Assembly: GCA_036726225.1 (NCBI GenBank)
Contig: DAIMCS010000001.1
Location: forward strand, 397,856 to 461,855
Source of the DNA: Patescibacteria group bacterium
GTDB taxonomy: Bacteria; Patescibacteriota; Doudnabacteria; UBA920
Length of the DNA stretch: 64,000 nucleotides
Reading direction: 5' to 3'
Part shown: positions 1 to 64,000 of the stretch, in pieces
How positions within the stretch are numbered: the stretch's first letter is position 1
Layout of the letters: each line of letters opens with the position of its first letter
Notes under the pieces: generated by a model
Told to the model about the DNA's origin: nothing
Database searches by the model: none
The model's input: the letters and a program-made list of their open reading frames with translations, nothing else
Program-made: the position numbers and the translations under genes

Positions 1-137
1 TGCTGCGAGAATCGGAAGACCGTGCCAGTAAAAAGATTTCTGGCGAGGTTGTAATTTCGGCTTGCAGAATTAACCGAAACACGGGAAAGCCAATACCCAC
101 CAGTTACAGAAAGCTCGGGGAGACATCTAATCAGGAT

Positions 138-1217
138 TTGCGGATCCAGGTAAAAAATGGATTCTGGCAAAGCCCGGATTGGGACTACCGATATTGGGCA
201 GACCAAGGTATTAACGGCCTTGTAATGGAGTTAGAAGGCGAGCAATGGTACACCAGTGTTTACCAGCTCGTTCGGCCGGAAGAACACAGAAAGAAAGTTT
301 TGGTCCCAACGAGGATATCAGAACCTCAAATTCAAACATCGGTGGATGATATAAATCCGGCGATAATGAAATATGCAGTCGCGTTCACCCTGTTAGACCA
401 AAACGGTGATCCGATTGCCGGAAAGGTTCCAGTTCAGTTCGGCATTACCAATGGTATGCTTGAATCTGATCCGGAATTTCCGGGGGTTTGTTTCGACAAC
501 GTCTCCATAAAGGGATTCGGACAAAAGTCAGAGTACAAAATTTTTCTGCCTCCAAAGACGCCAAGAATTTTGACGTTTGAAGGGCCGAAAAAGTCGACAT
601 CACCCACTATGAAGGCATTAACGGATCTGATATTTACTGGCAAGCCGCACCCTACCGACAGGACCAAAATGCTCTACACCGTTCTTTGGACGGTGGAGGG
701 CAGTAACAGCCAGGCCTTTAAACAGCCTACTGTTTTTCGGTCTTTTGGCGGCAATGTCCAGCCGATCACCGGCGACGACAAAGGCGTGTGTAGGGAGGAT
801 AATGTGGAGGTAACCAAGACGGAAACCTACACAGTGTTTATTCCCGGCGTAACAGGCGAAAACGTTCGCAAGAGCGCGGAGCTCCAAGGGCCGGCAAAGT
901 CTGCTCCTGAAGAACCTGAAGTTTTGGAAGTCGATTTGCCGCGCTGCGCTAATGCCAGTGGTTGGTTTATGGTTACGGTTCGTATTAAGAAGGGCGACAA
1001 ACAACAGCCGGGTCGAAGGTTCCGGCTAACTTCTGTTGAAGCCCTAACTGCGACCGGTTTGGATCTGACATCTTTAGGTCAAGGGAACTCATTCGAGCTC
1101 CCGACGGGCCCGGACGGTAGCCTGACTTTTCTGCTAACTTTTTGGAATCCGGTCAAGGCGGAGGTAGTTTTTAGCCTGCCGAACGGATCTCCACAACCGA
1201 AACTGCTAGTAAAATAA
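138..1217 (+). CDS. hypothetical protein, beta-rich, no recognisable domain; probably 5'-partial (frame open to position 3, ORF-track start is a TTG)
   Basis: Long ORF; the same frame has no stop back to the window edge; good RBS-spaced gene follows 16 nt downstream; higher GC than surrounding DNA. Confidence 0.5.
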   Translation: MRIQVKNGFWQSPDWDYRYWADQGINGLVMELEGEQWYTSVYQLVRPEEHRKKVLVPTRISEPQIQTSVDDINPAIMKYAVAFTLLDQNGDPIAGKVPVQFGITNGMLESDPEFPGVCFDNVSIKGFGQKSEYKIFLPPKTPRILTFEGPKKSTSPTMKALTDLIFTGKPHPTDRTKMLYTVLWTVEGSNSQAFKQPTVFRSFGGNVQPITGDDKGVCREDNVEVTKTETYTVFIPGVTGENVRKSAELQGPAKSAPEEPEVLEVDLPRCANASGWFMVTVRIKKGDKQQPGRRFRLTSVEALTATGLDLTSLGQGNSFELPTGPDGSLTFLLTFWNPVKAEVVFSLPNGSPQPKLLVK

Positions 1218-1232
1218 GAAAGGAAGAAACAG

Positions 1233-1922
1233 ATGTCTTGGATAAAAGAAGTTGCTGACGCAGTGCCCAAGCTTTTAGGGATGACTTCGGATCTTTTGCA
1301 TCTTGGGGGAGTTTTGACTAAGACCGGCGAGGGGGAAAGTGCAATATTTGCATTGGATCCCAAGGCCGTTCGAACCCATTTTCCAAGGATGAGTAAGACA
1401 GCCGAACATGAGTCACGTTGGACTGTAATTACGGCCAAACTCGAAGCAGCTCACCGACAGGCAATCTTGAGGCATTTTATGCCTAGCCTACAAGAGGAGC
1501 AACAGGCAGATTTAATTCAGTCTGCCGCAGACGCTGCTGTAATTACGCCCGACGGAGAAGAACAGGTGCTCGAGCATCTCCGCCACATTGCGGAGTTGCC
1601 AGTCCCTCAAGCTCAGATTGATTACGCCGATTCCCTCAACTGGATAAAAGGCGATCCTAACGAATATTGGATTGTCAAAATTCAGGGGTGGGCAGGCAGA
1701 CGTTTTGTCAATCTGCAGCAGATCGTCATCTGGCTCAACGACCCGGGACCGACCGGTTTTCGTGCAAAGGCTATGGCTGCAGAACCGGTTATTGGTGATG
1801 CTGCCGTAGAAATCCGCGCCGCATTAAACAACGCGGCGTTAACCCTCAACAACCGTTCCCAGCAAATAAATGACCGAGTTAATGGCTGGAGATCTTTGTG
1901 GCTGGGCAGGCTCATTCGGTAA
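1233..1922 (+). CDS. hypothetical protein (229 aa), no recognisable domain
   Basis: ORF with AAGGAAG RBS 6 nt upstream of ATG; tight operon spacing with neighbours. Confidence 0.55.
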   Translation: MSWIKEVADAVPKLLGMTSDLLHLGGVLTKTGEGESAIFALDPKAVRTHFPRMSKTAEHESRWTVITAKLEAAHRQAILRHFMPSLQEEQQADLIQSAADAAVITPDGEEQVLEHLRHIAELPVPQAQIDYADSLNWIKGDPNEYWIVKIQGWAGRRFVNLQQIVIWLNDPGPTGFRAKAMAAEPVIGDAAVEIRAALNNAALTLNNRSQQINDRVNGWRSLWLGRLIR

Positions 1923-1953
1923 ACAACCTTCACACCTTCACAGGAGAAAAGCT

Positions 1954-2856
1954 ATGAACTTTTTGATTGGCATCGGTATCGTGATTGCGTCCATCTTCGG
2001 CCTCGCGGTTCAAGTCGTGATCGGCGGGGCGTTGATAGCCTTCGGGCTCGTCAATATGGTTAATGCTTACCGGAGACAAATCAAGCTCTGGAGCATTTAC
2101 GCTTTCTGCTGGGTCACGCTGTATTTTGGCGGACACATATTGATTGCGTATCTCGATCCTGTCTACTTCAGCAACTGGACCACGGTCTGGACACTGTTCT
2201 TTCCCGCAGTCTCGGCTTTAGGCCTTTGGGTTTTTGGTGGATTTGCAGTGGACATGACTTTGATACTCAGCAAGTTGTCCGATCAAGAGTTCCACAGATT
2301 GATCCATACCCTAAGAGTCGAGACAGCTGACCAAAGACCGCCGCTCACCGAGCCGGTGCGGATTTTGGTACATTACTTCAAAACAACCGCCAATTATCCG
2401 ACAGAGATGCTTATTTTCATGTTGGAGTTATGGAGGCGACTGGGCAAAAGTGTGTTGCAATTTCTTCGTTTTGCCTTTATGGTTGGAGCTCTGGCTGGGT
2501 TGTATTTTCATTTCTTCCCACCGAGCAACAACTGGCGAATGTTCGGCGTTGCTGCTGTTGCCTTCTTCTGCTATTGTCTTGCCGGAATTCATTTTAACTG
2601 GACAATGTGGAGGAGAGTTTCAATTGTTGCAATGGCGGTGGCCACTTTAGCCGGCCAACTGACCCCATATGTCTCTAACCTGCCGACAATTACAATGCCA
2701 AGAGCGAACTTGTTAAACATTGGCTTGGCGTGTATTGCATTAGGGCTGTTTGGCAGCTATGTAGGCAGTTTCTTCAAATGGTTGTTTCCGGATGCTTCAA
2801 GTAGCGACAAACCTTCAACTTCCAACCCTCTTGTAGGAGAACATCATGAGCACTAG
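1954..2856 (+). CDS. polytopic integral membrane protein, unknown function (start taken at internal ATG with AGGAG RBS rather than ORF-track 1870)
   Basis: Multiple hydrophobic helices; AGGAGAAAAGCT-ATG at 1941-1956. Confidence 0.55.
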   Translation: MNFLIGIGIVIASIFGLAVQVVIGGALIAFGLVNMVNAYRRQIKLWSIYAFCWVTLYFGGHILIAYLDPVYFSNWTTVWTLFFPAVSALGLWVFGGFAVDMTLILSKLSDQEFHRLIHTLRVETADQRPPLTEPVRILVHYFKTTANYPTEMLIFMLELWRRLGKSVLQFLRFAFMVGALAGLYFHFFPPSNNWRMFGVAAVAFFCYCLAGIHFNWTMWRRVSIVAMAVATLAGQLTPYVSNLPTITMPRANLLNIGLACIALGLFGSYVGSFFKWLFPDASSSDKPSTSNPLVGEHHEH

Positions 2857-3463
2857 TACTGGTTCTGGAAAGAGAAAGTTTAAATGGATTTTGGTTCCGG
2901 TCGGAATTCTGCTGGTCCTGGTTTATCAATTGGGTATCGGCGGCCTTTTGCCCCGCGATAAGTGGGCAAAAAACGGAATGCGCTCCTTGGCCTTCAGCGT
3001 TTTTGAGGACCGGGTTGAGGATGCCAAAAAGGCTCCGACGTTCCACGAAAGCGCCCGCATTTACGACGGAGCAAAAGTGGAATTGAAAGACAACCAAAAC
3101 TCAATTGAGCAGTACCTTCCGCCTTGCCCTCAAGCCACCCGCTGGGAAGACAATTTAAAGCGGATGGATTTGACCGGTTGTTATGTCGGCAATACCATAT
3201 GGCCGCAGCTCAAAGATCCTTACGAAGTCCAGCGCTATTCCGTTACGTTTTACAAGTACGGCAAGGGCGCGCCCCAGACTGAGTTGGAAAACAAGTTTGG
3301 GAAGCAGCTCATAAGGATTGAGAGTAATACCGTCATCGAGGTGATGCGGCAAAGTCCCCACTTTGTCGCCAACGAAGTCAGTCCGGGAATATATGACCTG
3401 GGCGGAGAAGTAAAATGGACACACCTCGGAGATGCCGACGCTGTAACATTGGAGCTGCAATAA
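2846..3463 (+). CDS. hypothetical membrane-anchored protein (one N-terminal TM, soluble domain)
   Basis: ORF with GTAGGAGAAC RBS; 11-nt overlap with upstream gene (translational coupling). Confidence 0.55.
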   Translation: MSTSTGSGKRKFKWILVPVGILLVLVYQLGIGGLLPRDKWAKNGMRSLAFSVFEDRVEDAKKAPTFHESARIYDGAKVELKDNQNSIEQYLPPCPQATRWEDNLKRMDLTGCYVGNTIWPQLKDPYEVQRYSVTFYKYGKGAPQTELENKFGKQLIRIESNTVIEVMRQSPHFVANEVSPGIYDLGGEVKWTHLGDADAVTLELQ

Positions 3464-3570
3464 TGAGCTCCAAATACTTGACTATAATGAAAACGTATAG
3501 ACCCCGCCCACCCGCGAGATTTATACGACCACCTTGATGACGAAGACTCAACATCCTCGTCATCATTTCA

Positions 3571-3606
3571 AAAACCCCAAAGGCACAAAGCCTTTGGGGT
3601 TTTTGA
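3571..3606. terminator. bidirectional rho-independent terminator (AAAACCCCAAAGGC-ACAA-GCCTTTGGGGTTTTT)
   Basis: Perfect 12-bp GC-rich stem flanked by A-run and T-run between convergent genes. Confidence 0.8.
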
Positions 3607-3620
3607 ATGCTTAAATAAAT

Positions 3621-4754
3621 TTAAGACAAGTATCTTTCAATATGCGTAGAGCTTACGCTCTTGACCCTGGCTCTCAATATATTTTGCACTATTGCTACCA
3701 TACTAAAGGAAAGCAGGGCAATGACCAAACCTAAAATTGCATAAGTAATAGTTTTTTTTGCTTTCAGCACGCCTTCCTCATTACCCGCCGCTGCAACCAT
3801 TTGAAAACCTCCCACTATAATAAATATTACCGCCCAAATTCCAACAATGGCTAAAAAGCCCTGTATTATAATTAAAAAGACGTGGGTCAACTCGTCGTCT
3901 GGCAGAGGATTGTAAAGGCAATTTTTGGGGTCTACGCAGGGTTCTGAGTTTGGACTTCCAGGGCCGCCGCTTTGATTGGATGACACAAAAATTGTAACAA
4001 CTCCGTCATCTGCCAAACTAATTTGGTTTCCATTTGAGTCCCTTAATGTGACTGCAATAGTATTGTTTGCATTTTCGTTAAAACCATTTTCTTTGCTGAC
4101 CGTAATTGGGGTGGCTCCCGGGACAGTCAATTCCGAGCTTTCCCCGCCGTTTATTTTATACGCCCCACTAGAACCTGTACCGGCCCCATTTATAGAAATA
4201 TGTATGGTTTCCCCCATAGATGGTCTTCTATTGTCAACGCTGACTGTGGCGCCAGATACAGATCTGGTAGTTAAGTTGAATTCCGGAGTTTGCCAAAGAA
4301 CATTTTGAGAAGCAAAGGTGCCAAGGGCGCTGCCCAGTACACTCGGGTCAACTTGCTTAGAGTTACAATAAAATACTCCATAGTACCTGTTCCGTGTACC
4401 GCCGGTTAAGGAATTAAAATCATAGCCCATAGACGCTCCAGCGCCGCTTGCACGATATTCAATATTTGCGGCTTCCCCATTTATGGCATGCGCAACGGCA
4501 TGATAAATTTGTTTACCGCTTTCGCAGGTGGGCGCGGAATTAGTAGCGTTATTAATTACAAAAAACTGTAAGCTGACATTTGTATTTGGGTCTATACCGT
4601 TTGAATTTGCTGGCAGGCTGGAAATGAAAGTTGCACAAATGGAACCGTACTGACAATTTTGTTTAGTCAGAACGCTTGACTGCGCATAAGAGACAGGGCT
4701 TGAAAGTAAAAAAAGCCAAGAGGTAATAAAAATAATGTGTATAAATTTTACCAT
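3621..4754 (-). CDS. secreted protein with signal peptide, Gly/Ser/Asn-rich extracellular region and C-terminal double-TM hairpin (pilin-like / TrbC-VirB2-like topology)
   Basis: N-terminal signal (…SSPVSYAQ), C-terminal two hydrophobic helices separated by AAAGNEEG loop. Confidence 0.6.
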   Translation of the reverse strand: MVKFIHIIFITSWLFLLSSPVSYAQSSVLTKQNCQYGSICATFISSLPANSNGIDPNTNVSLQFFVINNATNSAPTCESGKQIYHAVAHAINGEAANIEYRASGAGASMGYDFNSLTGGTRNRYYGVFYCNSKQVDPSVLGSALGTFASQNVLWQTPEFNLTTRSVSGATVSVDNRRPSMGETIHISINGAGTGSSGAYKINGGESSELTVPGATPITVSKENGFNENANNTIAVTLRDSNGNQISLADDGVVTIFVSSNQSGGPGSPNSEPCVDPKNCLYNPLPDDELTHVFLIIIQGFLAIVGIWAVIFIIVGGFQMVAAAGNEEGVLKAKKTITYAILGLVIALLSFSMVAIVQNILRARVKSVSSTHIERYLS

Positions 4755-4767
4755 GGATTTTTATTTT

Positions 4768-4980
4768 TTAATTTTGATTAATTTTGTTTCGTAATTCTTC
4801 CAAGGCCGCATTTTCTAAGGCCTTGTTGGTTGCCTTATTCTCTGACTTTAATTTTTCAAATTCAAGGTTGAGCTTGAACGGTCTCGGTCTTTTGGCTTCT
4901 TTTGGTTTAGGGCTTTCTTGATTTAGGAAATGTCCTATACCTTTTTCTATTCTTAGTATATAAATGAGCTTAATTAGCAT
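4768..4980 (-). CDS. small lysine-rich hypothetical protein
   Basis: ORF only; co-directional with and 14 nt upstream of the pilin-like gene. Confidence 0.3.
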   Translation of the reverse strand: MLIKLIYILRIEKGIGHFLNQESPKPKEAKRPRPFKLNLEFEKLKSENKATNKALENAALEELRNKINQN

Positions 4981-5102
4981 ATATATTATACATCAAATTT
5001 TAAGAATATGGAATTTTGTGCTAATTATTTGCTGTGCTATAATCCGGTTAATGTGCGCTTGATTTTATTTTGATTATCTATTATTGTTAATTTATAAATC
5101 TG

Positions 5103-6290
5103 ATGAAAAAAATGGAAGTTAAACCGAAAATTGAAACTTTTGCCAGGATTAAGGTATTGGGCATTGGGGGATCGGGCACCAATGCAGTTAACCGTATGAG
5201 CCAGCTGGGCATTCGCGGCGTGGAATTTATTTCCATAAATACCGACGCGCAGGCTTTGCATAACAACCAGGCCGACCGAAAAGTCCACATTGGCCGCGGT
5301 GCCACCAAGGGCCTGGGCAGCGGCATGAACCCGGATTTGGGCAGGCAGGCGGCAGAGGAAAGTGTTGAGGAACTCGAAGACGTTATAGACAACGCCGACA
5401 TGGTTTTTATTACCTGCGGCCTTGGCGGCGGCACGGGCAGCGGCGCTGCGCCCATTGTGGCTGAACTTGCAAAAAATAAAGGCATCTTAACCGTTGGCGT
5501 GGTTACCAAGCCTTTTACTTTTGAAGGCAGCAAAAGAAAAGAAGTCGCAGAGACCGCTTACGATAATTTAAAAGACAAAGTAGACGCTGTAATTTCTGTT
5601 CACAACGACCGTATTTTACAAATTATAGACAAGAAAACTTCTTTAATAGATGCTTTTAAAACTGTAGATGAAGTTTTGCGCCAGGGCATTGCGGGCATAT
5701 CCGATTTAATTACCACTCACGGAATTGTGAACGCGGACTTTGCAGACGTTAAATCCATAATGCAAGACGCAGGCACCGCGCTTATGGGTATTGGCAGGGC
5801 GGCCGGCGATAACCGTGCGCAAGACGCGGCTAAGGCAGCCATTAACTCTCCGCTTTTAGAAATGACCATAGACGGCGCCAAAGGCGTGCTGTTTAACATT
5901 ACCGGTGGGCCTTCGCTTGGTATGTTTGAAATAGACGAGGCCGCAAAAGTAATTACCAGAAGCATAGACCCCGACGCAAAAGTGAAGTTTGGCGCGGTAA
6001 TAGACGAAAGCATGGGCGACGAAGTCCGCATTACAGTAATTGCCACAGGTTTTGAGGAAGGCAGCAAGCGCCCCACACAAGCGTCTTTAATTTTAAACGA
6101 TGAACCTAAAAAACCAAAGCTTTCGGAAAGCAAATTTATAAATCCACCGTCGGTTATGGAAGCCCGCAAGCCAATGTTTAACCCAAAACCGGCCCCGCCG
6201 GTTGAGCCTATGGATGAGCCATCGGCCTCTGCCTCTCCCAGCGATGACGAACTGGACATCCCGGCGTTCATAAGGAAGAAAATGAAGTAG
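5103..6290 (+). CDS. ftsZ: cell division GTPase FtsZ
   Basis: Tubulin signature GGGTGSGAAP, N-terminal GIGGSGTNAVNRM, extended acidic/Pro-rich C-terminal tail. Confidence 0.95.
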   Translation: MKKMEVKPKIETFARIKVLGIGGSGTNAVNRMSQLGIRGVEFISINTDAQALHNNQADRKVHIGRGATKGLGSGMNPDLGRQAAEESVEELEDVIDNADMVFITCGLGGGTGSGAAPIVAELAKNKGILTVGVVTKPFTFEGSKRKEVAETAYDNLKDKVDAVISVHNDRILQIIDKKTSLIDAFKTVDEVLRQGIAGISDLITTHGIVNADFADVKSIMQDAGTALMGIGRAAGDNRAQDAAKAAINSPLLEMTIDGAKGVLFNITGGPSLGMFEIDEAAKVITRSIDPDAKVKFGAVIDESMGDEVRITVIATGFEEGSKRPTQASLILNDEPKKPKLSESKFINPPSVMEARKPMFNPKPAPPVEPMDEPSASASPSDDELDIPAFIRKKMK

Positions 6291-6332
6291 AGTAAGAAAG
6301 TAAGTATGTAAGAATACAAGAATATAAGTATT

Positions 6333-6366
6333 AACTGCTTAGAAAAATTTCTAAGCAGTTTTTTTA
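6333..6366 (+). terminator. rho-independent terminator after ftsZ (AACTGCTTAGAAAAATTTCTAAGCAGTT + T-run)
   Basis: Perfect palindrome followed by TTTTTT. Confidence 0.75.
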
Positions 6367-6405
6367 ACTACTGTATACTTGTGTGCTTGTATTCTTAATT
6401 TACGC

Positions 6406-6434
6406 TTGCAAAATTTCCTCAGGTGTGCTATAAT
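6406..6434 (+). promoter_or_regulatory. sigma70-type promoter TTGCAA-17-TATAAT
   Basis: Near-consensus -35/-10 hexamers with 17-nt spacer upstream of ORF 6623. Confidence 0.55.
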
Positions 6435-6622
6435 ATATGTAATAAGGTATTTTATTGGTCGATCGCCGCGAAAATAGCGGTGTGAAATACCCAACAATTA
6501 GAAATTACCCTTTAGAAATAAAGATGAATTTCTAAATAAGAAACAAAAATATACCTGTAAACTTTCTAGAGAAGTTCAGGTAAAAACAAAAATAAAATTT
6601 AACAAAAAACTCCTTTACACAA

Positions 6623-7123
6623 TTGGCTCTAACAATTGGAGAGCTAATTTTGATGTTAAAGCAGCCAAACTCTATGTTCTTTATTCAAGAAACTCCGGCT
6701 AAAGTTCTTAGCCTTCTGGGTACAGCAATGTTTTCTATGTTTTTGTTGTTTGGGGTTACGTTTACTAACGCCAGCTTCGAAAGAACGGAAAATATTATGC
6801 CAGATGTTTTTTCTCCCGCCAATGTAACCGCTATGTTAGACAATGTGTCGAGCGGTTATAGCAACTTTGTGCAACAAACTTTATTGGTACCATTGCAACA
6901 AGACTATGCTTTGGCCCAAGACAACATAGCGTTTATAATAGACGAAGCCGGTCCTTCCATTCTGGCCTTTACGGGCTTGGAAGGATTAGCCCAATACGAC
7001 AGGGAAAATAGCGTTACGCCTCAAGTGGCTGGCGCCTATACCGAGCCGGTCTATTATGAACCAATAGCGAGTGAGTCTTTTAGTGTAGATTTAATCTACA
7101 ATGTGTTAATTGGTGAGTACTAA
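6623..7123 (+). CDS. hypothetical protein with N-terminal membrane segment
   Basis: ORF followed by strong terminator hairpin at 7141-7176. Confidence 0.45.
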   Translation: MALTIGELILMLKQPNSMFFIQETPAKVLSLLGTAMFSMFLLFGVTFTNASFERTENIMPDVFSPANVTAMLDNVSSGYSNFVQQTLLVPLQQDYALAQDNIAFIIDEAGPSILAFTGLEGLAQYDRENSVTPQVAGAYTEPVYYEPIASESFSVDLIYNVLIGEY

Positions 7124-7140
7124 TTAGCTCAATTTAGAAT

Positions 7141-7176
7141 AAAAACTCCTAGATGTGCCCCTAGGAGTTTTTTTGT
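7141..7176 (+). terminator. rho-independent terminator (AAAAACTCCTAG…CTAGGAGTTTTTTT)
   Basis: 10-bp stem plus T-run. Confidence 0.75.
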
Positions 7177-7574
7177 TGGCTGTGCCCGCCTCGACTCGCG
7201 TAGTTATAGTCTATACAAGTCGACGCGAGGCGGGCCCCCGGAGTTGTTTTTTTATTTTTTGTGGATATCTGTGCTTAACTTTTACTAACTTTCAAAAATC
7301 CCAATATTTGGGGGACTTGAAAAAAACTATATGTGGTATTACAATATAAATGTAGACACTATAGGTAGAAGATCTTCCTGCCCCAAGGCAGGTAAGCAGA
7401 AATCAAAATACAAACATTAAATTTAGCAAAAATCTCCGGCCTTGGAAGCAAGGATTGTTAAAAGACCCTCAAATTAGAAGAAATTAAGAATTTAGCACAG
7501 TTAATTAGTTATCATCGAACATTTTAAAAAGGAATAAGCTTGGTTTATTTCCTTTCTTTCCCAAAGAATTATTT

Positions 7575-8021
7575 ATGAAATGCCCTAATTGCCAAAACGA
7601 TGATACTAAAGTGTTAGATAGCAGGCCGGTAGATGAGGGTACAGCTATAAGAAGGCGGCGGGAATGTGAAAAGTGCGAGTTTCGGTTTAGTACTTACGAA
7701 GAAATAGAAATACTCGACCTAACAGTAGTAAAGAAGGACGGCAGCAAGCAAATGTTTTCCAAGGAGAAGCTGGAGCGGGCTATCCGCCTGCCGTTAGACA
7801 AACGACCTCATACAGATGAAACTTTAAGAAAACTCCTTTCCGCCATAGAAATAGAAATCCAGCGCAAAGCCAAAGACAGTGAAATTAAAAGTTCGGAAAT
7901 TGGCGAGATTGTTATGAAGAAACTTAAGAAGGTAGACAAGGTAGCTTATGTGAGGTTTGCGGCAGTATACAGACAGTTTGAGGACGTAGACGAATTTAAG
8001 GAAGAATTAGAAAAATTGTAA
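7575..8021 (+). CDS. nrdR: transcriptional repressor NrdR (Zn-ribbon + ATP-cone)
   Basis: MKCPNCQNDDTKVLDSRPVDEG…RRRRECEKCEFRFSTYEEIE is the canonical NrdR N-terminus. Confidence 0.9.
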   Translation: MKCPNCQNDDTKVLDSRPVDEGTAIRRRRECEKCEFRFSTYEEIEILDLTVVKKDGSKQMFSKEKLERAIRLPLDKRPHTDETLRKLLSAIEIEIQRKAKDSEIKSSEIGEIVMKKLKKVDKVAYVRFAAVYRQFEDVDEFKEELEKL

Positions 8022-8092
8022 ATCAGTGAACAGTGCGCAGTGATCAGTGAATAGAATTTTCACTGTACACCGTCCACTGACCACTGCTCACT
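8022..8092. repeat. imperfect long palindrome containing the GTGATCAGTG/CAGTGCGCAGTG element, between nrdR and nrdJ
   Basis: AATCAGTGAACAGTGCGCAGTGATCAGTGAATAG… pairs with …TTTTCACTGTACACCGTCCACTGACCACTGCTCAC. Confidence 0.55.
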
Positions 8093-8117
8093 TATAAAGA
8101 ATTAACCAAGCAACCAT

Positions 8118-10814
8118 ATGCAATCCAAAGTCAATTTACAAGACCGAAATAAAAACGCGCTCTCCGAATTAGGTGAGAAAATTTTTTTAGACAGGTACGC
8201 TGTTAAAGACATTAAACGCGAAACGCTCACCGAAGGCGACACGGTGGTGGTTTTGGTAAACCCAAAAACCGGCCAGCGCGAAATTGGGATTATTGAAAGC
8301 ATAAACCAACAGACCAGCGAAGTTGGTGTCCGTATGCGCAACGGCGATTTAGAATACCGACGCCTTGAGCACGTAGACAAACCGCTTGAGCTTGCACCCG
8401 AACAAATGTTTGACCGGATTGCCAAACATATTTCCAGCGTGGAAAAGACAGAGGAAAAAAAAGTTGAATGGGACGAAAAGTTCCGTAAACTTATGGACGA
8501 CTGGAAATACGTGCCGGCCGGCAGAATTTTTACCGGAGCGGGCACGGGACAGAATTTAACTTTTTATAATTGCTACGTTATTCCTCACCCTAAAGACTCC
8601 AGGGCCGGGATTTTTGAAACTTTGTCGCAAATGGCGGAAATTATGTCACGCGGCGGCGGAGTTGGAATTAATGTTTCGTCACTTCGTCCAAGGTACGCTT
8701 ATGTTAAAGGTGTAAACGGCCGCTCTTCCGGCGCGGTGTCCTGGGCATCGCTCTATAGTTTTGTAACCGGACTTATTGAGCAGGGCGGGTCTAGACGTGG
8801 AGCGCTTATGCTTATTTTAAACTGCTGGCATCCGGATGTCTTAGATTTTATTAATGCAAAAAAAGAAGCGGGAAAAATTACCAATGCAAACATTTCCGTT
8901 GGCATTACCGACGACTTTATGCAGGCAGTTAAAGAAGACAAGCCGTGGGACTTAGTTTTCCCGGACACATCCGACCCGCTTTATGCTACCAAGTGGGACG
9001 GCAACATTAAACGCTGGCAGGAAATTGGCGGCAAAATTATAAAACACAAAACCGTCCGCGCGGCTGACATTTGGGACAACATTATAACCTCTGCCTGGGC
9101 TTCGGCTGAACCGGGAATGTATTTTATAGACAGGGCTAACTATTATTCCAACTCCTGGTATTTTGCGGACCTTCCCTGCACTAACCCCTGCGGCGAACAG
9201 CCGCTGCCTGCCTGGGGCGTGTGTAATTTGGGGCATGTAAACCTTGCTAAACATATAAACCGTGATACCGGGGAAATAATGTGGAATGACCTTAAACAAA
9301 CCGTTTCCTGGGCCGTGCGTTTTCAGGACAATGTAATAGACGCCACCCCTTACTTTTTTGACGAAAACAAAAAGCAACAGCTTTCCGAGCGCAGGGTAGG
9401 TATGGGCACTATTGGCCTTGCTGAAATGATGGTGTACAAAGGCATCCGCTACGGCAGTCCGCAGGCAGTTGAATTTATAGACAAGCTTTACCAGTTTATT
9501 GCAGTTACCGCTTACGAAACCTCGGTTGAACTTGCCCGTGAAAAAGGCGCGTTTGACCAGTTTGATGCTGACAAGTTTTTGCAGTCCGGCTTTATGAAAA
9601 ATATGCCGGAGTATATTCGTAATTTAGTTAAGCAGTACGGCGTTCGCAATGTCACTATAATGACCCAGGCGCCCACGGGGACTGTGGGAACTATGGTCGG
9701 CACATCCACAGGTATTGAGCCTTTCTTTTCCTGGACATATTTTAGGAAATCCAGACTTGGCGTGCACGAAGAAAAAATTAAAATGGCGCAGGATTGGCTG
9801 GACAAACACGAAGGAAAAGAATTGCCCGACTATTTTGTTACGGCTATGGAGCTGACTCCGGAAGAGCACGTGCGCGTGCAGGCAGCAGTCCAGCGCTGGA
9901 CAGATTCGGCTATAAGTAAAACCTGCAATGCGCCGGCTGAATATAGCATTGAACAGACAAAGCAGCTTTATCAGTTAATGTATGACTTGGGCTGCAAAGG
10001 CGGAACTATTTACCGCGACGGCAGCCGCGACGAGCAGATACTTGCAACTGACCATAAAAAACTTGGCAAAGACGCTTCTGACCAGGTGGAAGCCAAGAGG
10101 GATGCGGCCAACTCCGACGCTGCGGCTCCGACGCTGCGGTCGGAGCAGGTCGGAGCATCGGTTGCTTCGCAACCGATGGAGGTAATGTCTATTTCCGGAG
10201 ACAATATGCAAATTAAATTAGCTCCCCGCACCCGTCCGGACATTATGGGCGGCATAACTTACAAAATGCAAACTGCTTATGGCAATTTGTATGTAACTAT
10301 TAACGAGGACTCCCAAGGCCCGTTTGAAGTTTTTGCGGCTATGGGCAAAGCCGGCGGATTCTTTTCCGCGCAAACAGAAGCCATTACCCGTATGATATCT
10401 TTAGCGCTGCGTTCTAACGTTGCGGTGGAAGAAATTATAGAGCAGCTTAAAGGTATTCGCGGACCGGATGTATCGTTCTCCGATGGCGGAGTAGTGTTTA
10501 GTTTGCCGGACGCTATTGCTAAAATTTTGGACAAACATATTAAGCGGGTGGAAAAACAGCTGACTCTAGATTTGCCCGGTGCGGAATCTCCACAATTAAG
10601 ATTAGAAACCGACACCATTGTAGAAGAAAAAGTTGTAGAAACCATTTCCGAAGAAAAAATAAAGACCAACGGCCACTTAACTTACAAAAAGACGCAAAAA
10701 GTCAGCATCGCTAACTTAGGTAACGCCCCGGTCTGCCCTTCCTGTGCTAATATGATGGTTTTGGCTGAAGGTTGTATGAAGTGCGAGCATTGTGGATTTA
10801 GTAAATGCGGATAA
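8118..10814 (+). CDS. nrdJ: ribonucleotide reductase, class II (adenosylcobalamin-dependent), monomeric type with C-terminal Cys-rich Zn-ribbon
   Basis: Active-site motif CTNPCGEQPLP, C-terminal CPSCANMMV…CMKCEHCGF; immediately downstream of nrdR. Confidence 0.9.
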   Translation: MQSKVNLQDRNKNALSELGEKIFLDRYAVKDIKRETLTEGDTVVVLVNPKTGQREIGIIESINQQTSEVGVRMRNGDLEYRRLEHVDKPLELAPEQMFDRIAKHISSVEKTEEKKVEWDEKFRKLMDDWKYVPAGRIFTGAGTGQNLTFYNCYVIPHPKDSRAGIFETLSQMAEIMSRGGGVGINVSSLRPRYAYVKGVNGRSSGAVSWASLYSFVTGLIEQGGSRRGALMLILNCWHPDVLDFINAKKEAGKITNANISVGITDDFMQAVKEDKPWDLVFPDTSDPLYATKWDGNIKRWQEIGGKIIKHKTVRAADIWDNIITSAWASAEPGMYFIDRANYYSNSWYFADLPCTNPCGEQPLPAWGVCNLGHVNLAKHINRDTGEIMWNDLKQTVSWAVRFQDNVIDATPYFFDENKKQQLSERRVGMGTIGLAEMMVYKGIRYGSPQAVEFIDKLYQFIAVTAYETSVELAREKGAFDQFDADKFLQSGFMKNMPEYIRNLVKQYGVRNVTIMTQAPTGTVGTMVGTSTGIEPFFSWTYFRKSRLGVHEEKIKMAQDWLDKHEGKELPDYFVTAMELTPEEHVRVQAAVQRWTDSAISKTCNAPAEYSIEQTKQLYQLMYDLGCKGGTIYRDGSRDEQILATDHKKLGKDASDQVEAKRDAANSDAAAPTLRSEQVGASVASQPMEVMSISGDNMQIKLAPRTRPDIMGGITYKMQTAYGNLYVTINEDSQGPFEVFAAMGKAGGFFSAQTEAITRMISLALRSNVAVEEIIEQLKGIRGPDVSFSDGGVVFSLPDAIAKILDKHIKRVEKQLTLDLPGAESPQLRLETDTIVEEKVVETISEEKIKTNGHLTYKKTQKVSIANLGNAPVCPSCANMMVLAEGCMKCEHCGFSKCG

Positions 10815-10820
10815 AACAGT

Positions 10821-10852
10821 ATAAGGGAAAACCCTATAGGGTTTTCCCTTAT
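10821..10852 (+). terminator. rho-independent terminator after nrdJ (GGGAAAACCCTATAGGGTTTTCCC)
   Basis: Perfect 11-bp palindrome. Confidence 0.75.
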
Positions 10853-11041
10853 ACGCTCTCCGCCTGCGGCGGATCGCTGAACCCTTTCCCACAAAGTTGC
10901 CTCGACCGCGACGTAAAGTCGACGGTCTCGGCGCTATGAGTTTAAGAAATAAGTAAGGCGGCCGGCTTATGAGCCGTCCGCCTAAATCGTAATTTAAAAT
11001 AGCGACGCCCCGAGAGAAAAGTCTCGAGGCGGTCGGTTAAG

Positions 11042-11356
11042 TCAAGTAAGCTCACTCGAGCTCCTTGAGAACATGTACGTCCCAGCGCCGATAAGTCCGC
11101 TGATGAAAGCGAGAAGTATCGCAGCTATAGCGAGTTGGGTTGGGACTTTTGGCTTGACAATTATCTCCACAAAGCCTATAGCCATGGCCGAGGAGAGTGA
11201 TGTTATCAATCCCGCCACCAACACTCGCAGGCCGGAACGGTGAATTTTTGTAAGCTGTCTACAGATCACAAGTCCCGTCAGCGAGCTGAAGACAAAAGTG
11301 ACCATCAAAAACGCGCCGATATTGTCGTACAAAGATGCCTCCTTTTTTGTTTGCAA
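11042..11356 (-). CDS. small three-helix membrane protein, unknown function, in a GC-rich structured segment
   Basis: ORF with three hydrophobic helices; locally GC-rich. Confidence 0.4.
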   Translation of the reverse strand: MQTKKEASLYDNIGAFLMVTFVFSSLTGLVICRQLTKIHRSGLRVLVAGLITSLSSAMAIGFVEIIVKPKVPTQLAIAAILLAFISGLIGAGTYMFSRSSSELT

Positions 11357-11387
11357 AGTTTAACATATAAGTAAGAAACCATCAAGG

Positions 11388-12092
11388 ATGAGTCCAAAGA
11401 AAAAAATTAAAATGCCCACGGAGTTTTCCGACCAGCCCAAAGGCTTGGTAATTTGTTATGTTGGCGCGGGCAAGGGAAAGACTACTGCGGCAATGGGGAT
11501 GGCTGTTCGGGCTGCGGGGGACGGCAAAAATGTTTTTATTTTGCAGTTTGTTAAAGCTTCCAACAAAAATTCGGACAAAATTAAAGACGGCGAGTGGCCG
11601 GTTTCCTCGGAGATTAATTTTTTTAATTTTTTTGAAGAGCTGTATCACCCTCCCCTAACCCCTCCCATCAAGGGAGGGGAATCAAAGTTTTCCCTCCCCC
11701 TTGTGGGGAGGGCTAGGGAGGGGGGCATAGGCAGGATTCAGAACGAGCAGGTGGGTTTAGGTTTTGTGGGAATTTTGGGAGACAAAAAAGAAAAAGACAT
11801 ACACATTCGGCAGGCAATAAAAGGCCTTGAACGCGCAAGAGAAATTATCACGAGCGGGGAATACGAACTAGTTATCCTCGATGAAATAATTTCCGCGCTA
11901 GAAGTTGGTATACTGGAAGAGCGGGACATTATTGATCTTATTAAATTAAAAGGGCCGTTACAGCATCTTGTCATTACCGGCCATAATAAATATCCAAAAA
12001 TTTTGAAAGAGTGTGACTTGGTTACAGAAATGAAAATGATTCAACATCCTTACTATAAAGGCATCCTTGCACAGAAGGGCATAGACTACTAA
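11388..12092 (+). CDS. cobO: cob(I)yrinic acid a,c-diamide / corrinoid adenosyltransferase (CobO/BtuR family) carrying an in-frame low-complexity insertion
   Basis: P-loop CYVGAGKGKTTAAMGMAVRAAGDGKNVFILQFVK is diagnostic for CobA/CobO/BtuR; C-terminal ELVILDEI and HLVITGH motifs. Confidence 0.8.
   Translation: MSPKKKIKMPTEFSDQPKGLVICYVGAGKGKTTAAMGMAVRAAGDGKNVFILQFVKASNKNSDKIKDGEWPVSSEINFFNFFEELYHPPLTPPIKGGESKFSLPLVGRAREGGIGRIQNEQVGLGFVGILGDKKEKDIHIRQAIKGLERAREIITSGEYELVILDEIISALEVGILEERDIIDLIKLKGPLQHLVITGHNKYPKILKECDLVTEMKMIQHPYYKGILAQKGIDY
11646..11730. repeat. G/C-rich nested palindromic mini-element inserted in frame inside cobO (CCCCTCCCATCAAGGGAGGGG and CCCTCCCCCTTGTGGGGAGGG)
   Basis: Encodes HPPLTPPIKGGESKFSLPLVGRAREGGIG, absent from CobO homologues; two perfect hairpins. 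Confidence 0.6.
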
Positions 12093-12207
12093 CCATTTCG
12101 ACCGTAGGGAGAAATCTGTTTGTTGAGAATTTATTATTACAGATCTCTCGCTTCGCTCGAGATGGATACCTTTTAAATGCAAAAAGGCATAGACTACTAA
12201 AATAATT

Positions 12208-12295
12208 ACGAAAGGACAAAACCAAGGGTTTTTTCCTTTCGTAGGCTATCCTTTTTCCTTTAAAGAATTTTGGAAACTGGCAAAGCCAGATTTCC
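12208..12295. repeat. copy A of a ~90-bp dispersed repeat (inverted copy at 24890-24978), containing hairpin GGAAACTGG-CAAAG-CCAGATTTCC
   Basis: About 92% identity to the reverse complement of 24890-24978. Confidence 0.7.
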
Positions 12296-12305
12296 AAAAA
12301 CAACA

Positions 12306-12530
12306 ATGAAAATTACAGTTATTGTCCATCCTAACTCCAAAAAACCAAGGGTTCAAAAAGATTTGCTTGGGACTTTGAATGTTTACGTGAGTCCGCCGCC
12401 GCTGGAAGGCAAAGCTAATAAGGCAACCGTCGAAGCTTTGGCGGGCTATTTTAAAGTAGGCAAAAGTAGAGTAAAATTAGTCCGGGGGCAAAAGTCTAAG
12501 CTTAAAACCTTTGAAATTCAGCAAGAGTAA
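12306..12530 (+). CDS. DUF167 / YggU-family small protein
   Basis: MKITVIVHPNSKK…VYVSPPPLEGKANKATVEALAGYFKV matches the UPF0235/DUF167 pattern. Confidence 0.6.
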   Translation: MKITVIVHPNSKKPRVQKDLLGTLNVYVSPPPLEGKANKATVEALAGYFKVGKSRVKLVRGQKSKLKTFEIQQE

Positions 12531-13974
12531 AATTTTTATAGGCATTGCTATTAGTTTTGCTGTCGGAGTGCTGGTGGGTTCGAGATTTTACATAGAAACA
12601 TCGGCCATTTATATTTGTTTGGCAATTGCGGCCGGAGGGTTTACTTTGTCGTTTATGGGCAGTAAAAAATACGCAGCGCTTTTTGCGCTGTTTTTGTTTT
12701 GCGCAGGGCTTGGGGCGTTGCGTTTACAGGCATCGCTCGCCAATAACCAGTACACACAGTGGCTGGGTTTAAAGCAAAAAATTGAAGGTTATATTGTCCA
12801 AGACATAGACGTGCGTTCAGACAAACAACTAATTACTTTTCGGCCAGAAGGTTTTGAACAAAACATTTTAATTACCACGACTTTGGGACAGGAATTTTTT
12901 TACGGCGATTGGATATTAGCAGAAGGCAAGATAGCCGAGGTTAAAAATTTTTCTGACTTTGATTACCAAAAATATCTGGAGCGTTATAATGTCTACGCGG
13001 TTATGAGTTACCCTAAAGTTTTAATTTTAAAGAGCCATCAGTTAAACCCGGCAAAAGAATTTTTGCTTAAAATTAAATACGCGTTTGCCAAAAGGGTAGG
13101 GGGCTTTATTAAGGAACCCCAAAGCAGCCTGCTTATGGGCATACTTATTGGCGCGCGTAAAACTTTGCCGCAAAATATAATAGATAACTTTAACAACACC
13201 GGAACTTCACATATTATTGCGGTTTCCGGCTTTAACATTACCATTATTATTTCCGCACTCGGCAGTTTGGTATATTTGTTCGGCAGAAAAACAAGTTTTT
13301 GGCTGTCGGTTTTCGCTTTATTCGGATTTGTTATTATTGCGGGTGCTTCGGCCTCGGTAATCCGCGCGGCAATTATGGGCTTTTTGCTTTTGTTATCTTT
13401 TCGCTTAGGAAGGCAATATGCAGTTGCGCCGGCTTTGTTTTTGGCAGCGCTGGTTATGCTAATAATAAATCCCAAAATTTTATTTTGGGACGTAGGCTTC
13501 CAGCTTTCTTTTGCCGCAACTTTAGGCATTGTTTATTTTTTACCTCTTTTACAAAAGTTTTTGCAAAGGGTGCCGGAATTTTTTGGCGGGAAAACTTTAA
13601 TCCTCACCACTCTTTCCGCAATTATCGCCACCCTGCCTTTAATTCTTTTAACCTTTGGCAGGCTTTCGCTTTCAGCACTGCTGGTGAACGTTTTGGTTTT
13701 GCCGGCTGTGCCGTTTGCTATGTTGTTTGGTTTTTTGGCCGTGTTGCCGCTTGTGGGCCAGGGGTTTGCTTTTGCCGCCTCCGGCCTTTTGCTCTATATT
13801 TTAAAAATTACAGAAATTTTTGCCGGTCTGCCTTACAGTAGTTTGAATATTAAAATATCTCCCCAAATTTTTTGGGTTTTGGTGCTGGCCGTGCTTATGG
13901 CGTATTACGCTTTGCGCAGGCAAGCGCTCAAGTTGAATAAATCCGAGGCCTATGATAATATAGTAAGGAATTGA
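12511..13974 (+). CDS. ComEC/Rec2-like competence membrane channel protein (no metallo-beta-lactamase domain); start codon uncertain (TTG)
   Basis: Polytopic membrane protein with DUF4131-like N-terminus and competence-domain-like core. Confidence 0.6.
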   Translation: MKFSKSKIFIGIAISFAVGVLVGSRFYIETSAIYICLAIAAGGFTLSFMGSKKYAALFALFLFCAGLGALRLQASLANNQYTQWLGLKQKIEGYIVQDIDVRSDKQLITFRPEGFEQNILITTTLGQEFFYGDWILAEGKIAEVKNFSDFDYQKYLERYNVYAVMSYPKVLILKSHQLNPAKEFLLKIKYAFAKRVGGFIKEPQSSLLMGILIGARKTLPQNIIDNFNNTGTSHIIAVSGFNITIIISALGSLVYLFGRKTSFWLSVFALFGFVIIAGASASVIRAAIMGFLLLLSFRLGRQYAVAPALFLAALVMLIINPKILFWDVGFQLSFAATLGIVYFLPLLQKFLQRVPEFFGGKTLILTTLSAIIATLPLILLTFGRLSLSALLVNVLVLPAVPFAMLFGFLAVLPLVGQGFAFAASGLLLYILKITEIFAGLPYSSLNIKISPQIFWVLVLAVLMAYYALRRQALKLNKSEAYDNIVRN

Positions 13975-14010
13975 CAAGATTGATCATAATTGACCAAGAA
14001 TGACAAGAAT
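13971..14010. repeat. 40-bp element of tandem TTGACAAG-like sub-repeats (ATTGACAAGATTGATCATAATTGACCAAGAATGACAAGAAT)
   Basis: About 90% identical to the reverse complement of 17569-17608. Confidence 0.65.
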
Positions 14011-14060
14011 AAATTATGTTCATTTTTAAATTTTTTAAAATCGTAACCAACAAATAATTT

Positions 14061-14801
14061 ATGTCCAACAAAGCACTTATTACCATAATTATTGTAATTG
14101 TGGCTGCCTGCGGAGCCGCTGCCGGGCTTTTTTACTGGCAGCAAACCAAACCTTTAATAGTTACTGACGAAGACATAAAGCAGGCTCAGGAAGAGCAAGC
14201 CCAAAATAATCAAACTAACCAACAAAACCAACCTATGGCCCAAAATGAATGCGTGAGAAATTTTGACGAAAACAAACTTAAGAACGACAAAGTGGCCATT
14301 TCCGGCAGGCAGGTGGAAATAGACGTAAAAGATTTCGGCAAAATTGTTGTGGAATTCTACGACAAAGACGCGCCCAAGACAGTGGAGAATTTTTTGAGGC
14401 TTACCAATGCCGGCTATTATGATTGTATAACCTTTCACCGCGTGGCAAAAGGTTTTGTAATTCAGGGCGGCGACCCAACCGGCACCGGTGGCGGCGGGGA
14501 AAGCGCGTTTGGCGGCAAATTTGCAGACGAGCTTAATGCTAACACTCCAAGTTACAAAGCTGGTTATGTAAAAGGCGTGCTGGCCATGGCCAACAGCGGA
14601 CCTGGGACAAATGGCAGCCAATTTTTTATTATGCTGGCCGACAACCCGTTGCCCAATAACTACACAATTTTTGGTAAAGTTGTAAGCGGGCTGGATGTGG
14701 TGGATAAGATTGGCCAGGTGCAAATTACCCCGCAAATGGGACCTACCGACGGCGCTCCGGTTACGCCGGTGGTTATGCAAACTGTGAAAATCATAAAGTA
14801 G
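14061..14801 (+). CDS. cyclophilin-type peptidyl-prolyl cis-trans isomerase with N-terminal membrane anchor
   Basis: FHRVAKGFVIQGGDPTGTGGGGESAFGGKFADE cyclophilin core. Confidence 0.85.
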   Translation: MSNKALITIIIVIVAACGAAAGLFYWQQTKPLIVTDEDIKQAQEEQAQNNQTNQQNQPMAQNECVRNFDENKLKNDKVAISGRQVEIDVKDFGKIVVEFYDKDAPKTVENFLRLTNAGYYDCITFHRVAKGFVIQGGDPTGTGGGGESAFGGKFADELNANTPSYKAGYVKGVLAMANSGPGTNGSQFFIMLADNPLPNNYTIFGKVVSGLDVVDKIGQVQITPQMGPTDGAPVTPVVMQTVKIIK

Positions 14802-14829
14802 TGATCAGTGCGCAGTGCACAGTGATCAG
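14799..14829. repeat. GTGATCAG-TGCGCAGTGCACAG-TGATCAG intergenic element (related copy at 8022-8092)
   Basis: Shared core CAGTGCGCAGTG flanked by GTGATCAG direct repeats at two gene 3' ends. Confidence 0.55.
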
Positions 14830-14842
14830 AAAGGAAATAAAT

Positions 14843-15337
14843 ATGGAAAGAAGTTTAGTTATATTAAAACCCGATGCGGTTGACCGCGGATTAGTCGGAG
14901 AAATAATTCAGCGCTTTGAACGCGTGGGACTTAAAATTGCCGGCCTGAAAATGGTTTGGCCAAAAAAAGAACACGCATCCAAACATTATACGGAAGATTT
15001 AGCCCAAAGGCGGGGGCAGGCTGTTAGGGATTTAATGATAGAAATGCTTTCTTCCGGCCCGATTGTCGCAGTTGCGGTAGAAGGCGTGGAAGCGGTAGAA
15101 GTGGTAAGAAAAATGGTTGGCTCCACAGAGCCCAAGGCTGCGGCTCCCGGAACTATTCGCGGCGACTATTCCCACGTTTCTTTTAAGCACGCTGACAGTA
15201 AAAAAATGGGCGTTTACAATTTAGTTCATGCTTCCGGAAATGCAGAGGAAGCAGTGCAGGAAATTGCAGTTTGGTTTTCCGAAGATGAATTACATGGACA
15301 CACCCCGGGATATACTAAACATACAATAGCTTATTAG
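14843..15337 (+). CDS. ndk: nucleoside diphosphate kinase
   Basis: MERSLVILKPDAVDRGLVGEIIQRFE… and catalytic region NLVHASG. Confidence 0.9.
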   Translation: MERSLVILKPDAVDRGLVGEIIQRFERVGLKIAGLKMVWPKKEHASKHYTEDLAQRRGQAVRDLMIEMLSSGPIVAVAVEGVEAVEVVRKMVGSTEPKAAAPGTIRGDYSHVSFKHADSKKMGVYNLVHASGNAEEAVQEIAVWFSEDELHGHTPGYTKHTIAY

Positions 15338-15390
15338 AATCGCGGAATTCACGCGGAACTTAACGCAGAAAACACGCGGGAATAAAAAAA

Positions 15391-15416
15391 CAGGGCTTTA
15401 CAGGCCCTGTTTTTTA
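15391..15416 (+). terminator. rho-independent terminator after ndk (CAGGGC-TTTACA-GGCCCTG + T-run)
   Basis: Hairpin plus TTTTTT. Confidence 0.7.
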
Positions 15417-15478
15417 ATGCTATTATAATTTGTTTTTATTGGTTTTTTCTCAGCCATGACCAGAGTAAAGGAGGGACT

Positions 15479-15757
15479 ATGTTTTGGGATGTAGTAGCAA
15501 TAGCCTTGGGTGTTTGGGGTTTCTTCGACAAACAAAATCGCTTCAAGCAAATAGCCAGAATTTGCTTTTTATCCGGTGTTGGGGGTGGTTTATTGCTTGT
15601 CCTCTGGGGTGTGATTACCGGTTATTGGCAAACTGATTCCGGTAGCCTGCAAGCCTCTTCTCCGCTCTATGTATTTTTGTACTATGTTGTTGGGATATTT
15701 CTGTATTCCCTGATGTATTTGTTGGGAAGAGGAATACATACACTGTTTCAACGATGA
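15479..15757 (+). CDS. small membrane protein, unknown
   Basis: ORF with AAGGAGGG RBS; three hydrophobic helices. Confidence 0.4.
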   Translation: MFWDVVAIALGVWGFFDKQNRFKQIARICFLSGVGGGLLLVLWGVITGYWQTDSGSLQASSPLYVFLYYVVGIFLYSLMYLLGRGIHTLFQR

Positions 15758-15961
15758 GCCCGAAAAGCTACAAAGGGGGTCAAAACCTATGAAGCCCCGC
15801 GAGCTGTGATCAGTTCGCCGGGCTTCTTAAATTTACTTAGTTCTGGATCCCGGATATTTTTTATGTCATGATGACCATCTTTCATAAAAAATTCCGGGAT
15901 GACAAATACGGTTCAGCGTCATGTCAGCGTACCCATCAGCGTTAATTCAGCGAGCAAAGGT

Positions 15962-17476
15962 TTATTTTTTGCGAAAAAACCTCGGCAAAGAAAAATTTTG
16001 CAATTTTAGTTCTTTTATTCTGGCCATTATGCCTTTGTCATGTTCGTTTAAGTAGTGGCGTATTCTGTTTCGGGCATTGTGGGTTTTAGCCGCTTTTAGC
16101 CAGTCGCGGGAAATTACCGCTTCTTTTTTTATCTTAATTATTTCCACCACATCTTCACTTTCCAGTTCGTCAAAAATACTGCCCATTTTGCCGTTAATTT
16201 TTGCGCCCATCATATGGTAGCCCAAATCGCTATGCACGGCAAAAGCAAAATCTATAACCGTGGCGCCGGCCGGCAAGTCTTTAATGTCTCCTTTGGGCGT
16301 AAAGACAAAAATTCGGTCGCGGAAAAAATCTATTTTTAAACTTTCCAAAAATTCGTCCGGGTTACTGGTTTCTTCCTGCCAGGCCTGCAGCTCTTTTATC
16401 CATTTGGCCGAAACCCTGCCGGCTGCTTCCGGTTTGCCTTCTTCGGCGTAAAACCAGTGGGCCGCAACCCCGCGTTCCGCTTCTTCGTGCATTAAATCCG
16501 TGCGGATTTGGATTTCAAAACTTTTGCCGTCGCGGTTAAACACGGTGGTGTGTATGCTTTGGTAGCCGTTGGGTTTGGGCGTGGCAATAAAATCTTTAAT
16601 GCGTCCCGGCACGGGTTGGAAATGTTTGTGAATTACGCCAAGCACCGCGTAACAGTCGGCTGTAGATTTGGTTATTATACGCAGGGCAATAATGTCGTGA
16701 ATTTTTCTAAGGTCGCCGCTGTATTTTTGGTTCTTGCGGAAAAGCGAATACAAGCGTTTAATGCGGCCGGAAATTTCCAAATATTTAATGCCTTCGGTGT
16801 GCAGGGTGTGCGCCAGTAATTTTTCCATTTCTTTTACGCTTTCTTTGCGATTTTCCATTTCCCTTTCCAAAAGCGCCGTTGTTTCCTCGTACTCTTTGGG
16901 GAATACAATTTTAAAAGAAAGATTTTCCAGCTCGTCCTTCCAGTTGCCGATGCCCAAGCGCGCGGCAATGGGCGCGTAAATTTCCAGGGTTTCAGCCGCG
17001 ACTTTTTTTTGTTTTTCCTGGGGGATGAATTCAATAGTGCGCATATTATGTATGCGGTCGGCAAGCTTTATTAAAATAACCCGAATGTCCTGGCTGGTGG
17101 CAATAAACAGTTTGCGCAAATTTTCCACATAAAATTTGTCCTGGCTGTTTTTCATACGCACATGGCCGAGTTGGGTAACGCCGTCAATTAACTTGGCTAT
17201 TTCTTCGCCAAACTCCTTTTGGATATTTTCTAAGGTAACACTGGTATCTTCCGGCACGTCGTGAAGCAAAGTAGCCACCAAGGTGGAGGTGTCGGGGAAA
17301 ATTTGCCCTAAAATGGTAGCCGAGCCTGTGGCATGCGTAAAATAATCCTCACCACTTTTGCGCTTTTGGCCGTGGTGGGCTTTTTTGCCGAATTCGTACC
17401 CTTTTTTTAATAAGGCCTCTTCATCTGGCTTGAATTTATGGGGAATGGAGTTTAAAAAATTTGAAAATTGCTTCAT
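15962..17476 (-). CDS. rsh: bifunctional (p)ppGpp synthetase/hydrolase, RelA/SpoT (Rsh) family, short form (HD + synthetase + TGS, no ACT)
   Basis: HD-domain HGQKRKSGEDYFTHATGSATIL, synthetase-domain core, TGS-like C-terminus. Confidence 0.85.
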   Translation of the reverse strand: MKQFSNFLNSIPHKFKPDEEALLKKGYEFGKKAHHGQKRKSGEDYFTHATGSATILGQIFPDTSTLVATLLHDVPEDTSVTLENIQKEFGEEIAKLIDGVTQLGHVRMKNSQDKFYVENLRKLFIATSQDIRVILIKLADRIHNMRTIEFIPQEKQKKVAAETLEIYAPIAARLGIGNWKDELENLSFKIVFPKEYEETTALLEREMENRKESVKEMEKLLAHTLHTEGIKYLEISGRIKRLYSLFRKNQKYSGDLRKIHDIIALRIITKSTADCYAVLGVIHKHFQPVPGRIKDFIATPKPNGYQSIHTTVFNRDGKSFEIQIRTDLMHEEAERGVAAHWFYAEEGKPEAAGRVSAKWIKELQAWQEETSNPDEFLESLKIDFFRDRIFVFTPKGDIKDLPAGATVIDFAFAVHSDLGYHMMGAKINGKMGSIFDELESEDVVEIIKIKKEAVISRDWLKAAKTHNARNRIRHYLNEHDKGIMARIKELKLQNFSLPRFFRKK

Positions 17477-17568
17477 AGTAAATCAATTATATCACGTAAG
17501 ACATTGATGGTATAATTGGAATTGACAAGATTTAAAAGAATTAAAAGATTGAGCAAGCTTAAAATGCA

Positions 17569-17608
17569 TTCTTGTCATTTTTGGTCAATCATGTCAATCT
17601 TGTCAATC
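17569..17608. repeat. inverted copy of the TTGACAAG 40-bp element in the divergent rsh/fpg promoter region (an extra half-site ATTGACAAGAT at 17521-17531)
   Basis: Reverse complement reads ATTGACAAGATTGACATGATTGACCAAAAATGACAAGAAT. Confidence 0.65.
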
Positions 17609-17613
17609 GCTTC

Positions 17614-18540
17614 ATGCCGGAACTTCCAGAAGTACAAACCATAGTTAACGAGTTAAACCGTAAACTAAAAAATAAGACAATAAAAAAAATCACTGTTAAC
17701 GCGCCTAAAATTGTTGCGGTAGGGCATTTAACTTTATCGCCAAAGCGGATAGCTTCGAACAGTGTAGTCGAAAAGTTTAAAAAATTATTGGCTGGGCAAA
17801 AGTTTTTGTCAGTTAAAAGGCGCGCAAAGCTGCTTATCTTCGATTTGTCCGGCCCGCTTTCCATTCTAGTTCATTTAAAAATGACAGGCCAATTTATTTT
17901 TGAGGATAAAGCACTGAGAAAAAAAACTGGTGGAAAATACAGGCTGCTCAATAAATTAATGGCAACAAAAGAACAACTGCCATCCAAGCATACGCATGTA
18001 ATTTTTGAACTATCCGACAAATCGACTTTGTATTTCAACGACGTGCGCAAGTTTGGGTATTTAAAAGTTGTCCACGATAATGAGATTAATCAGGTAAAAG
18101 AACTACAAGCTTATGGCCCGGAACCGCTGGATAAAAAATTTACCTATAACATATTCTCATCAGCGGTTTTAAAAAGACTTAAAGGCAAGATAAAACAAGT
18201 TTTAATGGATTCCAAAGTGGTTGCCGGCATTGGTAATATTTATAGTGATGAAATTTTATTTCACGCAAAAGTAAAGCCGACTCGAAAAGTGTTATCGCTT
18301 TCTCAAAAAGAATTATTGGCAATTTATAAAAATATTAAGCCGGTCCTAATTAAAGGCATAAAAGCCAAAGGGTCATCGGTAGGGGATTTTGTAAGAACTG
18401 ACGGCAGTTGGGGACAAATGGGCAAGTATCACTTTGTTTACGGCCGCAAGGGACAGGAGTGTAAACGCTGCGGAACTATTATCGAAGCTATAAAACTAAA
18501 CGGCCGTACCGGTTCGTTTTGTCCCAAATGCCAAAAGTAA
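17614..18540 (+). CDS. mutM: formamidopyrimidine-DNA glycosylase (Fpg/MutM)
   Basis: N-terminal MPELPEVQT, C-terminal zinc finger CKRCG…CPKCQK. Confidence 0.85.
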   Translation: MPELPEVQTIVNELNRKLKNKTIKKITVNAPKIVAVGHLTLSPKRIASNSVVEKFKKLLAGQKFLSVKRRAKLLIFDLSGPLSILVHLKMTGQFIFEDKALRKKTGGKYRLLNKLMATKEQLPSKHTHVIFELSDKSTLYFNDVRKFGYLKVVHDNEINQVKELQAYGPEPLDKKFTYNIFSSAVLKRLKGKIKQVLMDSKVVAGIGNIYSDEILFHAKVKPTRKVLSLSQKELLAIYKNIKPVLIKGIKAKGSSVGDFVRTDGSWGQMGKYHFVYGRKGQECKRCGTIIEAIKLNGRTGSFCPKCQK

Positions 18541-18564
18541 AAGGCGGCTTTTTTGTAAGCCGCC

Positions 18565-18903
18565 TCAGTTAATTTTTCGAAGATGTTGTTGTAAGACCTT
18601 CCATTGTCTTTTTGAAAACAAGGTTTTAGGCGGGATATCTGACCACAATTCGTATAGTTGCACAAGAAAATCCTTTAAATGTCGGTAAGTCTTTGGCCGT
18701 GTGCTGTCTCTTAGGACTATGTTAGCCTCAACAAATCTTCCTATCCACTCGCCGTTTTTTTGCTTTTCCAAACTTATTGTCATCGGCTGAATTACGCGGT
18801 ATCCATCTTGAAAGGGACCTCGGCTTATAATTAATTTCATTTTCCCCTCTTTCCTGCGTATGGTAGAATGAGTATAGGCGAATAATTGAAAAACTTCAAT
18901 CAT
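18565..18903 (-). CDS. hypothetical protein
   Basis: ORF only. Confidence 0.35.
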   Translation of the reverse strand: MIEVFQLFAYTHSTIRRKEGKMKLIISRGPFQDGYRVIQPMTISLEKQKNGEWIGRFVEANIVLRDSTRPKTYRHLKDFLVQLYELWSDIPPKTLFSKRQWKVLQQHLRKIN

Positions 18904-19138
18904 GAAAAAGGTTATTATTTTATTGGTGATAACAATGTTAGCAGTTTTCTTTTCTTGGTTTTGGAACAGTGAGTTTGCTTTTAAGCATAATTTCAGGTCG
19001 CCGCGTGATTATCATGAATGCTTACTTGCAGGAGGAAAGAAAGCAGAAGTAACCTTAGAAAACAATCTTCATACGCCTACTTGTTATTTGAAGGATCAAG
19101 AATTTCGTTTAGACTTTTTAATAATTGAAAATCATTAA
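18902..19138 (+). CDS. small secreted/membrane hypothetical protein
   Basis: ORF with N-terminal hydrophobic segment. Confidence 0.3.
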   Translation: MKKVIILLVITMLAVFFSWFWNSEFAFKHNFRSPRDYHECLLAGGKKAEVTLENNLHTPTCYLKDQEFRLDFLIIENH

Positions 19139-19146
19139 TAAAATTT

Positions 19147-19368
19147 ATGGAAAACGATACAAATCAAATACCAGTGCCCCCAATGACCCAGGAAGAAATA
19201 TTGCTTGAGGTTTTGGAAAACAGCCGCAAAACTAAAACTTATATGAAATGGCAGCTTTACATCACAATCGTACTTGTGGTGTTACCTCTTTTAGCTGCAG
19301 TATTTTTAGTGCCAATGGCTATAAGCGGGCTTAGCAGCGCTTACAGCACCGCGGGGCTATTGCAGTAG
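19147..19368 (+). CDS. small membrane hypothetical protein
   Basis: ORF with one TM helix. Confidence 0.35.
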   Translation: MENDTNQIPVPPMTQEEILLEVLENSRKTKTYMKWQLYITIVLVVLPLLAAVFLVPMAISGLSSAYSTAGLLQ

Positions 19369-19430
19369 ACAGCATCAACCCCTCCCTAGCCCTCCCCAAA
19401 TCTTGGGGAGGGAAATTATAAAGAAAAACT

Positions 19431-19778
19431 ATGCAAGATGACCGCTGGCAACAATTAGTCGAAATGGCGCAAAAACATTTTAAAGGTGTAAAACTTTACA
19501 CGGAAGATTTAATAATGGACACGCAGGACGGACCAATTAAGCAGGGGGTTTGTGAAGTTGTGGAATTTGACCATCAAGACGGTAAAAGGTACAAGTTAGT
19601 CCGAGAAAACAGGCCGGTAGTTTTGGAAAAAAAGGAGTTGTATTCGCACAGGGCAGGACAGTCAGCCCAAACGCAGTATAAATTTTCAGATTCAGAATTT
19701 TCTCATAAGTTAAAAGTCTACAAGGAAGTAGATTTCGACGAGTGGGAAGCAATAACTTTGGATAGGTTGGGACTATAG
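19431..19778 (+). CDS. hypothetical protein
   Basis: ORF only. Confidence 0.4.
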   Translation: MQDDRWQQLVEMAQKHFKGVKLYTEDLIMDTQDGPIKQGVCEVVEFDHQDGKRYKLVRENRPVVLEKKELYSHRAGQSAQTQYKFSDSEFSHKLKVYKEVDFDEWEAITLDRLGL

Positions 19779-19869
19779 ATTTCTGTCATTGCGAGTGCAT
19801 CTGAAGCAATCTTTTAATTGACGATAAGAGATTGCCACGTCGGCCGGATAAAGCCCCGGCCTCCTCGCA

Positions 19870-20799
19870 ATGACACAGCAGCTTATGTTAAAAGAAAGAA
19901 TTTTATCTACGCTTAAATTTTTTGACCTGCAGGATTACCCGCTTACGCTTTTAGAATTGCATAAATATTTAATAGCTGACGTTGAATTTTTAAAACAGAA
20001 AATAGACACCCAGGGGGAGATTATTACCAGAGACTACACTCAAGAACCTGAAGTTTCAATTTTTGAAGTTTTAAAGTGCTTAGATGTTAAATGTGCCAAA
20101 GAGGTGCAAAATACACTTGGTTTTTATCATCTTGCGGGGCGGGGGGCTATTGCCCAGACAAGGCTTACTAATTATTTTTTTGGCATAAAGCGGGAAAAGT
20201 TAATAAAAAAATATGTGGGCGGACTTAGGCGGCTGCCTTTTATTCGTGGGGTTGCTTTAGGCGGCAGCCAGGCTATGGGATTGAGCAAAAGAGGCTCTGA
20301 TATAGATTTGCTTATAATTACTGACTCAAGGTTTTTGTGGCTGGGACGGACGATTGCCACTTTATACTTCCAAGTTTTAGGCAAAAGGCGGTATGGGGAA
20401 AAAATTGCCGACCGTTTTTGCCTCAACCATTATTTAGCCGGGCCCAAGGCTTTGGGCAATATAAAAAATTTATATTCCGCAATGGAGTATGCCCGTTTGC
20501 GTCCTTTAGTCGGGCAGGGTGTTGTTGCCAATTTTCAAAAAAATAATCTGGGCTGGATACGGCAATTTTTTCCTCAGTGGCGGTCTGTTCCGGCTTTACT
20601 GGAAAATTTTTTAGCTGTTCAAAAATTTTTAGAAAAGATACTTTCCGGACGCTTTGGCCTTTGGCTTGAAAGCAAATTAAAATCCTGGCAGCTACCCAGG
20701 ATTAAAAAAGGTAAGTTTATTATTGTGGAAGAAGACGAGCTGTCCTTCCACCCGGACAGCAAACAGCAGTTGCTTTTACAAAAGTTTTTTTACGAATAA
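19870..20799 (+). CDS. nucleotidyltransferase-fold protein (Pol-beta superfamily) of unknown specificity
   Basis: GGSQAMGLSKRGSDIDLLIITD matches the GS…[DE]h[DE]h NTase motif. Confidence 0.5.
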   Translation: MTQQLMLKERILSTLKFFDLQDYPLTLLELHKYLIADVEFLKQKIDTQGEIITRDYTQEPEVSIFEVLKCLDVKCAKEVQNTLGFYHLAGRGAIAQTRLTNYFFGIKREKLIKKYVGGLRRLPFIRGVALGGSQAMGLSKRGSDIDLLIITDSRFLWLGRTIATLYFQVLGKRRYGEKIADRFCLNHYLAGPKALGNIKNLYSAMEYARLRPLVGQGVVANFQKNNLGWIRQFFPQWRSVPALLENFLAVQKFLEKILSGRFGLWLESKLKSWQLPRIKKGKFIIVEEDELSFHPDSKQQLLLQKFFYE

Positions 20800-20974
20800 A
20801 AGTGTTTCAGGATTTACGCATTGAGCCGAATGCGAGGCATTTTGCGAGGATTTTTGGAGCTGTAGTCTACTACAACGATAAAAACCGCAGCAAAATAACG
20901 AAGCAGTCGGCCAAAGCCGTTTTCAGGGATCCGGCTTTGCCGGTCCAAAAAAACGGCGATGCGTAAATCCTGTT

Positions 20975-21745
20975 TTATTTCTTTTCAAATTCCAAAAGCA
21001 GGAGCAGCGGATAGCGGTAAAGCTGGTAGTTTAAGTCAAACTCCGGGCTGTCGGTTGGGGATTTAATTTCTACCGTGGCTTTAAGCATCAGGTCAGCTTT
21101 TGAGGCCTTAGTCGCGTAGTCTGCCAGTACATAGTAGTGTGACTTAATTTTGGTGTCCCCAAATTCTCTTTCAATCTCTATGCCCGGCGTGGGCGGAGAT
21201 TGAATTTTTAATTTTGGCTTCCTGCCTAAAAGTCCGTCCCACCAACTTTTTTTCCAAACAGCTGCCGGGTAAGTCAGTCCCGGGTTTGGAATAGTCATAA
21301 TTAGTTTACCTTTAGGTTTAAGCAGGTTGGAGAGATTCATAAAAGTATGGGTTAAGTGGTTTAAGTCCGGCCCGACCATATTTAAAATTACAAAGTCAAA
21401 GGAGTGTTTTTGGTAAGGCAAAACCTGGTCCATTTCCGCCAGCTTAAAATCTATATTTGGATATCTTATTTTTGCAAAATCTATAAAATAGTCGGAGTTG
21501 TCGCAACCCTCCACTTTGTCATATTCCAGTTTTAGTTTGTTGGTCAGCCAGCCCGGACCGCAGCCCGCATCTAAAATGGCAATTCCTCCGGGCCCCGGCA
21601 AGCGCGAGCGAATTGCCTTAAATAAGACCTCCTGTTGGATTTGTCCGTTGGGAGAGTTTAGAAATTCCAGGTAACTTTGGGCGGTTTGGGTATCTTGATA
21701 TGTGGCCATAACACTGCTATTATAACACGGCAATAATTTTGGCAA
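20975..21745 (-). CDS. class I SAM-dependent methyltransferase
   Basis: Motif I ILDAGCGPGWLT and downstream acidic beta-2 residue. Confidence 0.7.
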   Translation of the reverse strand: MPKLLPCYNSSVMATYQDTQTAQSYLEFLNSPNGQIQQEVLFKAIRSRLPGPGGIAILDAGCGPGWLTNKLKLEYDKVEGCDNSDYFIDFAKIRYPNIDFKLAEMDQVLPYQKHSFDFVILNMVGPDLNHLTHTFMNLSNLLKPKGKLIMTIPNPGLTYPAAVWKKSWWDGLLGRKPKLKIQSPPTPGIEIEREFGDTKIKSHYYVLADYATKASKADLMLKATVEIKSPTDSPEFDLNYQLYRYPLLLLLEFEKK

Positions 21746-21858
21746 GGGACTGTTATCAGTCTCTTGACACGAGTGATAAAAATAGTTTATTATCCATATA
21801 CATTAAAGAAAATTAAGCAACCCCGACGCTGTGGTCGGGACATTGAAGGAAACAAGAT

Positions 21859-22164
21859 ATGAAAGTAAAACCTTTAGGTAACCGCGTTCTGGTAAAACAG
21901 CTTTCCAGTGAGGAAGTAACCAAGAGCGGAATTGTTTTGCCGGACACGGCGGACAAAGAAAAAAAAGCCCAAGGCAAAATTGTTGAACTTGGCAACGGCA
22001 GTGAAATTGCCAGCTTAGGTTTAAAAGTAGGCGACACTGTGGTTTTTGGAAAATACGCCGGTGAGGAAGTGGAAATTGACGAAGACGGCAAAAAGAACGA
22101 GTACAAAATTTTATACGTCGGTAAGGAAAAAGACGACAGCGATATTTTAGCATTAATTGAATAA
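21859..22164 (+). CDS. groES: co-chaperonin GroES
   Basis: MKVKPLGNRVLVK…GIVLPDTA…. Confidence 0.9.
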   Translation: MKVKPLGNRVLVKQLSSEEVTKSGIVLPDTADKEKKAQGKIVELGNGSEIASLGLKVGDTVVFGKYAGEEVEIDEDGKKNEYKILYVGKEKDDSDILALIE

Positions 22165-22246
22165 ATATTGTCTACTAAATACGAAAGAATCTAAATACTA
22201 AATGGGACAGGGTTTTCGTATTCAGTAGAGGTTATAAAGGAATTTT

Positions 22247-23917
22247 ATGAGCAAACTTATTAAATATGGCTTTGAAGCCAAACAAGCTATAAAAGCCGGT
22301 GTGGACAAGGCTGCGAATGCAGTACGTGTTACGCTTGGCCCAACGGGCAAAGCAGTAATTTTAGACAAAGGCTATGGCAGCCCGATTGTAACTGACGACG
22401 GTGTTACCGTTGCCAAAGAAATTGAACTTGAAGACAAATTTGAAAACGTTGGCGCATCACTTATTCAGGAGGTTGCCAACAAAACCAACGAAGCAGCCGG
22501 CGACGGTACCACTACCGCAACCGTATTGGCCCAAAAAATGATTGAAGAATCTTTTGAAGCCGCAGCTTTGGCCTCCACCCAGGCTAACGAAATTAAAAAG
22601 GGTATGGACAATGCCGTAAAGTTCGTAGTGGGTGAATTAAATAAATTTAAAAAAGAAGTTAAGAAAAAGGAAGAAATTGAACAAGTCGCAACCATTGCTT
22701 CTTTAGACTCCGAAGTCGGTAAGCTTATTTCGGAAGCTATGGAAGAAGTTGGACACGACGGCGTTATTACCGTTGAAGAAGGCCAGACCATTGGCATAGA
22801 AAAGGAAGTAGTTAAGGGTATGCGTTTTGACAAAGGTTTTGTAAACCCTTATATGGTAACCAACCCGGAGAAAATGGAAGCTGTTTGGGAAGACCCGTAC
22901 ATTTTAATTACTGACGAAAAAGTTTCCAGTGTCCAGGAAATTCTGCCGGTTTTGGAAAAAGTTGCCCAAAGCGGCAAGAAAGATCTGGTAATAATTGCCG
23001 ACGAAATTGAAGGCGAAGCTTTGACCACTTTTGTGCTCAACAAGCTCAAAGGCACATTTAATGTGCTTGCAGTTAAAGCCCCGGGTTTTGGCGACAGGCG
23101 CAAAGAAATGCTCCAGGACATTGCGGTTTTAACCGGCGGCAATGTAATTACTAAAGATATGGGGCTTAAATTAGATAAAGCTGAAATTATAGATTTAGGC
23201 CGTGCCAGAAAAGTTATTGCCACCAAAGAAAACACTACTATAGTAGACGGCGCAGGTGACAAAACCAAGATCGACGCCCGCGTAAGCCAAATTAAAGCCG
23301 AGCACAAAGAATCCACCTCGGATTTTGACAAAGAAAAATTACAGGAACGAATGGCCCGTTTGGCCGGCGGCGTTGGTGTAATTAAAGTTGGCGCTTTTAC
23401 AGAAACTGAAATGAAAGCCAAAAAGTTTAAAATTGAAGACGCGCTTAACGCTACCCGCGCAGCGGTTGAAGAAGGTATTGTTGCCGGCGGTGGCGCGGCT
23501 TTAGTAAAAATAGTCCCGAGCTTAGAAAAAGAAATGGATAAGGTTAAAGGCGCTCACCGAATGGGTTATAAAATTATCCGCGCCGCGCTCGAGGCTCCGT
23601 TGCGGCAAATTGCGCACAACAGCGGCGTTGAGCCAACAGGAATTATTACTTTCATTCAGAGCAAAGGCACTCATGCAGGTTATGACTTTACTAAATATGA
23701 CGGAGCCGATTGGCAGACCGGAGTTGTAGAAGATATGATGCAGGTGGGTATTGTAGACCCGCTTAAAGTTACCAGGCTGGCGTTAGAGAACGCAGTTTCA
23801 ATTGCTTCTACATTGGTGACCACAGAAGCAATAGTAGTAGACAAGCCTGAACCAAAATCTGATGCTCCTGCCGGCGGTATGCCCGGTGGTATGGGCGGTA
23901 TGGGGGGAATGTACTAA
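22247..23917 (+). CDS. groEL: chaperonin GroEL
   Basis: AGDGTTTATVLA, VAGGGAAL, C-terminal GGMGGMGGMY. Confidence 0.95.
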   Translation: MSKLIKYGFEAKQAIKAGVDKAANAVRVTLGPTGKAVILDKGYGSPIVTDDGVTVAKEIELEDKFENVGASLIQEVANKTNEAAGDGTTTATVLAQKMIEESFEAAALASTQANEIKKGMDNAVKFVVGELNKFKKEVKKKEEIEQVATIASLDSEVGKLISEAMEEVGHDGVITVEEGQTIGIEKEVVKGMRFDKGFVNPYMVTNPEKMEAVWEDPYILITDEKVSSVQEILPVLEKVAQSGKKDLVIIADEIEGEALTTFVLNKLKGTFNVLAVKAPGFGDRRKEMLQDIAVLTGGNVITKDMGLKLDKAEIIDLGRARKVIATKENTTIVDGAGDKTKIDARVSQIKAEHKESTSDFDKEKLQERMARLAGGVGVIKVGAFTETEMKAKKFKIEDALNATRAAVEEGIVAGGGAALVKIVPSLEKEMDKVKGAHRMGYKIIRAALEAPLRQIAHNSGVEPTGIITFIQSKGTHAGYDFTKYDGADWQTGVVEDMMQVGIVDPLKVTRLALENAVSIASTLVTTEAIVVDKPEPKSDAPAGGMPGGMGGMGGMY

Positions 23918-23967
23918 AAGTTCGCTGATTGCACGCGGATAGTTACGCTGATTAGACGCTGAAATTA

Positions 23968-23998
23968 AAAGCCTCGTAAAGACGGGGCTTTTTTTATT
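23968..23998 (+). terminator. terminator after groEL
   Basis: AAAAGCCTCGTAAAGACGGGGCTTTTTTT. Confidence 0.6.
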
Positions 23999-24036
23999 TT
24001 TTAAAAAGTACTATGATACACAAAGTTTAAAGGGGG

Positions 24037-24534
24037 GTGAAAATGGAAAATCGGTTCAATTGGAATCCGCTAGTGAGTTTTACGGGCTTTGCGGCTTTGT
24101 TTGGGGGATTGGGCTGGCATTTTGACAACCAATACGCTCTTGTCAGCTACTGGCCGGTTCTGTCATTAGTCTTGTGGGTAATTGGAATGCGCGCGGCATT
24201 TAAAGTACGGCTCCTGCGGGGTGAGGTACCGATAATTGCCGTATGCTCAGCGTTCTTTGTTCTTGCCCTATGGAGGGATCCGGAAGCTACTCCCAAGCTG
24301 TCCGAAGGATTGCTGCTAACGGTAACTTGCGCCGGCATTTTTTTGCCGGTAATCTTTTATGCTTCATCTCGAAAAAGGGTCGAAGTGGGGCACCTTAAAG
24401 ACCCCAGAATGGTCTACGACCCCAACCGCGGCCAGATGACTTTTGACCAATGGGAACGAGAGAAGCTCAAAAAGATAAAAGATAAAAGAAAAAAGAGGAA
24501 GGAGGTTCGTATTCGCAGACGCGGGTTTTGCTAA
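24037..24534 (+). CDS. membrane protein with basic C-terminal tail, unknown
   Basis: ORF, GGGGTGAAA RBS, four hydrophobic helices. Confidence 0.45.
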   Translation: MKMENRFNWNPLVSFTGFAALFGGLGWHFDNQYALVSYWPVLSLVLWVIGMRAAFKVRLLRGEVPIIAVCSAFFVLALWRDPEATPKLSEGLLLTVTCAGIFLPVIFYASSRKRVEVGHLKDPRMVYDPNRGQMTFDQWEREKLKKIKDKRKKRKEVRIRRRGFC

Positions 24535-24542
24535 TTGTGGAT

Positions 24543-24578
24543 GGGTAACAAGGTGTTTTTTTGCCTTTGTTACCCATC
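24543..24578 (+). terminator. terminator (GGGTAACAAGGTGTTTTTTTGCCTTTGTTACCC)
   Basis: 11-bp stem. Confidence 0.65.
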
Positions 24579-24626
24579 CTTTTTGTTTTATTTAAGCCAA
24601 ATTTTGGTAAAACCTTTACATGGGGC

Positions 24627-24655
24627 TTGACAAAAGGGTAGTTTTGGTGTATACT
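24627..24655 (+). promoter_or_regulatory. consensus sigma70 promoter TTGACA-17-TATACT with no ORF downstream (candidate sRNA promoter)
   Basis: Perfect -35, 17-nt spacer, 5/6 -10. Confidence 0.55.
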
Positions 24656-24889
24656 AGCAAGTTACGATCCAAAAGTCGTAATTCTTTAAAAATCTATTAG
24701 TTTGTATGTTTTTGCAGGAGAACATACGGATTTACCCACGCACCAATTTTGGTAAATGGGTTTAGCCCTTACACCAATCTTCGTCAGATGTTCCAATACA
24801 GTCATGGTTGAGCAATAATTTTAGCGACCGAATATTGTTTTAGATAAGTTTTGATGGGGATTTGTGTAAGGGATATAATTTTAGCTTTC

Positions 24890-24978
24890 GGAAATCTGGC
24901 TTTGCCGGTTTCCGAAAATCCTTAAAGGAAAAAAGGATAGCCTATGAAAGGAAAAAAACCTTGGTTTTTGTCCTTTCA
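24890..24978. repeat. copy B (inverted) of the ~90-bp dispersed repeat; contains GGAAATCTGG-CTTTG-CCGGTTTCC hairpin and GAAAGGAAAAAAACCTTGGTTTTTGTCCTTTC hairpin
   Basis: Reverse complement matches 12208-12295. Confidence 0.7.
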
Positions 24979-25469
24979 TACATTCGATTCATGCTCCTAA
25001 TCTCGTTAACCCGAATTGGGGGCTCTAAAAAGCCGTATACTCCACAAGAATATTTTTACCAAGTTCTATTGTGTTGAGTTTACGGTTTTTTTGTTACTAC
25101 AGAAAGAAAATCCTAAATTGTTATGGCTTAATAGCTACAGATAACTACGGATTGTAAGTTCTGTAGTCATCTGTAGTGAATCTATTCTGTAGTTTTTGTA
25201 GCTACAATCGTGGACCTTAGGAGGGCAAAACTTTATAAGACACTGATGTGTCTTCGGCCTATATCTCTAAGATCCACAATTGTGTAAATAAATAACCATC
25301 CCCGACCTGATCGGGGATCCAGAAATCTGGCTTTTGCTGGATTCCCGCTTTCGCGGGAATGGAAGTATAAAAAGAAGAAATATGGCGGTAAGCTGGTTAT
25401 CCCTGCCTGCCGGCAGGTAGGTAGTTTGTTGCCAAATTTCTTCTTTTTTTATTGTGCTATAATTTATTT

Positions 25470-25736
25470 ATGGGAAAAAATCGCGGAGAAACAATTTTTA
25501 GCAACAATCCGGACAAGCCTATTATGCCACAAGACGTGAAAAAACATCACGCGAATTTGGAAAAGAAAAAATTACTTGCGGGCAGAAAACCAAAGAAATT
25601 TGTAATTCCTCCTGACCAAATGGAGAGCATAGAAGTTGACCATAAAGATATGGTTAAGCATGGCAAAGAGTTGCCGTCCGGCACCCAATCCGAAGTCGAT
25701 CATATTGAGATAAAAAGACACCAAAGCCGAACATAA
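25470..25736 (+). CDS. small basic hypothetical protein, probably leaderless (extended -10 TGCTATAAT 8 nt upstream of the ATG)
   Basis: ORF; TGnTATAAT at 25453-25461. Confidence 0.4.
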   Translation: MGKNRGETIFSNNPDKPIMPQDVKKHHANLEKKKLLAGRKPKKFVIPPDQMESIEVDHKDMVKHGKELPSGTQSEVDHIEIKRHQSRT

Positions 25737-25850
25737 GGAGCAGCCTGCGGAAAGCGACAAAGGGCCCGAAGTTGTAATTTTAACTTCGGGCCCTTTATAT
25801 TGACTTGAAACTTTTTCTGTATTATATTTTAGGGCTGACAGGAGGAACTA

Positions 25851-26123
25851 ATGGAACTGACAAAAACTCAAGCGGCGATTTTGGATATCTTGCGGGTGAA
25901 AAAAGGGTGCACGTTTGCAACCCTTTGTCTCAAGCTTAATCTGGCACTAGAGGTGAAGTTGACGTTGGATGCAGTTAAGCAAGAACTTCACCCTCTGGAA
26001 GAGATGAAATTGGTTGTTAAAAAAATGACCAAAGATCGCGAGCTCCACTATCACCTGACCTGGCGTGGGAATAAAACCAAGGTCAGACTAAAAAAAAGCT
26101 ATCAATCACAAGGGACGGGCTAA
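25851..26123 (+). CDS. small hypothetical protein, possibly winged-helix
   Basis: ORF with GGAGGAACTA RBS. Confidence 0.4.
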   Translation: MELTKTQAAILDILRVKKGCTFATLCLKLNLALEVKLTLDAVKQELHPLEEMKLVVKKMTKDRELHYHLTWRGNKTKVRLKKSYQSQGTG

Positions 26124-26292
26124 CGCCTGTCCCTTTACTTTTTCCCGGCTAAATGCTATTATTTTATCTACTAATTAAATATTTTCAACCCTTCTGTCCA
26201 ATTTGGTGGTAGGATCTAGGATCGGTTTTTTAACCTCTCCCCTGACCCCTCTCCATGAATTGGAGAGGGGAAATCTATAAGGAAAAACTATC

Positions 26293-26460
26293 ATGGGTGT
26301 ACCAAAAAAACATAAAACCCGTTCGGGGCGTAACCAGCGCAGAAGCCACCATGCTTTATCTGTGAAATCTTTTGCTGTTTGTAAAAATTGCGGGGCTTCA
26401 ACCATGCCTCATTTGCCTTGCAAGAACTGCGGATATTATAAAGGCAGAAAAGTTGTCTAA
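26293..26460 (+). CDS. rpmF: 50S ribosomal protein L32 (bL32); below the 60-aa cutoff of the ORF track
   Basis: MGVPKKHKTRSGRNQRRSHHAL…CKNCG…CKNCGYYKG is the L32 signature with two CxxC pairs. Confidence 0.8.
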   Translation: MGVPKKHKTRSGRNQRRSHHALSVKSFAVCKNCGASTMPHLPCKNCGYYKGRKVV

Positions 26461-26562
26461 GGTTGTATAAAGTATTAGGTATAAGGTATTATGTATAGGG
26501 GTTAAAAACCTTTATACTTGATACGTAATACTTAATACTTTTTTATTTGTGAAATAAAAATT

Positions 26563-27003
26563 ATGGCTAATCGTCATCTATCCCGTACCATTGCTATGCA
26601 GTCCCTTTTTGAATGGGATTTTAACGGACGGAGCGGGGATTTAAAATCCATCACCAAAAACCATATTGACGAATTTAACAGCAAAGGTGACGACACAGCT
26701 TTTATTTTTGACCTTGCGACCGGCGTTGGGAAAAATTTGACCGCCATAGACGAAATAATAGTAAAGCACGCCCCGGAATGGCCAATGGAGCAAATCCCAC
26801 CGGTGGACAGAAATGTCTTGCGGCTGGGAGTATATGAACTAATGTTTTTAAAACAGGTGCCGCCTAAGGTAGTTATTAATGAAGCGGTGGAATTGGGCAA
26901 AACTTTTGGGGGAGAATCTTCCGGCAAGTTTGTAAACGGAGTGCTGGGAGCGCTTTACAAAGAGTTGGGCTTTGAGGAAAACAAAGAGGAAAAACCCGAG
27001 TAA
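26563..27003 (+). CDS. nusB: transcription antitermination factor NusB
   Basis: NusB-like all-helical protein: [17 protein letters not shown]…. Confidence 0.8.
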
Positions 27004-27178
27004 CAAAAGAGGTTTTTCTCCGTTGTTAATTATACCAATAAGTGATTGTTTGTATAATTGGAAAATTTTGTAAAATCAGCTATAATGGTTACTGAAATAT
27101 AAATATAAAATAATAAGGCCCTCTAAAGGCGGGTCCCTGCCTACCGCAGGCAGGCGCCTGTGGCGGAAAAGGAGATTT

Positions 27179-27469
27179 ATGAATAAACTACAACTTACAG
27201 AGCAATTGGCAGCAAAATTAAGCATTACGCACAGCGAAGCGGAACGTTTCTTAAATACCTTAATTGGTATGGTTTACGACACCCTGCGCGGCGGTGAAAA
27301 AGTAAACATCTCCGGTTTTGGCCAGTTTAGTGTTTCGCATCGCGCTTCCAGAATTGGCGTAAATCCGCGAAATCCTTCCCAGCGAATTACCATTCCGGAA
27401 TTAAACACGCCCAAATTTAAAGCCGGTGAAGCTTTTAAAGAAGCGGTGAAGCTTAGGGCGCAAGCATAA
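27179..27469 (+). CDS. hup: DNA-binding protein HU/IHF family
   Basis: ISGFGQFSVSHRASRIGVNPRNPSQRITIPELNTPKFKAG beta-arm motif. Confidence 0.85.
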   Translation: MNKLQLTEQLAAKLSITHSEAERFLNTLIGMVYDTLRGGEKVNISGFGQFSVSHRASRIGVNPRNPSQRITIPELNTPKFKAGEAFKEAVKLRAQA

Positions 27470-27530
27470 TTAATGAACACGGATAATTACTGATTAACAC
27501 GCCTACCTTCCGTAGGCAGCTAAACAAAAA

Positions 27531-27578
27531 AAGCCCCTCCGCCCACTGGCGGATTTGGGGTTTTTTTGTTTTTGCAGA
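27531..27578 (+). terminator. terminator after hup
   Basis: GC stem followed by T-run. Confidence 0.55.
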
Positions 27579-27719
27579 AATTTAGGGTTCCCAAAAATCA
27601 GGAGCGCAGTCCCGCCGAAGGCGGGGCGAGCACGGATTTTTGGGAAGAGGGGCAACAAGACGAAGGCTACAGCGGCCCAAATACTTTTGGGACGCGAAGC
27701 CGCAGTCTTGATTGACCCG

Positions 27720-27793
27720 TGGAGCGGGTAGGGGGAATCGAACCCCCCGCAACAGCTTGGAAAGCTGTGGTATTACCACTATACGATACCCGC
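27720..27793 (-). tRNA. tRNA-Gly (anticodon TCC), CCA encoded
   Basis: Hand-folded cloverleaf: acceptor GCGGGTA/TACCCGC, D-stem GTAT/ATAC, anticodon stem ACAGC/GCTGT with loop TTTCCAA, T-arm GGGGG-TTCGATT-CCCCC. Confidence 0.85.
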
Positions 27794-27805
27794 GCGTCGC
27801 AACTT

Positions 27806-27996
27806 GCTCCGGGCTTGCGTCCCGATCTGGAATCGGGACTTACGCCCTACGCAGTTGCTCCTCATCCCAAAAATTCCTTATTCATTGCCTTCCTGAATTT
27901 TCGGGAGCCCTTTTTATCGCACCACGCTCCGAGCTTTCGTCCCGATATGGAATCGGGACTTACGCTCTCCGCGGGTGCTCCTCTCCCCAAATTTTC
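27806..27996. repeat. two tandem ~72-bp repeat units (period 120 bp, ~80% identical), each an imperfect long hairpin centred on GTCCCGATNTGGAATCGGGAC, abutting the 5' end of tRNA-Gly
   Basis: Units at 27806-27877 and 27926-27997; no ORF. Confidence 0.7.
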
Positions 27997-28140
27997 CCTG
28001 CATTAGTCTAAACGGAAAATTTGGGCCCCCCATAATATACATCTCGTTTTTGAGAGGTCTATTATCAGCAGTAATTTTATCTTTTTTGACAGAAAAAATC
28101 AACACGCTTTTTTGACAAAAAGCCGCCGGCCGATTAATGT

Positions 28141-28446
28141 ATGAAAATAGCGTATCTGAAACGGAGGCAACTGATGAAGAGGACGTGTTTAGTGATTATG
28201 GTTATGTCAGTGCTGCTTATGGGCTGCGGCAACGCTTTAAGCTTTCGCTTAAAAGAAGTCACCCAGCCAAAAGTAAACGGCATTGACATTCGGGTGCAAC
28301 CCTTCAAGCGGGTCTACCCGGCTGAACCTAAATTTGTGCCACAATCAGCCCCTTTCCTGCCTAAAAAACAGAAAAAGGAAAACCACCGACCGTCTATGTC
28401 GAAAAAAGTGCAGCTTGCAGGCAATCTGCACAGTGGCGGCCGGTGA
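28141..28446 (+). CDS. small putative lipoprotein (lipobox LLMGC)
   Basis: Signal peptide plus Cys lipobox; GC-rich. Confidence 0.45.
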   Translation: MKIAYLKRRQLMKRTCLVIMVMSVLLMGCGNALSFRLKEVTQPKVNGIDIRVQPFKRVYPAEPKFVPQSAPFLPKKQKKENHRPSMSKKVQLAGNLHSGGR

Positions 28447-28454
28447 GCGGCGCG

Positions 28455-28484
28455 GCGGGGATTGTGATTTATCACAATCCCCGC
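28455..28484 (+). terminator. terminator hairpin GCGGGGATTGTGA-TTTA-TCACAATCCCCGC
   Basis: Perfect 13-bp stem. Confidence 0.6.
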
Positions 28485-28499
28485 AATACATATCCCTAA

Positions 28500-28528
28500 T
28501 TGACAGCAAGCGGAAAAAAGAGTACAAT
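28500..28528 (+). promoter_or_regulatory. sigma70 promoter TTGACA-17-TACAAT driving the metK leader
   Basis: Consensus -35, 17-nt spacer. Confidence 0.55.
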
Positions 28529-28559
28529 ATTTAAAATTGTCTGCAATAGGCGGACTTAA

Positions 28560-28665
28560 ATAATTAATTATCAAGAGCCCCCGATGTCCATCGGGGCGGC
28601 AACCCGCTTTAAAGCTTTCCGGTTAAAGCGAAGGTGCCATCTCATCAATTTGATGAGGATAAAGA
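28560..28665 (+). ncRNA. candidate SAM riboswitch (SAM-I clan, possibly a SAM-I/IV-like variant) in the metK leader
   Basis: UUAUCAAGAG…GGCAACC…AAGGUGCCA core elements in the SAM-I order, hairpins in P2/P3 positions, terminal hairpin CTCATCAATTTGATGAG before the RBS; sits upstream of metK, the classic target. Confidence 0.5.
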
Positions 28666-28679
28666 AAGGAATTTTTTTA

Positions 28680-29858
28680 ATGCCAAAAAATAACAGCCAG
28701 GTAAAATTGTTCACTTCAGAATCCGTGACCGAAGGCCATCCTGACAAAGTTTGTGACCAGATTAGTGATGCCATCTACGACGAAATGATGCGCCAGGACA
28801 AAAAGACGCACGCGGGTATAGAATGTTTTGCCACCACCGGACTTGTAGTTGTGGGCGGGGAAGCCAGGACTAAAGCTTACGTAGACATTCAGGGAGTTGT
28901 AAGGCGGACTTTAAAAAAGATCGGTTACGACAAACCCGAATACGGTTTTTGTCATTCCGACGTTGGCGTAATTTCCACACTTCACGAACAATCGCCCGAC
29001 ATAGCCCAGGGGGTAGACGAAGGCAAAGGCGAATTTAAAGAAATGGGCGCCGGCGACCAGGGGCTGATGTTTGGTTTTGCGTGTGACGAAACGCCAGAGC
29101 TTATGCCCTTGCCAATAACTTTGGCTCATAAGCTAACTAAAAAATTGGCCGACGTACGTAAAAACAAAAAGCTGCCGTACTTGCGTCCTGACGGAAAGTC
29201 GCAGGTGAGCATTGAATATGTTGGAGGCAAACCCAAACGTGTGGCCACGGTAGTTATTGCGGCTCACCATAGTGAAGATGTAAGCACGGAAAAATTACGC
29301 GCCGATGTTTTAAAATTTGTAATTAAGCCGGTACTTGGAAAGTGGTTTAACAAGAACATCCAAATTTACATAAACTCCACGGGCAGGTTTGTGCTTGGCG
29401 GCCCGCCGGCAGATGCCGGCCTTACGGGACGCAAAATAATTGTCGACACTTACGGCGGCTACGCCCCTCATGGCGGCGGCTGCTTTTCGGGCAAGTGCGT
29501 TACTAAAGTTGACCGCAGCGCCGCGTACGCCGCGCGCTACATTGCTAAAAATGTGGTTGCATCGGGCTTGGCAAAAAAATGTTTGGTGCAGTTAGCCTAT
29601 GCCATTGGCGTGGCCAAACCGGTTTCGGTTTTTGTGGACACTTATGGTACCGGGAGGATCGCGGACAATAAATTGGAACGCATTATAGAACAAATTTTTC
29701 CTCTCAAACCAGCCGACATTATTAAACAGTTAAAATTAGAGCGCCCCATTTACGAGCAAACTGCGGCTTACGGCCACTTTGGCAGAAGCGACCTAAAACT
29801 ACCTTGGGAAAAGACGGACAAAATTTCGGAGTTAAGGAAGCTGGCAAACAAAAGGTAG
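28680..29858 (+). CDS. metK: S-adenosylmethionine synthetase
   Basis: [49 protein letters not shown]. Confidence 0.9.
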
Positions 29859-29901
29859 GAGTGGTATAATAGGCGCATCTAAAAAATAATAATTTAAACT
29901 T

Positions 29902-30819
29902 ATGACAATTGCTTATCTGATTTTAGGTTTTCTGGTGATTTTGGTTTTGTCCGGCATTCGAATTGTGCAGCAAAATTCTGTGTATGTAATTGAGTTTTTG
30001 GGTCGTTTTAACCGCATAATGACTGCGGGACTGAATTTTAAAATCCCGTTTTTAGAACGCGTCTCGGAACGCGTAACTTTACGCCAACAGAACTTTGCTT
30101 TAAAAAACACCTATCCTTCCAAAGACAAAGTTATTGTAGACATATCCACCAACCTTATTTACGCCGTTGACCCTACAGAAGAAGGGGTAAAGCGCTACAC
30201 TTATTCTTTAACCGCGCGTGGCCAGTCCATTGGCGCGATTATAGAAAATTCGCTTCGCACTTATGTGGCCAAAGAAACTCACGAAGGCATTTTGGAAAAA
30301 AAGGAAGAATTGGCCGCTCACATTCGGGGGGATTTGGAAAAGCAATTTGCCGAATGGGGTATGTTTATTTATTCTTTTCAAATTATGGAAATAAGTTTTC
30401 CGCCTACTATTACCCAGGCTATGAGTGAAGTTGTGGCATCGGAACAACTTAAAAAAGCAGCGGAGTATAAAGGTGATGCCATAAAAATCCAGGCGGTTAA
30501 AGAAGCCGAAGCCGAAAAAGAGCGCAAGCGTTTGCAGGGTGAAGGTATTGCGCTGGAGCGCGAGGCCATTGCCAAAGGACTTAAAGAGTCTATAGAAATT
30601 GTAAAAAATGCCACGGGCCAGAATTCCCGCGAAATTATTGCGTTGCTTACTTTAAACCAATATTTAGATACTATGAAAAGCATGGCCAACGACGCCAGAA
30701 GCAAAGTAATTTTTATGGACACTAGCGTTAAAACCACAACTAGTATGACTGAACAGTTAATAGCAGCTTTTGAGGCTCAAGGCGAAGACAGGGAGCCCAC
30801 AGTTCCTACAAAAAGGTAA
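29902..30819 (+). CDS. SPFH/band-7 (stomatin/prohibitin-like) membrane protein
   Basis: N-terminal TM then SPFH core and coiled-coil tail. Confidence 0.8.
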   Translation: MTIAYLILGFLVILVLSGIRIVQQNSVYVIEFLGRFNRIMTAGLNFKIPFLERVSERVTLRQQNFALKNTYPSKDKVIVDISTNLIYAVDPTEEGVKRYTYSLTARGQSIGAIIENSLRTYVAKETHEGILEKKEELAAHIRGDLEKQFAEWGMFIYSFQIMEISFPPTITQAMSEVVASEQLKKAAEYKGDAIKIQAVKEAEAEKERKRLQGEGIALEREAIAKGLKESIEIVKNATGQNSREIIALLTLNQYLDTMKSMANDARSKVIFMDTSVKTTTSMTEQLIAAFEAQGEDREPTVPTKR

Positions 30820-31238
30820 AATAACTCTTATTTATAGCAAAAAATAGGCACACTTATTGACAAAGTGCCTATTTTTTGCTATTGTTGTATGTTAACTTTT
30901 TAACAATACAATATATGTAAAAGCAAATATTACAGGAATATTTTGCTTTTTTTACGCCCGTAGAATGTTTTTTAAATATCTTCCTGCGGGTTTTTTATTT
31001 GAACAGAATTTTGTAAGTTGAATGTAATTTCCAAAGTTGTGTTCGAATAAGGTAAGCAAAGTCAGAAAAGGAAAAGGAGGAAGAACAGAAGAATGTTCAG
31101 GTCAATTTTTGTTTCAATTTTTGAGACCCTCTTCCCGCCCCTAGAATTGGGGCCAGAGCGGAGGGTTGAACGACAACAAAAACGATGCCGCAGGATTTGT
31201 AATAATCTGTCGGCAAAACTGGAACTGGCAAGGAGAAT

Positions 31239-31661
31239 TTGAACATGAACATGGATGAGAAGCAGGCCAAAAAAATCCGCCAACGGTTGGCGGATGAACA
31301 CCAAAAACTCATCGACATCATCCACCGTAACCGGTTGGCGGAGGAAGAAATAAACCAAGTGCACACGGAAGATGTGAGCGACTTGGCCACCATCAGCCAT
31401 AACAAGGAGCTCCTGCTTAACTTCCGCGAAGGCGACTTCCAGCGCCTCAAATCAATTGAGGAAGCGCGACAACGGTTGGACAGCGGGCGGTACGGAGAGT
31501 GCGTCCGCTGCGGCGAGGATATTGCCGAAAAACGGCTAAAAGCCGTGCCCTGGGCAACATTGTGCGTTAAGTGCCAGGAGCGCAATGAGTCGGCCAAAAA
31601 AAGCAGGCCTGTTCTGGTCGGCTTCGATAGTCAGGAAGAAGAGCCTGACGAAGAGGGCTAA
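31239..31661 (+). CDS. DksA/TraR-family C4 zinc-finger protein
   Basis: Coiled-coil N-terminus then CVRCGEDIAEKRLKAVPWATLCVKCQE. Confidence 0.65.
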   Translation: MNMNMDEKQAKKIRQRLADEHQKLIDIIHRNRLAEEEINQVHTEDVSDLATISHNKELLLNFREGDFQRLKSIEEARQRLDSGRYGECVRCGEDIAEKRLKAVPWATLCVKCQERNESAKKSRPVLVGFDSQEEEPDEEG

Positions 31662-31786
31662 ACTTGAGGCTATGGGAAAAGTGTATACGCCAGCGCGTTA
31701 CACTTTTCCCAACCTATTTTAAGAAAAAAGTTTTACTTCCAAATTTGTTTGCGAAATTGTTTCGTGGGCAGGTTTGAAAGTAAAAA

Positions 31787-32035
31787 TTGGAGGCAACAAT
31801 GGCAAAAAAAGGGAACTCGGAGTTAATGCCCGAGTTAGAGAAAGCGTTAAAGGATTGCAATAACCCGATGGAGAGGGTTGGTCTCGTTCGGAAATTATCT
31901 GAATTACTCGAGGCAAGAAGCGGAGAGTTGGTTTTGGATGACGAAAGAGGCCAGCTCGTTGTAAGGCTTGCATCGGGTGACCGGGAAAAGGTCATTCAAG
32001 CATTCATTGACAAGTATCCCCAAAAGTCTAAGTAA
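31787..32035 (+). CDS. small hypothetical protein
   Basis: ORF with GGAGG RBS. Confidence 0.35.
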   Translation: MEATMAKKGNSELMPELEKALKDCNNPMERVGLVRKLSELLEARSGELVLDDERGQLVVRLASGDREKVIQAFIDKYPQKSK

Positions 32036-32154
32036 ATTTTAGACCGGAGAAGGCGCTGCGATAGCCAGCCTTCTCCAAACCTTAAAATTCGTAATCCACC
32101 GGCCGGCGGATAATTGTGAATTTTGAAGTTTGACACAACAGAGGAGGAGAAGGT

Positions 32155-32871
32155 ATGAAATTAGGATTTTTGGTAGTGGTAATTTTGGTAGTTGCGTTCG
32201 GCTTGGGGAGCATTATGGACAAGCAGCCTCGGCCTTTCTCAGAAGAAGCGCCAAAGCTCCAGCCACCTCCTGTGGTGGCAACGGTGGAGAGCGCGGAGCG
32301 TCTCGGACATATAAAGCATCTCCAGGAAATTTGGAAATGCGTCGGAACAGACTGCTGGCAAACACGGAGGTTTGCCACGTACGAATGCCGAATGAGCAAC
32401 CGCTTTGCCGAGGTGCGTGAGCTGCACCAATCTCTGTCTTTGGAAAAAGCCATTGTAGTGGATCCAACTGTAGCGGACTTGTTAGTTAGTCCCACAGATC
32501 CACGAATGAATGTGGATATGGAAAAGTTGGAGGGCTTTCGTCAGAGAACCGGCAAGCTGTACGCAGAGCGCCTGGTCAGCGACTTTGAGGACTATGTAGA
32601 CAGAGACAAGCAGTCACTACAGCTGTGTGATCTTCACAACCCTCAAGCCACAGTGAGGCTCAACCTGGACGGTTTGCTGGGTCGTATAATGGAGGTGTCG
32701 GAGGACTCGGGCCTTAAGGGAAAGTTTCCGACCGACCGCGAAATTGGCAATATGGTCGATTTTACTATTGACGAACAGCTACGGCTGTATAAAAGTGGTA
32801 AAAGGACCGCCAGCCAGGTTCGGCTTTATATTGAAGCCTGGTTTAGGGATCCTGACAAATACCTTCCATAA
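32155..32871 (+). CDS. hypothetical membrane-anchored protein (one TM)
   Basis: ORF with GGAGGAGAAGGT RBS. Confidence 0.45.
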   Translation: MKLGFLVVVILVVAFGLGSIMDKQPRPFSEEAPKLQPPPVVATVESAERLGHIKHLQEIWKCVGTDCWQTRRFATYECRMSNRFAEVRELHQSLSLEKAIVVDPTVADLLVSPTDPRMNVDMEKLEGFRQRTGKLYAERLVSDFEDYVDRDKQSLQLCDLHNPQATVRLNLDGLLGRIMEVSEDSGLKGKFPTDREIGNMVDFTIDEQLRLYKSGKRTASQVRLYIEAWFRDPDKYLP

Positions 32872-33088
32872 ATCTGCCAGTTAAGGGAGCGCGCGATGTG
32901 CATTATAATCGCCGCTCCCTCCTTCCAAGTTGTCAGTGAGACTTGTTTTTTCATCCCGTCCTTTGTTTACAAAGAGCGGGAGGAAAATCCTGTACAGGTC
33001 TTGCTGGCAGCTTTGAGGGAAGCGCAAAACATAAACGCCATTAGGGCCTTTTTTGTTTGATTTACAAATTTAATGTAAAATAAAACAT

Positions 33089-35029
33089 ATGCAAAATAAC
33101 CTTGAAAGTTTAGCCAAGCTCGTCCGATATCATTCTTTAGTTTCCACCACAGCAGCAGGCAGCGGGCATCCGACTTCGTCTTTGTCGGCTGCAGATTTAA
33201 TGACAGTTTTAATGTTTGGCACATCGCAGAATCACGCGGAAGAGACTGCGATCACGGAATCATCCGCTTCCGCTAAAGCTTCGGCGGACAGGCGCGGAGA
33301 CGGAGCTTTTTTCCATTCAGATTTAGACAACCACGAAAACCCCAACAATGACCGGTTAATTTTTAGCAAAGGGCATGCCAGCCCTTTGTTTTATGCTTTG
33401 TACGCGGCGGCCGGAAAAATTACAGAAGATGAGCTTAAAACTTTACGCAAATTTGGAAGCAAGCTGGAAGGCCACCCGACTTTGGAATTTAAATATACCG
33501 AAGTACCGACGGGTTCTTTGGGCCAGGGTTTATCAGTCGGCCTGGGTATGGCGCTTAATGCGCGCTTAGAAAAATCTACTTATAAAACTTTTGTTTTGCT
33601 CGGCGACTCGGAGATGGCCGAAGGCAGTGTGTGGGAAGCCATGGCCGCGGCATCACATTCCAATCTTTCCAATCTCGTAGCAATTTTAGATTGCAACCGG
33701 CTGGGCCAAAGAGGCGAGACTATGTATGGCCACCATACGGAAATTTACGAAGCCCGCGCCAAAGCTTTTGGCTGGGAAACCGTGGTGGTGGATGGACATA
33801 ATATTAGCGAGATCGAGAAAGCTTATAAGTTAATAAGCGAATCAGTTAATAAGCCCTTAATGATTATTGGCAAGACTTTGAAAGGCAAAGGCGTATCGTT
33901 CATAGAAGACAAAGAGGGTAAGCACGGAGTGGCGCTTAAGCCGGATGAGTTGGAAAAAGCTTTGGCAGAATTGGGGACGATTGATAAAACGGTGGGGATG
34001 GTAGCAAAACCAGATAATAACTCCCCCCAACCCCCTCTTATTTTAAGAGGGGGTGCCGAAGGCGGGGGAGTTAAATTTACAGACTACCCTAAAGACAAAC
34101 CGGTTTCCACGCGCAAGGCTTATGGCAATATTTTGCCTAGTATAATTGAAAGTTTTACCAATGCCGTGGTGCTGGATGCGGAAGTCAGCAACTCGACTTT
34201 TGCCGAAACTGTGAAAAAAACGCATCCGGAAAAGTTTTTTGAAATGTACATTGCCGAACAAAATATGGTTGGCGCGGCTTTGGGTTTTTCGCGCCGGGGC
34301 AAAATTCCTTTTGTTTCCACTTTTGCCGCGTTTTTGTCCCGCGCTTTTGACCAAATCCGCATGTCCCAGTACGCCAAAGCCAACATTAAGTTTGTCGGCT
34401 CGCACGCAGGCGTTAGCATTGGGGAAGACGGTAGCAGCCAAATGGGTTTGGAAGAAATTGCAATATTTAGAACTTTGCTGGATTCGGTTGTGCTGTATCC
34501 TTCGGACGCAATTTCAGCAGAAAAATTAGTCCACGAGGCGGCCAAGCACCAGGGTAATGTTTATATACAAACAACACGCAAAGATACAGCTATTTTATAT
34601 ACACCTACCGATGAATTTAAAATTGGCGGCTCGCGCGTATTAAAATCATCTTCGACCGATAAAGCTACAGTAGTCGCCGCTGGCGTAACTTTGCACGAAG
34701 CAATGGCTGCTTACGAAGAATTGCAAAAAGAAAATATTAACATCCGGGTAATTGACCTTTATTCTATTAAACCTCTCGATGTTGCCACGCTGCAAAAGGC
34801 TGCAACTGAAACTAAACACCTAATTACAGTCGAAGACCATTTTGTGGAAGGGGGAATTGGCGAAGCGGTTTCGTTTGCGCTCTCTGCTCTGACAGAACCT
34901 AATTTGCATTTTAGTAATTTAGCGGTAAGAAAAATGCCAAAAAGCGGCAAGCCCGAAGAACTTTTGGCATTTGAGGAAATTGATAAAAAGGCTATAATTA
35001 GGGCAGTAAAGCAGATGCTGAATAAGTAA
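33089..35029 (+). CDS. tkt: transketolase, full-length (N- and C-halves fused) with an inserted linker
   Basis: GSGHPTSSLSAADLMTVL, DRLIFSKGHASP, C-half core, EDGSSQMG motif. Confidence 0.9.
   Translation: MQNNLESLAKLVRYHSLVSTTAAGSGHPTSSLSAADLMTVLMFGTSQNHAEETAITESSASAKASADRRGDGAFFHSDLDNHENPNNDRLIFSKGHASPLFYALYAAAGKITEDELKTLRKFGSKLEGHPTLEFKYTEVPTGSLGQGLSVGLGMALNARLEKSTYKTFVLLGDSEMAEGSVWEAMAAASHSNLSNLVAILDCNRLGQRGETMYGHHTEIYEARAKAFGWETVVVDGHNISEIEKAYKLISESVNKPLMIIGKTLKGKGVSFIEDKEGKHGVALKPDELEKALAELGTIDKTVGMVAKPDNNSPQPPLILRGGAEGGGVKFTDYPKDKPVSTRKAYGNILPSIIESFTNAVVLDAEVSNSTFAETVKKTHPEKFFEMYIAEQNMVGAALGFSRRGKIPFVSTFAAFLSRAFDQIRMSQYAKANIKFVGSHAGVSIGEDGSSQMGLEEIAIFRTLLDSVVLYPSDAISAEKLVHEAAKHQGNVYIQTTRKDTAILYTPTDEFKIGGSRVLKSSSTDKATVVAAGVTLHEAMAAYEELQKENINIRVIDLYSIKPLDVATLQKAATETKHLITVEDHFVEGGIGEAVSFALSALTEPNLHFSNLAVRKMPKSGKPEELLAFEEIDKKAIIRAVKQMLNK
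34018..34073. repeat. G/C-rich palindromic mini-element in frame inside tkt (AACTCCCCCC…CCCCCTCTTATTTTAAGAGGGGG…GGGGGAGTT)
   Basis: Encodes NNSPQPPLILRGGAEGGGV in the inter-domain linker; nested hairpins. Confidence 0.55.
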
Positions 35030-35450
35030 ACAGTATACTGTATACAGTAGACAGAATATGCCAATTCAAACTTACAAAGATATTATCGCTTGGCAGAAAT
35101 CACATGAATTAGTGCTTTTTGTTTACCAGCTGACAGAAAAATTTCCGAAGAGTGAGCTCTTTGGGTTAGTCAGTCAAATGAGAAGATGCGCTGTTTCGAT
35201 ACCGTCAAATTTAGCAGAAGGTTTCAAAAGAAAACATCTAAATGACTCTCTGCATTTTTATAATATTTCCCAAGGTTCTTTAGAAGAATTGCGGTATCAA
35301 TTGTTACTTTCTAAAGACTTAAAATATATTAAAGACGAAGAATATCAGAAAGCTGAAACATTAGCTGACGAAGCAGCAAAATTAATTTATTCTTGGATAA
35401 AAGGACATAATTAATACTTGTATACAGTCTACTGTGTACTGTTTACTAAA
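35030..35450. mobile_element. IR-bounded mini-cassette carrying a four-helix-bundle (23S-rRNA-IVS-type) gene
   Basis: Left AAACAGTATACTGTATACAGTAGACAG and right CTTGTATACAGTCTACTGTGTACTGTTTAC are inverted copies of one motif flanking the gene exactly. Confidence 0.5.
35058..35414 (+). CDS. four-helix-bundle protein (TIGR02436 / 23S rRNA intervening-sequence protein family)
   Basis: IAWQKSHELVLFVYQLTEKFPKSE…IPSNLAEGF signature. Confidence 0.75.
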   Translation: MPIQTYKDIIAWQKSHELVLFVYQLTEKFPKSELFGLVSQMRRCAVSIPSNLAEGFKRKHLNDSLHFYNISQGSLEELRYQLLLSKDLKYIKDEEYQKAETLADEAAKLIYSWIKGHN

Positions 35451-35452
35451 AT

Positions 35453-36391
35453 ATGGATCGAAATTTAGCTTTAGAGTTCGTGCGAGTAACCGAAGCCGCG
35501 GCAATTGCGGCTTCAAAGTGGGTGGGGAAGGGCGAGGCCAAAAAAGCGGACGGCGCGGCCGTGGACCAAATGCGCGCGCGCTTTAACCAAATAGATTTTT
35601 CCGGCAAAGTAGTTATTGGCGAAGGTAGTAAAGATGAAGCGCCGGAACTTTATACCGGCGAAATTGTCGGCACGGGTAAAGGGCCTAAGGTTGACCTTGC
35701 GGTGGATCCGCTTGAATGCACAGACAGTGTTGCCTATGGCCGCTACAATGCTATTGCAGTCATTGCCGCCGGCGCTCGCGGTTCACTTTTAAACGCGCCG
35801 GACACTTATATGGAAAAATTGGCTGTTGGCCCTAAAGCTGTTAAGGCCGTAAAAATGGGAGCACCGGTTAAGACAAATATAGAGAAGGTTGCCAAAGCTT
35901 TAGGCAAAAAGGTGGGTGATGTAACCGTGTGCGTTATGGACCGAGACCGCCACAAAGATTTAATCGCGCAAATTAGAAAAACCGGAGCGCGTGTTCGTTT
36001 AATAACGGACGGTGACGTGGCCGGAGCAATTGCGCCGTGTATGCCGGATAGCGGGATTGATTTGTTGATGGGGATCGGCGCCAGCGCTGAAGCAGTCTTG
36101 GCCGCCACAGCAATAAAAATTTTAGGCGGACAAATTTTTGCCCGGTTTAGCCCGCTAAAAGATGCTCACCATCAGCTTATAAAAAAACACGGATTGAATG
36201 ATAAAAAAGTTTATTCGGCCAACGATCTCGCCAAAGGAAAAATTTTAACTTTCACTGCCACTGGAATTATAGACGGCCCAATGCTTGAGGGAGTTCGATA
36301 CGTAGGTAACACAATCATTACGCATTCAATTGTCATCCGCGGCCAGAGTGGAACTATTAGATATGTAACAACTCATCATAAGGAAAAATAA
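35453..36391 (+). CDS. glpX: fructose-1,6-bisphosphatase class II (GlpX)
   Basis: LALEFVRVTEAAAIAASKWVGKGE…, metal-binding DPLECTD. Confidence 0.85.
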   Translation: MDRNLALEFVRVTEAAAIAASKWVGKGEAKKADGAAVDQMRARFNQIDFSGKVVIGEGSKDEAPELYTGEIVGTGKGPKVDLAVDPLECTDSVAYGRYNAIAVIAAGARGSLLNAPDTYMEKLAVGPKAVKAVKMGAPVKTNIEKVAKALGKKVGDVTVCVMDRDRHKDLIAQIRKTGARVRLITDGDVAGAIAPCMPDSGIDLLMGIGASAEAVLAATAIKILGGQIFARFSPLKDAHHQLIKKHGLNDKKVYSANDLAKGKILTFTATGIIDGPMLEGVRYVGNTIITHSIVIRGQSGTIRYVTTHHKEK

Positions 36392-36738
36392 TGAGACCGA
36401 GAAATCGCAATTTGCCACCCCTGGGAGGAGAAATTGTTGGTGGCCATATCCCGGTAGAAGATAATGATGTCTTGATTCCATGGATTGAAACTTTACACGG
36501 ATTGGGTTTTTCTGAAAATGATATACAATATATTGCAAAATTGAACTTCAAAGAATATGAAAGGACTAAGTTAGGAGGAGTTGCTAAGTCTAAGGAGTAC
36601 GAATTCGGTTTAAATCTTGCGAAAAGCTTGAGGGAAAAAGAAGAGAAAAGATTGAACAGAGAACTTACAAGAGAAGAAAAAATAGAATTGTTTAAAAGTA
36701 TTATTAAAGATCTTTTTAAAGGAAATGAAGAAGACTAA
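36391..36738 (+). CDS. hypothetical protein
   Basis: ORF start overlaps the glpX stop. Confidence 0.4.
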   Translation: MRPRNRNLPPLGGEIVGGHIPVEDNDVLIPWIETLHGLGFSENDIQYIAKLNFKEYERTKLGGVAKSKEYEFGLNLAKSLREKEEKRLNRELTREEKIELFKSIIKDLFKGNEED

Positions 36739-36751
36739 ACTCGCATAAATT

Positions 36752-37804
36752 ATGAACATCGAAGAACTCAACAAAATAGCAAAACAAATGGTAGCAGAGG
36801 GAAAAGGTATTTTAGCCGCGGATGAAAGTGAAAAAACAGTTGGCAAACGTTTTGCTTCCATTAATTTAGAGAACAATGAGCTTAACCGCAAAGCTTTCAG
36901 GGAAATGCTGCTCACAGCCCCGGGCGAGGCACAATTTATTAGCGGCGTGATTTTGCATGACGAAACTATTCGGCAATCTTTGGACGACGGCCGAAGTTTT
37001 GTTTCCATTCTTCAAGCCGAAGGCATTTTGCCGGGAATTAAAGTCGACGCGGGTTTAATTGACGATCCTGCATCGCCAACAGAAAAATTAACCAAGGGCT
37101 TAGACGGCTTAGATGAAAGATTAAAAGAATATGTGTCCTTGGGAGCAAAATTTTGTAAATGGCGCTCTGTAATCACCATTGGAGATGGTATCCCAACGGA
37201 TACAAACATTCGCCAAAATGCTAAAGATTTGGCAGCGTATGCTTTGGTTTGCCAGCAAAACGGGCTGGTGCCTATGGTTGAGCCCGAAGTTTTATTCGAC
37301 GGCAACCATACTATGGCCCAGGCCGAAGAGGCGAGTGAGAAAATTTTAACCGCCCTGTTTGAAGAGCTTGCAAAAGCCGGGGTTGCTGTAGAAGGCATTA
37401 TTTTAAAAACCAGCATGGTTTTGCCCGGTAAAGAATCGGCGGAAAAAGCGACTCCCGGGCAAGTTGCAGAAGCAACCTTAAGAGTTTTTAAAAAAGTTTT
37501 GCCAAAAGGGCTGGCCGGAGTAGCTTTTTTGTCCGGCGGACAAAAAGATTTGCAGGCTACCGAGAATTTAAATGCTATAAATAAGCAAAAAAACCTACCC
37601 TTACCGCTGACTTTTTCCTTTGCCCGCGCGCTCCAGGACGGCGCCACTAACGCCTGGCAGGGAAAAGCCGAAAACTTAAAACAGGCCCAAAATATTTTTT
37701 CCCACCGCCTTAAAATGAGCAGCCTGGCTTCTTTGGGAAAATATTTACCGGAACTTGAGCAGGGCGTTGTAGCATCTACAGATGCAACGGCCACACAGGA
37801 TTAA
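36752..37804 (+). CDS. fba: fructose-bisphosphate aldolase class I
   Basis: GKGILAADES…, Schiff-base Lys region. Confidence 0.85.
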   Translation: MNIEELNKIAKQMVAEGKGILAADESEKTVGKRFASINLENNELNRKAFREMLLTAPGEAQFISGVILHDETIRQSLDDGRSFVSILQAEGILPGIKVDAGLIDDPASPTEKLTKGLDGLDERLKEYVSLGAKFCKWRSVITIGDGIPTDTNIRQNAKDLAAYALVCQQNGLVPMVEPEVLFDGNHTMAQAEEASEKILTALFEELAKAGVAVEGIILKTSMVLPGKESAEKATPGQVAEATLRVFKKVLPKGLAGVAFLSGGQKDLQATENLNAINKQKNLPLPLTFSFARALQDGATNAWQGKAENLKQAQNIFSHRLKMSSLASLGKYLPELEQGVVASTDATATQD

Positions 37805-37831
37805 AGCAATATTAAATCTTAAACTTTTTTA

Positions 37832-38536
37832 ATGGCTTACACAAAAAAACCTAAATTCAAACCCATTGAGCATTTGGAAAAAGTACGCAAGGGAAATGTG
37901 AAAAAAATTCCGCAATGGATGATAAAAAAAATTAACGAGGAATTTACCAAAGGTTTTAAATTTTTAAGCAAGTACAAAAAGGCTGTTAGCATTATGGGTA
38001 GCGCCAGAACGGGGCTAAACCCTTATGTGTACGAAGAAGCCACGCAATTGGCAAATATGCTTTCCAAGTCCGGTTTTGCAATAATTACCGGCGGCGGCCC
38101 GGGCGTTATGGAAGCCGCTAACAAAGGCGCCCACGAAGCTAACGGGCAATCTATAGGCATAAACATCCGCCTGCCCTTTGAACAGCGCACCAACCAGTAT
38201 GTAAAAGAGTCCGAAGATTTTTCTTTCTTTTTTACCCGCAAAGTTATGCTGGAGTATGCTTCGCATATTTACGTTTTTTTCCCCGGCGGTTTTGGCACGC
38301 TGGATGAGTTTTTTGAAATGGTTACTTTAACTCAAACGCACAAAATTAAACCCGTGGCAATTATTTTAGTATACAAAGATTTTTGGCAGCCGCTTTTGGA
38401 CTGGATAAAGACTACTTTGTACGAAAAGTCGCACGCCATAGACGAAAAAGATATGGAAATTTACAGGTTAGTAGACAGCGCGGAAGAAGCCTACGAACAA
38501 ATTCAGGAACTTTCAAAAATAACAGACTTCTTTTAG
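37832..38536 (+). CDS. LOG-family (TIGR00730) cytokinin riboside 5'-monophosphate phosphoribohydrolase-like protein
   Basis: GGGPGVMEAANKGA and PGGFGTLDE motifs. Confidence 0.8.
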   Translation: MAYTKKPKFKPIEHLEKVRKGNVKKIPQWMIKKINEEFTKGFKFLSKYKKAVSIMGSARTGLNPYVYEEATQLANMLSKSGFAIITGGGPGVMEAANKGAHEANGQSIGINIRLPFEQRTNQYVKESEDFSFFFTRKVMLEYASHIYVFFPGGFGTLDEFFEMVTLTQTHKIKPVAIILVYKDFWQPLLDWIKTTLYEKSHAIDEKDMEIYRLVDSAEEAYEQIQELSKITDFF

Positions 38537-39012
38537 ACTTTACGGAGTACGGAAATATACGGATATACGGAAATGCAATCAAACAACAGAGCCAAAAAGG
38601 ATATTGTTTATGCTGATTTAAGCGGAAAGATTATCGGTGTAATTTTTGATGTATATAATCAATTAGGTTACGGACATGCGGAAATAACTTATCAAAAAGC
38701 GCTTTGTGTAGCTTTTTCCCAAAATAAGATAAAATTTGAGCAGCAATTATATGCACCAGTGATGTTTGGCGGAAAGGTCGTTGGTAAGAATTATTTTGAT
38801 TTTTTAATTGAAGGAAAGATTGTTTTAGAAATTAAAAGAGGCGACTATTTTGTAAAAGCTCATATTGATCAAGTCTATAAATACTTAGTTAGTAAAGATT
38901 TAAAGTTAGGAATTTTGGCCTATTTTGCTCCCAGGATAGTGCACTTGAAACGGGTTGTTAATTTAAAGTAATCCGTATATCCGTAACGTTCCCTCCGTAT
39001 TCCGTAAAGTCT
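38537..39012. mobile_element. IR-bounded mini-cassette carrying a GxxExxY-family gene
   Basis: Left GACTTTACGGAGTACGGAAATATACGGATATACGGA and right TCCGTATATCCGTAACGTTCCCTCCGTATTCCGTAAAGTC are inverted repeats. Confidence 0.5.
38573..38971 (+). CDS. GxxExxY protein (PD-(D/E)xK-like, 23S-IVS-associated family)
   Basis: IIGVIFDVYNQLGYGHAEITYQKAL… matches the GxxExxY family pattern. Confidence 0.75.
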   Translation: MQSNNRAKKDIVYADLSGKIIGVIFDVYNQLGYGHAEITYQKALCVAFSQNKIKFEQQLYAPVMFGGKVVGKNYFDFLIEGKIVLEIKRGDYFVKAHIDQVYKYLVSKDLKLGILAYFAPRIVHLKRVVNLK

Positions 39013-39861
39013 ATGAAGCCATCAAATTTAAATGCCAGAATTTTTCTCGACAGCGGCGACCCGGGGGAGACCCGGGCAGTTTTGTCTTTACTTGGTTTTT
39101 TAGACGGCCAAACTACGAATCCTTCACTTATTGCAAAAAATCCTAAAACCGCGGGCAAAAAATTTTCATCTGACGAGCTGCTTAAATTTTACAGCGGCGT
39201 GGTAAAAGATGTCTCGGAAATTATTCCGGAAGGCAGCGTGTCAGTGGAAGTGTACGCAGATGCAAACACCACAGCTGAAGAAATGTTTGAGCAGGGGAAG
39301 GAATTTAATGCCTGGATACCCAATGCGCATATTAAATATCCCACCACTTCAGCAGGCTTAAAAGCCGCTGAATTGAGCGTAAAAGAAGGTATGAGGGTGA
39401 ATATGACCCTGGTTTTTTCCCAGGAACAGGCTGCGGCGGTTTATGCGGCAACAAAGGGGGCTAAAAAGGGCCAGGTTTTTGTTTCCCCGTTTATTGGCAG
39501 GCTGGATGACAGGGGAGAGAACGGTATGGACTTAATAGCTAGCATAATCAAAATGTATGAGTCAGGGGACGGGCACGTAGAGGTCCTTACTGCCAGTGTG
39601 AGATCTAAAGACCACATTTTTAAAGCCATTCGACTTAAAAGCGACATTATTACAGCGCCGCTAAATGTATTGAAAGAGTGGGCAGAGGCCGGGTTGCAAT
39701 TACCAAACGAAAATTTTGTGTATGAACCAAAAAATTTAAAACTAATTGAGTACAAAGACATAGCTTTAGATAAAGTTTGGCAAGAGTATAATATTCATCA
39801 CGAGCTTACAGAAAAAGGTTTAGAAAAATTTGCACAAGATTGGAATAATTTAATTCATTGA
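39013..39861 (+). CDS. tal: transaldolase / fructose-6-phosphate aldolase family
   Basis: RIFLDSGDP…GQTTNPSLIAKN… motifs. Confidence 0.8.
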   Translation: MKPSNLNARIFLDSGDPGETRAVLSLLGFLDGQTTNPSLIAKNPKTAGKKFSSDELLKFYSGVVKDVSEIIPEGSVSVEVYADANTTAEEMFEQGKEFNAWIPNAHIKYPTTSAGLKAAELSVKEGMRVNMTLVFSQEQAAAVYAATKGAKKGQVFVSPFIGRLDDRGENGMDLIASIIKMYESGDGHVEVLTASVRSKDHIFKAIRLKSDIITAPLNVLKEWAEAGLQLPNENFVYEPKNLKLIEYKDIALDKVWQEYNIHHELTEKGLEKFAQDWNNLIH

Positions 39862-39896
39862 AAGAGGATTCCCCTCTGTCAGAGGGGAATCCTCTT
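39862..39896 (+). terminator. terminator after tal (AAGAGGATTCCCCTCTGTCAGAGGGGAATCCTCTT)
   Basis: 15-bp perfect stem; member of the CCCCTC…GAGGGG hairpin family. Confidence 0.75.
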
Positions 39897-39954
39897 AACA
39901 CTCTAAATAAAAAACAACCCCGATATTAATCGCGGTTGTTTTTTATTTGTAAAT

Positions 39955-40689
39955 TTACTTACCCCACGCAGCTTTAAAATCTGTCCTGGCTTTTTCTGCG
40001 GCGGCCTTAAAATCAGCTAAGGCTTTTTCCATAGCCTGTTTTCGGGCAGTAATTATTGCCGCGACATTTCTTTTTTCTATGGCAGCTCTGGCCGCGGCAA
40101 ATGCGTCTTGGGCAGCCTTCATACTTGCCTGAAAGGTTGTTTTTATAGTCTGGGGGCTTACTCCGGCAGCGCAATCCTGGACTGCTTTAGCTTTAGCCGC
40201 CTTTACCGCGTTTGTAAACGCAGTAACTGCGGAGCTGACAGCGGCTTTACGCGCGGCTATGGCCTCATCCATGCTTTTGCGGAAAGCAGATTTGGCTGCA
40301 TCCATAGCGGCTTTACGCGCGGCTATGGCAGCTTCCATGGCCCTTTTATACGCAACTACAGCCTGTTTTTGTGCATCTGTCGTTGCTTTGCTTTCTAGCG
40401 CGGCATATTCTTTGTTGCGGTTTTCAATCCATCTGTCCCGCACTTCTTTTAATTTCGCATCCCGGGCGCTGCGGTTTTCCGCCAACTTTTGCTGCCTTTC
40501 AGAAACTTTGGCATCAATTTGCCCTTTGCGCTCCTGCATTCTTTGGTCAACCTTGGCTGTTGCACCCGTAAGCCTTGTACAAAACATTCTGTCGGTTTCT
40601 GTAGTTTGGGCCAAAGCTATAGCAGGCAAAACAGCCTGCATAGCTAAAGCCGCTGCAAATGCAAAACTTAAAGTTTTTTTAGAATTCAT
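39955..40689 (-). CDS. secreted Ala/Lys-rich coiled-coil (apolipoprotein-like) protein with tandem 22-aa repeats
   Basis: Signal peptide MNSKKTLSFAFAAALAMQAVLPAIALAQ; tandem 66-bp DNA repeat (GGCTTTACGCGCGGCTATGGC twice). Confidence 0.55.
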   Translation of the reverse strand: MNSKKTLSFAFAAALAMQAVLPAIALAQTTETDRMFCTRLTGATAKVDQRMQERKGQIDAKVSERQQKLAENRSARDAKLKEVRDRWIENRNKEYAALESKATTDAQKQAVVAYKRAMEAAIAARKAAMDAAKSAFRKSMDEAIAARKAAVSSAVTAFTNAVKAAKAKAVQDCAAGVSPQTIKTTFQASMKAAQDAFAAARAAIEKRNVAAIITARKQAMEKALADFKAAAEKARTDFKAAWGK

Positions 40690-40948
40690 TTGGGTTATAA
40701 GATTGGCCAAAATCACCAATTTCTGCCGATTCGGAGTTGTAAAGCGACTGCTCTGCAGTGGCTTCTTCACTTAAAACCGCCTGTTCACTGGCTGAAGCGT
40801 TGAGCATGGAGTTTGTCACATCATCAACATTTCCGCTTGTGGCCGGCTGCTTCATTTCCACGTTTTTTGGGCTTTTGGCGGGCCGATAGAAAATAAATGC
40901 GGCTCCCAAAATAAGAATTAATACAACTATAGCAATTTTTCCGTTCAT
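40679..40948 (-). CDS. small membrane-anchored acidic protein
   Basis: ORF, one TM. Confidence 0.4.
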   Translation of the reverse strand: MNGKIAIVVLILILGAAFIFYRPAKSPKNVEMKQPATSGNVDDVTNSMLNASASEQAVLSEEATAEQSLYNSESAEIGDFGQSYNPNEF

Positions 40949-41088
40949 ATTTATGGTAAATTTGGATGTTAATTTTTAATTTTAGAGGTTCGACCTATTT
41001 ACCTCTCTGTAGTATTGTTAGTAAAATTTTAAAATAAAAAATATTTGTTGTCTATCTTATAACCTTAGCCGCAGGGACGATTGACCCT

Positions 41089-41162
41089 TGGTCGGGCTGC
41101 TGGGAATCGAACCCAGTCTATCTGCTCCCAAAGCAGACGTACTACCGGTATACTACAGCCCG
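41089..41162 (-). tRNA. tRNA-Pro (anticodon TGG), CCA encoded
   Basis: Hand-folded: acceptor CGGGCTG/CAGCCCG, anticodon stem TCTGC/GCAGA with loop TTTGGGA, T-arm CTGGG-TTCGATT-CCCAG. Confidence 0.85.
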
Positions 41163-41203
41163 TTTTTTCTTAACCCATAGATTCTAACATTAAAGAAGCT
41201 TCT

Positions 41204-41232
41204 TTGACAAATTTAGGGAGTTATATTATAAT
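41204..41232 (+). promoter_or_regulatory. consensus sigma70 promoter TTGACA-17-TATAAT about 545 nt upstream of the surface-protein gene
   Basis: Perfect hexamers, 17-nt spacer. Confidence 0.6.
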
Positions 41233-41776
41233 GTATTAAATTTGGAATTAAATCTTTTAGATATCCCCAAATGGGCTCAATATACATTAAAACTGTGAAT
41301 AAAAGTCAGGGAGAGTTTGCAAGCTAAAATAAGCTTTATTTAAAGCTAAAATTGTAAACTTTCCCTGGCTTTTTGCATAATAAAAACCGCAAAAAGGCTA
41401 AATTAAGACAGGTTGTAACATTCTACAAAAACCTCCGTCTTGCCTGTGGACAGTGAGAATAATTTCAGTTTTGGTTGTTTTGGAAGCACACTTCTCTTTA
41501 TTTATTGAACCTTATGGCTTAAGGCGAGCCATACGGGGTATTAAAATGCCTGGTCGATCTTATGGCGTTAATCCAACGCACCATTTATTGGTGTATGGGT
41601 AAAGTTCTACGTTATAAGGACTCAATAAACATTGTTTACCTGCAATTTTTGAGGTCTCTAGAACCCTAAAAACGGAAGGTAGATAATGAAATTAATTAAA
41701 TTTTTTTCCGCAAATTTATTTTTGATTATCTCAATTGAATAATCAAACTTAGCGGAAAAATGGAGTATTATTAAAA

Positions 41777-44700
41777 ATGCAAAATTCTTTAGCAAAGAAA
41801 TTCTTTGCTGTAGGATCTGCGGTGGCAATGACTTTGTCCTTAGCCGCGCCGTTTGCAGCGCAAGCTGCAGCGCACGCTGCCGGGACTAACGTTTCCACCT
41901 CCGACGGTACAGTCTGGTTTATTACACCAGAAGGTACCCGCAGAGCCTACACTTCTGCCGGCGCTTTCCTTTCCTACGGCTTCAATTCTTGGAGCCAGGT
42001 GGTAGCTGCCAATGCAGATGACCTGAGCTTGCCTGCCGGATCGTTCATTCCTCCTCAGGACGGAACGGTTTTCTGCGCAACTGCCACAAAAGGCAGTGAC
42101 GTAGCAGGTGAATGCTCTTTGGTAACTGCCGGTATGAAAGCCGCTTTTACTTCAGCTGCTGTGTTTGCCGGTCTTGGCTTTAGCTTCGCTAACGCCGAGT
42201 ACGGTGATTCTTCTTTCTTAAATAAGACTGTAGACATCAACAGCTCAACCGAAGCCCACAAAACCGGCGTGCTTGTTAACAATAACGGCACTGTCCAGTT
42301 AGTTGGCGCTACCGGTTTGCTTGGTATTCCAAGCTTAGACGTCTTTAACACCTGGGGCTATTCCTTTGCCAATGTCGTTCCGGCTAACGCCGCCGACAAG
42401 GCAATGACCCAGACCGGTGTTATGCAAGCCAGAACACCTGGCCAATTAAACCCGGTATGGACAGTTGGAACTCAGCCTCCGCCTCCGGTTGGTTCGGTCA
42501 CGGTCTCTTTGGCCTCCGACAACCCGGCTTCTGGCAGCATTGTTGCCAGTTCTTCAGCTGTAACTTTGGCTAAATTCAACTTCTCCGGAAGCGGAACAGT
42601 CAGCCAAATCCAGCTTAAGAGAATTGGTGTCTCTGCAGACTCTGTTCTTTCTAACGTTTACCTCTACGACGGAGCTATGCGCTTAACTGATGCAGCTTCT
42701 GTCGGCGGTAGCAGCCTAATTAGCTTCAATACCCCAGGCGGTATTTTTACAGTTTCAGGCAGCAAGACCATTTCCGTGGTCGCTGAAATTGCAGGCACAG
42801 CCACTTCCGGCCAAACTGTAGGCGTTCAGCTTACCGGTTTTGCCGTAGCTGGTTATAGCTTGGGCAGCGCCAGTGTTTCCGGTAACTTACACACCGTTGC
42901 TTCAGTCAGCGATCTCGCTACTGTTGACTTCGGTACTGTTACCCCGACTGGCCAGACTTTGGACGCTGCTGCGGGCTTAGAAGTCTTCCGCAGTTCAGTA
43001 AGCATTGGCACCCGCGATGTAACCTTGTCCCGTTTGGCAGTTCGCCAAATTGGATCAGTCAACTACAGCGATATCAAGAACTTAGTCTTGAAGGTAGACG
43101 GTACAACTCTTGGTTCAGTAGCCGGTTTGGATGTAAATGGCTACGCCATGTTCTCCTTCTCACCTACTACTCTTAAGAGCGGCACTCGCATTATCACCAT
43201 TTTGGGTGACATTGTTGGCGGCGCTACCAGGACTTTCCAGTTCCAAATTCGCAACAAGGTTGATGTCGACTTTACTGACACTAACTACAACGTAGTGGTT
43301 TCTCCTGTTGACACCTTCCCTGTAGGTTCAGGTTCTGCTAACACCATTAGAGAAGGTAGCCTTATTATTCAAAAAGCTACCGACACTCCGTCTGGCAACG
43401 TAACCGATGGTGCTACCAATGTAAAATTGGCCAAGTTCACAGCTAACGCTTATGGTGAACCTATGAAGATCGAAACCTTAACTGCTGCTGCAAGCTCTTC
43501 TGACACCAGCGTTACTTCGCTCCGAAATGGTAAAATTATGATCAACGGGGTTCAGTATGGTTCTACAGCCACTTTGGCCCAGTGTCTTGCATGTACCACC
43601 ACCGGTGGTACCTCTTACACTTTGAACTATACTGTGCAGCCGGGTACTGCGGTTACTATCGAAGTTTATGCCGATATGTATGACAATGACATTGGTGGAA
43701 ACAACCTTTCCAACGGCGACACCGTTACTGCTTACTTAATTGTTGGTTCTAACAACGTCCAAAAGATGACCTCTTTGGGCTATGTCAACGTTCCGTCTTC
43801 CGCAGTTTCGGGTAACCCGATTACCAACGTAACCGGCAGCGTAACCTTTGCCAAGAACCAAACTTACTCTAACCACGCTATTCCTCTCCCACAAACTGGC
43901 TACAAGATTGGTGCCTTCACCTTAGTCGGTAGCACCTCGGAAGATGTGACTATCTCGAGCATCTCAGTTCGCGATGTTTCATCCACCAGCTTGACCAGCT
44001 TGTACAACATAAAAGTATTGGTTAATGGCAGCATATTTGGAGCTCAGGCTAGCAGCATCTCCGTTGGAGGTACTTCTACCTTCTCCAGTACTTTGAACCT
44101 TGCCCAAGGAATGACTGTTCCGGTCGAAGTTTATGCTGACATAAACTTACCAACAGCCGGCTATGCCGCCGACACCTTCGGTGCCCAGGTTTCGATTTCC
44201 GGTACAGCTGTTAATTCCAGCGCTTCCATTGCTGCTTCTGCAGCCGGTCAGACTTTGACCATTGGTAGCGCCACCTTAACTGCGGCTCAAGATCCGTCTA
44301 CTCCGGTTGCTGCCATTACGGCCGGCAATCAGACCAAGACTGCTGCTGCCTTTAAGTGGACTTCAGCTAACGACCAATTTACGATTTCTGAACTCGTAAT
44401 TAGTGTCGCGGCCGTCACCACTGTTCAAAATGTCATAATCAAGGATGGCAGCAACGTCATTGCTACTCAGCCAGGCGCTGCTTCTACCACCTTCAGCAAT
44501 TTGAGCATTTCAGTCCCTGCCAATGCCACCAAGATCTTAACTGTAGAATTACAGTTGGGCGGTGTGGGAACCGGCGCGGGTACTTCTGGTGAAAACGTCT
44601 TCGTCACCTTGCACAGCTACAAGAAAGCTCCGGCTTCATCCGGCACAGTCTCTACCACAACTGTTGGTAACATTTCGGGTAATGCCTTGTATGTTTACAA

Positions 44701-45217
44701 AGCTATTCCTACTATTACCACGGTTGCCTTACCCACCAGCATTCCGGTTGCCGGCACCAACACTTTGGCTAAGTTCACCCTTTCATCCGGTGGAACTGGC
44801 ACAATTGCTTGGAGCAAGATGATCTTCGCAATTAGCACATCTACAGGTGTTACCTTAAGCAGTCCTACAGTTTGGGATGCTGACACTAACACTCAGATTG
44901 CTGGTAACGCGACTTTCGCAACAACCAACGTAACCTTCTACACTACCAATGAACAACAAATTACCGGAGCCAAGACTTATGTCTTGAAAGGTACTTTGGG
45001 TGGAACAATTGGTACAGATGGTAACTACATTAGCACGTCTATAGCACAGCCTTCGAGCTTTGTTGCTCCGGCGATTGCTTCTGCTGCTACTGTCAGCTCT
45101 GCTACCTTCGTGTGGTCTGATGTCTCGGCCCAAAGCCATAGCTTCTCGACCGCCGACTGGAACAATGACTACTTAGTCAAGAATCTGCCAACAGATTCCC
45201 AGAGCTTGATTCAGTAA
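41777..45217 (+). CDS. giant (1146 aa) secreted Thr/Ser/Gly/Val/Ala-rich beta-repeat surface (S-layer-like / adhesin-like) protein
   Basis: Signal peptide ending AAQAAAHA; low-complexity beta-rich composition; strong RBS. Confidence 0.7.
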   Translation: MQNSLAKKFFAVGSAVAMTLSLAAPFAAQAAAHAAGTNVSTSDGTVWFITPEGTRRAYTSAGAFLSYGFNSWSQVVAANADDLSLPAGSFIPPQDGTVFCATATKGSDVAGECSLVTAGMKAAFTSAAVFAGLGFSFANAEYGDSSFLNKTVDINSSTEAHKTGVLVNNNGTVQLVGATGLLGIPSLDVFNTWGYSFANVVPANAADKAMTQTGVMQARTPGQLNPVWTVGTQPPPPVGSVTVSLASDNPASGSIVASSSAVTLAKFNFSGSGTVSQIQLKRIGVSADSVLSNVYLYDGAMRLTDAASVGGSSLISFNTPGGIFTVSGSKTISVVAEIAGTATSGQTVGVQLTGFAVAGYSLGSASVSGNLHTVASVSDLATVDFGTVTPTGQTLDAAAGLEVFRSSVSIGTRDVTLSRLAVRQIGSVNYSDIKNLVLKVDGTTLGSVAGLDVNGYAMFSFSPTTLKSGTRIITILGDIVGGATRTFQFQIRNKVDVDFTDTNYNVVVSPVDTFPVGSGSANTIREGSLIIQKATDTPSGNVTDGATNVKLAKFTANAYGEPMKIETLTAAASSSDTSVTSLRNGKIMINGVQYGSTATLAQCLACTTTGGTSYTLNYTVQPGTAVTIEVYADMYDNDIGGNNLSNGDTVTAYLIVGSNNVQKMTSLGYVNVPSSAVSGNPITNVTGSVTFAKNQTYSNHAIPLPQTGYKIGAFTLVGSTSEDVTISSISVRDVSSTSLTSLYNIKVLVNGSIFGAQASSISVGGTSTFSSTLNLAQGMTVPVEVYADINLPTAGYAADTFGAQVSISGTAVNSSASIAASAAGQTLTIGSATLTAAQDPSTPVAAITAGNQTKTAAAFKWTSANDQFTISELVISVAAVTTVQNVIIKDGSNVIATQPGAASTTFSNLSISVPANATKILTVELQLGGVGTGAGTSGENVFVTLHSYKKAPASSGTVSTTTVGNISGNALYVYKAIPTITTVALPTSIPVAGTNTLAKFTLSSGGTGTIAWSKMIFAISTSTGVTLSSPTVWDADTNTQIAGNATFATTNVTFYTTNEQQITGAKTYVLKGTLGGTIGTDGNYISTSIAQPSSFVAPAIASAATVSSATFVWSDVSAQSHSFSTADWNNDYLVKNLPTDSQSLIQ

Positions 45218-45388
45218 AGTCTTTTAAGACTTAACTAACGTTCCTAAAACGGTCAATTTAGGCAAAACCCCGCTTCCAAAAGAGGCGGGGTTTTGTTAGC
45301 TAAAGAGAGCAAGTGTCCGGCTTTAGCCGGGTATTTTAGTATCTGCCGGACTCTTGAAAAAAGCCTGTTTTTTTAGTATATTTACTGT

Positions 45389-46078
45389 ATGTCTAAAAAA
45401 ATTGTCTTAGTTTTTTGTGTCATTATAGCCCTGGCTTTTACAGGCTATTTTTGGCAAAAAAATAAAAAAAACACCAACCAAAATAATGGCAAGGTTTTGG
45501 CAAATAAAGAAAGGAATTTAACGGCTGAACAAAAGCAAATTTATTTAGACCGTATACAAAAAGCAGAGGCGGATTTGCGCGGTTTAAACCCTACGGATGC
45601 AAATTATCATATTTCACAAATTAATGACCATATGTATTTAGGGCAACAATATTTTGGGTTGGGCCAAATGGAAAAATCTAAACAGGAATTTTTGACAGTT
45701 TTGCAAATTGAACCAAATTACGAGCCGGCTTTTGCCGCACTTGCCCTGACTTACAGTGATGCCGGCGAACTTCCAGAAGCCCAGTTGGCTTTAGAGTCAG
45801 CCATCAAAAGTAATTCTAAAAATTATAATATTTGGTTGCAGTATATTGGTGTTAGGCAGGCTATGGGCGCAAGCAATGAGGAGCTGGGCCAGCTTTACGA
45901 GGATGCGCTTTTGGCTACGTCCAGGTATACAGACATACTTACAAAATACGCCCAATTTGAGGAAAGCGTTGGTAATATAGCCGAGGCAATTGCTTTGTGG
46001 GAAGAAGCCTTAAAAAATTACCCTGAAAACGCGCAATTTTACAACACTGAAATTAACCGTTTGAAAAAGTTGAAATAA
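45389..46078 (+). CDS. membrane-anchored TPR-repeat protein
   Basis: N-terminal TM plus TPR-like helices. Confidence 0.6.
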   Translation: MSKKIVLVFCVIIALAFTGYFWQKNKKNTNQNNGKVLANKERNLTAEQKQIYLDRIQKAEADLRGLNPTDANYHISQINDHMYLGQQYFGLGQMEKSKQEFLTVLQIEPNYEPAFAALALTYSDAGELPEAQLALESAIKSNSKNYNIWLQYIGVRQAMGASNEELGQLYEDALLATSRYTDILTKYAQFEESVGNIAEAIALWEEALKNYPENAQFYNTEINRLKKLK

Positions 46079-46081
46079 GTT

Positions 46082-48304
46082 ATGACAAACTCTTTTGACA
46101 AAAAAATTTGGTATGTGTTTTTTGCCTTAGTTTTAGCTTCGCTCTTAACCCCGTTTTGGGTATTTTCCCAATTGTTGTTTCCGTTTATTACCAGCAAAGC
46201 TCTGTATTTCCGTTTTATGGTTGAGGCCGCGTTGCCTTTTTATATTTACTTAATGCTTGTTTCCCCGAAGCTCCGCCCCAAAATAAAACAACCTTTGAAT
46301 TTGGCGGTTTTAATTTTTGTGTTAATTAATATTGTTACTTCTTTTTCCGGCGTGAATGTAGACAGGAGCCTGTGGGGGACATTTGAACGCATGGGCGGGG
46401 TTTGGTATCTGCTCCATTTAGGCCTACTGTTTTTTTATGTCCAGGCTATTGGCCAGGCAGGGGGAAAGTATTTGAAGATTTTTTTGCAAAGCTTTATAGG
46501 CGTGGCAGTGGCTGTGAGTTTCAACGGGCTTTTAGGCAAAATTGGCATTGTCACTTTCTTTCCTGACCCTTCTTTGCCTGCCCGTGTTTCTTCTACTTTT
46601 GGCAACCCCATATTTTTCGCGAGCTTCCTTATTATACCTTTGTTTTTGGCCGTGTATTTTGCCGTGCAGGAAGAGAGGCGGGGGATGAAAATTATTTATT
46701 GGATAGCCGCCGCTTTACAGCTTTTGGGAATTTATTTTTCCGGTACGCGCGGAGCAGTTGTCGGTTTAATTTTGGGCCTGTTTGCAGCTTTGGTCGTTTA
46801 TGTCATCCTGACAAAAAAATCTAAATTCAGGCAGTACAGCTTAGTCATTTTGGGAGTATTGTTAATTGTTGCCGGAGGCCTGTACTTTAACCAAAAAAAA
46901 TTATCCCCCAGCTCTACACTTTACCGCATTGTCCATTTACGGGACAGCAATACTGAAGCTAGATTAATTCAGTGGCGTATGGCTTTGCAGGGCGTGAAAA
47001 AGCATTTATTGTTGGGTGTTGGCCCGGAAAATTATTATGTGGTATTCGATGAGTTCTACAATCCTGAAATGTACAAGTACGACCCTTCCTGGTTTGACAA
47101 GCCCCATAATTATCAGCTGGAAATTTTAGTTACAAATGGCATACTAGGACTGCTTGCTTACATCGCTATGTTCGTATTTAGTTTATACGCTTTATGGAAA
47201 GCGTATAAAGCTAATTTGTTGGGCCTGCTTGAAGGATGCGTACTTTTTGCCGGGGTGGTTGCTTACCAGGTACAAAATTTAACCGTTTTTGATACGGTTT
47301 CGGCAAGCGTGGCATTTTATGCTTTTATGGGTTTTGCCGCGTTCCTCTGGTACGAAAGTTATGCCCCTTCAAAACAAGAAACACAAAATAAATTAAGCGC
47401 CGGCCCGGCTCCCAAGGTTATTTTTGCCGTGCTTTGTCTGCTGCTGATATTTGTGGAATACGTTTCCAACTTTGCTTCATATCAGGCTTCCAAGCGCGTA
47501 AACTTGGGTTATTTTTACACATCTTACGACCCAAAAACAGCGGGGAATTATTTTACAAAGGCTTTAGAGGTTAAATATAATTTGGACAAGCGGGACACGG
47601 CAAATTATTATTCTGACTTTACAGCTAGGCTGGTCAATAATGCGGATGCCAAGGTGGATGATAAGTTTAAGCTTGAACATATGCAAAAAGCCCGCGAGAA
47701 CCAAAAAGCTATTGCGGAGAAAGTTCAAAATGACCCTTTGTTATGGATGAGACTGGCTATAGGCGAAATGAACCTGGCGCTTTTGCAGGGTCAAAATTTT
47801 GACCCTGCAAAAGAAGCCATTAGTAAGGCTGTTAATTTGGCTCCCAACAGAGTAGAGTTATTGCAATTATGGGTGCAGTGTTATGGTCTTTTGAAAGATT
47901 GGAAAAATTTGGTAATTGTTGCAGAAAAAATTGTTGAACTAAACCCCGGAAAACCTGACTTGCGCTGGCAATTAGCCATGGGATATTTTTTAAATGGGCA
48001 GCTGGAAGAGGCGGTTTTAGCAGGAGACGTCGCTGTTGCCCAGGGTTTTAAGTTTAATCAATTGCAGCAATTCGCCTGGTATATTCAGTATTATGAGGCA
48101 AAGAAGGACTGGCAAAAAGTAATTCCGCTTCTAGAGCAAGCTGTAACCTTGGAGTCCAACGAGATTGGTTTATACATAGATCTGGCAAAAGCTTACGCCA
48201 AAATAGGCGACAAAGAGCACGCTATTCTTTTAGCTCGGCAAGTCCAGCAGTCAGACCCCTCCCAGAGGGCAGCTATGGAAGAATTTATCAACTCACTCAA
48301 ATAG
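46082..48304 (+). CDS. Wzy_C-family (O-antigen ligase / PglL-PilO-like) polytopic membrane protein with C-terminal TPR domain, paralogue 1
   Basis: Wzy_C hallmark loop …FSGTRGAVVGL…, 10+ TM helices, C-terminal TPR array. Confidence 0.7.
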   Translation: MTNSFDKKIWYVFFALVLASLLTPFWVFSQLLFPFITSKALYFRFMVEAALPFYIYLMLVSPKLRPKIKQPLNLAVLIFVLINIVTSFSGVNVDRSLWGTFERMGGVWYLLHLGLLFFYVQAIGQAGGKYLKIFLQSFIGVAVAVSFNGLLGKIGIVTFFPDPSLPARVSSTFGNPIFFASFLIIPLFLAVYFAVQEERRGMKIIYWIAAALQLLGIYFSGTRGAVVGLILGLFAALVVYVILTKKSKFRQYSLVILGVLLIVAGGLYFNQKKLSPSSTLYRIVHLRDSNTEARLIQWRMALQGVKKHLLLGVGPENYYVVFDEFYNPEMYKYDPSWFDKPHNYQLEILVTNGILGLLAYIAMFVFSLYALWKAYKANLLGLLEGCVLFAGVVAYQVQNLTVFDTVSASVAFYAFMGFAAFLWYESYAPSKQETQNKLSAGPAPKVIFAVLCLLLIFVEYVSNFASYQASKRVNLGYFYTSYDPKTAGNYFTKALEVKYNLDKRDTANYYSDFTARLVNNADAKVDDKFKLEHMQKARENQKAIAEKVQNDPLLWMRLAIGEMNLALLQGQNFDPAKEAISKAVNLAPNRVELLQLWVQCYGLLKDWKNLVIVAEKIVELNPGKPDLRWQLAMGYFLNGQLEEAVLAGDVAVAQGFKFNQLQQFAWYIQYYEAKKDWQKVIPLLEQAVTLESNEIGLYIDLAKAYAKIGDKEHAILLARQVQQSDPSQRAAMEEFINSLK

Positions 48305-48314
48305 AAAGCAAATT

Positions 48315-49883
48315 ATGAAGATAAGGGAATTTTTTACAAAGAAGAGAATTATCTGGTCCGCAATAATTTTGTTGGTATTGTTTGTAATTGGTTATTTTAT
48401 TTTCAGGCCAAAAGATAACTCCGGCAATATACAGACTGAAATAGTTAAGAAACAAGATTTGAAGTCAACTGTCCTTGCAACCGGACAGGTGGTTTCGGGC
48501 ACAGATTTAAATTTAAGTTTTAAAACCAGCGGTTTTGTGCAAAGCGTAAAAGTTACGGAAGGCAGCAAAGTTAAGACCGGCGATGTGCTGGCAACTTTAG
48601 ACCAAAAAGATGCGTTAGCGAGTTTAACTTCGGCAAGAGGCGCACTGGCCCAGGCGCAGGCCAACTACAATAAAGTTTTAGCCGGCGCTTCTAACGAGGA
48701 AATTATAGTGGCTCAAAAAGCTGTTGACGCGGCCCAGGTGACTTTAGATACCGCCAAGGTCAATTTAAAAAATACCCAAAGCCAGCAGGAAACCGCTGTT
48801 AGTAACGCTTATTCTGCCCTTTTGAATTCTACTTTGGAAGCAGTGCCTAGCGCCGGGAATGCCGGGACCGGAATTGCTACTGTAAGCGGAACCTATACTG
48901 GAGCAGAGCAGGGTACTTATACCCTATCTCTCTACATTTCAGGTAATGGCATGATGTTCCAGCTTAGCGGTTTAGAAACTTCAAGCGGTGAATACAAAAG
49001 TTTTCCGGTACCTTTAGGAAGCAGAGGCTTATTTATAGAATTTTCGGGGACCTCCTATGCAAACGATCAATGGGTAGTGAAAATCCCAAACACCAGCGCC
49101 AGCACTTACGTTGCTAACTATAATGCCTACCAGTCATCCCTTAAAACCAGGCAGTCTTCAGTGGATGCCGCCCAGGCGCAGCTCAACAGCGCGCAGGTGG
49201 CTTTAGACCAGGCTATAGCAGCCTTAAACCTAAAAAAAGCCCAGGCCAGGCCTGCAGATTTACAAGTGGCCCAAGCCCAGGTACTCTCGGCTCAAGGACA
49301 GGTCCAGGCTGCGCAGTCGAACCTGGAAAATACAATTATGCGCGCGCCAACGGGCGGCACAATAACCAAAGTAGATGCTAAAGTGGGGCAGCAAGCCACA
49401 GCTATGCAGGCCTTAATAGTTTTGCAGGACGTTGGGAATTTGCATGTGGAGGCAAATATTAGCGAGGCTAATATTTCTTCCATAATTTCAGAGCAGCAGG
49501 TGGAAGTAACTTTCGACGCTTTAGGCGTGGACAGGAAATTTATAGCCAAAGTCCAAACCATAGACCCGGCCTCCACCGTAGTTTCCGGCGTGGTGAATTA
49601 TAAAGTTAAGGTTTCCTTGGAAAAATTGGAGCAAATTAAACCCGGTATGACCGCTAACTTAAATATTTTAACCGGTGAAAAAAGCGGCGTGTTAGCCGTG
49701 CCGCAGCGCGCGGTAATAAGCCGCGACGGAAAAAAGTTTGTCCGTGTAATTACAGACACTAAAAAGAAAGCCTACACCGAAGCAGAAGTTACCACCGGTA
49801 TGGAAGCGGACGGGGGGCTAGTGGAAATTGTAAGCGGAGTTTCAGAGGGCGCTGAGGTTGTGACCTTCATAAGATCTAACTAA
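48315..49883 (+). CDS. HlyD/RND-adaptor family periplasmic membrane-fusion protein (no partner transporter in window)
   Basis: N-terminal TM, biotinyl-lipoyl-like hairpin, long coiled coil, beta-barrel IMRAPTGGTITKV. Confidence 0.7.
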   Translation: MKIREFFTKKRIIWSAIILLVLFVIGYFIFRPKDNSGNIQTEIVKKQDLKSTVLATGQVVSGTDLNLSFKTSGFVQSVKVTEGSKVKTGDVLATLDQKDALASLTSARGALAQAQANYNKVLAGASNEEIIVAQKAVDAAQVTLDTAKVNLKNTQSQQETAVSNAYSALLNSTLEAVPSAGNAGTGIATVSGTYTGAEQGTYTLSLYISGNGMMFQLSGLETSSGEYKSFPVPLGSRGLFIEFSGTSYANDQWVVKIPNTSASTYVANYNAYQSSLKTRQSSVDAAQAQLNSAQVALDQAIAALNLKKAQARPADLQVAQAQVLSAQGQVQAAQSNLENTIMRAPTGGTITKVDAKVGQQATAMQALIVLQDVGNLHVEANISEANISSIISEQQVEVTFDALGVDRKFIAKVQTIDPASTVVSGVVNYKVKVSLEKLEQIKPGMTANLNILTGEKSGVLAVPQRAVISRDGKKFVRVITDTKKKAYTEAEVTTGMEADGGLVEIVSGVSEGAEVVTFIRSN

Positions 49884-49895
49884 ATTCATAGGATT

Positions 49896-51695
49896 ATGAA
49901 AAAGTTTTATTCACTATTTAAGTGTTACATATTTGTTTGCATTTTATTTAGCTTTCCTTTTAACATTGCTTTTAGTCAAGAGCTCGTTTTTAAGGATCCA
50001 TTTTTTAAGGATCAATATTATTTGACAAATATTAATGCTATTGAGGCTTGGCAACTCCAATCGAACGCAGCAAGCGTACTTGTGGCAGTTTTAGATGACG
50101 GTGTCTACGAAAAGCATCTTGATTTGGGTATGCAGTTTTGGCGTAACCAAAAGGAGTTAAACAATGGCATTGACGATGACAATAACGGTTACGTTGATGA
50201 TTTACAAGGGTGGGATTTTATACAAAATTCCAACGATATGAGGGTGTACGGAAATCACGGTACAATGGTTGCTGGCATTTTGACGGCCTTGCCAGATGAC
50301 TATGCTATAGTCGGTATTTCTCGGAATACTCAAATAATGCCATTATTAATTTGTGGAAATAGCGGCGAATGCTATCTTGATTTATTGCCAAAGGCCATTC
50401 GCTATGCTACAGATAATGGGGCTAATATTATTAATATTAGTTTAGGTGGGAGATACACAGATACGGTTGATGAAGCTATTAGGTATGCTTATAGCAAAGG
50501 AGTGGTTATTGTGGCTGCTGCAGGCAATCTTAATAACGAAACAAATTTTGGACAGGATTTAAGCGCCAATCCTCGTTCTCCGGTGTGTAATGATAACGGC
50601 CAGGATATGGTGTTGGGGGTTTCAGCGGTGGACAAGGAAAATAAAATGGTAAATTGGGCTGCTTATGGCAATTGTGTGGACGTCGTTGCGCCAGGGGTAG
50701 GTATTATGTCAACGGCTATGTATAGCGGTTTGGACCATGACCAAGGGTCTGGTACCTCATTTGCTGCTCCTATGGTAACTGCCCAAGCAGCTTTGTTAAA
50801 GGCGAAGTATCCGTCAATGACTAACCGACAAATTATAGATTCCATAAAACAAACCGCTAATCACGATAGTTCCTACAACGGGCTTTTGGGCAGCGGCTTA
50901 ATTGATGTTTATAAATCCTTAAGCCAGCCAGTTTTTAGTGCCCCGCAAAATGGTGTAAGCCAGGTTAATAGCAGTACCCATCCGGCTGGCACTGTTGTAT
51001 TAGGCAAAGATAAAAGGACGGTTTACATTATTGGAAACGGTGAAAAACGTGGTTTTGCCACTCCTGAGGAATATAATTCACATGGTTTTGTATTTTCAGA
51101 TATCGTAGTGGCGAACGATTTCGATTTGGGTCTGACTGACGGGGCTGTTGTTCCTTTTGCAGACGGAACCTTGGTATTGGATGCTTCAGATGGCAGAACC
51201 ATTTACATGATAGACAATAAAACGAAAAGGGGTTTTGTCAGCGCGGAGGTTTTTGAGCAACTTGGGTATACCTTTTCACAAGCCGTTTTGGGCAAGCTTG
51301 AAGGTTATTCCTTGGGTACACCTATAATATCCTCCAGCGAGCCTCACCCAGCCGGGGCAGTGGTCTTAGACGGTAGTTCACATTTTAAAATATTTGCAAA
51401 TGGAAAAAAACGGATTTTCAGTCAGGAGGTGCTAAACTCATGGCATTGGGATGAAACCCGTATTGTCAATGCTAACGTAGGCGATAAAAATTTACCGGAA
51501 ATTGCTATTATGCCCTTTCGTGATGGTACTCTCATTAAGACAAAAAATGGGGGTATATATATTGTTTCTAACGGGGACCTTAGGCCCTTTGCATCAATGG
51601 AAGTTTTTAACAAGCTCGGGTATAAAACTCAAAATATCGTAAACATATCAGACAGTGAATTTTATTTTTATAAGGTAGGTTCGGTAATAAATTAA
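49896..51695 (+). CDS. secreted subtilisin-like serine protease (S8) with four C-terminal ~50-aa repeats
   Basis: Signal peptide; catalytic triad motifs VAVLDDGV, HGTMVAGIL, GTSFAAPMV. Confidence 0.85.
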   Translation: MKKFYSLFKCYIFVCILFSFPFNIAFSQELVFKDPFFKDQYYLTNINAIEAWQLQSNAASVLVAVLDDGVYEKHLDLGMQFWRNQKELNNGIDDDNNGYVDDLQGWDFIQNSNDMRVYGNHGTMVAGILTALPDDYAIVGISRNTQIMPLLICGNSGECYLDLLPKAIRYATDNGANIINISLGGRYTDTVDEAIRYAYSKGVVIVAAAGNLNNETNFGQDLSANPRSPVCNDNGQDMVLGVSAVDKENKMVNWAAYGNCVDVVAPGVGIMSTAMYSGLDHDQGSGTSFAAPMVTAQAALLKAKYPSMTNRQIIDSIKQTANHDSSYNGLLGSGLIDVYKSLSQPVFSAPQNGVSQVNSSTHPAGTVVLGKDKRTVYIIGNGEKRGFATPEEYNSHGFVFSDIVVANDFDLGLTDGAVVPFADGTLVLDASDGRTIYMIDNKTKRGFVSAEVFEQLGYTFSQAVLGKLEGYSLGTPIISSSEPHPAGAVVLDGSSHFKIFANGKKRIFSQEVLNSWHWDETRIVNANVGDKNLPEIAIMPFRDGTLIKTKNGGIYIVSNGDLRPFASMEVFNKLGYKTQNIVNISDSEFYFYKVGSVIN

Positions 51696-51731
51696 GATAA
51701 AATTGGGGGCATAGCATATTCCTGACCAAGT

Positions 51732-53981
51732 ATGAAATTTTTAAAAGCCATATTTTTTGTTTTAGTCTGTGTTTCCGTAACCGCGGCTTTTTGGGTGTTT
51801 AAAGATTTGCTTTTTCCTTTTGTTACCAGCAAGGCTTTTTTCTTTAGGATTGCCATAGAATTAGCTTTCCCTCTCTATGCTTACTTTTTGGTGGTAGACG
51901 GAAGGCTTCGCCCGAATTTAAAAAATCCTTTAAATTTGGCCATGCTGGCGTTTATGTTGCTTAATTTTGCTTCGGCTTTTTCCGGGGTTAACTTAACGCG
52001 CAGCCTGTGGGGTAACTTTGAACGTATGGGCGGAGCTTACTATATTGCCCATTTAGTAGCTTTGTATTTTTACATTTTGTGTCTGGGGCAAATGGGCAGT
52101 TGGTATTTGCAATGGTTTTTAAAGGTTTTGTTGTGGGTAGGTATTGTGGTTGCGGGAAACGGAATTTTTGGCTGGCTGGGTTGGCCAACCCTGGTTTTAG
52201 ACCCAACCCTTCCCACCAGGGTTTCCAGCACTTTGGGTAACCCCATTTACCTGGGCAGTTTTTTAATTATCCCTTTTTTCCTAAGTTTGTTTTTTGGGCA
52301 TCAGACCGACAGCGGCATTAAACGCGCGGGCTATTATTTTTTGGGTTTTTTATGTTTGCTTGGAATTTTCCTAAGCGGCACGCGCGGTGCGGCGGTCGGG
52401 CTTTTATCCGCGAGTTTTTTAGGCGCGCTAATTTATTTGTTTTTCAATCCAAGTAAAAAAATTAAAATTTACGGTTTTGCTTTAGTCGGTATTTGTGTCA
52501 TTGCCGCCGGTTTGTTATTTGTAAACCATGAAAAATTACCGCAAGGCTCCACGGTTCGCAGGTTATTTAATTTAAATGACAGCAACACCCAAAGCCGTTT
52601 GCTGCAGTGGAAAGTGGCTTTAAGAGGTTTTGAAGACCGGCCGCTTTTGGGCACAGGCCCGGAAAATTATTATATTGTCGCCAACCAGTACTACGACCCC
52701 AAAATTGCGGAGTTCGACCCAAGCTGGTTTGACAAGCCGCACAATTATCTGTTGGAGATTTTGGTTACCGACGGCATACTCGGCTTTGCCGCGTATATGG
52801 GCATTTTAATTTTCTTGGTTTTTGCCTTATACAAAGGTTTTAAGTCAGGTTTGTATGGGTTGTTAGAATTTTGTTTTTTGCTCACCGCATTGCTTGCTTA
52901 CCAAATCCAAAATTTGTTCGTATTCGACACCGTTCCTACGAGCCTGATGTTTTTTGCCTTTGCCGGATTTGGCGGTTACATTTGGCAGATAAGCAGGCAG
53001 CAAGAGTCAGGCAAGCCAAAAATTTTTGTGGTTAGGGAAAACCGGGCTTTTGGAGTTAGCGTCTTAGTGGTTTGTTTGCTTTTAATGCTTTATGCCGAAT
53101 ATGCGACCAATTTGCTTCCTATGCGTATTTCTAAAAATGTAAACTACGGTTACGCTTATGCTTTTGCTGACTTAAACAAAGCGCATTCCTATTTCCAAAC
53201 TGCCGTCTCCTTGCCGTTCAATTTTGACGAAGCGGAAACAGCCAGCAAATTTGCCGAATTCGCCGCTAACATCGCTAGGTCTTCCACAGAACAAAACAGG
53301 GCTTTAGCCCTTAAAATTTTGGACGAATCAACGGTGTATTTAGAAAACGTTACCAAAGAGCAGGTCGACAGCCCTGTGCTTTGGCAAAGGCTTTCTATGG
53401 CTTACCTGTTTAAGTCAACGCAGGTGGGGGACAAAATAATTGTTCACCCAAAGGCGGAAGAGGCTATAAAAAAGGCTATAGGCTTGGCGCCCAGCCGTGA
53501 CGAAGCGAGCTTAACTTTGGCGCAAATAAGAAGCCTTGAGGGTAAGTTTGCGGAAGCAGAAACTATATTGCTAAAAGCCCTACAAAACATACCCAGTGAC
53601 AGAAGCGCCCGGCTGCAAATAATAAATTTATACCGGGCACAAAATAAAATTGACCTGGCCGTTGCCAAAATGGAAGAGCTTTTTAAACAGGGTTATAAAT
53701 TTTCCCAATACCAGGAAGTTAAATGGCTGGTAGGCTACTATGCAGACAAAAAAGAATTCGACAGAGCCATAGACCTGCAAAGGAAGGCAGGGGAGACGGA
53801 GCCTGGAAACCTTTTGGTCTTTATAGATTTAGCCAAGCTGTATGCGCTTGCCGGTAAATATGGTGAGGCAATAAACCTGGCGCAGAGCATTATAAAATTC
53901 GAACCCAGCAGACAAAAAGAAATGCAGGAATTTATAGATTCGCTTCCTAAAACCGCTTCCTCAACACCTGCTTCCAACTAA
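51732..53981 (+). CDS. Wzy_C-family membrane protein with C-terminal TPR domain, paralogue 2
   Basis: Collinear with 46082-48304 (LFPFVTSKAFFFRI vs LFPFITSKALYFRF; SGTRGAAVGL loop). Confidence 0.7.
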   Translation: MKFLKAIFFVLVCVSVTAAFWVFKDLLFPFVTSKAFFFRIAIELAFPLYAYFLVVDGRLRPNLKNPLNLAMLAFMLLNFASAFSGVNLTRSLWGNFERMGGAYYIAHLVALYFYILCLGQMGSWYLQWFLKVLLWVGIVVAGNGIFGWLGWPTLVLDPTLPTRVSSTLGNPIYLGSFLIIPFFLSLFFGHQTDSGIKRAGYYFLGFLCLLGIFLSGTRGAAVGLLSASFLGALIYLFFNPSKKIKIYGFALVGICVIAAGLLFVNHEKLPQGSTVRRLFNLNDSNTQSRLLQWKVALRGFEDRPLLGTGPENYYIVANQYYDPKIAEFDPSWFDKPHNYLLEILVTDGILGFAAYMGILIFLVFALYKGFKSGLYGLLEFCFLLTALLAYQIQNLFVFDTVPTSLMFFAFAGFGGYIWQISRQQESGKPKIFVVRENRAFGVSVLVVCLLLMLYAEYATNLLPMRISKNVNYGYAYAFADLNKAHSYFQTAVSLPFNFDEAETASKFAEFAANIARSSTEQNRALALKILDESTVYLENVTKEQVDSPVLWQRLSMAYLFKSTQVGDKIIVHPKAEEAIKKAIGLAPSRDEASLTLAQIRSLEGKFAEAETILLKALQNIPSDRSARLQIINLYRAQNKIDLAVAKMEELFKQGYKFSQYQEVKWLVGYYADKKEFDRAIDLQRKAGETEPGNLLVFIDLAKLYALAGKYGEAINLAQSIIKFEPSRQKEMQEFIDSLPKTASSTPASN

Positions 53982-53992
53982 AATGTCCCGCG

Positions 53993-55048
53993 CTAGCCGC
54001 GGGACATTTTTTCATATACTTTTTTTGTTTCTTCCAGCATTTTTTCCCGGGTAAACAGCTTTGACCGCGCAAGGGCCTTTTGGGATAACAGGTCGGCCAG
54101 TTCCTGGTCCGTAATTATTTTATCTACCGCTTCTACCAGGGCTTTAGGGTTTTCCGGTTCCACTAACAACCCGGCATCGCCCAAAGCTTCCGGAATGCCG
54201 CCAACTCTGGTTGCCACAATCGGCAAGCCGGCGGCCATGGCTTCTAGAACTACAAAAGGGAAGCCTTCTTTTCTGGAAGGTACGGCTAAAATGTCAAAAG
54301 CTTTTAAGTAAATTTGGGCATCTTTTACAAACCCCAGGTATTTAATGTTGTCTGTGGATTTTTTTTCATCCGACACGTTACCAATAATCACGGTTAAACA
54401 GTTGGACGACAGCGCTTTTTCCATTATATCCAAACCTTTGGTTTTGTACTCGTTAGCTATGGTCACCACAAGTTCTTTGTCTAAAGGCAGCCCAAGTTTT
54501 TGTCTGGCTTCCTGCCGCGGTAAAAAATTTATCTGGTCAATGCCGTTATGGATGGTGGAAATTTTGTCAGGCAAGGTTAAGTTATAGTCCATTGCGGACT
54601 TTCTGTCTGCTTCGGACACGCAAATAATGTAGTCGCGGTAAGAAGAAGCCGCTTTTTCCAAAGCTAAATAAAAAGATTTTAAAATCCAAGGCAGCGGCTC
54701 GTTGAAAATAAACCCGTGCGCGGTAAATACGACTTTAGTTTTAAGGCCTATGGCGGCAAAGCTGCCCACCACTCCGGCTTTGCTGGAATTTAAATGGACA
54801 ATCTCGGGCTTGTAGCTTTTAATTAGCTGCCGAATTTCCCAAACCGCCATAAAATCGTGCCAGGGGTTAATGGCTCGCCTTAAATGTTTTAGCGTAAAAG
54901 TATAAAGGCCCAAAGCGCGGGCTTCGTCAAACAGCTTGGGACTTTCCTCACCGGCGGCAATTGCGCCTTCAAAATGTTTGGCCAGATCCAGTGTGTATTT
55001 TTGGGCCCCGCCACCGTCAGCTTGGGTTATTATGTATAGTATTTTCAT
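53993..55048 (-). CDS. glycosyltransferase family 4 (GT-B)
   Basis: N-terminal GGAQ… and C-terminal EGFPFVVLEAMAAGLP motif. Confidence 0.8.
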   Translation of the reverse strand: MKILYIITQADGGGAQKYTLDLAKHFEGAIAAGEESPKLFDEARALGLYTFTLKHLRRAINPWHDFMAVWEIRQLIKSYKPEIVHLNSSKAGVVGSFAAIGLKTKVVFTAHGFIFNEPLPWILKSFYLALEKAASSYRDYIICVSEADRKSAMDYNLTLPDKISTIHNGIDQINFLPRQEARQKLGLPLDKELVVTIANEYKTKGLDIMEKALSSNCLTVIIGNVSDEKKSTDNIKYLGFVKDAQIYLKAFDILAVPSRKEGFPFVVLEAMAAGLPIVATRVGGIPEALGDAGLLVEPENPKALVEAVDKIITDQELADLLSQKALARSKLFTREKMLEETKKVYEKMSRG

Positions 55049-55206
55049 TTGATGATTTAAAAATAGAATATTTAAAGATAGAAAATTGCGTAATCTTTAA
55101 ATCTTTAAATTTTCAATCTTTCAATTATTGTTGATTGATTTATTGCCGTATTTATGGTAATTTATCTTAGTATAAAGTATAACGAATAAAGTATAAAGGC
55201 CTAAAA

Positions 55207-56223
55207 ATGTCAGATAAAAAAATTGCATTAGTTACGGGTATCACCGGCCAGGACGGTTCTTACCTGGCGGAATTACTACTCTCTAAGGGCTACGAAGTCC
55301 ACGGCATTGTGCGCCGCGCCAGTGTTTTTAACACCGAAAGAATAGACCATATTTACCAGGATCCGCACGAGTCCCACAGGCGGCTGTTTTTACATTACGG
55401 CGACTTGTCCGACGCTTCCAATTTAAATCAGCTGCTTAAAACCATTAAGCCGGACGAAATTTACAACCTTGGCGCGCAAAGCCACGTAAAGGTGAGTTTT
55501 GAAATTCCGGAATACACGGCCAACGTGGACGCGCTTGGGACTTTAAGATTGCTGGACGCAATTCGGGAAAGCGGCATCCCAACCAAACTTTACCAGGCCG
55601 GGTCTTCGGAAATGTTTGGGGATGTTTTAGAAACCCCGCAAAAAGAAACTACGCCTTTTAACCCCGCCTCTCCATACGGCGCTTCCAAAGTTTTTGGTTT
55701 TCACATTTGTAAAAATTACCGTATTGCTTACAATATGTTTATTTGTAACGGCATTTTGTTTAACCACGAATCTCCCAGGCGCGGCAAAACTTTTGTCACC
55801 CGTAAAATTACCACGGGCATTGCCGCAATTTTAGCCGGCCGGCAGGAAAAAATATATTTGGGAAATTTAGACGCCAAAAGGGACTGGGGTTTTGCTCCGG
55901 AATATGTTGAGGCTATGTGGAAAATGCTGCAGCAGGAAAAACCGGACGACTATGTTATTGCAACAGCTCAGACCCACTCCATTCGCGAATTTTTAGACGA
56001 AGCTTTTAAGCTGGTAAATATTGACAATTGGGAAAAATACATTGGCGTAGACCCGGCATACTACCGCCCCCAGGAAGTTAATTTGCTTTTGGGAGACCCT
56101 TCCAAAGCCAAAAAAAACTTAGGTTGGGAGCCAAAAGTTAAATTTAAAGAGCTTGTCAAAATAATGCTTGAGGCAGACCTAAAAGAAGCCGGCCTTGATC
56201 CGGTAAGATATTTAAAGATTTAA
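55207..56223 (+). CDS. gmd: GDP-mannose 4,6-dehydratase
   Basis: [28 protein letters not shown]…, YGASK. Confidence 0.9.
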
Positions 56224-56286
56224 AAAAAGAAAAATAAAAAGATTAATAATTTTTGAATTTTAAATTTTTCTATTTTTAAATTATTT

Positions 56287-57063
56287 ATGAAATTATTAAG
56301 TTTAAACATTTGGGGCGCAAGCCAAGGTAAAATATTTTTTGACTATATTGCACAACAATCGGTAAATACCGATATTTTTTGTTTTCAGGAAGTTTTTGAA
56401 GGGCCAAAGGAGTTTAAATTCGATCCTCTAGCAGACGGCACTCATCCGCGCTTGTTTACGGAATTGTCAGAAGCTTTAAAAGATTTTGTAGGCTTTTATG
56501 CGGTTACTTCTAAACACCATAGTTTGAAAACCGCTGTGCAAAATTTGTCCCACGGATTGGCTATTTTTGTGCATAAAAAACATGTGGTCACAGAGCAAAA
56601 TTTTAGTTTAATCCACGGTTCTCAAGCCCAAGAGGTAAAGTTAGACTTTACTAATTTGCCTTGTATACTTCAGTACGCACATGTTGGGAATTTAAATGTA
56701 TTTAATTACCACGGCATTCCTATGCCCGGGGACAAGTTAGATACCAAGGAGAGAATTGCGGCCTCACAAAAAATTTTGGAAGTTATGGCAAAAACATCCG
56801 GCCCTAAAATTTTATGCGGGGATTTTAATTTAATGCCTGACACAGAGAGCGTGCGTATGTTTGGGGAGGCAGGATTTAAGAATTTAATTAAAGATTTTAA
56901 AATTACCAACACCCGCAACGAAATTTCGTGGAATATGTACAGCAATAAGCAGTCTTTTGCGGACTTTACTTTTATTTCGCCCGAAATAAAAGTAAAGTCC
57001 TTTGAAGTGCCGTATAATTTAGTTTCCGATCATTTACCAATGGTAATGCAATTTCAAATTTAA
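56287..57063 (+). CDS. endonuclease/exonuclease/phosphatase (EEP) family protein
   Basis: LSLNIWG N-terminus, C-terminal SDHLP motif. Confidence 0.65.
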   Translation: MKLLSLNIWGASQGKIFFDYIAQQSVNTDIFCFQEVFEGPKEFKFDPLADGTHPRLFTELSEALKDFVGFYAVTSKHHSLKTAVQNLSHGLAIFVHKKHVVTEQNFSLIHGSQAQEVKLDFTNLPCILQYAHVGNLNVFNYHGIPMPGDKLDTKERIAASQKILEVMAKTSGPKILCGDFNLMPDTESVRMFGEAGFKNLIKDFKITNTRNEISWNMYSNKQSFADFTFISPEIKVKSFEVPYNLVSDHLPMVMQFQI

Positions 57064-57091
57064 AGATTAAAAAATAGAAAATTTAAACATT

Positions 57092-57484
57092 ATGAAATAC
57101 CAACAATTTGAAGATTTGCCAGTTTGGCAGCAATCGAGGCAGTTTGTTAACCAGGTTTATGGATTAATAGAACATAATCAAAAATTCAGCCGCGATTTTT
57201 CTTTGGTAGATCAGTTAAAACGAGCAGCTTTTTCTATTATGCTCAATATAGCTGAAGGATTTGAACGCGGAAGCAATAAGGAATTTGCAAATTTTATTAA
57301 TATAGCCAAAGGTTCCGCCGGGGAAGTCCGTTCAATCCTATATATACTTTTAGATCGTCGGTATGTTTCAGCAGATTTTTTTGAGGCCTCAAAAAAAGAA
57401 ATTTTGGAAATTTCTTCCAGTCTTTCTAATTTTAGAAAATATTTAGTAAACCATAATGAGTATAAAAAACTCCTGCCCCGATAA
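57092..57484 (+). CDS. four-helix-bundle protein (TIGR02436 / 23S-IVS family), second copy
   Basis: LPVWQQSRQFVNQVYGL…MLNIAEGFERGS…AKGSAGEVRS. Confidence 0.75.
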   Translation: MKYQQFEDLPVWQQSRQFVNQVYGLIEHNQKFSRDFSLVDQLKRAAFSIMLNIAEGFERGSNKEFANFINIAKGSAGEVRSILYILLDRRYVSADFFEASKKEILEISSSLSNFRKYLVNHNEYKKLLPR

Positions 57485-57513
57485 TCTTTAAATTTTAAAT
57501 CTTTTATTTTTAA

Positions 57514-58572
57514 ATGCTCAAACTACTATTTTGCGGACTTAAATACGAATATGGTAAGGCTTTTGCAGGGCTTTCTTTTGAGCATCAAAATTTTTTTGAG
57601 GTCTTAAGTCAAATACAGGGCATTGAAGCGGAAATGTTTGCGGTAGATGAAGTAATGCAGTCAGTTGGCCGGGACGAGATGAATAAAAAACTTATCCAAA
57701 AGGTGGAAGCGGACAAGCCCGATCTGCTGTTTTGTTTTCTTTTTACCGAAGAGCTAAAAAAAGAAACTATAGAGCATATTACAAAAAAAACTTCCACTAA
57801 AACTTTTAATTGGTTTGCCGATGACCATTGGCGTTTTCCCATCTATTCAAAATATTGGGCGCCATTGTTTACCGCTGTTTCCACTACCGACTCTCAGGCA
57901 GTTGAAAAATATAAAACAGTTGGCGTAGACGCTATCAAAACCCAGTGGGCGGCAAATGTAAACTTATATAAACCTAGTCAGTATACTGTAGACAGTAAAC
58001 AGTATGTAGATATTACTTTTGTGGGGAAAAATTATGGCAACAGAGCCGAATACATACAAACGCTAAAAGATAATCACATTTCTGCAGAAGGATATGGCAG
58101 TGGCTGGGAGAAGGGAAGGGTTGATTTTACCGATATGCTTGAAATTTTTAGTAATTCCAAAGTAAATTTAAATTTTACGGAAAGTTATTTTAACTGGCCG
58201 AAACAGCTAGTAAAGTTATTTGTAAAAAAAGAATTTGGCAGGTATTACTTTAATGCTCATCATCTGGTATCAAATTTCCAGTCCTTGCTGGGAGCCAAGC
58301 GCAAACAAATAAAAGGCAGGATTTTTGAAGTTCCTGCTTGTGGTGGTTTTCTTATTACAGGGGATGCAGATAATTTACGTGACTATTATGTTGAGGACAA
58401 AGAAATTGTAATTTTTAAAGACAAAAATGACTTAGTCGAAAAATGTAAATATTACTTAGCTCACGACAGTGAGAGGCAAGCTATAGCTAAGGCCGGATAT
58501 GAACGGACAATAAAAGAGCACACTTACGAGCAAAGGTTTAAGGAAATTTTTAAGACCTTAGATCTAATGTAA
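57514..58572 (+). CDS. CgeB-like / DUF3880-type glycosyltransferase
   Basis: C-terminal GT-B-like half …FEVPACGGFLITGDADNLRDYY…. Confidence 0.55.
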   Translation: MLKLLFCGLKYEYGKAFAGLSFEHQNFFEVLSQIQGIEAEMFAVDEVMQSVGRDEMNKKLIQKVEADKPDLLFCFLFTEELKKETIEHITKKTSTKTFNWFADDHWRFPIYSKYWAPLFTAVSTTDSQAVEKYKTVGVDAIKTQWAANVNLYKPSQYTVDSKQYVDITFVGKNYGNRAEYIQTLKDNHISAEGYGSGWEKGRVDFTDMLEIFSNSKVNLNFTESYFNWPKQLVKLFVKKEFGRYYFNAHHLVSNFQSLLGAKRKQIKGRIFEVPACGGFLITGDADNLRDYYVEDKEIVIFKDKNDLVEKCKYYLAHDSERQAIAKAGYERTIKEHTYEQRFKEIFKTLDLM

Positions 58573-58641
58573 AAAAACAACCGCAGACAACCCAAGGTAG
58601 TGCATTCCTTGTTTGTCTGCGGTTTTTGGTTTGTACGGTTG

Positions 58642-59466
58642 TTAGTTTTGGGCGACTATGTCGCCATCATAGGGGATTGTAATATTTCCCCCAAAGCCGG
58701 ACCTGCGGCAATCATCGTAGATTGCTTCGTTCGGATCCTGGCCGCTGAAGTGAAATAAAACCAAATGCCGCACTCCGGCTTCTTTGGCCATTTCGCCTGC
58801 TTGCCTTGGTGTCATATGTCCGTATTTGGCAGCTGAATTGAAATCGTCAATCCTTGCAGAAATTTCGCAGAGAAACAAGTCCGCGTCTTTTGCAAGTTCG
58901 ACAAGTGTAGGACAACGAGCAGTATCGCCGGAGTAGACAAACACTTCTCCGCCCGGCATTTCCAGCCTCGATCCGTTGCAATCCGTCTTTCCCTGGCTAT
59001 GGAAGACAGGCAACATCGTAAGTTCAGCCTTGCCAATTCGGTTTTCTTGTTCGGTATGGAAAGCGACTTCAATATTGCCGGGAAAGTTTCCGTCCAACTG
59101 TGGGAGCTGGAGTTTTACAATCTGGCGAAACGCCGCCTCCACACTCGGATGGCAGAAAACATCAAGCTTGAAATTTTGCCCCTTAAAACGCGGATCCCAG
59201 TCCGGTGTGGCCGAGAGAGCTTGAATGAGCTCTGCTGCACAGAAGTGGTCGGGGTGCACATGAGAAATAAAAACTTTCCTTATGTCACCGATGCTCATGA
59301 AGCGCTGACCGAGTCTGTAAGTGCTCCCGCCCGGATACTCAATAAGCAGATGCTTTTGGGAGTTATTTTCATGCCAGGTCAGCAAAAATCCCGGTGGACT
59401 TCGGTCAGTTTTAATTTCAGGTAAGTTGTGAACGCAAATCCCGGTCCCGAAGATGTTCAGAATCAT
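58642..59466 (-). CDS. metallo-beta-lactamase-fold hydrolase
   Basis: HxHxDH motif ISHVHPDHF; start taken at internal ATG (MILNIFGTG). Confidence 0.65.
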   Translation of the reverse strand: MILNIFGTGICVHNLPEIKTDRSPPGFLLTWHENNSQKHLLIEYPGGSTYRLGQRFMSIGDIRKVFISHVHPDHFCAAELIQALSATPDWDPRFKGQNFKLDVFCHPSVEAAFRQIVKLQLPQLDGNFPGNIEVAFHTEQENRIGKAELTMLPVFHSQGKTDCNGSRLEMPGGEVFVYSGDTARCPTLVELAKDADLFLCEISARIDDFNSAAKYGHMTPRQAGEMAKEAGVRHLVLFHFSGQDPNEAIYDDCRRSGFGGNITIPYDGDIVAQN

Positions 59467-59563
59467 TGTTGCCTCCTTAGAAAAGAACCAGATTAAATAT
59501 TTTACTGGTTTTAATGGCTTTTGTAAATAGTCAAAAAATGCTATTATCAATGGGTAAAAGCTT

Positions 59564-60514
59564 ATGTTTAATTTAAAAAATGCAAAAATTTTACTGACCG
59601 GCGGGCATGGATTTTTGGGAAAGAAAGTTTTCCAGGAATTGTTGAAGGCGGGGGCAAAGGCTGAACATATATCTGTTCCCAGGTCTAGAGATTTAGATTT
59701 GCGTGTAGCCGAAAGCTGCGCCAGGGCCGTTAAAAATAAAGACTTAATTATTCATTTGGCGGCAAATGTCGGCGGCATTGGTTATAATAACGAAAACCCG
59801 GGCCCGATTTTTTACGACAACGCCGCTATGGGCGTGAATTTAATAGAAGCCTCCCGTAAAGCCAAAGTAAAAAAATTTGTGCAAATTGGCACGGTTTGCG
59901 CGTACCCCAAGTTCCCGCCCCACATTCCGTTTAGGGAGGACGACTTATGGTCAGGTTATCCGGAAGAAACCAACGCGCCTTACGGCATTGCAAAAAAAAT
60001 GCTGCTGACAATGCTGGAAGCTTACCGCCGGCAGTACAAAATGAACGGGATTTTTTTATTGCCCGTAAATTTGTACGGGCCCGGCGACAACTTTAATCCC
60101 AAGCAGTCCCACGTAATCCCTGCACTCATTAAAAAATTTGTAGACTCCAAACAAAAAAATCAAAAACAAGTTATAGTTTGGGGGACCGGCAGGCCATCTA
60201 GGGAATTTTTGTATGTAGACGACGCTGCCCGGGCAATAGTTTTAGCAGTATTAAAATACAACAAAGCTGAGCCGGTTAATTTGGGCAGCAGTTACGAAAT
60301 AAAAATAAAAGATCTGGTCACAATTATTGCCAGGCTCACCGGTTTTAAAGGTAAAATTGTCTGGGACAAAACCAAGCCCGACGGGCAGCCAAGAAGAAAA
60401 CTAGACGTAAAAAGAGCGAAAAAAGAATTTGGGTTCGTTTCTCAAGTTAAATTTGAAGATGGTTTAAAGAAGACAATTGCTTGGTACAGGGCTAATAAGC
60501 TTAAATTAAAATAA
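59564..60514 (+). CDS. fcl: GDP-L-fucose synthase (GDP-4-keto-6-deoxymannose 3,5-epimerase/4-reductase)
   Basis: NLYGPGDNFNPKQSHVIPALI, VWGTGRPSREFLYVDD, KPDGQPRRKLDV. Confidence 0.85.
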   Translation: MFNLKNAKILLTGGHGFLGKKVFQELLKAGAKAEHISVPRSRDLDLRVAESCARAVKNKDLIIHLAANVGGIGYNNENPGPIFYDNAAMGVNLIEASRKAKVKKFVQIGTVCAYPKFPPHIPFREDDLWSGYPEETNAPYGIAKKMLLTMLEAYRRQYKMNGIFLLPVNLYGPGDNFNPKQSHVIPALIKKFVDSKQKNQKQVIVWGTGRPSREFLYVDDAARAIVLAVLKYNKAEPVNLGSSYEIKIKDLVTIIARLTGFKGKIVWDKTKPDGQPRRKLDVKRAKKEFGFVSQVKFEDGLKKTIAWYRANKLKLK

Positions 60515-61140
60515 TGAAAATTTTGGAAATAAAAACTTTGGTTTTACCGGAAGTGAAGATTATTGAATTTGAACGTTTTGCCGATGAACGCGGTTATTTT
60601 ACTGAAACTTACCGTGCAGAAGACCTGGCCGCTTTAGATTTTTTAAAAGGTATTAAATTTCAGCAGCAAAACGAAAGCTTTTCTAAAGCCAATGTAATGC
60701 GCGGTTTACATTTTCAGTGGAGCCCGCCTATGGGTAAAATGGTGCGGACAGTTTTTGGCCATATGGTGGATATGGTTATGGACATTCGCCAAGGCTCGCC
60801 TAACTTTGGCAAAATAATTTTATATAACATGCCCTCACACCCGGATCAAAATCGGAGCCAATGGATTTGGGTTCCGCCCGGGTTTGCCCACGGTAATTTT
60901 TTTACAGAGCCAACTTTAATTCAATATTTCTGCACCGAAGCCTACAAGCCTGAAAGTGAGGCAGGCATATCTCCATTATCGGCCGACCTTAACTGGTCGT
61001 TATGTGATCTTGAGCTAAACGAACTTTTTACTCAGCTTAAAGCCCGGGCCACCATTAGCGAGAAAGATAAAAATAATATGAGCTTAAGCCAGTGGAAGCA
61101 AGACAGCCGTAGCGAGAATTTTATATATGGCAGAGAATAA
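60514..61140 (+). CDS. dTDP-4-dehydrorhamnose 3,5-epimerase-like cupin (RmlC family)
   Basis: RmlC-family cupin core motifs. Confidence 0.7.
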   Translation: MKILEIKTLVLPEVKIIEFERFADERGYFTETYRAEDLAALDFLKGIKFQQQNESFSKANVMRGLHFQWSPPMGKMVRTVFGHMVDMVMDIRQGSPNFGKIILYNMPSHPDQNRSQWIWVPPGFAHGNFFTEPTLIQYFCTEAYKPESEAGISPLSADLNWSLCDLELNELFTQLKARATISEKDKNNMSLSQWKQDSRSENFIYGRE

Positions 61141-61999
61141 AAAAAAAGTTTTAGTTTTTGGGAATGGGCAACTGGGATACGATTTAATTCGAGTTTTAAA
61201 AAATGACTTCGAAGTCGTGGCTTTGGATCGTCAGGCAGTTGATGTAACTGACAAGCAAGCAGTCATCTCGGCCGTAAAGCAGGCAAATCCCGTTTTTGTA
61301 ATTAATGCCACGGCTTATAATAAAGTTGAGCAGGCTGAAAGTGAAAGGGACTTAGCTTTTCAAATTAACTCGCAAGCTGTCTGTAATTTAGGAGAAGCGG
61401 CAAAATTAGTTGATGCAATTTTTGTTCACGTTAGCACAGACTACGTTTTTGACGGAAGCCGTGATTTTTTTAAGGAGTCTGACGAACCTAACCCTTTAAA
61501 TGCATACGGCGCTTCTAAGCTGGAAGGGGAGAGCAAACTTAAGGACATTGGCGGAAAATTCTATTTAATCAGAACCAGTTCAGTTTTTGGGGTAAAACAA
61601 TCAGGGCAGAAAATGAATTTTGTAGATAAAATTATATCCCTGGCAAAAGAAGGAAAGCCTTTAAAGGTGGTAGCTGACCAAATTATGAGTCCAACCTATT
61701 CCTTAGACTTAGCCAATAAAATAAAAGAGATAATGGAAAAATTGCCTGCTTTTGGAATTTATCATATAACCAACCAGGGAAGCTGCTCATGGTATGAATT
61801 TGCCAAAGAAATTTTAGAAAATATGGGTTTGAAGGCTAATCTTGATAAAATAACCGCAGCAGAAAGCGGGAGCAAAGTTATTCGTCCAAAAATTAGCGTT
61901 TTAAAAAACACAGCATTGCTAAGCGCAGGTATAAACCTGTTACCATCATGGCAGGATGCAGTGGGCAGGTATTTGAAAGAAAAATATGGACCCCGTTAG
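61127..61999 (+). CDS. dTDP-4-dehydrorhamnose reductase-like (RmlD family)
   Basis: VLVFGNGQLG Rossmann N-terminus, YGASK. Confidence 0.7.
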   Translation: MAENKKKVLVFGNGQLGYDLIRVLKNDFEVVALDRQAVDVTDKQAVISAVKQANPVFVINATAYNKVEQAESERDLAFQINSQAVCNLGEAAKLVDAIFVHVSTDYVFDGSRDFFKESDEPNPLNAYGASKLEGESKLKDIGGKFYLIRTSSVFGVKQSGQKMNFVDKIISLAKEGKPLKVVADQIMSPTYSLDLANKIKEIMEKLPAFGIYHITNQGSCSWYEFAKEILENMGLKANLDKITAAESGSKVIRPKISVLKNTALLSAGINLLPSWQDAVGRYLKEKYGPR

Positions 62000-62088
62000 A
62001 AGTCGCTCACTATCAAGATAACAGGAAAATTATAATAATATTTTTAAAACATTGAAAAGTTTAATATTTAAAATTAACTTCTAACGGG

Positions 62089-63639
62089 GTGGATAACCAA
62101 TCTCTCTCCTACAAAACTTTAAAGAATTCAGCCTGGGGCTTTTTGGGTTATGTTATACCCATCCTTTTTTCTATTGTTGTAACTCCGGTTATCATCCACA
62201 AGCTGGGTATTGTAGATTATGGTGTTTTTGTTCTGGCTAATACCATAATTGCATTTTTGAGTTTGCTGGATTTTGGCTTTACTATTTCACTAATTAAGTA
62301 CGCTTCGGAAAATTATGCCAAGGGTGAAATTTCAGAGCTCAACAGCCTGCTGAACGCCGGACACAGTTTATATTTAGCAATAGGCGTAGTTGGTTTTGTG
62401 GTTTTTTATTTGGTGGGAACTTTTTTTCTGCCAATATTTAAAATTTCCGGTTCCAGCGTGTCTCATATTGGAATAGTTTTTTTGCTCGCGGGGCTTACAT
62501 TTTTTTTCTCCAGCCTGCTTTCTGTTTATCAGGTTGTTCCCCATGCCCTGCAGCGTTTTGACGTTACCACCAAACTTACCACTTCTCAGTTAATAATTGG
62601 GCAAATAGCCACCCTTATTGCCGTTTTGCTTGGCTATAAGTTGAAAGTAATGTTTTTAATAAGCTTAGTTACTACAATCGGCCTGTTTTTAGGATATAAA
62701 TGGTTTTGCAAAAGGTTGCTCCCGCAGGCTGAATTTGGTTTTTCTTTAAACCGGCAAGCTCTAAAAAAGATTTTTTACTTTGGCGGTTTTGCGGCCTTAA
62801 ATAATATTTCCTCCAGCGCATTAATACAGCTGGATCGTTTGATTATTCCGATTCTCTTAGGGCCGGCCCAGTTAAGCTATTACAGTGTTCCGGGCGGAGC
62901 GGTTACCAAAATTCCCGGATTTACCAGCAGTTTTTCAGGAATCTTTTTCCCGCTGTCCAGCAGTATGCAATCTTTGGGGGAAATGGACAGGCTAAAAGTT
63001 GTTTATATAAAAGCTTTTAGAAATTTAAGCGTACTGGCTGCGGCCTTAACTTTTGCTTTGGTTATTTTTGCACGCAAGATTTTGTATTTTTGGATAGGCC
63101 CGGAGTTTGCGGAAAATAGCACGGAAATTTTAGTTATCTTGGCGCTAACGCATTATGTTTTGGCCCTTTACGCGCCGTTGACTAATTTTTTGCTGGGCTT
63201 AGGCAAACTTAAAATCTTAGCTTTCAATTCCGTGGTCTTGGCCATAATTAACCTGATCCTGCTTGTAATTTTAATTCCGAAAATGGGAATTATTGGCGCA
63301 GCTTGGGCGTATTTAATTAGCGTGCTGCCTATGGTGTTTATTTTTTATTGGACAGAAAAAAAAGTTTTATTTTTAAGCGGCATTACCAAATTTTATTTGA
63401 GGCTTTACGCAAAACTAATTTGCACGGCAGCCGTTTCTTTTGTAATTGTAAAATTCCTGCTTTTGCCGCTTACGGTTAGCATCCAAACCCTGGTAGTATT
63501 TGGACCGCTATCAATTTTAATATTTTTGTCAGTTTACAAATTATTGGGTTTTGTTGACCAAGAAGACTGGGATTTGGCTAAAGGGTTTGCCTCGCAAGCT
63601 TTAGTGAGGTTGGGTTTGAAGAATGCTAAGGTAGATTGA
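62089..63639 (+). CDS. MOP-superfamily oligosaccharide flippase (Wzx-like)
   Basis: About 14 TM helices, typical Wzx size and topology. Confidence 0.65.
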   Translation: MDNQSLSYKTLKNSAWGFLGYVIPILFSIVVTPVIIHKLGIVDYGVFVLANTIIAFLSLLDFGFTISLIKYASENYAKGEISELNSLLNAGHSLYLAIGVVGFVVFYLVGTFFLPIFKISGSSVSHIGIVFLLAGLTFFFSSLLSVYQVVPHALQRFDVTTKLTTSQLIIGQIATLIAVLLGYKLKVMFLISLVTTIGLFLGYKWFCKRLLPQAEFGFSLNRQALKKIFYFGGFAALNNISSSALIQLDRLIIPILLGPAQLSYYSVPGGAVTKIPGFTSSFSGIFFPLSSSMQSLGEMDRLKVVYIKAFRNLSVLAAALTFALVIFARKILYFWIGPEFAENSTEILVILALTHYVLALYAPLTNFLLGLGKLKILAFNSVVLAIINLILLVILIPKMGIIGAAWAYLISVLPMVFIFYWTEKKVLFLSGITKFYLRLYAKLICTAAVSFVIVKFLLLPLTVSIQTLVVFGPLSILIFLSVYKLLGFVDQEDWDLAKGFASQALVRLGLKNAKVD

Positions 63640-63670
63640 TATTGCTCGGTTTTTCTAGTAGAATCAATTT

Positions 63671-64000
63671 ATGTCTAATATTAAAGCCGTACTTTTCGAC
63701 CTCGACGGCGTTTTGGTGGACGCGCGCGAATGGCACTACGATGCCCTAAACAAGGCTTTGGAGGTTTTTGGATATGGTATTAACCGGGAGGAGCACGATA
63801 GTTTTTATAACGGCTTGCCCACCTTTAAAAAGTTGGAAAAACTTTCTGCGGAAAAAGGTTTGCCGGTTTCACTTCACCAGTTAATTTACGATCTTAAACA
63901 ACAGCACACTAAACGTTCGCTTTACGGCAATACCCGCCCGTCATTTGAAAAGCAGTTAATGCTTAAACGTCTTAAAGGCGCAGGCTTAAAATTGGCTGTG
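63671..64000 (+). CDS. HAD-superfamily hydrolase (beta-phosphoglucomutase-like), 3'-partial at window end
   Basis: Motif I VLFDLDGVLVD. Confidence 0.7.
   Translation, partial: MSNIKAVLFDLDGVLVDAREWHYDALNKALEVFGYGINREEHDSFYNGLPTFKKLEKLSAEKGLPVSLHQLIYDLKQQHTKRSLYGNTRPSFEKQLMLKRLKGAGLKLAV

Follow-up and report, generated by a model that had tools for sequence, protein, structure and literature searches.

Small genes in hairpin loops at operon junctions: probable selfish cassettes of the intervening-sequence type in a Patescibacteria genome

Why should three small genes, two from one family and one from another, each stand alone between unrelated housekeeping genes and be framed by inverted repeats? 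The question arises from a 64,000-nt window, the whole stretch of Patescibacteria DNA that was analysed. Both protein families are large and, to our knowledge, have carried the label "function unknown" for decades. The initial annotation assigned two of the ORFs to the four-helix-bundle (4HB) family of "23S rRNA IVS proteins" and the third to the GxxExxY family, and it proposed that each repeat-gene-repeat unit travels as a minimal selfish cassette. Profile scores agree with the coordinates and with the families: 4HB1 scores 133.6 bits against PF05635 and 123.7 bits against TIGR02436, 4HB2 scores 114 and 111.1 bits against the same two models (cut-offs 33.8 and 24), and the GxxExxY gene scores 93.2 bits against PF13366 and 93.8 bits against TIGR04256 (cut-offs 22 and 35). 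The interpretation favored here, to which we give a probability of roughly 0.6, is that the three loci are selfish hairpin cassettes of the intervening-sequence (IVS) type, where each small gene lies in the loop of a hairpin and is expressed by read-through of the host operon.

The three loci share a single layout (Table 1). Each cassette is ~420–480 bp long and occupies one junction in a co-directional operon, between housekeeping genes. The left arm covers the upstream stop codon, a single small, promoter-less, low-GC ORF fills the loop, and the right arm lies against the start codon that follows. Both arms are built of short units (7–8 nt) repeated in tandem, with the two arrays inverted relative to each other; 4HB units are mostly 7–8 nt and element-specific, while GxxExxY units follow a TAC-NNN pattern. 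TRF reports period-7 arrays at 35025–35058, 35414–35447, 57487–57515 and 8024–8051, such that tandem 7-nt units stand between aligned genes, as they do in STRR-type intergenic arrays. The left-arm heptamers of cassette 1 amount to 4.9 copies at period 7, and the two arms of this cassette form a 29-nt inverted repeat (I1) with 83% complementarity. The arms of cassette 2 correspond to inverted repeats I1 and I2 and are homologous to the arms of loci L016 and L011, and those of cassette 3 correspond to I5 (19 nt, 95%) and I1 (34 nt, 79%). All of the repeat sequences quoted in the initial annotation were found in the window; two of the pairs had been attached to the wrong genes. The TACGG pair, GACTTTACGGAGTACGG.../...CCGTATTCCGTAAAGTC, had been given to 4HB2 and in fact brackets the GxxExxY gene, and the AT-rich pair, TTTAAAGATT/AATCTTTAAA, had been given to the GxxExxY gene and in fact brackets 4HB2.

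Table 1. Cassette features and ORF-less hairpins in the window (positions are those of the window)
Feature	Position	Strand	Description
ORF-less hairpin	6291..6397		8-mer arms of AAGAATAC units; I1, 44-nt arms; terminator-like inner hairpin within the loop; stretch 6280–6410 folds at −44.4 kcal/mol
ORF-less hairpin	8022..8092		(CAGTGAN)x4, 7-nt loop, (NTCACTG)x5; between co-directional genes; stretch 8010–8125 folds at −29.9 kcal/mol
ORF-less hairpin	22171..22231		GxxExxY-type arms (TAC-TAA, TAC-GAA units)
ORF-less hairpin	26465..26540		inverted heptamers GTATTAG / CTTAATA; stretch 26440–26570 folds at −39.6 kcal/mol
Left arm, cassette 1	35025..35053	+	tandem heptamers ACAGTAT ACTGTAT ACAGTAG ACAG; takes in the tkt stop codon TAA (35027–35029)
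4HB1 gene	35058..35414	+	118 aa, "23S rRNA IVS protein" four-helix-bundle family
Right arm, cassette 1	35419..35447	+	ends 5 nt upstream of the glpX start codon
Left arm, cassette 2	38534..38571	+	four TAC-GGA units: TACGGAG TACGGAAATA TACGGATA TACGGA; takes in the TAG stop codon of the LOG-type gene upstream
GxxExxY / PDDEXK_3 gene	38573..38971	+	132 aa
Right arm, cassette 2	38972..39013	+	final base overlaps the tal start codon
ORF-less hairpin	55047..55128		AT-rich; I3, I4; TTTAAAGAT units like the cassette 3 arms
Left arm, cassette 3	57051..57093	+	AT-rich, AAAGATT-type units
4HB2 gene	57092..57484	+	130 aa, second four-helix-bundle gene
Right arm, cassette 3	57481..57514	+	abuts the glycosyltransferase start codon at 57514

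Evidence that the arms are not chance pairings came from 2000 dinucleotide-preserving shuffles of the flanks of each cassette. The observed inverted-repeat score was reached in 0/2000 shuffles for 4HB1, 0/2000 for the GxxExxY gene and 3/2000 for 4HB2. A window-wide scan found the cassette pairs to be the only long inverted repeats with 350–450 nt between the arms. Whether the repeats fold into stems had been proposed as a check, and in structure prediction the folds of the whole units as RNA are closed by a terminal stem (z = −5.2, −4.7 and −2.4 for cassettes 1, 2 and 3), which for cassette 1 is present in the MFE and centroid folds alike. The arms of cassette 2 have a predicted duplex energy of −57.9 kcal/mol, and those of cassette 3, being AT-rich, are energetically weak (−16 kcal/mol). 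Flanking inverted repeats that form a predicted stem around an insert with an ORF are a mark of rRNA IVSs; since the window contains no rRNA gene (Rfam gives two tRNAs only), the cassettes do not lie inside a 23S or 16S rRNA helix. The cassette genes are foreign in composition, with a GC3 of 26–28% (26% for 4HB1) versus 41–46% for their neighbors in the tkt-tal cluster; the genes around cassette 3 have a GC3 of 34–48%.

The same anatomy is found well outside the window. Close relatives of the 4HB genes were sampled at 80 loci, and metagenomic data gave 69 unique cassettes. Strong flanking inverted repeats accompany 83% of these 69 cassettes, versus 23–25% of controls. Their mean flank duplex is −43.3 kcal/mol, as compared with −23.6 kcal/mol for mismatched flank pairs and −24.3 kcal/mol for other ORFs in the same loci (p ~1e-19 to 1e-21). 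The arms are tandem-periodic, with a period of 7 or 8 dominant, and such arrays are absent from control windows inside ORFs (0/160). AG is contained in 30/30 strongly periodic arm units, with 20.7 expected. The gene upstream of a 4HB relative is co-directional in 55 of 58 cases (95%) and the gene downstream in 46 of 54, with median gaps of 52 nt and 70 nt, respectively; some relatives lie inside cas operons. Although one of the two families takes its name from rRNA intervening sequences, no member at the 80 loci sampled lies in an rRNA gene. Both CPR genomes and contigs labelled Bacteroidetes have GxxExxY genes with TAC-NNN arms, always between co-directional metabolic genes, and the arm design stays with these genes at different junctions. 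The repeats had originally been described as private to each gene. This holds for the 4HB arms, which differ in sequence among nearly all elements, even inside one genome. The GxxExxY arms are not private: their TAC-NNN design is common across genomes and sorts into a few cross-compatible types. Own arm pairs are self-complementary (mean −38.8), and cross-compatibility of arms is near background once the proteins share less than ~75% identity.

Additional evidence for the selfish-cassette interpretation came from comparing filled and empty junctions. Empty sites had been proposed as a check, and in related CPR genomes empty alleles were found for all three junctions: tkt/glpX (cassette 1) is empty in L009, LOG/tal (cassette 2) is empty in L013 and L018, and EEP/glycosyltransferase (cassette 3) is empty in L186–L188 and filled in L185, where the gene is 69% identical to 4HB2 and the arms are similar too. 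In other CPR relatives the same junction holds either an orthologous cassette that has inverted repeats of its own or a cassette of the other family. In the related CPR genomes, the junctions of the conserved tkt-glpX-fba-LOG-tal cluster are occupied by a 4HB gene, by a GxxExxY gene or by an ORF-less hairpin with the same arms, or they are empty. One 4HB subfamily (56–69% identity) is found at three different junctions, and at least three unrelated 4HB subfamilies are found at the glpX/fba junction. Copies in L015 and L181 are frameshifted or truncated. In cultured cyanobacteria, filled, empty and remnant alleles have flanks that are 93–98% identical. At one site, plasmids of T. variabilis and Scytonema have a cassette that is missing from seven other plasmids of Nostoc and related genera; flank identity is 98%, the 428-bp insertion is placed exactly at the upstream stop codon, and only a remnant is left in Nostoc C052. 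In a second Nostoc operon, two adjacent junctions occur filled as well as empty, and a third holds an ORF-less hairpin. Picosynechococcus PCC 7003 has the gene order cas10/4HB/cmr3, and PCC 7002 is empty at the same site. Moreover, a complete arm-ORF-arm unit (L177:551–969) is found again in other contexts with 78–82% identity. These data show that gene and arms have been inherited and moved as one unit, and that, in the course of evolution, operon junctions have acquired cassettes and lost them, while cassettes there have also decayed or been replaced by others. The empty sites, the co-travelling arms and the filled, empty and remnant alleles thus support the proposal of minimal selfish cassettes; the relatives do not present the opposite picture, of genes without inverted repeats, no empty sites, and repeats that are just terminator or ribosome-binding-site contexts. 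Within the window's own species, contigs with identical GlpX showed no polymorphism, since all keep cassettes 1 and 2 or end before the junctions, and there is accordingly no sign of recent movement.

Empty alleles also bear on the order of events. The gene could have landed in an older intergenic hairpin of the host, in the way that rRNA intervening sequences replace helix loops, and the seemingly private repeats would then be derived from the target. ORF-less hairpins at comparable junctions are consistent with this sequence of events, as is the variation of 4HB arms from element to element. The empty alleles, however, are hairpin-free, with spacers of only 3–27 nt (L009, L013, L015, L018, L179, L180 and L182). 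The TAC-NNN arms of GxxExxY genes are constant at different junctions in both CPR and Bacteroidetes-labelled contigs, the 4HB arm units have an AG core in common, and the entire L177 unit is found elsewhere at ~80% identity. We consider insertion into a pre-existing hairpin very unlikely.

A second alternative is that the cassettes are DNA transposons of the MITE type, in which a transposase supplied from another locus recognizes the arms as terminal inverted repeats (TIRs), the 4HB and GxxExxY genes are cargo that takes no part in movement, and the RNA stem is irrelevant. The inverted repeats of the cassettes are indeed terminal, as in TIR transposons and MITEs, the recurrence of the L177 unit indicates discrete boundaries, ORF-less derivatives exist, and the types of mismatch between arms are strand-symmetric. 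While a 4-bp GTAA border repeat in one clean filled/empty pair could be a target-site duplication, there is none in another pair, and the evidence for duplication is inconsistent. Since nearly all 4HB arms differ in sequence, also between elements of the same genome, a single transposase acting in trans could not recognize all of them. The arm design is tied to two small-gene families from CPR to cyanobacteria and Bacteroidetes-labelled contigs, which would be unexpected for random cargo, and the 95% fixed orientation relative to the host operon also argues against a MITE. There is no recognizable transposase or integrase at the cassettes, no second near-identical copy of a cassette in the window, and no multi-copy near-identical family was seen. 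A MITE origin is therefore unlikely.

Five ORF-less hairpins in the style of the cassette arms lie in the window, and there are more in L012, L014 and L016; hairpins of this style are common between co-directional genes. Their abundance is consistent with a third alternative, in which the arrays are punctuation of host operons, acting as regulatory or RNA-stability elements, and the small genes are ordinary accessory residents rather than selfish ones. Variants of this proposal see the arrays as binding sites for nucleoid proteins or global regulators, or as hairpins for processing, attenuation or translational coupling. Arms that cover the upstream stop codon and the downstream start codon are in an ideal position for coupling, and the cassettes are stable inside the window's species. 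Similarly, the authors of a Geobacter study take paired tandem-repeat sites as sites for global regulators (IHF/HU) (PMC2700814), and repeat loci in Xanthomonas have been reported to lie in unusually stable genome regions (PMC4692102). Host punctuation is harder to reconcile with clean insertion and empty alleles whose flanks are 93–98% identical, with decayed remnants and the frameshifted or truncated copies, with the foreign GC3 of the cassette genes, and with the substitution of families and subfamilies for one another at one junction. In addition, the arm design tracks the gene family and not the host or the junction. Host punctuation is unlikely, although it deserves some weight, and we continue to favor selfish hairpin cassettes. 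Other small ORFs at such junctions are a separate matter: Pfam assigned no family to orf115 or to the ORFs of L001, L008, L014, L016 and L017, and a PIN domain in a small junction ORF of L013 was the only family found in these scans.

The two cargo families differ in fold. In the GxxExxY protein, the motif G34xxE37xxY40 and the nuclease triad D76...E86xK88 are intact, and none of G34, E37, Y40, D76, E86 and K88 varies among 60 homologues. The AF2 model has a pLDDT of 90.9, and its best Foldseek matches are Cas4 SSO0001 (E 1.7e-5), lambda-type exonucleases, splicing endonucleases and Hjc. Judged from the model, the protein has a PD-(D/E)XK fold with a catalytic D...ExK and is a predicted nuclease. 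A search of viral contigs with this protein found no relatives. The 4HB proteins have no catalytic or nuclease motif, and 4HB1 and 4HB2 are 31% identical. The nearest solved structure to 4HB1 is PDB 2GSC (phmmer E 2.2e-20, residues 7–104), an entry of five chains for XCC0516, a pentameric four-helix-bundle protein; by sequence similarity, 4HB1 is a homologue of XCC0516. Weak matches of the 4HB genes to bAvd (PF22296, 44 bits) and NF033474 (46.9 bits), together with the 4HB relatives found within cas operons, raise the question of whether 4HB is the accessory protein Avd of a diversity-generating retroelement, or part of a defense or toxin-antitoxin system. The NF033474 score is below the cut-off of 80, the neighbors of 4HB1 are tkt and glpX, and there is no reverse transcriptase or template/variable repeat nearby. 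Moreover, none of the three cassette proteins, nor orf115, matches a PADLOC defense model, and there is no partner gene. We rejected the Avd assignment, and a role in a retroelement or in defense is highly improbable.

Because the cassettes are oriented in the sense direction of the host operon, read-through transcription is the likely source of their expression. A scan of 32800–40100 found no cassette-specific promoter or terminator signals; a promoter-like 10/12 site at 34971–34998 could drive 4HB1 independently, in a region rich in chance matches. In the proposed mechanism, the arms would pair in the polycistronic RNA to form a stem of 20–40 bp, which RNase III would cut, by analogy with the homologous ORF-bearing rRNA intervening sequences from which this step is extrapolated. 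Cutting would free the cassette and make the insertion tolerable for the host. The window encodes no RNase III gene signature. Each encoded protein probably has its own arms as its target, with TAC-NNN arrays as possible cutting or homing sites for the GxxExxY nuclease and the periodic units as possible binding sites for a 4HB ring; in both cases the element would be helped to persist or to spread. Arm mismatches have no excess of G·U on the sense strand (70 G·U versus 65 A·C, p = 0.73), and so provide no specific signature of selection at the RNA level, although they are compatible with it. Complementarity may be kept at the DNA level, or the arms may simply be young. Two simpler signals were rejected. 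The heptamers do not serve as stop codons in all frames, given that the GGATACAA, GGGTCCA and GGGAATG units contain no stop codon. The absence of a Shine-Dalgarno sequence is not informative, as this genome rarely uses one (8/38 genes).

The closest parallels are with the rRNA IVSs of Leptospira, Coxiella burnetii and CPR, where a PF05635 (S23p) protein is encoded in the loop of an inverted-repeat stem. In Coxiella, a 4HB-family ORF is preceded by GACAGAT heptamers and the IVS is excised by RNase III (PMC4990558); the heptamers (GACAGAT x3 + GACAGAA) stand just before the ATG, much as ACAGTAG ACAGAAT ATG does in 4HB1. A survey of CPR rRNA insertions lists 22 ORFs of PF05635 and none of PDDEXK_3 (PMC11270868). 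The initial annotation had described both families as best known from 23S rRNA intervening sequences, and for GxxExxY no confirmation of this was found. Sporadic distribution, decaying ORFs and a weak or absent ribosome-binding site are further similarities. One important difference is location, since the cassettes are in mRNA operon spacers and not in an rRNA helix; the window has no rRNA gene, and 0/80 related loci are in rRNA. Excision by RNase III has been demonstrated for rRNA IVSs, whereas for the cassettes it would follow by analogy. The cassettes also have a second cargo family, GxxExxY, with its own arm design, and ORF-less copies of cassette type are scattered in intergenic regions.

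There are also parallels with the known heptamer arrays, namely cyanobacterial STRR, Xanthomonas GGGAATC, Nostoc GGGGAYT and the paired sites of Geobacter metallireducens. These arrays have 7–8 nt units, lie between aligned ORFs near stop codons, often as convergent pairs, and are transcribed. Repeat #15 of Xanthomonas campestris (Xcc) adjoins XCC0516, the solved 4HB homologue, and reverse-complementing MTYCTGA, the class 3 unit of Geobacter, gives the Nostoc 4HB arm unit. Earlier studies, in contrast, took such arrays for G-quadruplex motifs, typing markers or regulator sites, and did not associate them with genes of the 4HB or GxxExxY families, nor with insertion and empty alleles; we found no paper that connects either family with flanking repeat arrays outside rRNA. 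The cassette anatomy is one possible explanation for the Coxiella IVS heptamers, the Xanthomonas and Nostoc heptamer pairs and the Geobacter paired sites. It is also relevant to annotation and to operon biology, since the inserts cover stop and start codons of essential metabolic and cas genes with a predicted 20–40 bp stem. A constant hairpin-loop anatomy, together with filled, empty and remnant alleles, makes both families a testable class of selfish element, and tractable organisms have been identified: Xanthomonas with XCC0516, the Picosynechococcus PCC 7003 / 7002 pair, and the Nostoc plasmids.

Free-standing homing endonuclease genes resemble the GxxExxY cassettes in being small nuclease genes, here with D...ExK intact, between conserved genes, with conserved insertion positions, sporadic presence and proneness to decay. 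They differ in having no flanking inverted tandem arrays, and the 4HB proteins lack a nuclease motif. RAYT genes and their REP-REPIN sequences are similar in another way: one small gene lies between inverted copies of a short repeat, and ORF-less hairpin doublets are scattered intergenically, typically right after stop codons. A RAYT is an HUH/Y1 transposase, whereas the cassette cargo is a four-helix bundle or a PD-(D/E)XK nuclease; no HUH/Y1 (IS200-like) transposase lies between the cassette repeats, where Pfam and NCBIfam give 4HB or PDDEXK_3 only. In addition, a REP is a single palindrome, while the cassette arms are tandem arrays of 7–8 nt units that vary within a genome. We tentatively raise the possibility, which is far from assured, that 4HB and GxxExxY proteins are cognate maintenance or mobility factors of widespread, unrecognized hairpin elements with inverted 7–8 nt arrays, and that the ORF-less forms of these elements are the heptamer repeats already catalogued. 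The ORF-less forms could then include cyanobacterial STRR, the Xanthomonas GGGAATC "G4" repeats, the Geobacter "paired regulator sites" and short rRNA IVSs, an extension that is equally tentative. If true, the relationship would parallel that of RAYT and REPIN, with a four-helix-bundle ring or a minimal PD-(D/E)XK nuclease reading the periodic units.

The three small genes singled out in the initial annotation belong to a general class, in which a small gene in sense orientation occupies the loop of a hairpin built from inverted tandem units at an operon junction. Profile matches and an inverted-repeat scan bore out that two four-helix-bundle (4HB) ORFs and one GxxExxY ORF lie between operon genes, bracketed by repeats. 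Repeats flank all three as claimed, but a TACGG pair brackets the GxxExxY gene and an AT-rich pair, the weakest of the three, brackets the second 4HB gene (4HB2, cassette 3), the reverse of the original assignment. The observation is real, and its reading is correct apart from this swap. A search across all window ORFs returned no further copies of either family; the RNA genes in the window are two tRNA genes, with no rRNA gene, and a PADLOC search with the three proteins and the orphan ORF orf115 gave zero matches.

The first 4HB gene (4HB1) and the GxxExxY gene lie in one co-directional run encoding transketolase (tkt), a 118-aa ORF, GlpX fructose-bisphosphatase, an orphan 115-aa ORF, class I aldolase (fba), a LOG-type gene, a 132-aa ORF and transaldolase (tal), with the first strong terminator-type hairpin 3' of transaldolase. 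In all three cassettes the left arm (an array of short tandem units, inverted in the right arm) takes in the upstream gene's stop codon, and 0-5 nt separate the right arm from the start codon that follows, so that the cassette constitutes the entire intergenic spacer. The sequence ahead of 4HB1 reads ACAGTAT ACTGTAT ACAGTAG ACAGAAT ATG. Shine-Dalgarno (SD) sequences are scarce in this genome (8/38 genes), and their lack at the cassettes is therefore uninformative. The base composition of the cassette genes was shown to be foreign, with a GC3 of 26-28% against 41-46% in tkt-tal cluster neighbours; genes around cassette 3 have 34-48%. The solved structure nearest to 4HB1 is XCC0516 (2GSC, five chains; E 2e-20). 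GxxExxY has invariant D76, E86 and K88, and its confident structure model (pLDDT 90.9) matches Cas4, lambda-type exonucleases, splicing endonucleases and Hjc, a likeness limited to the PD-(D/E)XK fold.

Coordinates of cassettes, hairpins and neighbouring features (L numbers are comparison loci from other genomes or metagenomes)
Feature	Position	Inverted repeat	Description
4HB1, 118 aa	window 35058-35414	35025-35053 / 35419-35447	PF05635/TIGR02436
GxxExxY gene, 132 aa	window 38573-38971	38534-38571 / 38972-39013	PF13366/TIGR04256
4HB2, 130 aa	window 57092-57484	57051-57093 / 57481-57514	PF05635/TIGR02436
Co-directional tkt-tal run	window 33089-39861		
Transketolase ORF	window 33089-35029		one fused 646-aa protein; glycine-rich stretch PQPPLILRGGAEGGGV joins N- and C-terminal halves
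orf115, 115 aa	window 36391-36738		glpX-fba junction; overlaps glpX stop codon
Terminator-type hairpin	window 39905-39948		
ORF-less hairpin	window 8022-8092		CAGTGAN x4 / NTCACTG x5
ORF-less hairpin	window 22171-22231		GxxExxY-type TAC units
ORF-less hairpins	window 6291-6397; 26465-26540; 55047-55128		built like cassette arms
Perfect 19-bp hairpin	window 56961-57000	GGACTTTACTTTTATTTCG / CGAAATAAAAGTAAAGTCC	2-nt loop; inside EEP-family ORF 56287-57063, ~60 nt 5' of its stop, just upstream of cassette 3
Unpaired arrays	window 55169-55198; L018 3813-3833; L013 7868-7895		AGTATAA x4; AAGAATA AGGAATT AAGAATT; ATAGGAC-type
GC-rich non-tandem hairpins	L011 4133-4222; L001 7050-7205; L016 4235-4446; L011 5316-5635; L007 6725-7069		
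Second left-arm copy 3' of ORF	L011 6770-6883; L012 8226-8324; L129		
85-aa ORF	L007 9264-9521	AATATATTCAGGCACCAAA	perfect 19 nt, not tandem-periodic
4HB cassette between tRNA genes	L086 2387-3041		TTTCAGC-type heptamer arms
Recurring unit	L177 551-969		

The repeat scores of 4HB1, GxxExxY and 4HB2 were matched by 0, 0 and 3 of 2000 dinucleotide-preserving flank shuffles, and across the whole 64 kb, long inverted repeats whose arms lie 350-450 nt apart were found only at the three cassettes. RNA folding, a check proposed at the outset, predicted a terminal stem around the ORF that closes every unit (z = -5.2, -4.7 and -2.4).

Evidence for generality came from a metagenome scan that retrieved 80 loci with 4HB genes 40-62% identical. 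Sixty-nine unique cassettes had sufficient flanking sequence; their 80 nt upstream and 80 nt downstream form a best duplex of -43.3 kcal/mol on average, compared with -23.6 for flanks mismatched across elements and -24.3 for other ORFs of the same loci; -30 kcal/mol was reached by 83% of cassettes and 23-25% of controls (p = 4e-21 and 2e-19). The suggested census of families and flanks thus found the arm-gene-arm layout to be general, for GxxExxY as well, in Candidate Phyla Radiation (CPR) genomes and contigs labelled Bacteroidetes. Neighbours of 4HB genes are co-directional upstream in 55 of 58 cases and downstream in 46 of 54, and the median gaps (52 nt upstream, 70 nt downstream) approximate arm length. 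None of the 80 loci contains rRNA; their settings include cas operons and one spacer between two co-directional tRNA genes (L086), which indicates that stable-RNA operon spacers beyond rRNA are also used.

The arms of 4HB elements are tandem-unit arrays, and hardly any two elements share a unit sequence (ACAGTAT, GCAAACA, GTTGTAA, GGAGTTAA, TAGTAAA, CAGTAGT, GGGTCCA and GGGAATG are examples). Strongly periodic left arms have mainly period 7 (16 arms) or 8 (7 arms), and no such array occurred in 160 control windows inside ORFs; AG is present in 30/30 strongly periodic units (20.7 expected). GxxExxY arms share a design of about four units of TAC plus three variable bases, the triplet being identical on every unit and both arms within one element and varying by element: GGA (window, L016, L011), TAA (L001, L008) or CAA/TAA (L015, at a different junction). 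Arms of TACGAA, TACAAA or TACTAA surround GxxExxY genes between co-directional metabolic genes in the contigs labelled Bacteroidetes and in unlabelled contigs, and cross-pairing tests sort GxxExxY arms into three compatibility groups.

Own-arm pairing of 4HB elements scores -38.8, compared with -26.6 for arms cross-paired between elements whose proteins are 60-75% identical and about -18 to -23 below 50% identity; cross-compatibility persists only where proteins are >75% identical (-47.8). Arms therefore evolve much faster than the protein while staying mutually matched, and some process keeps them matched during sequence turnover. Selection acting on a hairpin of RNA or DNA, arm-arm repair in a hairpin or cruciform, and frequent re-creation of arms are all candidates, and the data favour none of these. 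Transition mismatches in 50 well-aligned 4HB arm pairs comprise 70 sense-RNA G·U and 65 A·C (p = 0.73), giving no strand-specific sign of RNA pairing.

Arms also occur apart from genes. The window holds five ORF-less hairpins of cassette-like construction, and L016 has one with TACGGA arms, identical to those of its own GxxExxY cassette, at another junction. In some cassettes a second direct copy of the left arm follows the ORF, before a short loop and the right arm, which amounts to a complete ORF-less hairpin 3' of the ORF. Some junctions that are otherwise empty have a short, unpaired heptamer or octamer array immediately 5' of the start codon; such arrays could be what is left of an arm, or a separate trait of this SD-poor lineage.

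Comparison of related genomes shows variable occupancy. Aldolase was used to scan species-representative genomes, yielding 21 CPR loci at 61-77% identity (labelled Peregrinibacteria, Peribacteria, Doudnabacteria or Saccharibacteria), and 13 of the 21 at least partly keep the order tkt-glpX-fba-LOG-tal. The tkt-glpX junction holds 4HB in the window and L017, a frameshifted GxxExxY in L015 and a 6-7 nt spacer in L009; L011 too has 4HB upstream of glpX. LOG-tal holds GxxExxY in the window, L001, L008, L011 and L016, 4HB in L012 and L017, and a 7-27 nt spacer in L018 and L013; in L014 it is a run of N in the collection (7969-8070) and was left out of scoring. The 4HB genes at glpX-fba fall into no fewer than three unrelated subfamilies (L007/L013, L009, L012/L014), and elsewhere this junction has orphan ORFs or a 12-19 nt spacer (L015, L018). 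The fba-LOG junction is 27 nt in the window; in L009 it is filled by 4HB, in L015 by a GxxExxY remnant, and L012, L014 and L016 have ORF-less hairpins there. Members of one 4HB subfamily (56-69% identity) are found at three different junctions, and the operon strand carries 18/18 cassette genes found by profile search of the CPR loci and window. The cassette 3 junction, between an exo/endo/phosphatase-family (EEP) gene and a glycosyltransferase gene, has an orthologous 4HB (69% identical) with similar, AAAGATT-type arms in L185 and is empty in L186, L187 and L188. The proposed empty-site comparison thus found all three junctions filled in some genomes and empty in others. Own-species contigs (JGI Ga0137465_1000001 and others, with identical GlpX) retain 4HB1 and GxxExxY wherever they reach the junctions; the rest end short.

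In the window, orf115 has no Pfam match, PADLOC match or flanking inverted repeat, and its GC3 (28%) is low like that of the cassettes; in relatives its position is taken by 4HB genes or other orphan ORFs, and it may be another foreign gene dwelling at junctions. A stand-alone ORF in L007, bracketed by an inverted repeat, resembles a GIY-YIG-type nuclease by eye (MFYVYIL...YIGST...) and may, judging from sequence, represent a third cargo type. Long GC-rich hairpins lie at further junctions of the CPR operon, the folded spacers containing them reaching -125 kcal/mol.

Cultured cyanobacteria provide filled, empty and remnant alleles. A protein search of plasmids returned 34 records, mostly Nostoc, Calothrix and Trichormus. 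CAGAAGT/CAGGAGT heptamers flank a 4HB gene in Trichormus variabilis plasmid C, and Scytonema NIES-4073 is filled likewise; seven plasmids (Nostoc PCC 7120 pCC7120beta, N. linckia, Aulosira, Microchaete, two Tolypothrix and N. carneum) lack the 428 bp, with flanks 98% identical. The empty allele joins AAAAAGTAA directly to TTAACAAAT; in the filled allele, TAAATCAGAATTCAG...4HB...GAGTTCTTCTTTGTAA stands between them. Insertion is exactly at the upstream stop codon, with the 4-bp sequence GTAA repeated at the two borders. Nostoc C052 carries a remnant with left-arm heptamers and ~100 nt of the 4HB ORF, and the L177 unit recurs in other genomic contexts at 78-82% nucleotide identity. A second Nostoc operon is empty in pNsp_b and has 4HB between genes B and C in pNPUN02; pNsp_c has a different 4HB, its arms G-rich, between C and D, and in Nostoc C057 an ORF-less hairpin whose arms are CAGGAGT lies between A and B; no border repeat accompanies this operon's insertions. 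These alleles show that cassettes are gained and lost as whole units, arms and gene being co-inherited.

4HB cassettes also occur within CRISPR-Cas loci. In a type III-B operon on a Picosynechococcus PCC 7003 plasmid (L176), a 4HB gene with arms of GGAGATAA separates cas10 from cmr3, a site that is empty in PCC 7002 with flanks 93% identical; two 4HB copies (L143/L153) adjoin cas2 and a CRISPR array. Such placements may explain earlier "cas-associated" reports for the Pfam family.

A 20-40 bp stem lying in a transcribed spacer is the kind of structure that RNase III is expected to cut. Cassettes would be expressed by operon read-through, and their stems could be processed by RNase III, by analogy with the homologous Coxiella intervening sequence (IVS), which this enzyme excises (PMC4990558). 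The 4HB and GxxExxY proteins may act on their own arms.

Similar arrays have been described in other settings. The GGGAATC (Xanthomonas) and GGGGAYT (Nostoc) heptamers lie between aligned ORFs, near stops, often as convergent pairs, and are transcribed; the paper does not mention the 4HB family, and repeat #15 of its supplement separates bccP (XCC0517) from XCC0516 and overlaps the latter's start codon (PMC4692102). The Geobacter metallireducens genome paper lists 24, 21 and 8 opposite-strand site pairs, composed of 7-9 nt tandem repeats and located between genes (proB and proA, for instance), which it interprets as global-regulator binding sites (PMC2700814); reverse-complementing the class 3 unit, MTYCTGA, gives the unit of the Nostoc 4HB arms. 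In the literature searched, which did not extend to subscription journals, where a prior description is possible, no report tied heptamer arrays to 4HB or GxxExxY genes or described such cassettes outside rRNA.

The proposed likeness to 23S rRNA IVSs holds for 4HB, which shares its family with the PF05635 ORFs of rRNA insertions; for GxxExxY it found no support in a survey of CPR rRNA insertions, which records 22 PF05635 ORFs and zero PDDEXK_3 (PMC11270868). The Coxiella IVS, in which GACAGAT heptamers precede a 4HB-family ORF, is described as strain-dependent in copy number, with a decaying ORF and a poor ribosome-binding site (PMC4990558). Although the rRNA location that defines ORF-bearing rRNA IVSs is absent from the window cassettes and the metagenomic 4HB loci, the cassettes would, by analogy, work like those IVSs.

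Follow-up and report, generated by a model that had tools for sequence, protein, structure and literature searches.

We propose that a locus in a Candidatus Doudnabacteria genome (CPR/Patescibacteria) encodes the main S-layer-type surface protein and also the machinery for its O-glycosylation, a reading to which we give a probability of roughly 0.5. The locus lies in a window of 64,000 nucleotides, which is the whole stretch of DNA analysed. The surface protein, here called BIG, is followed by a TPR protein, two Wzy_C proteins with C-terminal TPR arrays (Wzy_C-TPR, paralogues A and B), a HlyD-type adaptor, an S8 protease, and genes for the synthesis and export of a glycan. The ORFs, domains and gene gaps listed in an earlier note on this DNA are real, and the ORF coordinates agree exactly. 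We describe here the domains and folds, the catalytic residues that are conserved, the signals for transcription and the conserved order of the genes; that BIG is the acceptor and is glycosylated, and which sugars are used, we infer.

BIG (1146 aa, 41777-45217, plus strand) belongs to a conserved family without a name, and has no Pfam or NCBIfam match. It has a Sec signal peptide (residues 1-30, MQNSLAKKFFAVGSAVAMTLSLAAPFAAQA/AAH), followed by a three-repeat module (approximately 35-226) that matches no Pfam family, a Pro linker (229-237), about seven Ig-like β-sandwich domains and a conserved C-terminus, DYLVKNLPTDSQSL. The protein is predicted to be secreted, which speaks against a cytoplasmic location. 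The mature protein is Cys-poor, with a mass of 113 kDa, a pI of 5.0 and 25% Ser+Thr, and the codon bias of its gene corresponds to an Nc of 45.7. The structure model (pLDDT 84) is a string of Ig-like domains. Its Foldseek matches are generic Ig-like arrays, among them a Nitrosopumilus S-layer protein and the adhesin PrgB, and BIG has no S-layer anchoring domain of a known kind (SLH, CWB2). BIG is the probable main surface-coat protein, and may form an S-layer.

BIG is a transcription unit of its own, with promoter, leader and terminator. Preceded closely by a tRNA-Pro gene (41089-41162, minus strand) is a perfect sigma-70-type promoter, TTGACA-17-TATAAT (41204-41232, plus strand, 12/12 matches), which bears out the consensus promoter reported earlier. 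In 26/28 related loci, such a promoter precedes the start codon of BIG by 500-830 nt. The leader of about 540 nt (41233-41776, plus strand) is a multi-hairpin RNA with conserved blocks in a 25-locus alignment, and matches no Rfam family. It contains a long terminator- or attenuator-like hairpin, AAAAGUCAGGGA...UCCCUGGCUUUUUG (41301-41375, plus strand), with 15 pairs, 9 of which show compensatory changes (RNAalifold), and a fold z-score of -4.4. Across the 2.05 Mb of loci searched, this motif is almost confined to the region 300-720 nt upstream of BIG genes. A second hairpin (41703-41765, plus strand) lies close to the Shine-Dalgarno sequence, GGAG (41762-41765). Its outer stem is formed by UUUUUCCGC (41703-41711) pairing with GCGGAAAAA (41752-41760), and it holds a near-invariant 25-mer, TTGATT(A/G)TCTCAATTGAATAATCAA, at 41722-41746. 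The arms around the 25-mer covary, and the duplexfold z is below -1.5 in 17/23 leaders. The gene is followed by an intrinsic terminator hairpin, AAAACCCCGCUUC-CAAAA-GAGGCGGGGUUUUGUU (45264-45297, plus strand), and an equivalent GC-rich hairpin with a T-run follows BIG in 40/42 loci.

The downstream genes on the plus strand are those of the TPR protein (229 aa, 45389-46078), membrane-anchored by an N-terminal TM helix at residues 1-24, paralogue A (740 aa, 46082-48304), HlyD (522 aa, 48315-49883), S8 (599 aa, 49896-51695) and paralogue B (749 aa, 51732-53981). With intergenic gaps of 3, 10, 12 and 36 nt, these form a separate operon, the start of which appears to be leaderless. A second promoter, TTGAAA-17-TATATT (45354-45382, plus strand), has a -10 box that is separated from the TPR-gene ATG by 6 nt, so that the mRNA would be leaderless; the arrangement cTTGAAA-17-TATAGT-6 nt-ATG is kept in at least seven related loci. 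With the strong terminator after BIG and this second promoter, the run of genes described in the earlier note is more than a single transcription unit. Nor is it fully co-directional, as had been stated, since GT4 and an MBL-fold gene are encoded by the minus strand. The TPR protein is WsaA-like in position.

Both Wzy_C-TPR proteins pass PF04932 (78 and 82 bits, cut-off 31.7). The PglL_A motif (PF15864) was not detected by profile search. The earlier note had named a lack of the conserved catalytic loop residues as a ground for refutation, but these are kept: R223, R294 and H342 show no variation among 37 sequences, namely both paralogues and 35 homologues. The equivalent positions are R215/R288/H338 in E. 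coli WaaL, where the Arg/Arg/His set is essential, and R224/R298/H349 in PglL, where it is conserved (PMC3643930). The three residues align with the conserved GTRGAVV, RL..W and HN motifs of WaaL from Cupriavidus metallidurans (PDB 7TPG), which is also the sole membrane-protein PDB match, both in the sequence comparison (E 7.7e-07) and in the fold comparison (Foldseek 7tpg_B). The model of paralogue A (pLDDT 92.5) has a WaaL-like 12-TM core, and a fold like that of WaaL is predicted for both paralogues. They differ from WaaL in gaining a 13th TM helix (438-467), which should place the following TPR array of about 270 residues outside the cytoplasm. The host, as a member of the CPR with a monoderm-type envelope, should be without LPS. 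The TM cores of the two paralogues are 49% identical, and their TPR domains 28%; B is the more widespread type, and always adjoins the minus-strand GT4 gene.

The modelled TPR array resembles those of the protein-glycosylating enzymes OGT and SPY. In eukaryotic TMTC O-mannosyltransferases, TfpW of P. aeruginosa and OGT, too, the catalytic domain is joined to a TPR array that presumably binds the acceptor protein, although their catalytic folds are GT-C or GT-B rather than WaaL-type. The C-terminal TPR of TfpW is periplasmic (bioRxiv 10.1101/2020.04.19.049825). WaaL-type ligases and O-oligosaccharyltransferases (O-OTases) cannot be separated by sequence, and O-OTase genes usually adjoin the acceptor gene (PMC3643930). 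Like PglL and PilO (TfpO), the proteins described here have a Wzy_C domain and are encoded near a probable acceptor gene; in addition to the unmatched PF15864, they differ in their proposed acceptor, which is not a pilin but a multi-Ig protein of 113 kDa. There are no pilins among the small ORFs of the related loci. Paralogue A is a candidate O-OTase.

The closest known systems are the S-layer glycosylation (slg) clusters of the Gram-positive genera Geobacillus and Paenibacillus, so that the earlier statement that the combination has no textbook counterpart does not hold where the core of the locus is concerned. In G. stearothermophilus NRS 2004/3a (wsaA-wsaB, rmlABCD, sgsE), the TPR protein WsaA is encoded immediately upstream of WsaB, a Wzy_C O-OTase, while WsfB of Paenibacillus alvei CCM 2051T is a Wzy_C protein with TPR at the C-terminus; in both organisms there are also rml genes, and the S-layer gene, which lies nearby, is monocistronic (PMC2943079). 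Both forms of TPR association occur here, together with rml and other nucleotide-sugar genes, glycosyltransferases, an exporter for a lipid-linked glycan, and a nearby, monocistronic gene for the proposed target surface protein (PMC2943079). There are also differences. The host belongs to the CPR, and its Wzy_C-TPR proteins are a pair of diverged paralogues. The BIG family is unnamed and has a new anchoring module in place of SLH, and the flippase is of the Wzx type rather than Wzm/Wzt. The window has no priming transferase, and the genes of a pump adaptor and a protease stand among those of the core.

The GT4 glycosyltransferase gene (53993-55048, minus strand) is convergent with paralogue B. 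Beyond it is a glycan precursor and export block (55207-63639, plus strand), the gene content of which recurs in related loci. It contains gmd (55207-56223, an equivalog match with 531 bits), Glyco_trans_1_2 (57514-58572), an fcl-like gene (59564-60514), an rmlC-like gene (60514-61140), rmlD (61127-61999, score above cut-off) and a Wzx-type flippase of the Polysacc_synt_3 family (62089-63639), as well as genes for an EEP-family protein, a 23S-IVP protein and, on the minus strand, the MBL-fold protein. A Pfam scan of the window ORFs of at least 120 aa found no Bac_transf or WecA-type priming gene, in agreement with the earlier note, and none is present in the 3 kb past the flippase. A WbaP-type Bac_transf in one related locus (L028) and a Wzx in another (L026) point to a lipid-linked pathway.

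On this basis we hypothesise that BIG is expressed from a very strong promoter via its long structured leader, exported by Sec, and held at the wall through its N-terminal three-repeat module. GT4 and Glyco_trans_1_2 would assemble a deoxyhexose-containing oligosaccharide on a polyprenyl-phosphate carrier, using donors of the GDP-fucose type (gmd, fcl) and dTDP-rhamnose type (rmlC, rmlD), and the Wzx-type protein would flip the lipid-linked glycan over the membrane. There, on the outer side, the two WaaL-fold Wzy_C enzymes would transfer it, and their external TPR arrays, aided by the separate membrane-anchored TPR protein, may bind the acceptor protein.

A possible but rather doubtful alternative is that the product of the glycan genes is a secondary cell-wall polymer, which the Wzy_C-TPR proteins polymerise or ligate to the wall, and which BIG and S8 bind via their shared module, BIG being unglycosylated. 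Parallels would be the polysaccharide locus beside slpA in C. difficile, or the binding of pyruvylated polymer by SLH domains. Wzy_C covers both polymerases and ligases, and TuaE and IctB are among the NCBIfam matches, with scores below threshold. The Wzx flippase and the priming transferase of related loci are compatible with either model. TPR arrays can be scaffolds for polysaccharide export as well (PMC2943079), but WsfB and WsaA/WsaB, which are known O-OTases of S-layers, have TPR in fused or adjacent form, and both paralogues have the ligase/OTase-type Arg/Arg/His and WaaL-like fold. The module occurs on many other secreted proteins, S8 included, as expected of a polymer-binding anchor. 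However, BIG homologues carry PG_binding_1 in its place, which suggests that the module binds peptidoglycan and not a special polymer.

The grouping of a surface protein with Wzy_C-TPR and GT4 genes, noted earlier in this one window, recurs in related species. The order BIG, TPR, Wzy_C-TPR, (HlyD), Wzy_C-TPR, GT4 was found in 25/38 related loci, and in none of 32 control loci from the same genomes (500 kb covered); the same counts apply to the presence of Wzy_C-TPR genes as such. With HlyD included and GT4 on the minus strand, the order is kept down to 32% BIG identity. A TPR protein follows BIG in 16/38 loci by BLAST, with divergent TPR ORFs also in L042 and L084, and GT4 is within the flank in 18/38. 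It is nevertheless conceivable, if unlikely, that this order is inherited without functional coupling, BIG being a wall-anchored adhesin or other surface protein, and the genes downstream a general envelope, EPS or lipid-glycan cluster. The match of BIG to generic Ig-like arrays such as PrgB would fit this. This lineage conserves gene order generally, and the unrelated housekeeping genes FBA, LOG and TAL are equally syntenic upstream of BIG, so that adjacency counts for less than the numbers suggest. Thirteen of the 38 loci, mostly distant homologues, have no Wzy_C-TPR within 10 kb of BIG. Against this, the association persists at 32-37% BIG identity despite many insertions and rearrangements in the slot, and Wzy_C-TPR is absent from all control loci. 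The TPR operon is a transcription unit distinct from that of BIG, but known S-layer genes are also transcribed apart from their adjacent slg clusters.

HlyD and S8 may have a role in the locus. HlyD is an RND_mfp adaptor with YknX-type barrel domains (TIGR01730, 170 bits, cut-off 95). Like MacA and YknX, it has orthologues (58-63% identity) in HlyD-ABC-FtsX-FtsX operons of the MacB/YknXYZ type, and so is not a dedicated adaptor, although the earlier note called it an orphan; it differs in lying between two Wzy_C-TPR genes, with no ABC partner within the window. It probably serves as adaptor to a MacB-type exporter whose genes lie elsewhere. S8 is a secreted subtilase with the motifs DDG, HGT and GTSFAAP, and its C-terminus carries a copy of the BIG N-terminal module (hhalign probability 98.8%, E 6.8e-17). 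It is probably a protease anchored to the wall, and may act on BIG.

It is improbable that the two form a dedicated device for the export and maturation of BIG, in which the adaptor would provide a passage across the wall and S8 would cleave the BIG precursor, as Cwp84 cleaves SlpA. The module shared by S8 and BIG would suit such a device. HlyD occupies the same slot after the BIG or TPR gene in at least 10 species, remains with both genes in L026 and L028 though no Wzy_C-TPR lies within 10 kb, and about 11 of 27 MacB-type operons have no adjacent adaptor. However, the signal peptide of BIG is a normal Sec one, and the tree does not separate BIG-linked from MacB-linked HlyD copies, which are about 60% identical and so look like a single orthologous pump adaptor. 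Among the loci compared, S8 adjoins the locus only in L001-L006, all from this species, as an insertion restricted to it.

The locus is centred on BIG, a secreted protein of 1146 residues (41777-45217, + strand, as are the operon genes that follow) and a candidate S-layer or main surface protein. It is followed by genes for a TPR protein (45389-46078, 229 residues), a Wzy_C-TPR protein (paralogue A, 46082-48304, 740 residues), an HlyD-type adaptor (48315-49883, 522 residues), an S8 protease (49896-51695, 599 residues) and a second Wzy_C-TPR protein (paralogue B, 51732-53981, 749 residues). All the ORFs listed in an earlier note on this DNA are present, at the same coordinates and with correct domain calls. 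Pfam finds Wzy_C (PF04932) and C-terminal TPR repeats in both paralogues, as that note had named them, the Wzy_C scores being 78.2 and 81.6 bits against a cut-off of 31.7. The adaptor is of the RND_mfp/HlyD type (TIGR01730, 170 bits against a cut-off of 95), and the protease is a Peptidase_S8 (Pfam, 157 bits). After the operon come the sugar genes: GT4 on the minus strand (53993-55048), gmd (an equivalog match), Glyco_trans_1_2, an fcl-like epimerase/reductase, an rmlC-like gene, rmlD and a Polysacc_synt_3 flippase. The matches for gmd and rmlD are above the model cut-offs; those for fcl and rmlC are the best found, yet below the cut-offs. No Bac_transf or WecA-type priming enzyme is present among the window ORFs of at least 120 residues or in the 3 kb past the flippase, in agreement with the reported absence of a priming phosphoglycosyl transferase from the window. 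Public-record homologues of the window proteins are from Candidatus Doudnabacteria or Patescibacteria. The locus is thus that of a CPR bacterium, and such cells are presumed to have a monoderm-type envelope with no LPS.

The sugar cluster also contains a 23S-rRNA-IVP four-helix-bundle gene (57092-57484) and an endonuclease/exonuclease/phosphatase-family gene (56287-57063). Both turn up repeatedly within glycan clusters, in several species (L008, L018, L023, L024 and L052), which suggests that they are members of the pathway and not passengers. An MBL-fold protein (58642-59550, minus strand) lies in the same cluster, with sub-threshold matches to a cyclic-nucleotide-degrading phosphodiesterase (Apyc1-like) and to RNase Z.

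The earlier note described a single co-directional transcription run. In fact BIG and the TPR operon form two units. The consensus promoter claimed for BIG is genuine, being a perfect TTGACA-17-TATAAT at 41204-41232, and 26 of 28 related loci have a perfect consensus promoter 500-830 nt 5' of the BIG start codon. A strong GC-rich terminator is located 3' of the BIG stop codon in 40 of 42 loci (45264-45297 in the window); it was missed by a simple terminator scan and found by folding. BIG has its own promoter and its own terminator, as has the monocistronic target gene of S-layer glycosylation (slg) clusters. In G. stearothermophilus, sgsE is monocistronic, close to the glycosylation genes and transcribed separately from them (PMC2943079), and BIG is like it in its separate transcription and its proximity to glycosylation genes. 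The TPR gene in turn has its own promoter, TTGAAA-17-TATATT, in the 45354-45391 region. The end of the -10 box and the ATG are separated by 6 nt, no Shine-Dalgarno sequence precedes that ATG, and the promoter-to-ATG arrangement is kept in at least seven related loci. The short distance and its conservation suggest that the operon mRNA is leaderless.

BIG has a long leader (41233-41776), which is a conserved multi-hairpin RNA found at the equivalent position in L007, L008 and L010-L054. A terminator-like hairpin (41301-41375) ends in an invariant CCUGGCUUUUU, and nine of its 15 pairs show compensatory changes (RNAalifold). In 2.05 Mb of fetched DNA, this hairpin motif is almost exclusive to BIG upstream regions. 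Further on there is a hairpin with a CUCUAGAG loop (approximately 41645-41673), the arms of which covary as judged by eye. Finally, a near-invariant 25-mer (41722-41746) folds as an apical hairpin, enclosed by a covarying U-rich/A-rich stem whose end abuts the Shine-Dalgarno sequence. The closing arms pair in 17 of 23 leaders by per-sequence duplex folding, a method that recovered this outer stem after RNAalifold had missed it on a MAFFT alignment where the arms are out of register. A TTATCCACA-like motif was considered as a DnaA box, a reading that was rejected in favour of a small hairpin with covariation (CCC/GGG versus CCA/UGG, by eye). Rfam contains no family for the leader at gathering or E-value thresholds, the matches being just tRNAs and chance hairpins. 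Possible roles for the leader are those of an attenuator, a stabiliser of the mRNA or a binding site for a regulator. Just upstream of the BIG promoter is tRNA-Pro(TGG) (41089-41162, minus strand), with a promoter-like site TTGTCA-18-TAGAAT (41210-41181) that overlaps the BIG -35 box on the opposite strand.

BIG itself has no match to any Pfam or NCBIfam model. It begins with a typical Sec signal peptide, with a cleavage end of AQA/A, and the mature protein is 113 kDa, with a pI of 5.0, 25% Ser+Thr and four Cys only. In a scan with each species represented by one genome, 93 relatives were found, of which about 45 are full-length with 32-64% identity; the signal peptide and the C-terminal DYLVKNLPTDSQSL are conserved among them. 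The AlphaFold2 model (mean pLDDT 84) has three repeats of about 60 residues (approximately 35-226), a Pro-rich linker and about seven β-sandwich domains. Foldseek against the PDB returned only generic Ig-like arrays, which include a Nitrosopumilus S-layer protein and the adhesin PrgB, and the fold match is thus no proof of an S-layer protein, as it fits S-layer protein and adhesin alike. The effective number of codons of BIG is the second lowest among 22 window genes, and G-ending codons are avoided. The signal peptide, perfect promoter, long leader, terminator and codon bias are proxies, on which BIG is a candidate for a secreted and very abundant S-layer protein that would form a two-dimensional lattice.

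The three-repeat region is of particular interest. It is a module of about 190 residues with two conserved Cys (residues 35-226, 41879-42454), and Pfam has no family for it. Pfam and NCBIfam detect no known wall-anchoring domain (SLH, CWB2 or similar) in residues 31-231. The same module constitutes the C-terminal region of the S8 protease (residues 364-550, 50985-51545), the two regions matching in hhalign with a probability of 98.8% (E 6.8e-17). It is also found alone, at either end, on many other large secreted Doudnabacteria proteins (L057-L088). In a set of BIG homologues (P0208, P0226) PG_binding_1 replaces the module, and this swap suggests a wall-anchoring role for the module, which probably represents a new family of wall-binding domains. 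The 271-residue protein encoded divergently from BIG (39955-40770, minus strand) is membrane-anchored at its N-terminus and matches no family; L077 has a homologue (41% identity) close to a module-bearing protein.

The S8 protease has the Asp/His/Ser motifs (VLDDG, HGT and GTSFAAP), and on the basis of these and the shared module it is probably a wall-anchored protease. Its gene is present in the locus only in the window's own species (L001-L006); in L007 and L009 a Peptidase_S11/β-lactamase-type gene is found beside the Wzy_C-TPR genes instead. Cwp84 processes SlpA, and by analogy it is possible that the S8 protease processes BIG.

The Wzy_C-TPR proteins are the putative transfer enzymes of the system. 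The AlphaFold2 model for paralogue A (pLDDT 92.5) has a WaaL-like multi-TM fold, matched by Foldseek to 7tpg_B (E 1.9e-06, TM-score 0.61 on the target). WaaL (7TPG) is the sole solved membrane protein matched by paralogue A, by sequence and by fold, and the TPR part of the model matches OGT, SPY and designed TPR proteins. The 12-TM WaaL-like core is followed by a 13th hydrophobic helix (438-467). In the 7TPG work both ends of WaaL are reported to be in the cytoplasm; with this added helix the TPR array should then be extracytoplasmic, facing the same way as the catalytic loop. Identity between the paralogues is 49% in the membrane core but falls to 28% in the TPR domain, a divergence that fits different partners or acceptors.

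According to the earlier note, the glycosylation hypothesis would be refuted if these proteins lacked the catalytic loop residues. They do not: R223, R294 and H342 are invariant in an alignment of 37 sequences of both paralogue types, align with the conserved GTRGAVV, RL..W and HN motifs of 7TPG, and correspond by position and motif to R215/R288/H338 of E. coli WaaL and R224/R298/H349 of N. meningitidis PglL (residue identities from PMC3643930). Neither paralogue matches the PglL_A motif (PF15864) at E ≤ 0.01, and the proteins are thus not assigned to the PglL family. It has been noted that ligases and protein O-oligosaccharyltransferases are inseparable by simple sequence comparison (PMC3643930). 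The main rival to protein glycosylation is that the same enzymes make a wall polymer, or attach one to the wall, and that the shared module binds that polymer. We consider this fairly unlikely. Adjacency to the acceptor is a further guide for PglL-type enzymes, and both paralogues are within 7 kb 3' of BIG. We retain the Wzy_C-TPR proteins as candidate protein O-oligosaccharyltransferases, which would transfer a lipid-linked glycan to Ser/Thr (or Tyr). A pilin acceptor, as for PilO/TfpO, was rejected on inspection of the sequences, the small ORFs near the Wzy_C-TPR genes of related loci being small membrane proteins or toxin-antitoxin-like pairs. Some related loci have tandem small multi-TM proteins (about 100-117 residues, starting MTKVQKIWLxVFLAMFLVPEILW) beside the Wzy_C-TPR gene (L008, 12323-14008; L030, 16056-16376; L037, 15919-16227), and in some, large proteins of 930-960 residues with an LCAT/lipase domain are found near them.

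The neighbourhood was surveyed by BLAST of the window proteins against the ORFs of 88 loci. The recurring order is FBA, LOG, TAL, a gap of about 1 kb, BIG, TPR, Wzy_C-TPR(A), an optional HlyD, Wzy_C-TPR(B), GT4 (minus strand), and gmd with Glyco_trans_1_2. The A-type paralogue always follows the small TPR gene, while the B-type, beside GT4, is the universal type. The unrelated housekeeping genes upstream of BIG are equally syntenic, and part of the synteny signal is therefore inherited gene order. That the association is nothing other than such inherited adjacency is in our view quite unlikely: of the 38 BIG loci for which 6 kb or more of downstream sequence is available, 25 have a Wzy_C-TPR gene, as against 0 of 32 control loci (500 kb in all, taken from the same genome set and centred on other module-carrying proteins), and the order BIG, TPR, Wzy, HlyD, Wzy, GT4 (minus strand) persists at 32-33% BIG identity (L042, L084). 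The distant loci L026 and L028 retain BIG, TPR and HlyD. L026 continues with a Wzx flippase and a GT11-like enzyme, and L028 with GT2, GT4 and a WbaP-type Bac_transf, that is, a priming enzyme. Because Wzx and the priming enzyme lie beside BIG, TPR and HlyD in these loci, the pathway tied to BIG is, on gene content, a lipid-linked one.

The HlyD adaptor has no ABC gene partner within the window. Many homologues of 55-65% identity occur across the Patescibacteria, and in the genomes of L007, L008 and one Sungbacteria the orthologue is part of an operon of HlyD, ABC ATPase and two MacB_PCD/FtsX genes. BIG-linked and MacB-linked copies are about 60% identical and are intermixed in a distance tree. 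A MacB permease profile scan of metagenome contigs gave at least 51 loci, the source contig of the window not being among those listed; among the matches listed, about 11 of the 27 operons with 5 kb of upstream sequence (about 40%) have no adjacent adaptor. The simplest reading of these sequences is that the HlyD protein in the locus is the adaptor of a MacB/YknXYZ-type exporter, its gene having moved next to BIG. Type I secretion of BIG through HlyD is unlikely, as BIG has a Sec signal peptide. The HlyD, ABC ATPase and two MacB_PCD/FtsX operon is widespread in Patescibacteria (L090, L091, L092, L093-L141), with a MazE-like gene and an N_methyl (pilin-like) gene often found ahead of it.

On the basis of these observations, we hypothesise that the locus encodes an S-layer-type protein and a dedicated O-glycosylation system. 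This is the best-supported model, and we put its probability at about one half. A glycan would be assembled on a polyprenyl-phosphate carrier by GT4 and Glyco_trans_1_2, using GDP- and dTDP-activated 6-deoxyhexoses as the presumed sugar donors. The Wzx-type protein would flip it across the membrane, and the WaaL-fold enzymes would pass it to exported BIG, the presumed acceptor, guided by contacts between TPR and protein. The analysis shows directly the domains, folds, residues, transcription signals and gene order on which this model is built, while the acceptor, the sugars and the formation of a lattice are inferred.

Among known systems, the slg clusters of G. stearothermophilus and P. alvei come closest. 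They share with the locus a Wzy_C enzyme with fused or adjacent TPR, rml genes, glycosyltransferases, an exporter and a nearby monocistronic target gene (PMC2943079). The locus differs from them in its CPR host, its two diverged TPR-fused paralogues, its unnamed surface-protein family with a new anchoring module, the interleaved pump adaptor and the conserved structured leader. In addition, slg clusters have a priming enzyme (Bac_transf of the WsaP/WsfP type), in contrast to the window and the next 3 kb.

S-layers have been observed on some Patescibacteria (recent review, PMC13293708), and no literature was found that names a Doudnabacteria S-layer protein, its glycosylation genes or this locus. 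It is tempting to suggest, tentatively and at somewhat less than even odds, that this is the first CPR (Doudnabacteria) S-layer protein described in molecular terms together with its own glycosylation machinery. That joint reading comprises a new surface-protein family with an unnamed three-repeat wall-binding module that recurs throughout the secretome, two diverged WaaL-fold enzymes that would choose the acceptor by means of TPR arrays outside the cell, a pump adaptor brought into the locus, and a conserved 5' leader RNA of several hairpins, without an Rfam family, that would control expression.

CPR bacteria are mostly uncultured, with reduced genomes, and many are attached to host cells, so that the surface decides the partners they can bind. 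If the proposal is correct, the 113-kDa protein and the sugar genes are a concrete target in groundwater and soil samples where the genome recurs, and the three-repeat module is a marker of surface proteins throughout the group. The proposal would also add a new structured leader RNA and two new TPR-fused enzymes of the WaaL type, which might be of use in glyco-engineering. Otherwise, this would be an ordinary envelope polysaccharide cluster that lies by chance beside a surface-protein gene.

Elsewhere the window contains housekeeping genes (FtsZ, GroEL, RelA, ComEC and class I FBA) and a 377-residue protein with a T4SS-pilin domain (3621-4754, minus strand). NrdR precedes a class II-like ribonucleotide reductase that carries a TSCPD domain (7575-10814), the region from 24.5 to 26.5 kb has short ORFs only, and tRNA-Gly(TCC) is located at 27720-27793 (minus strand).
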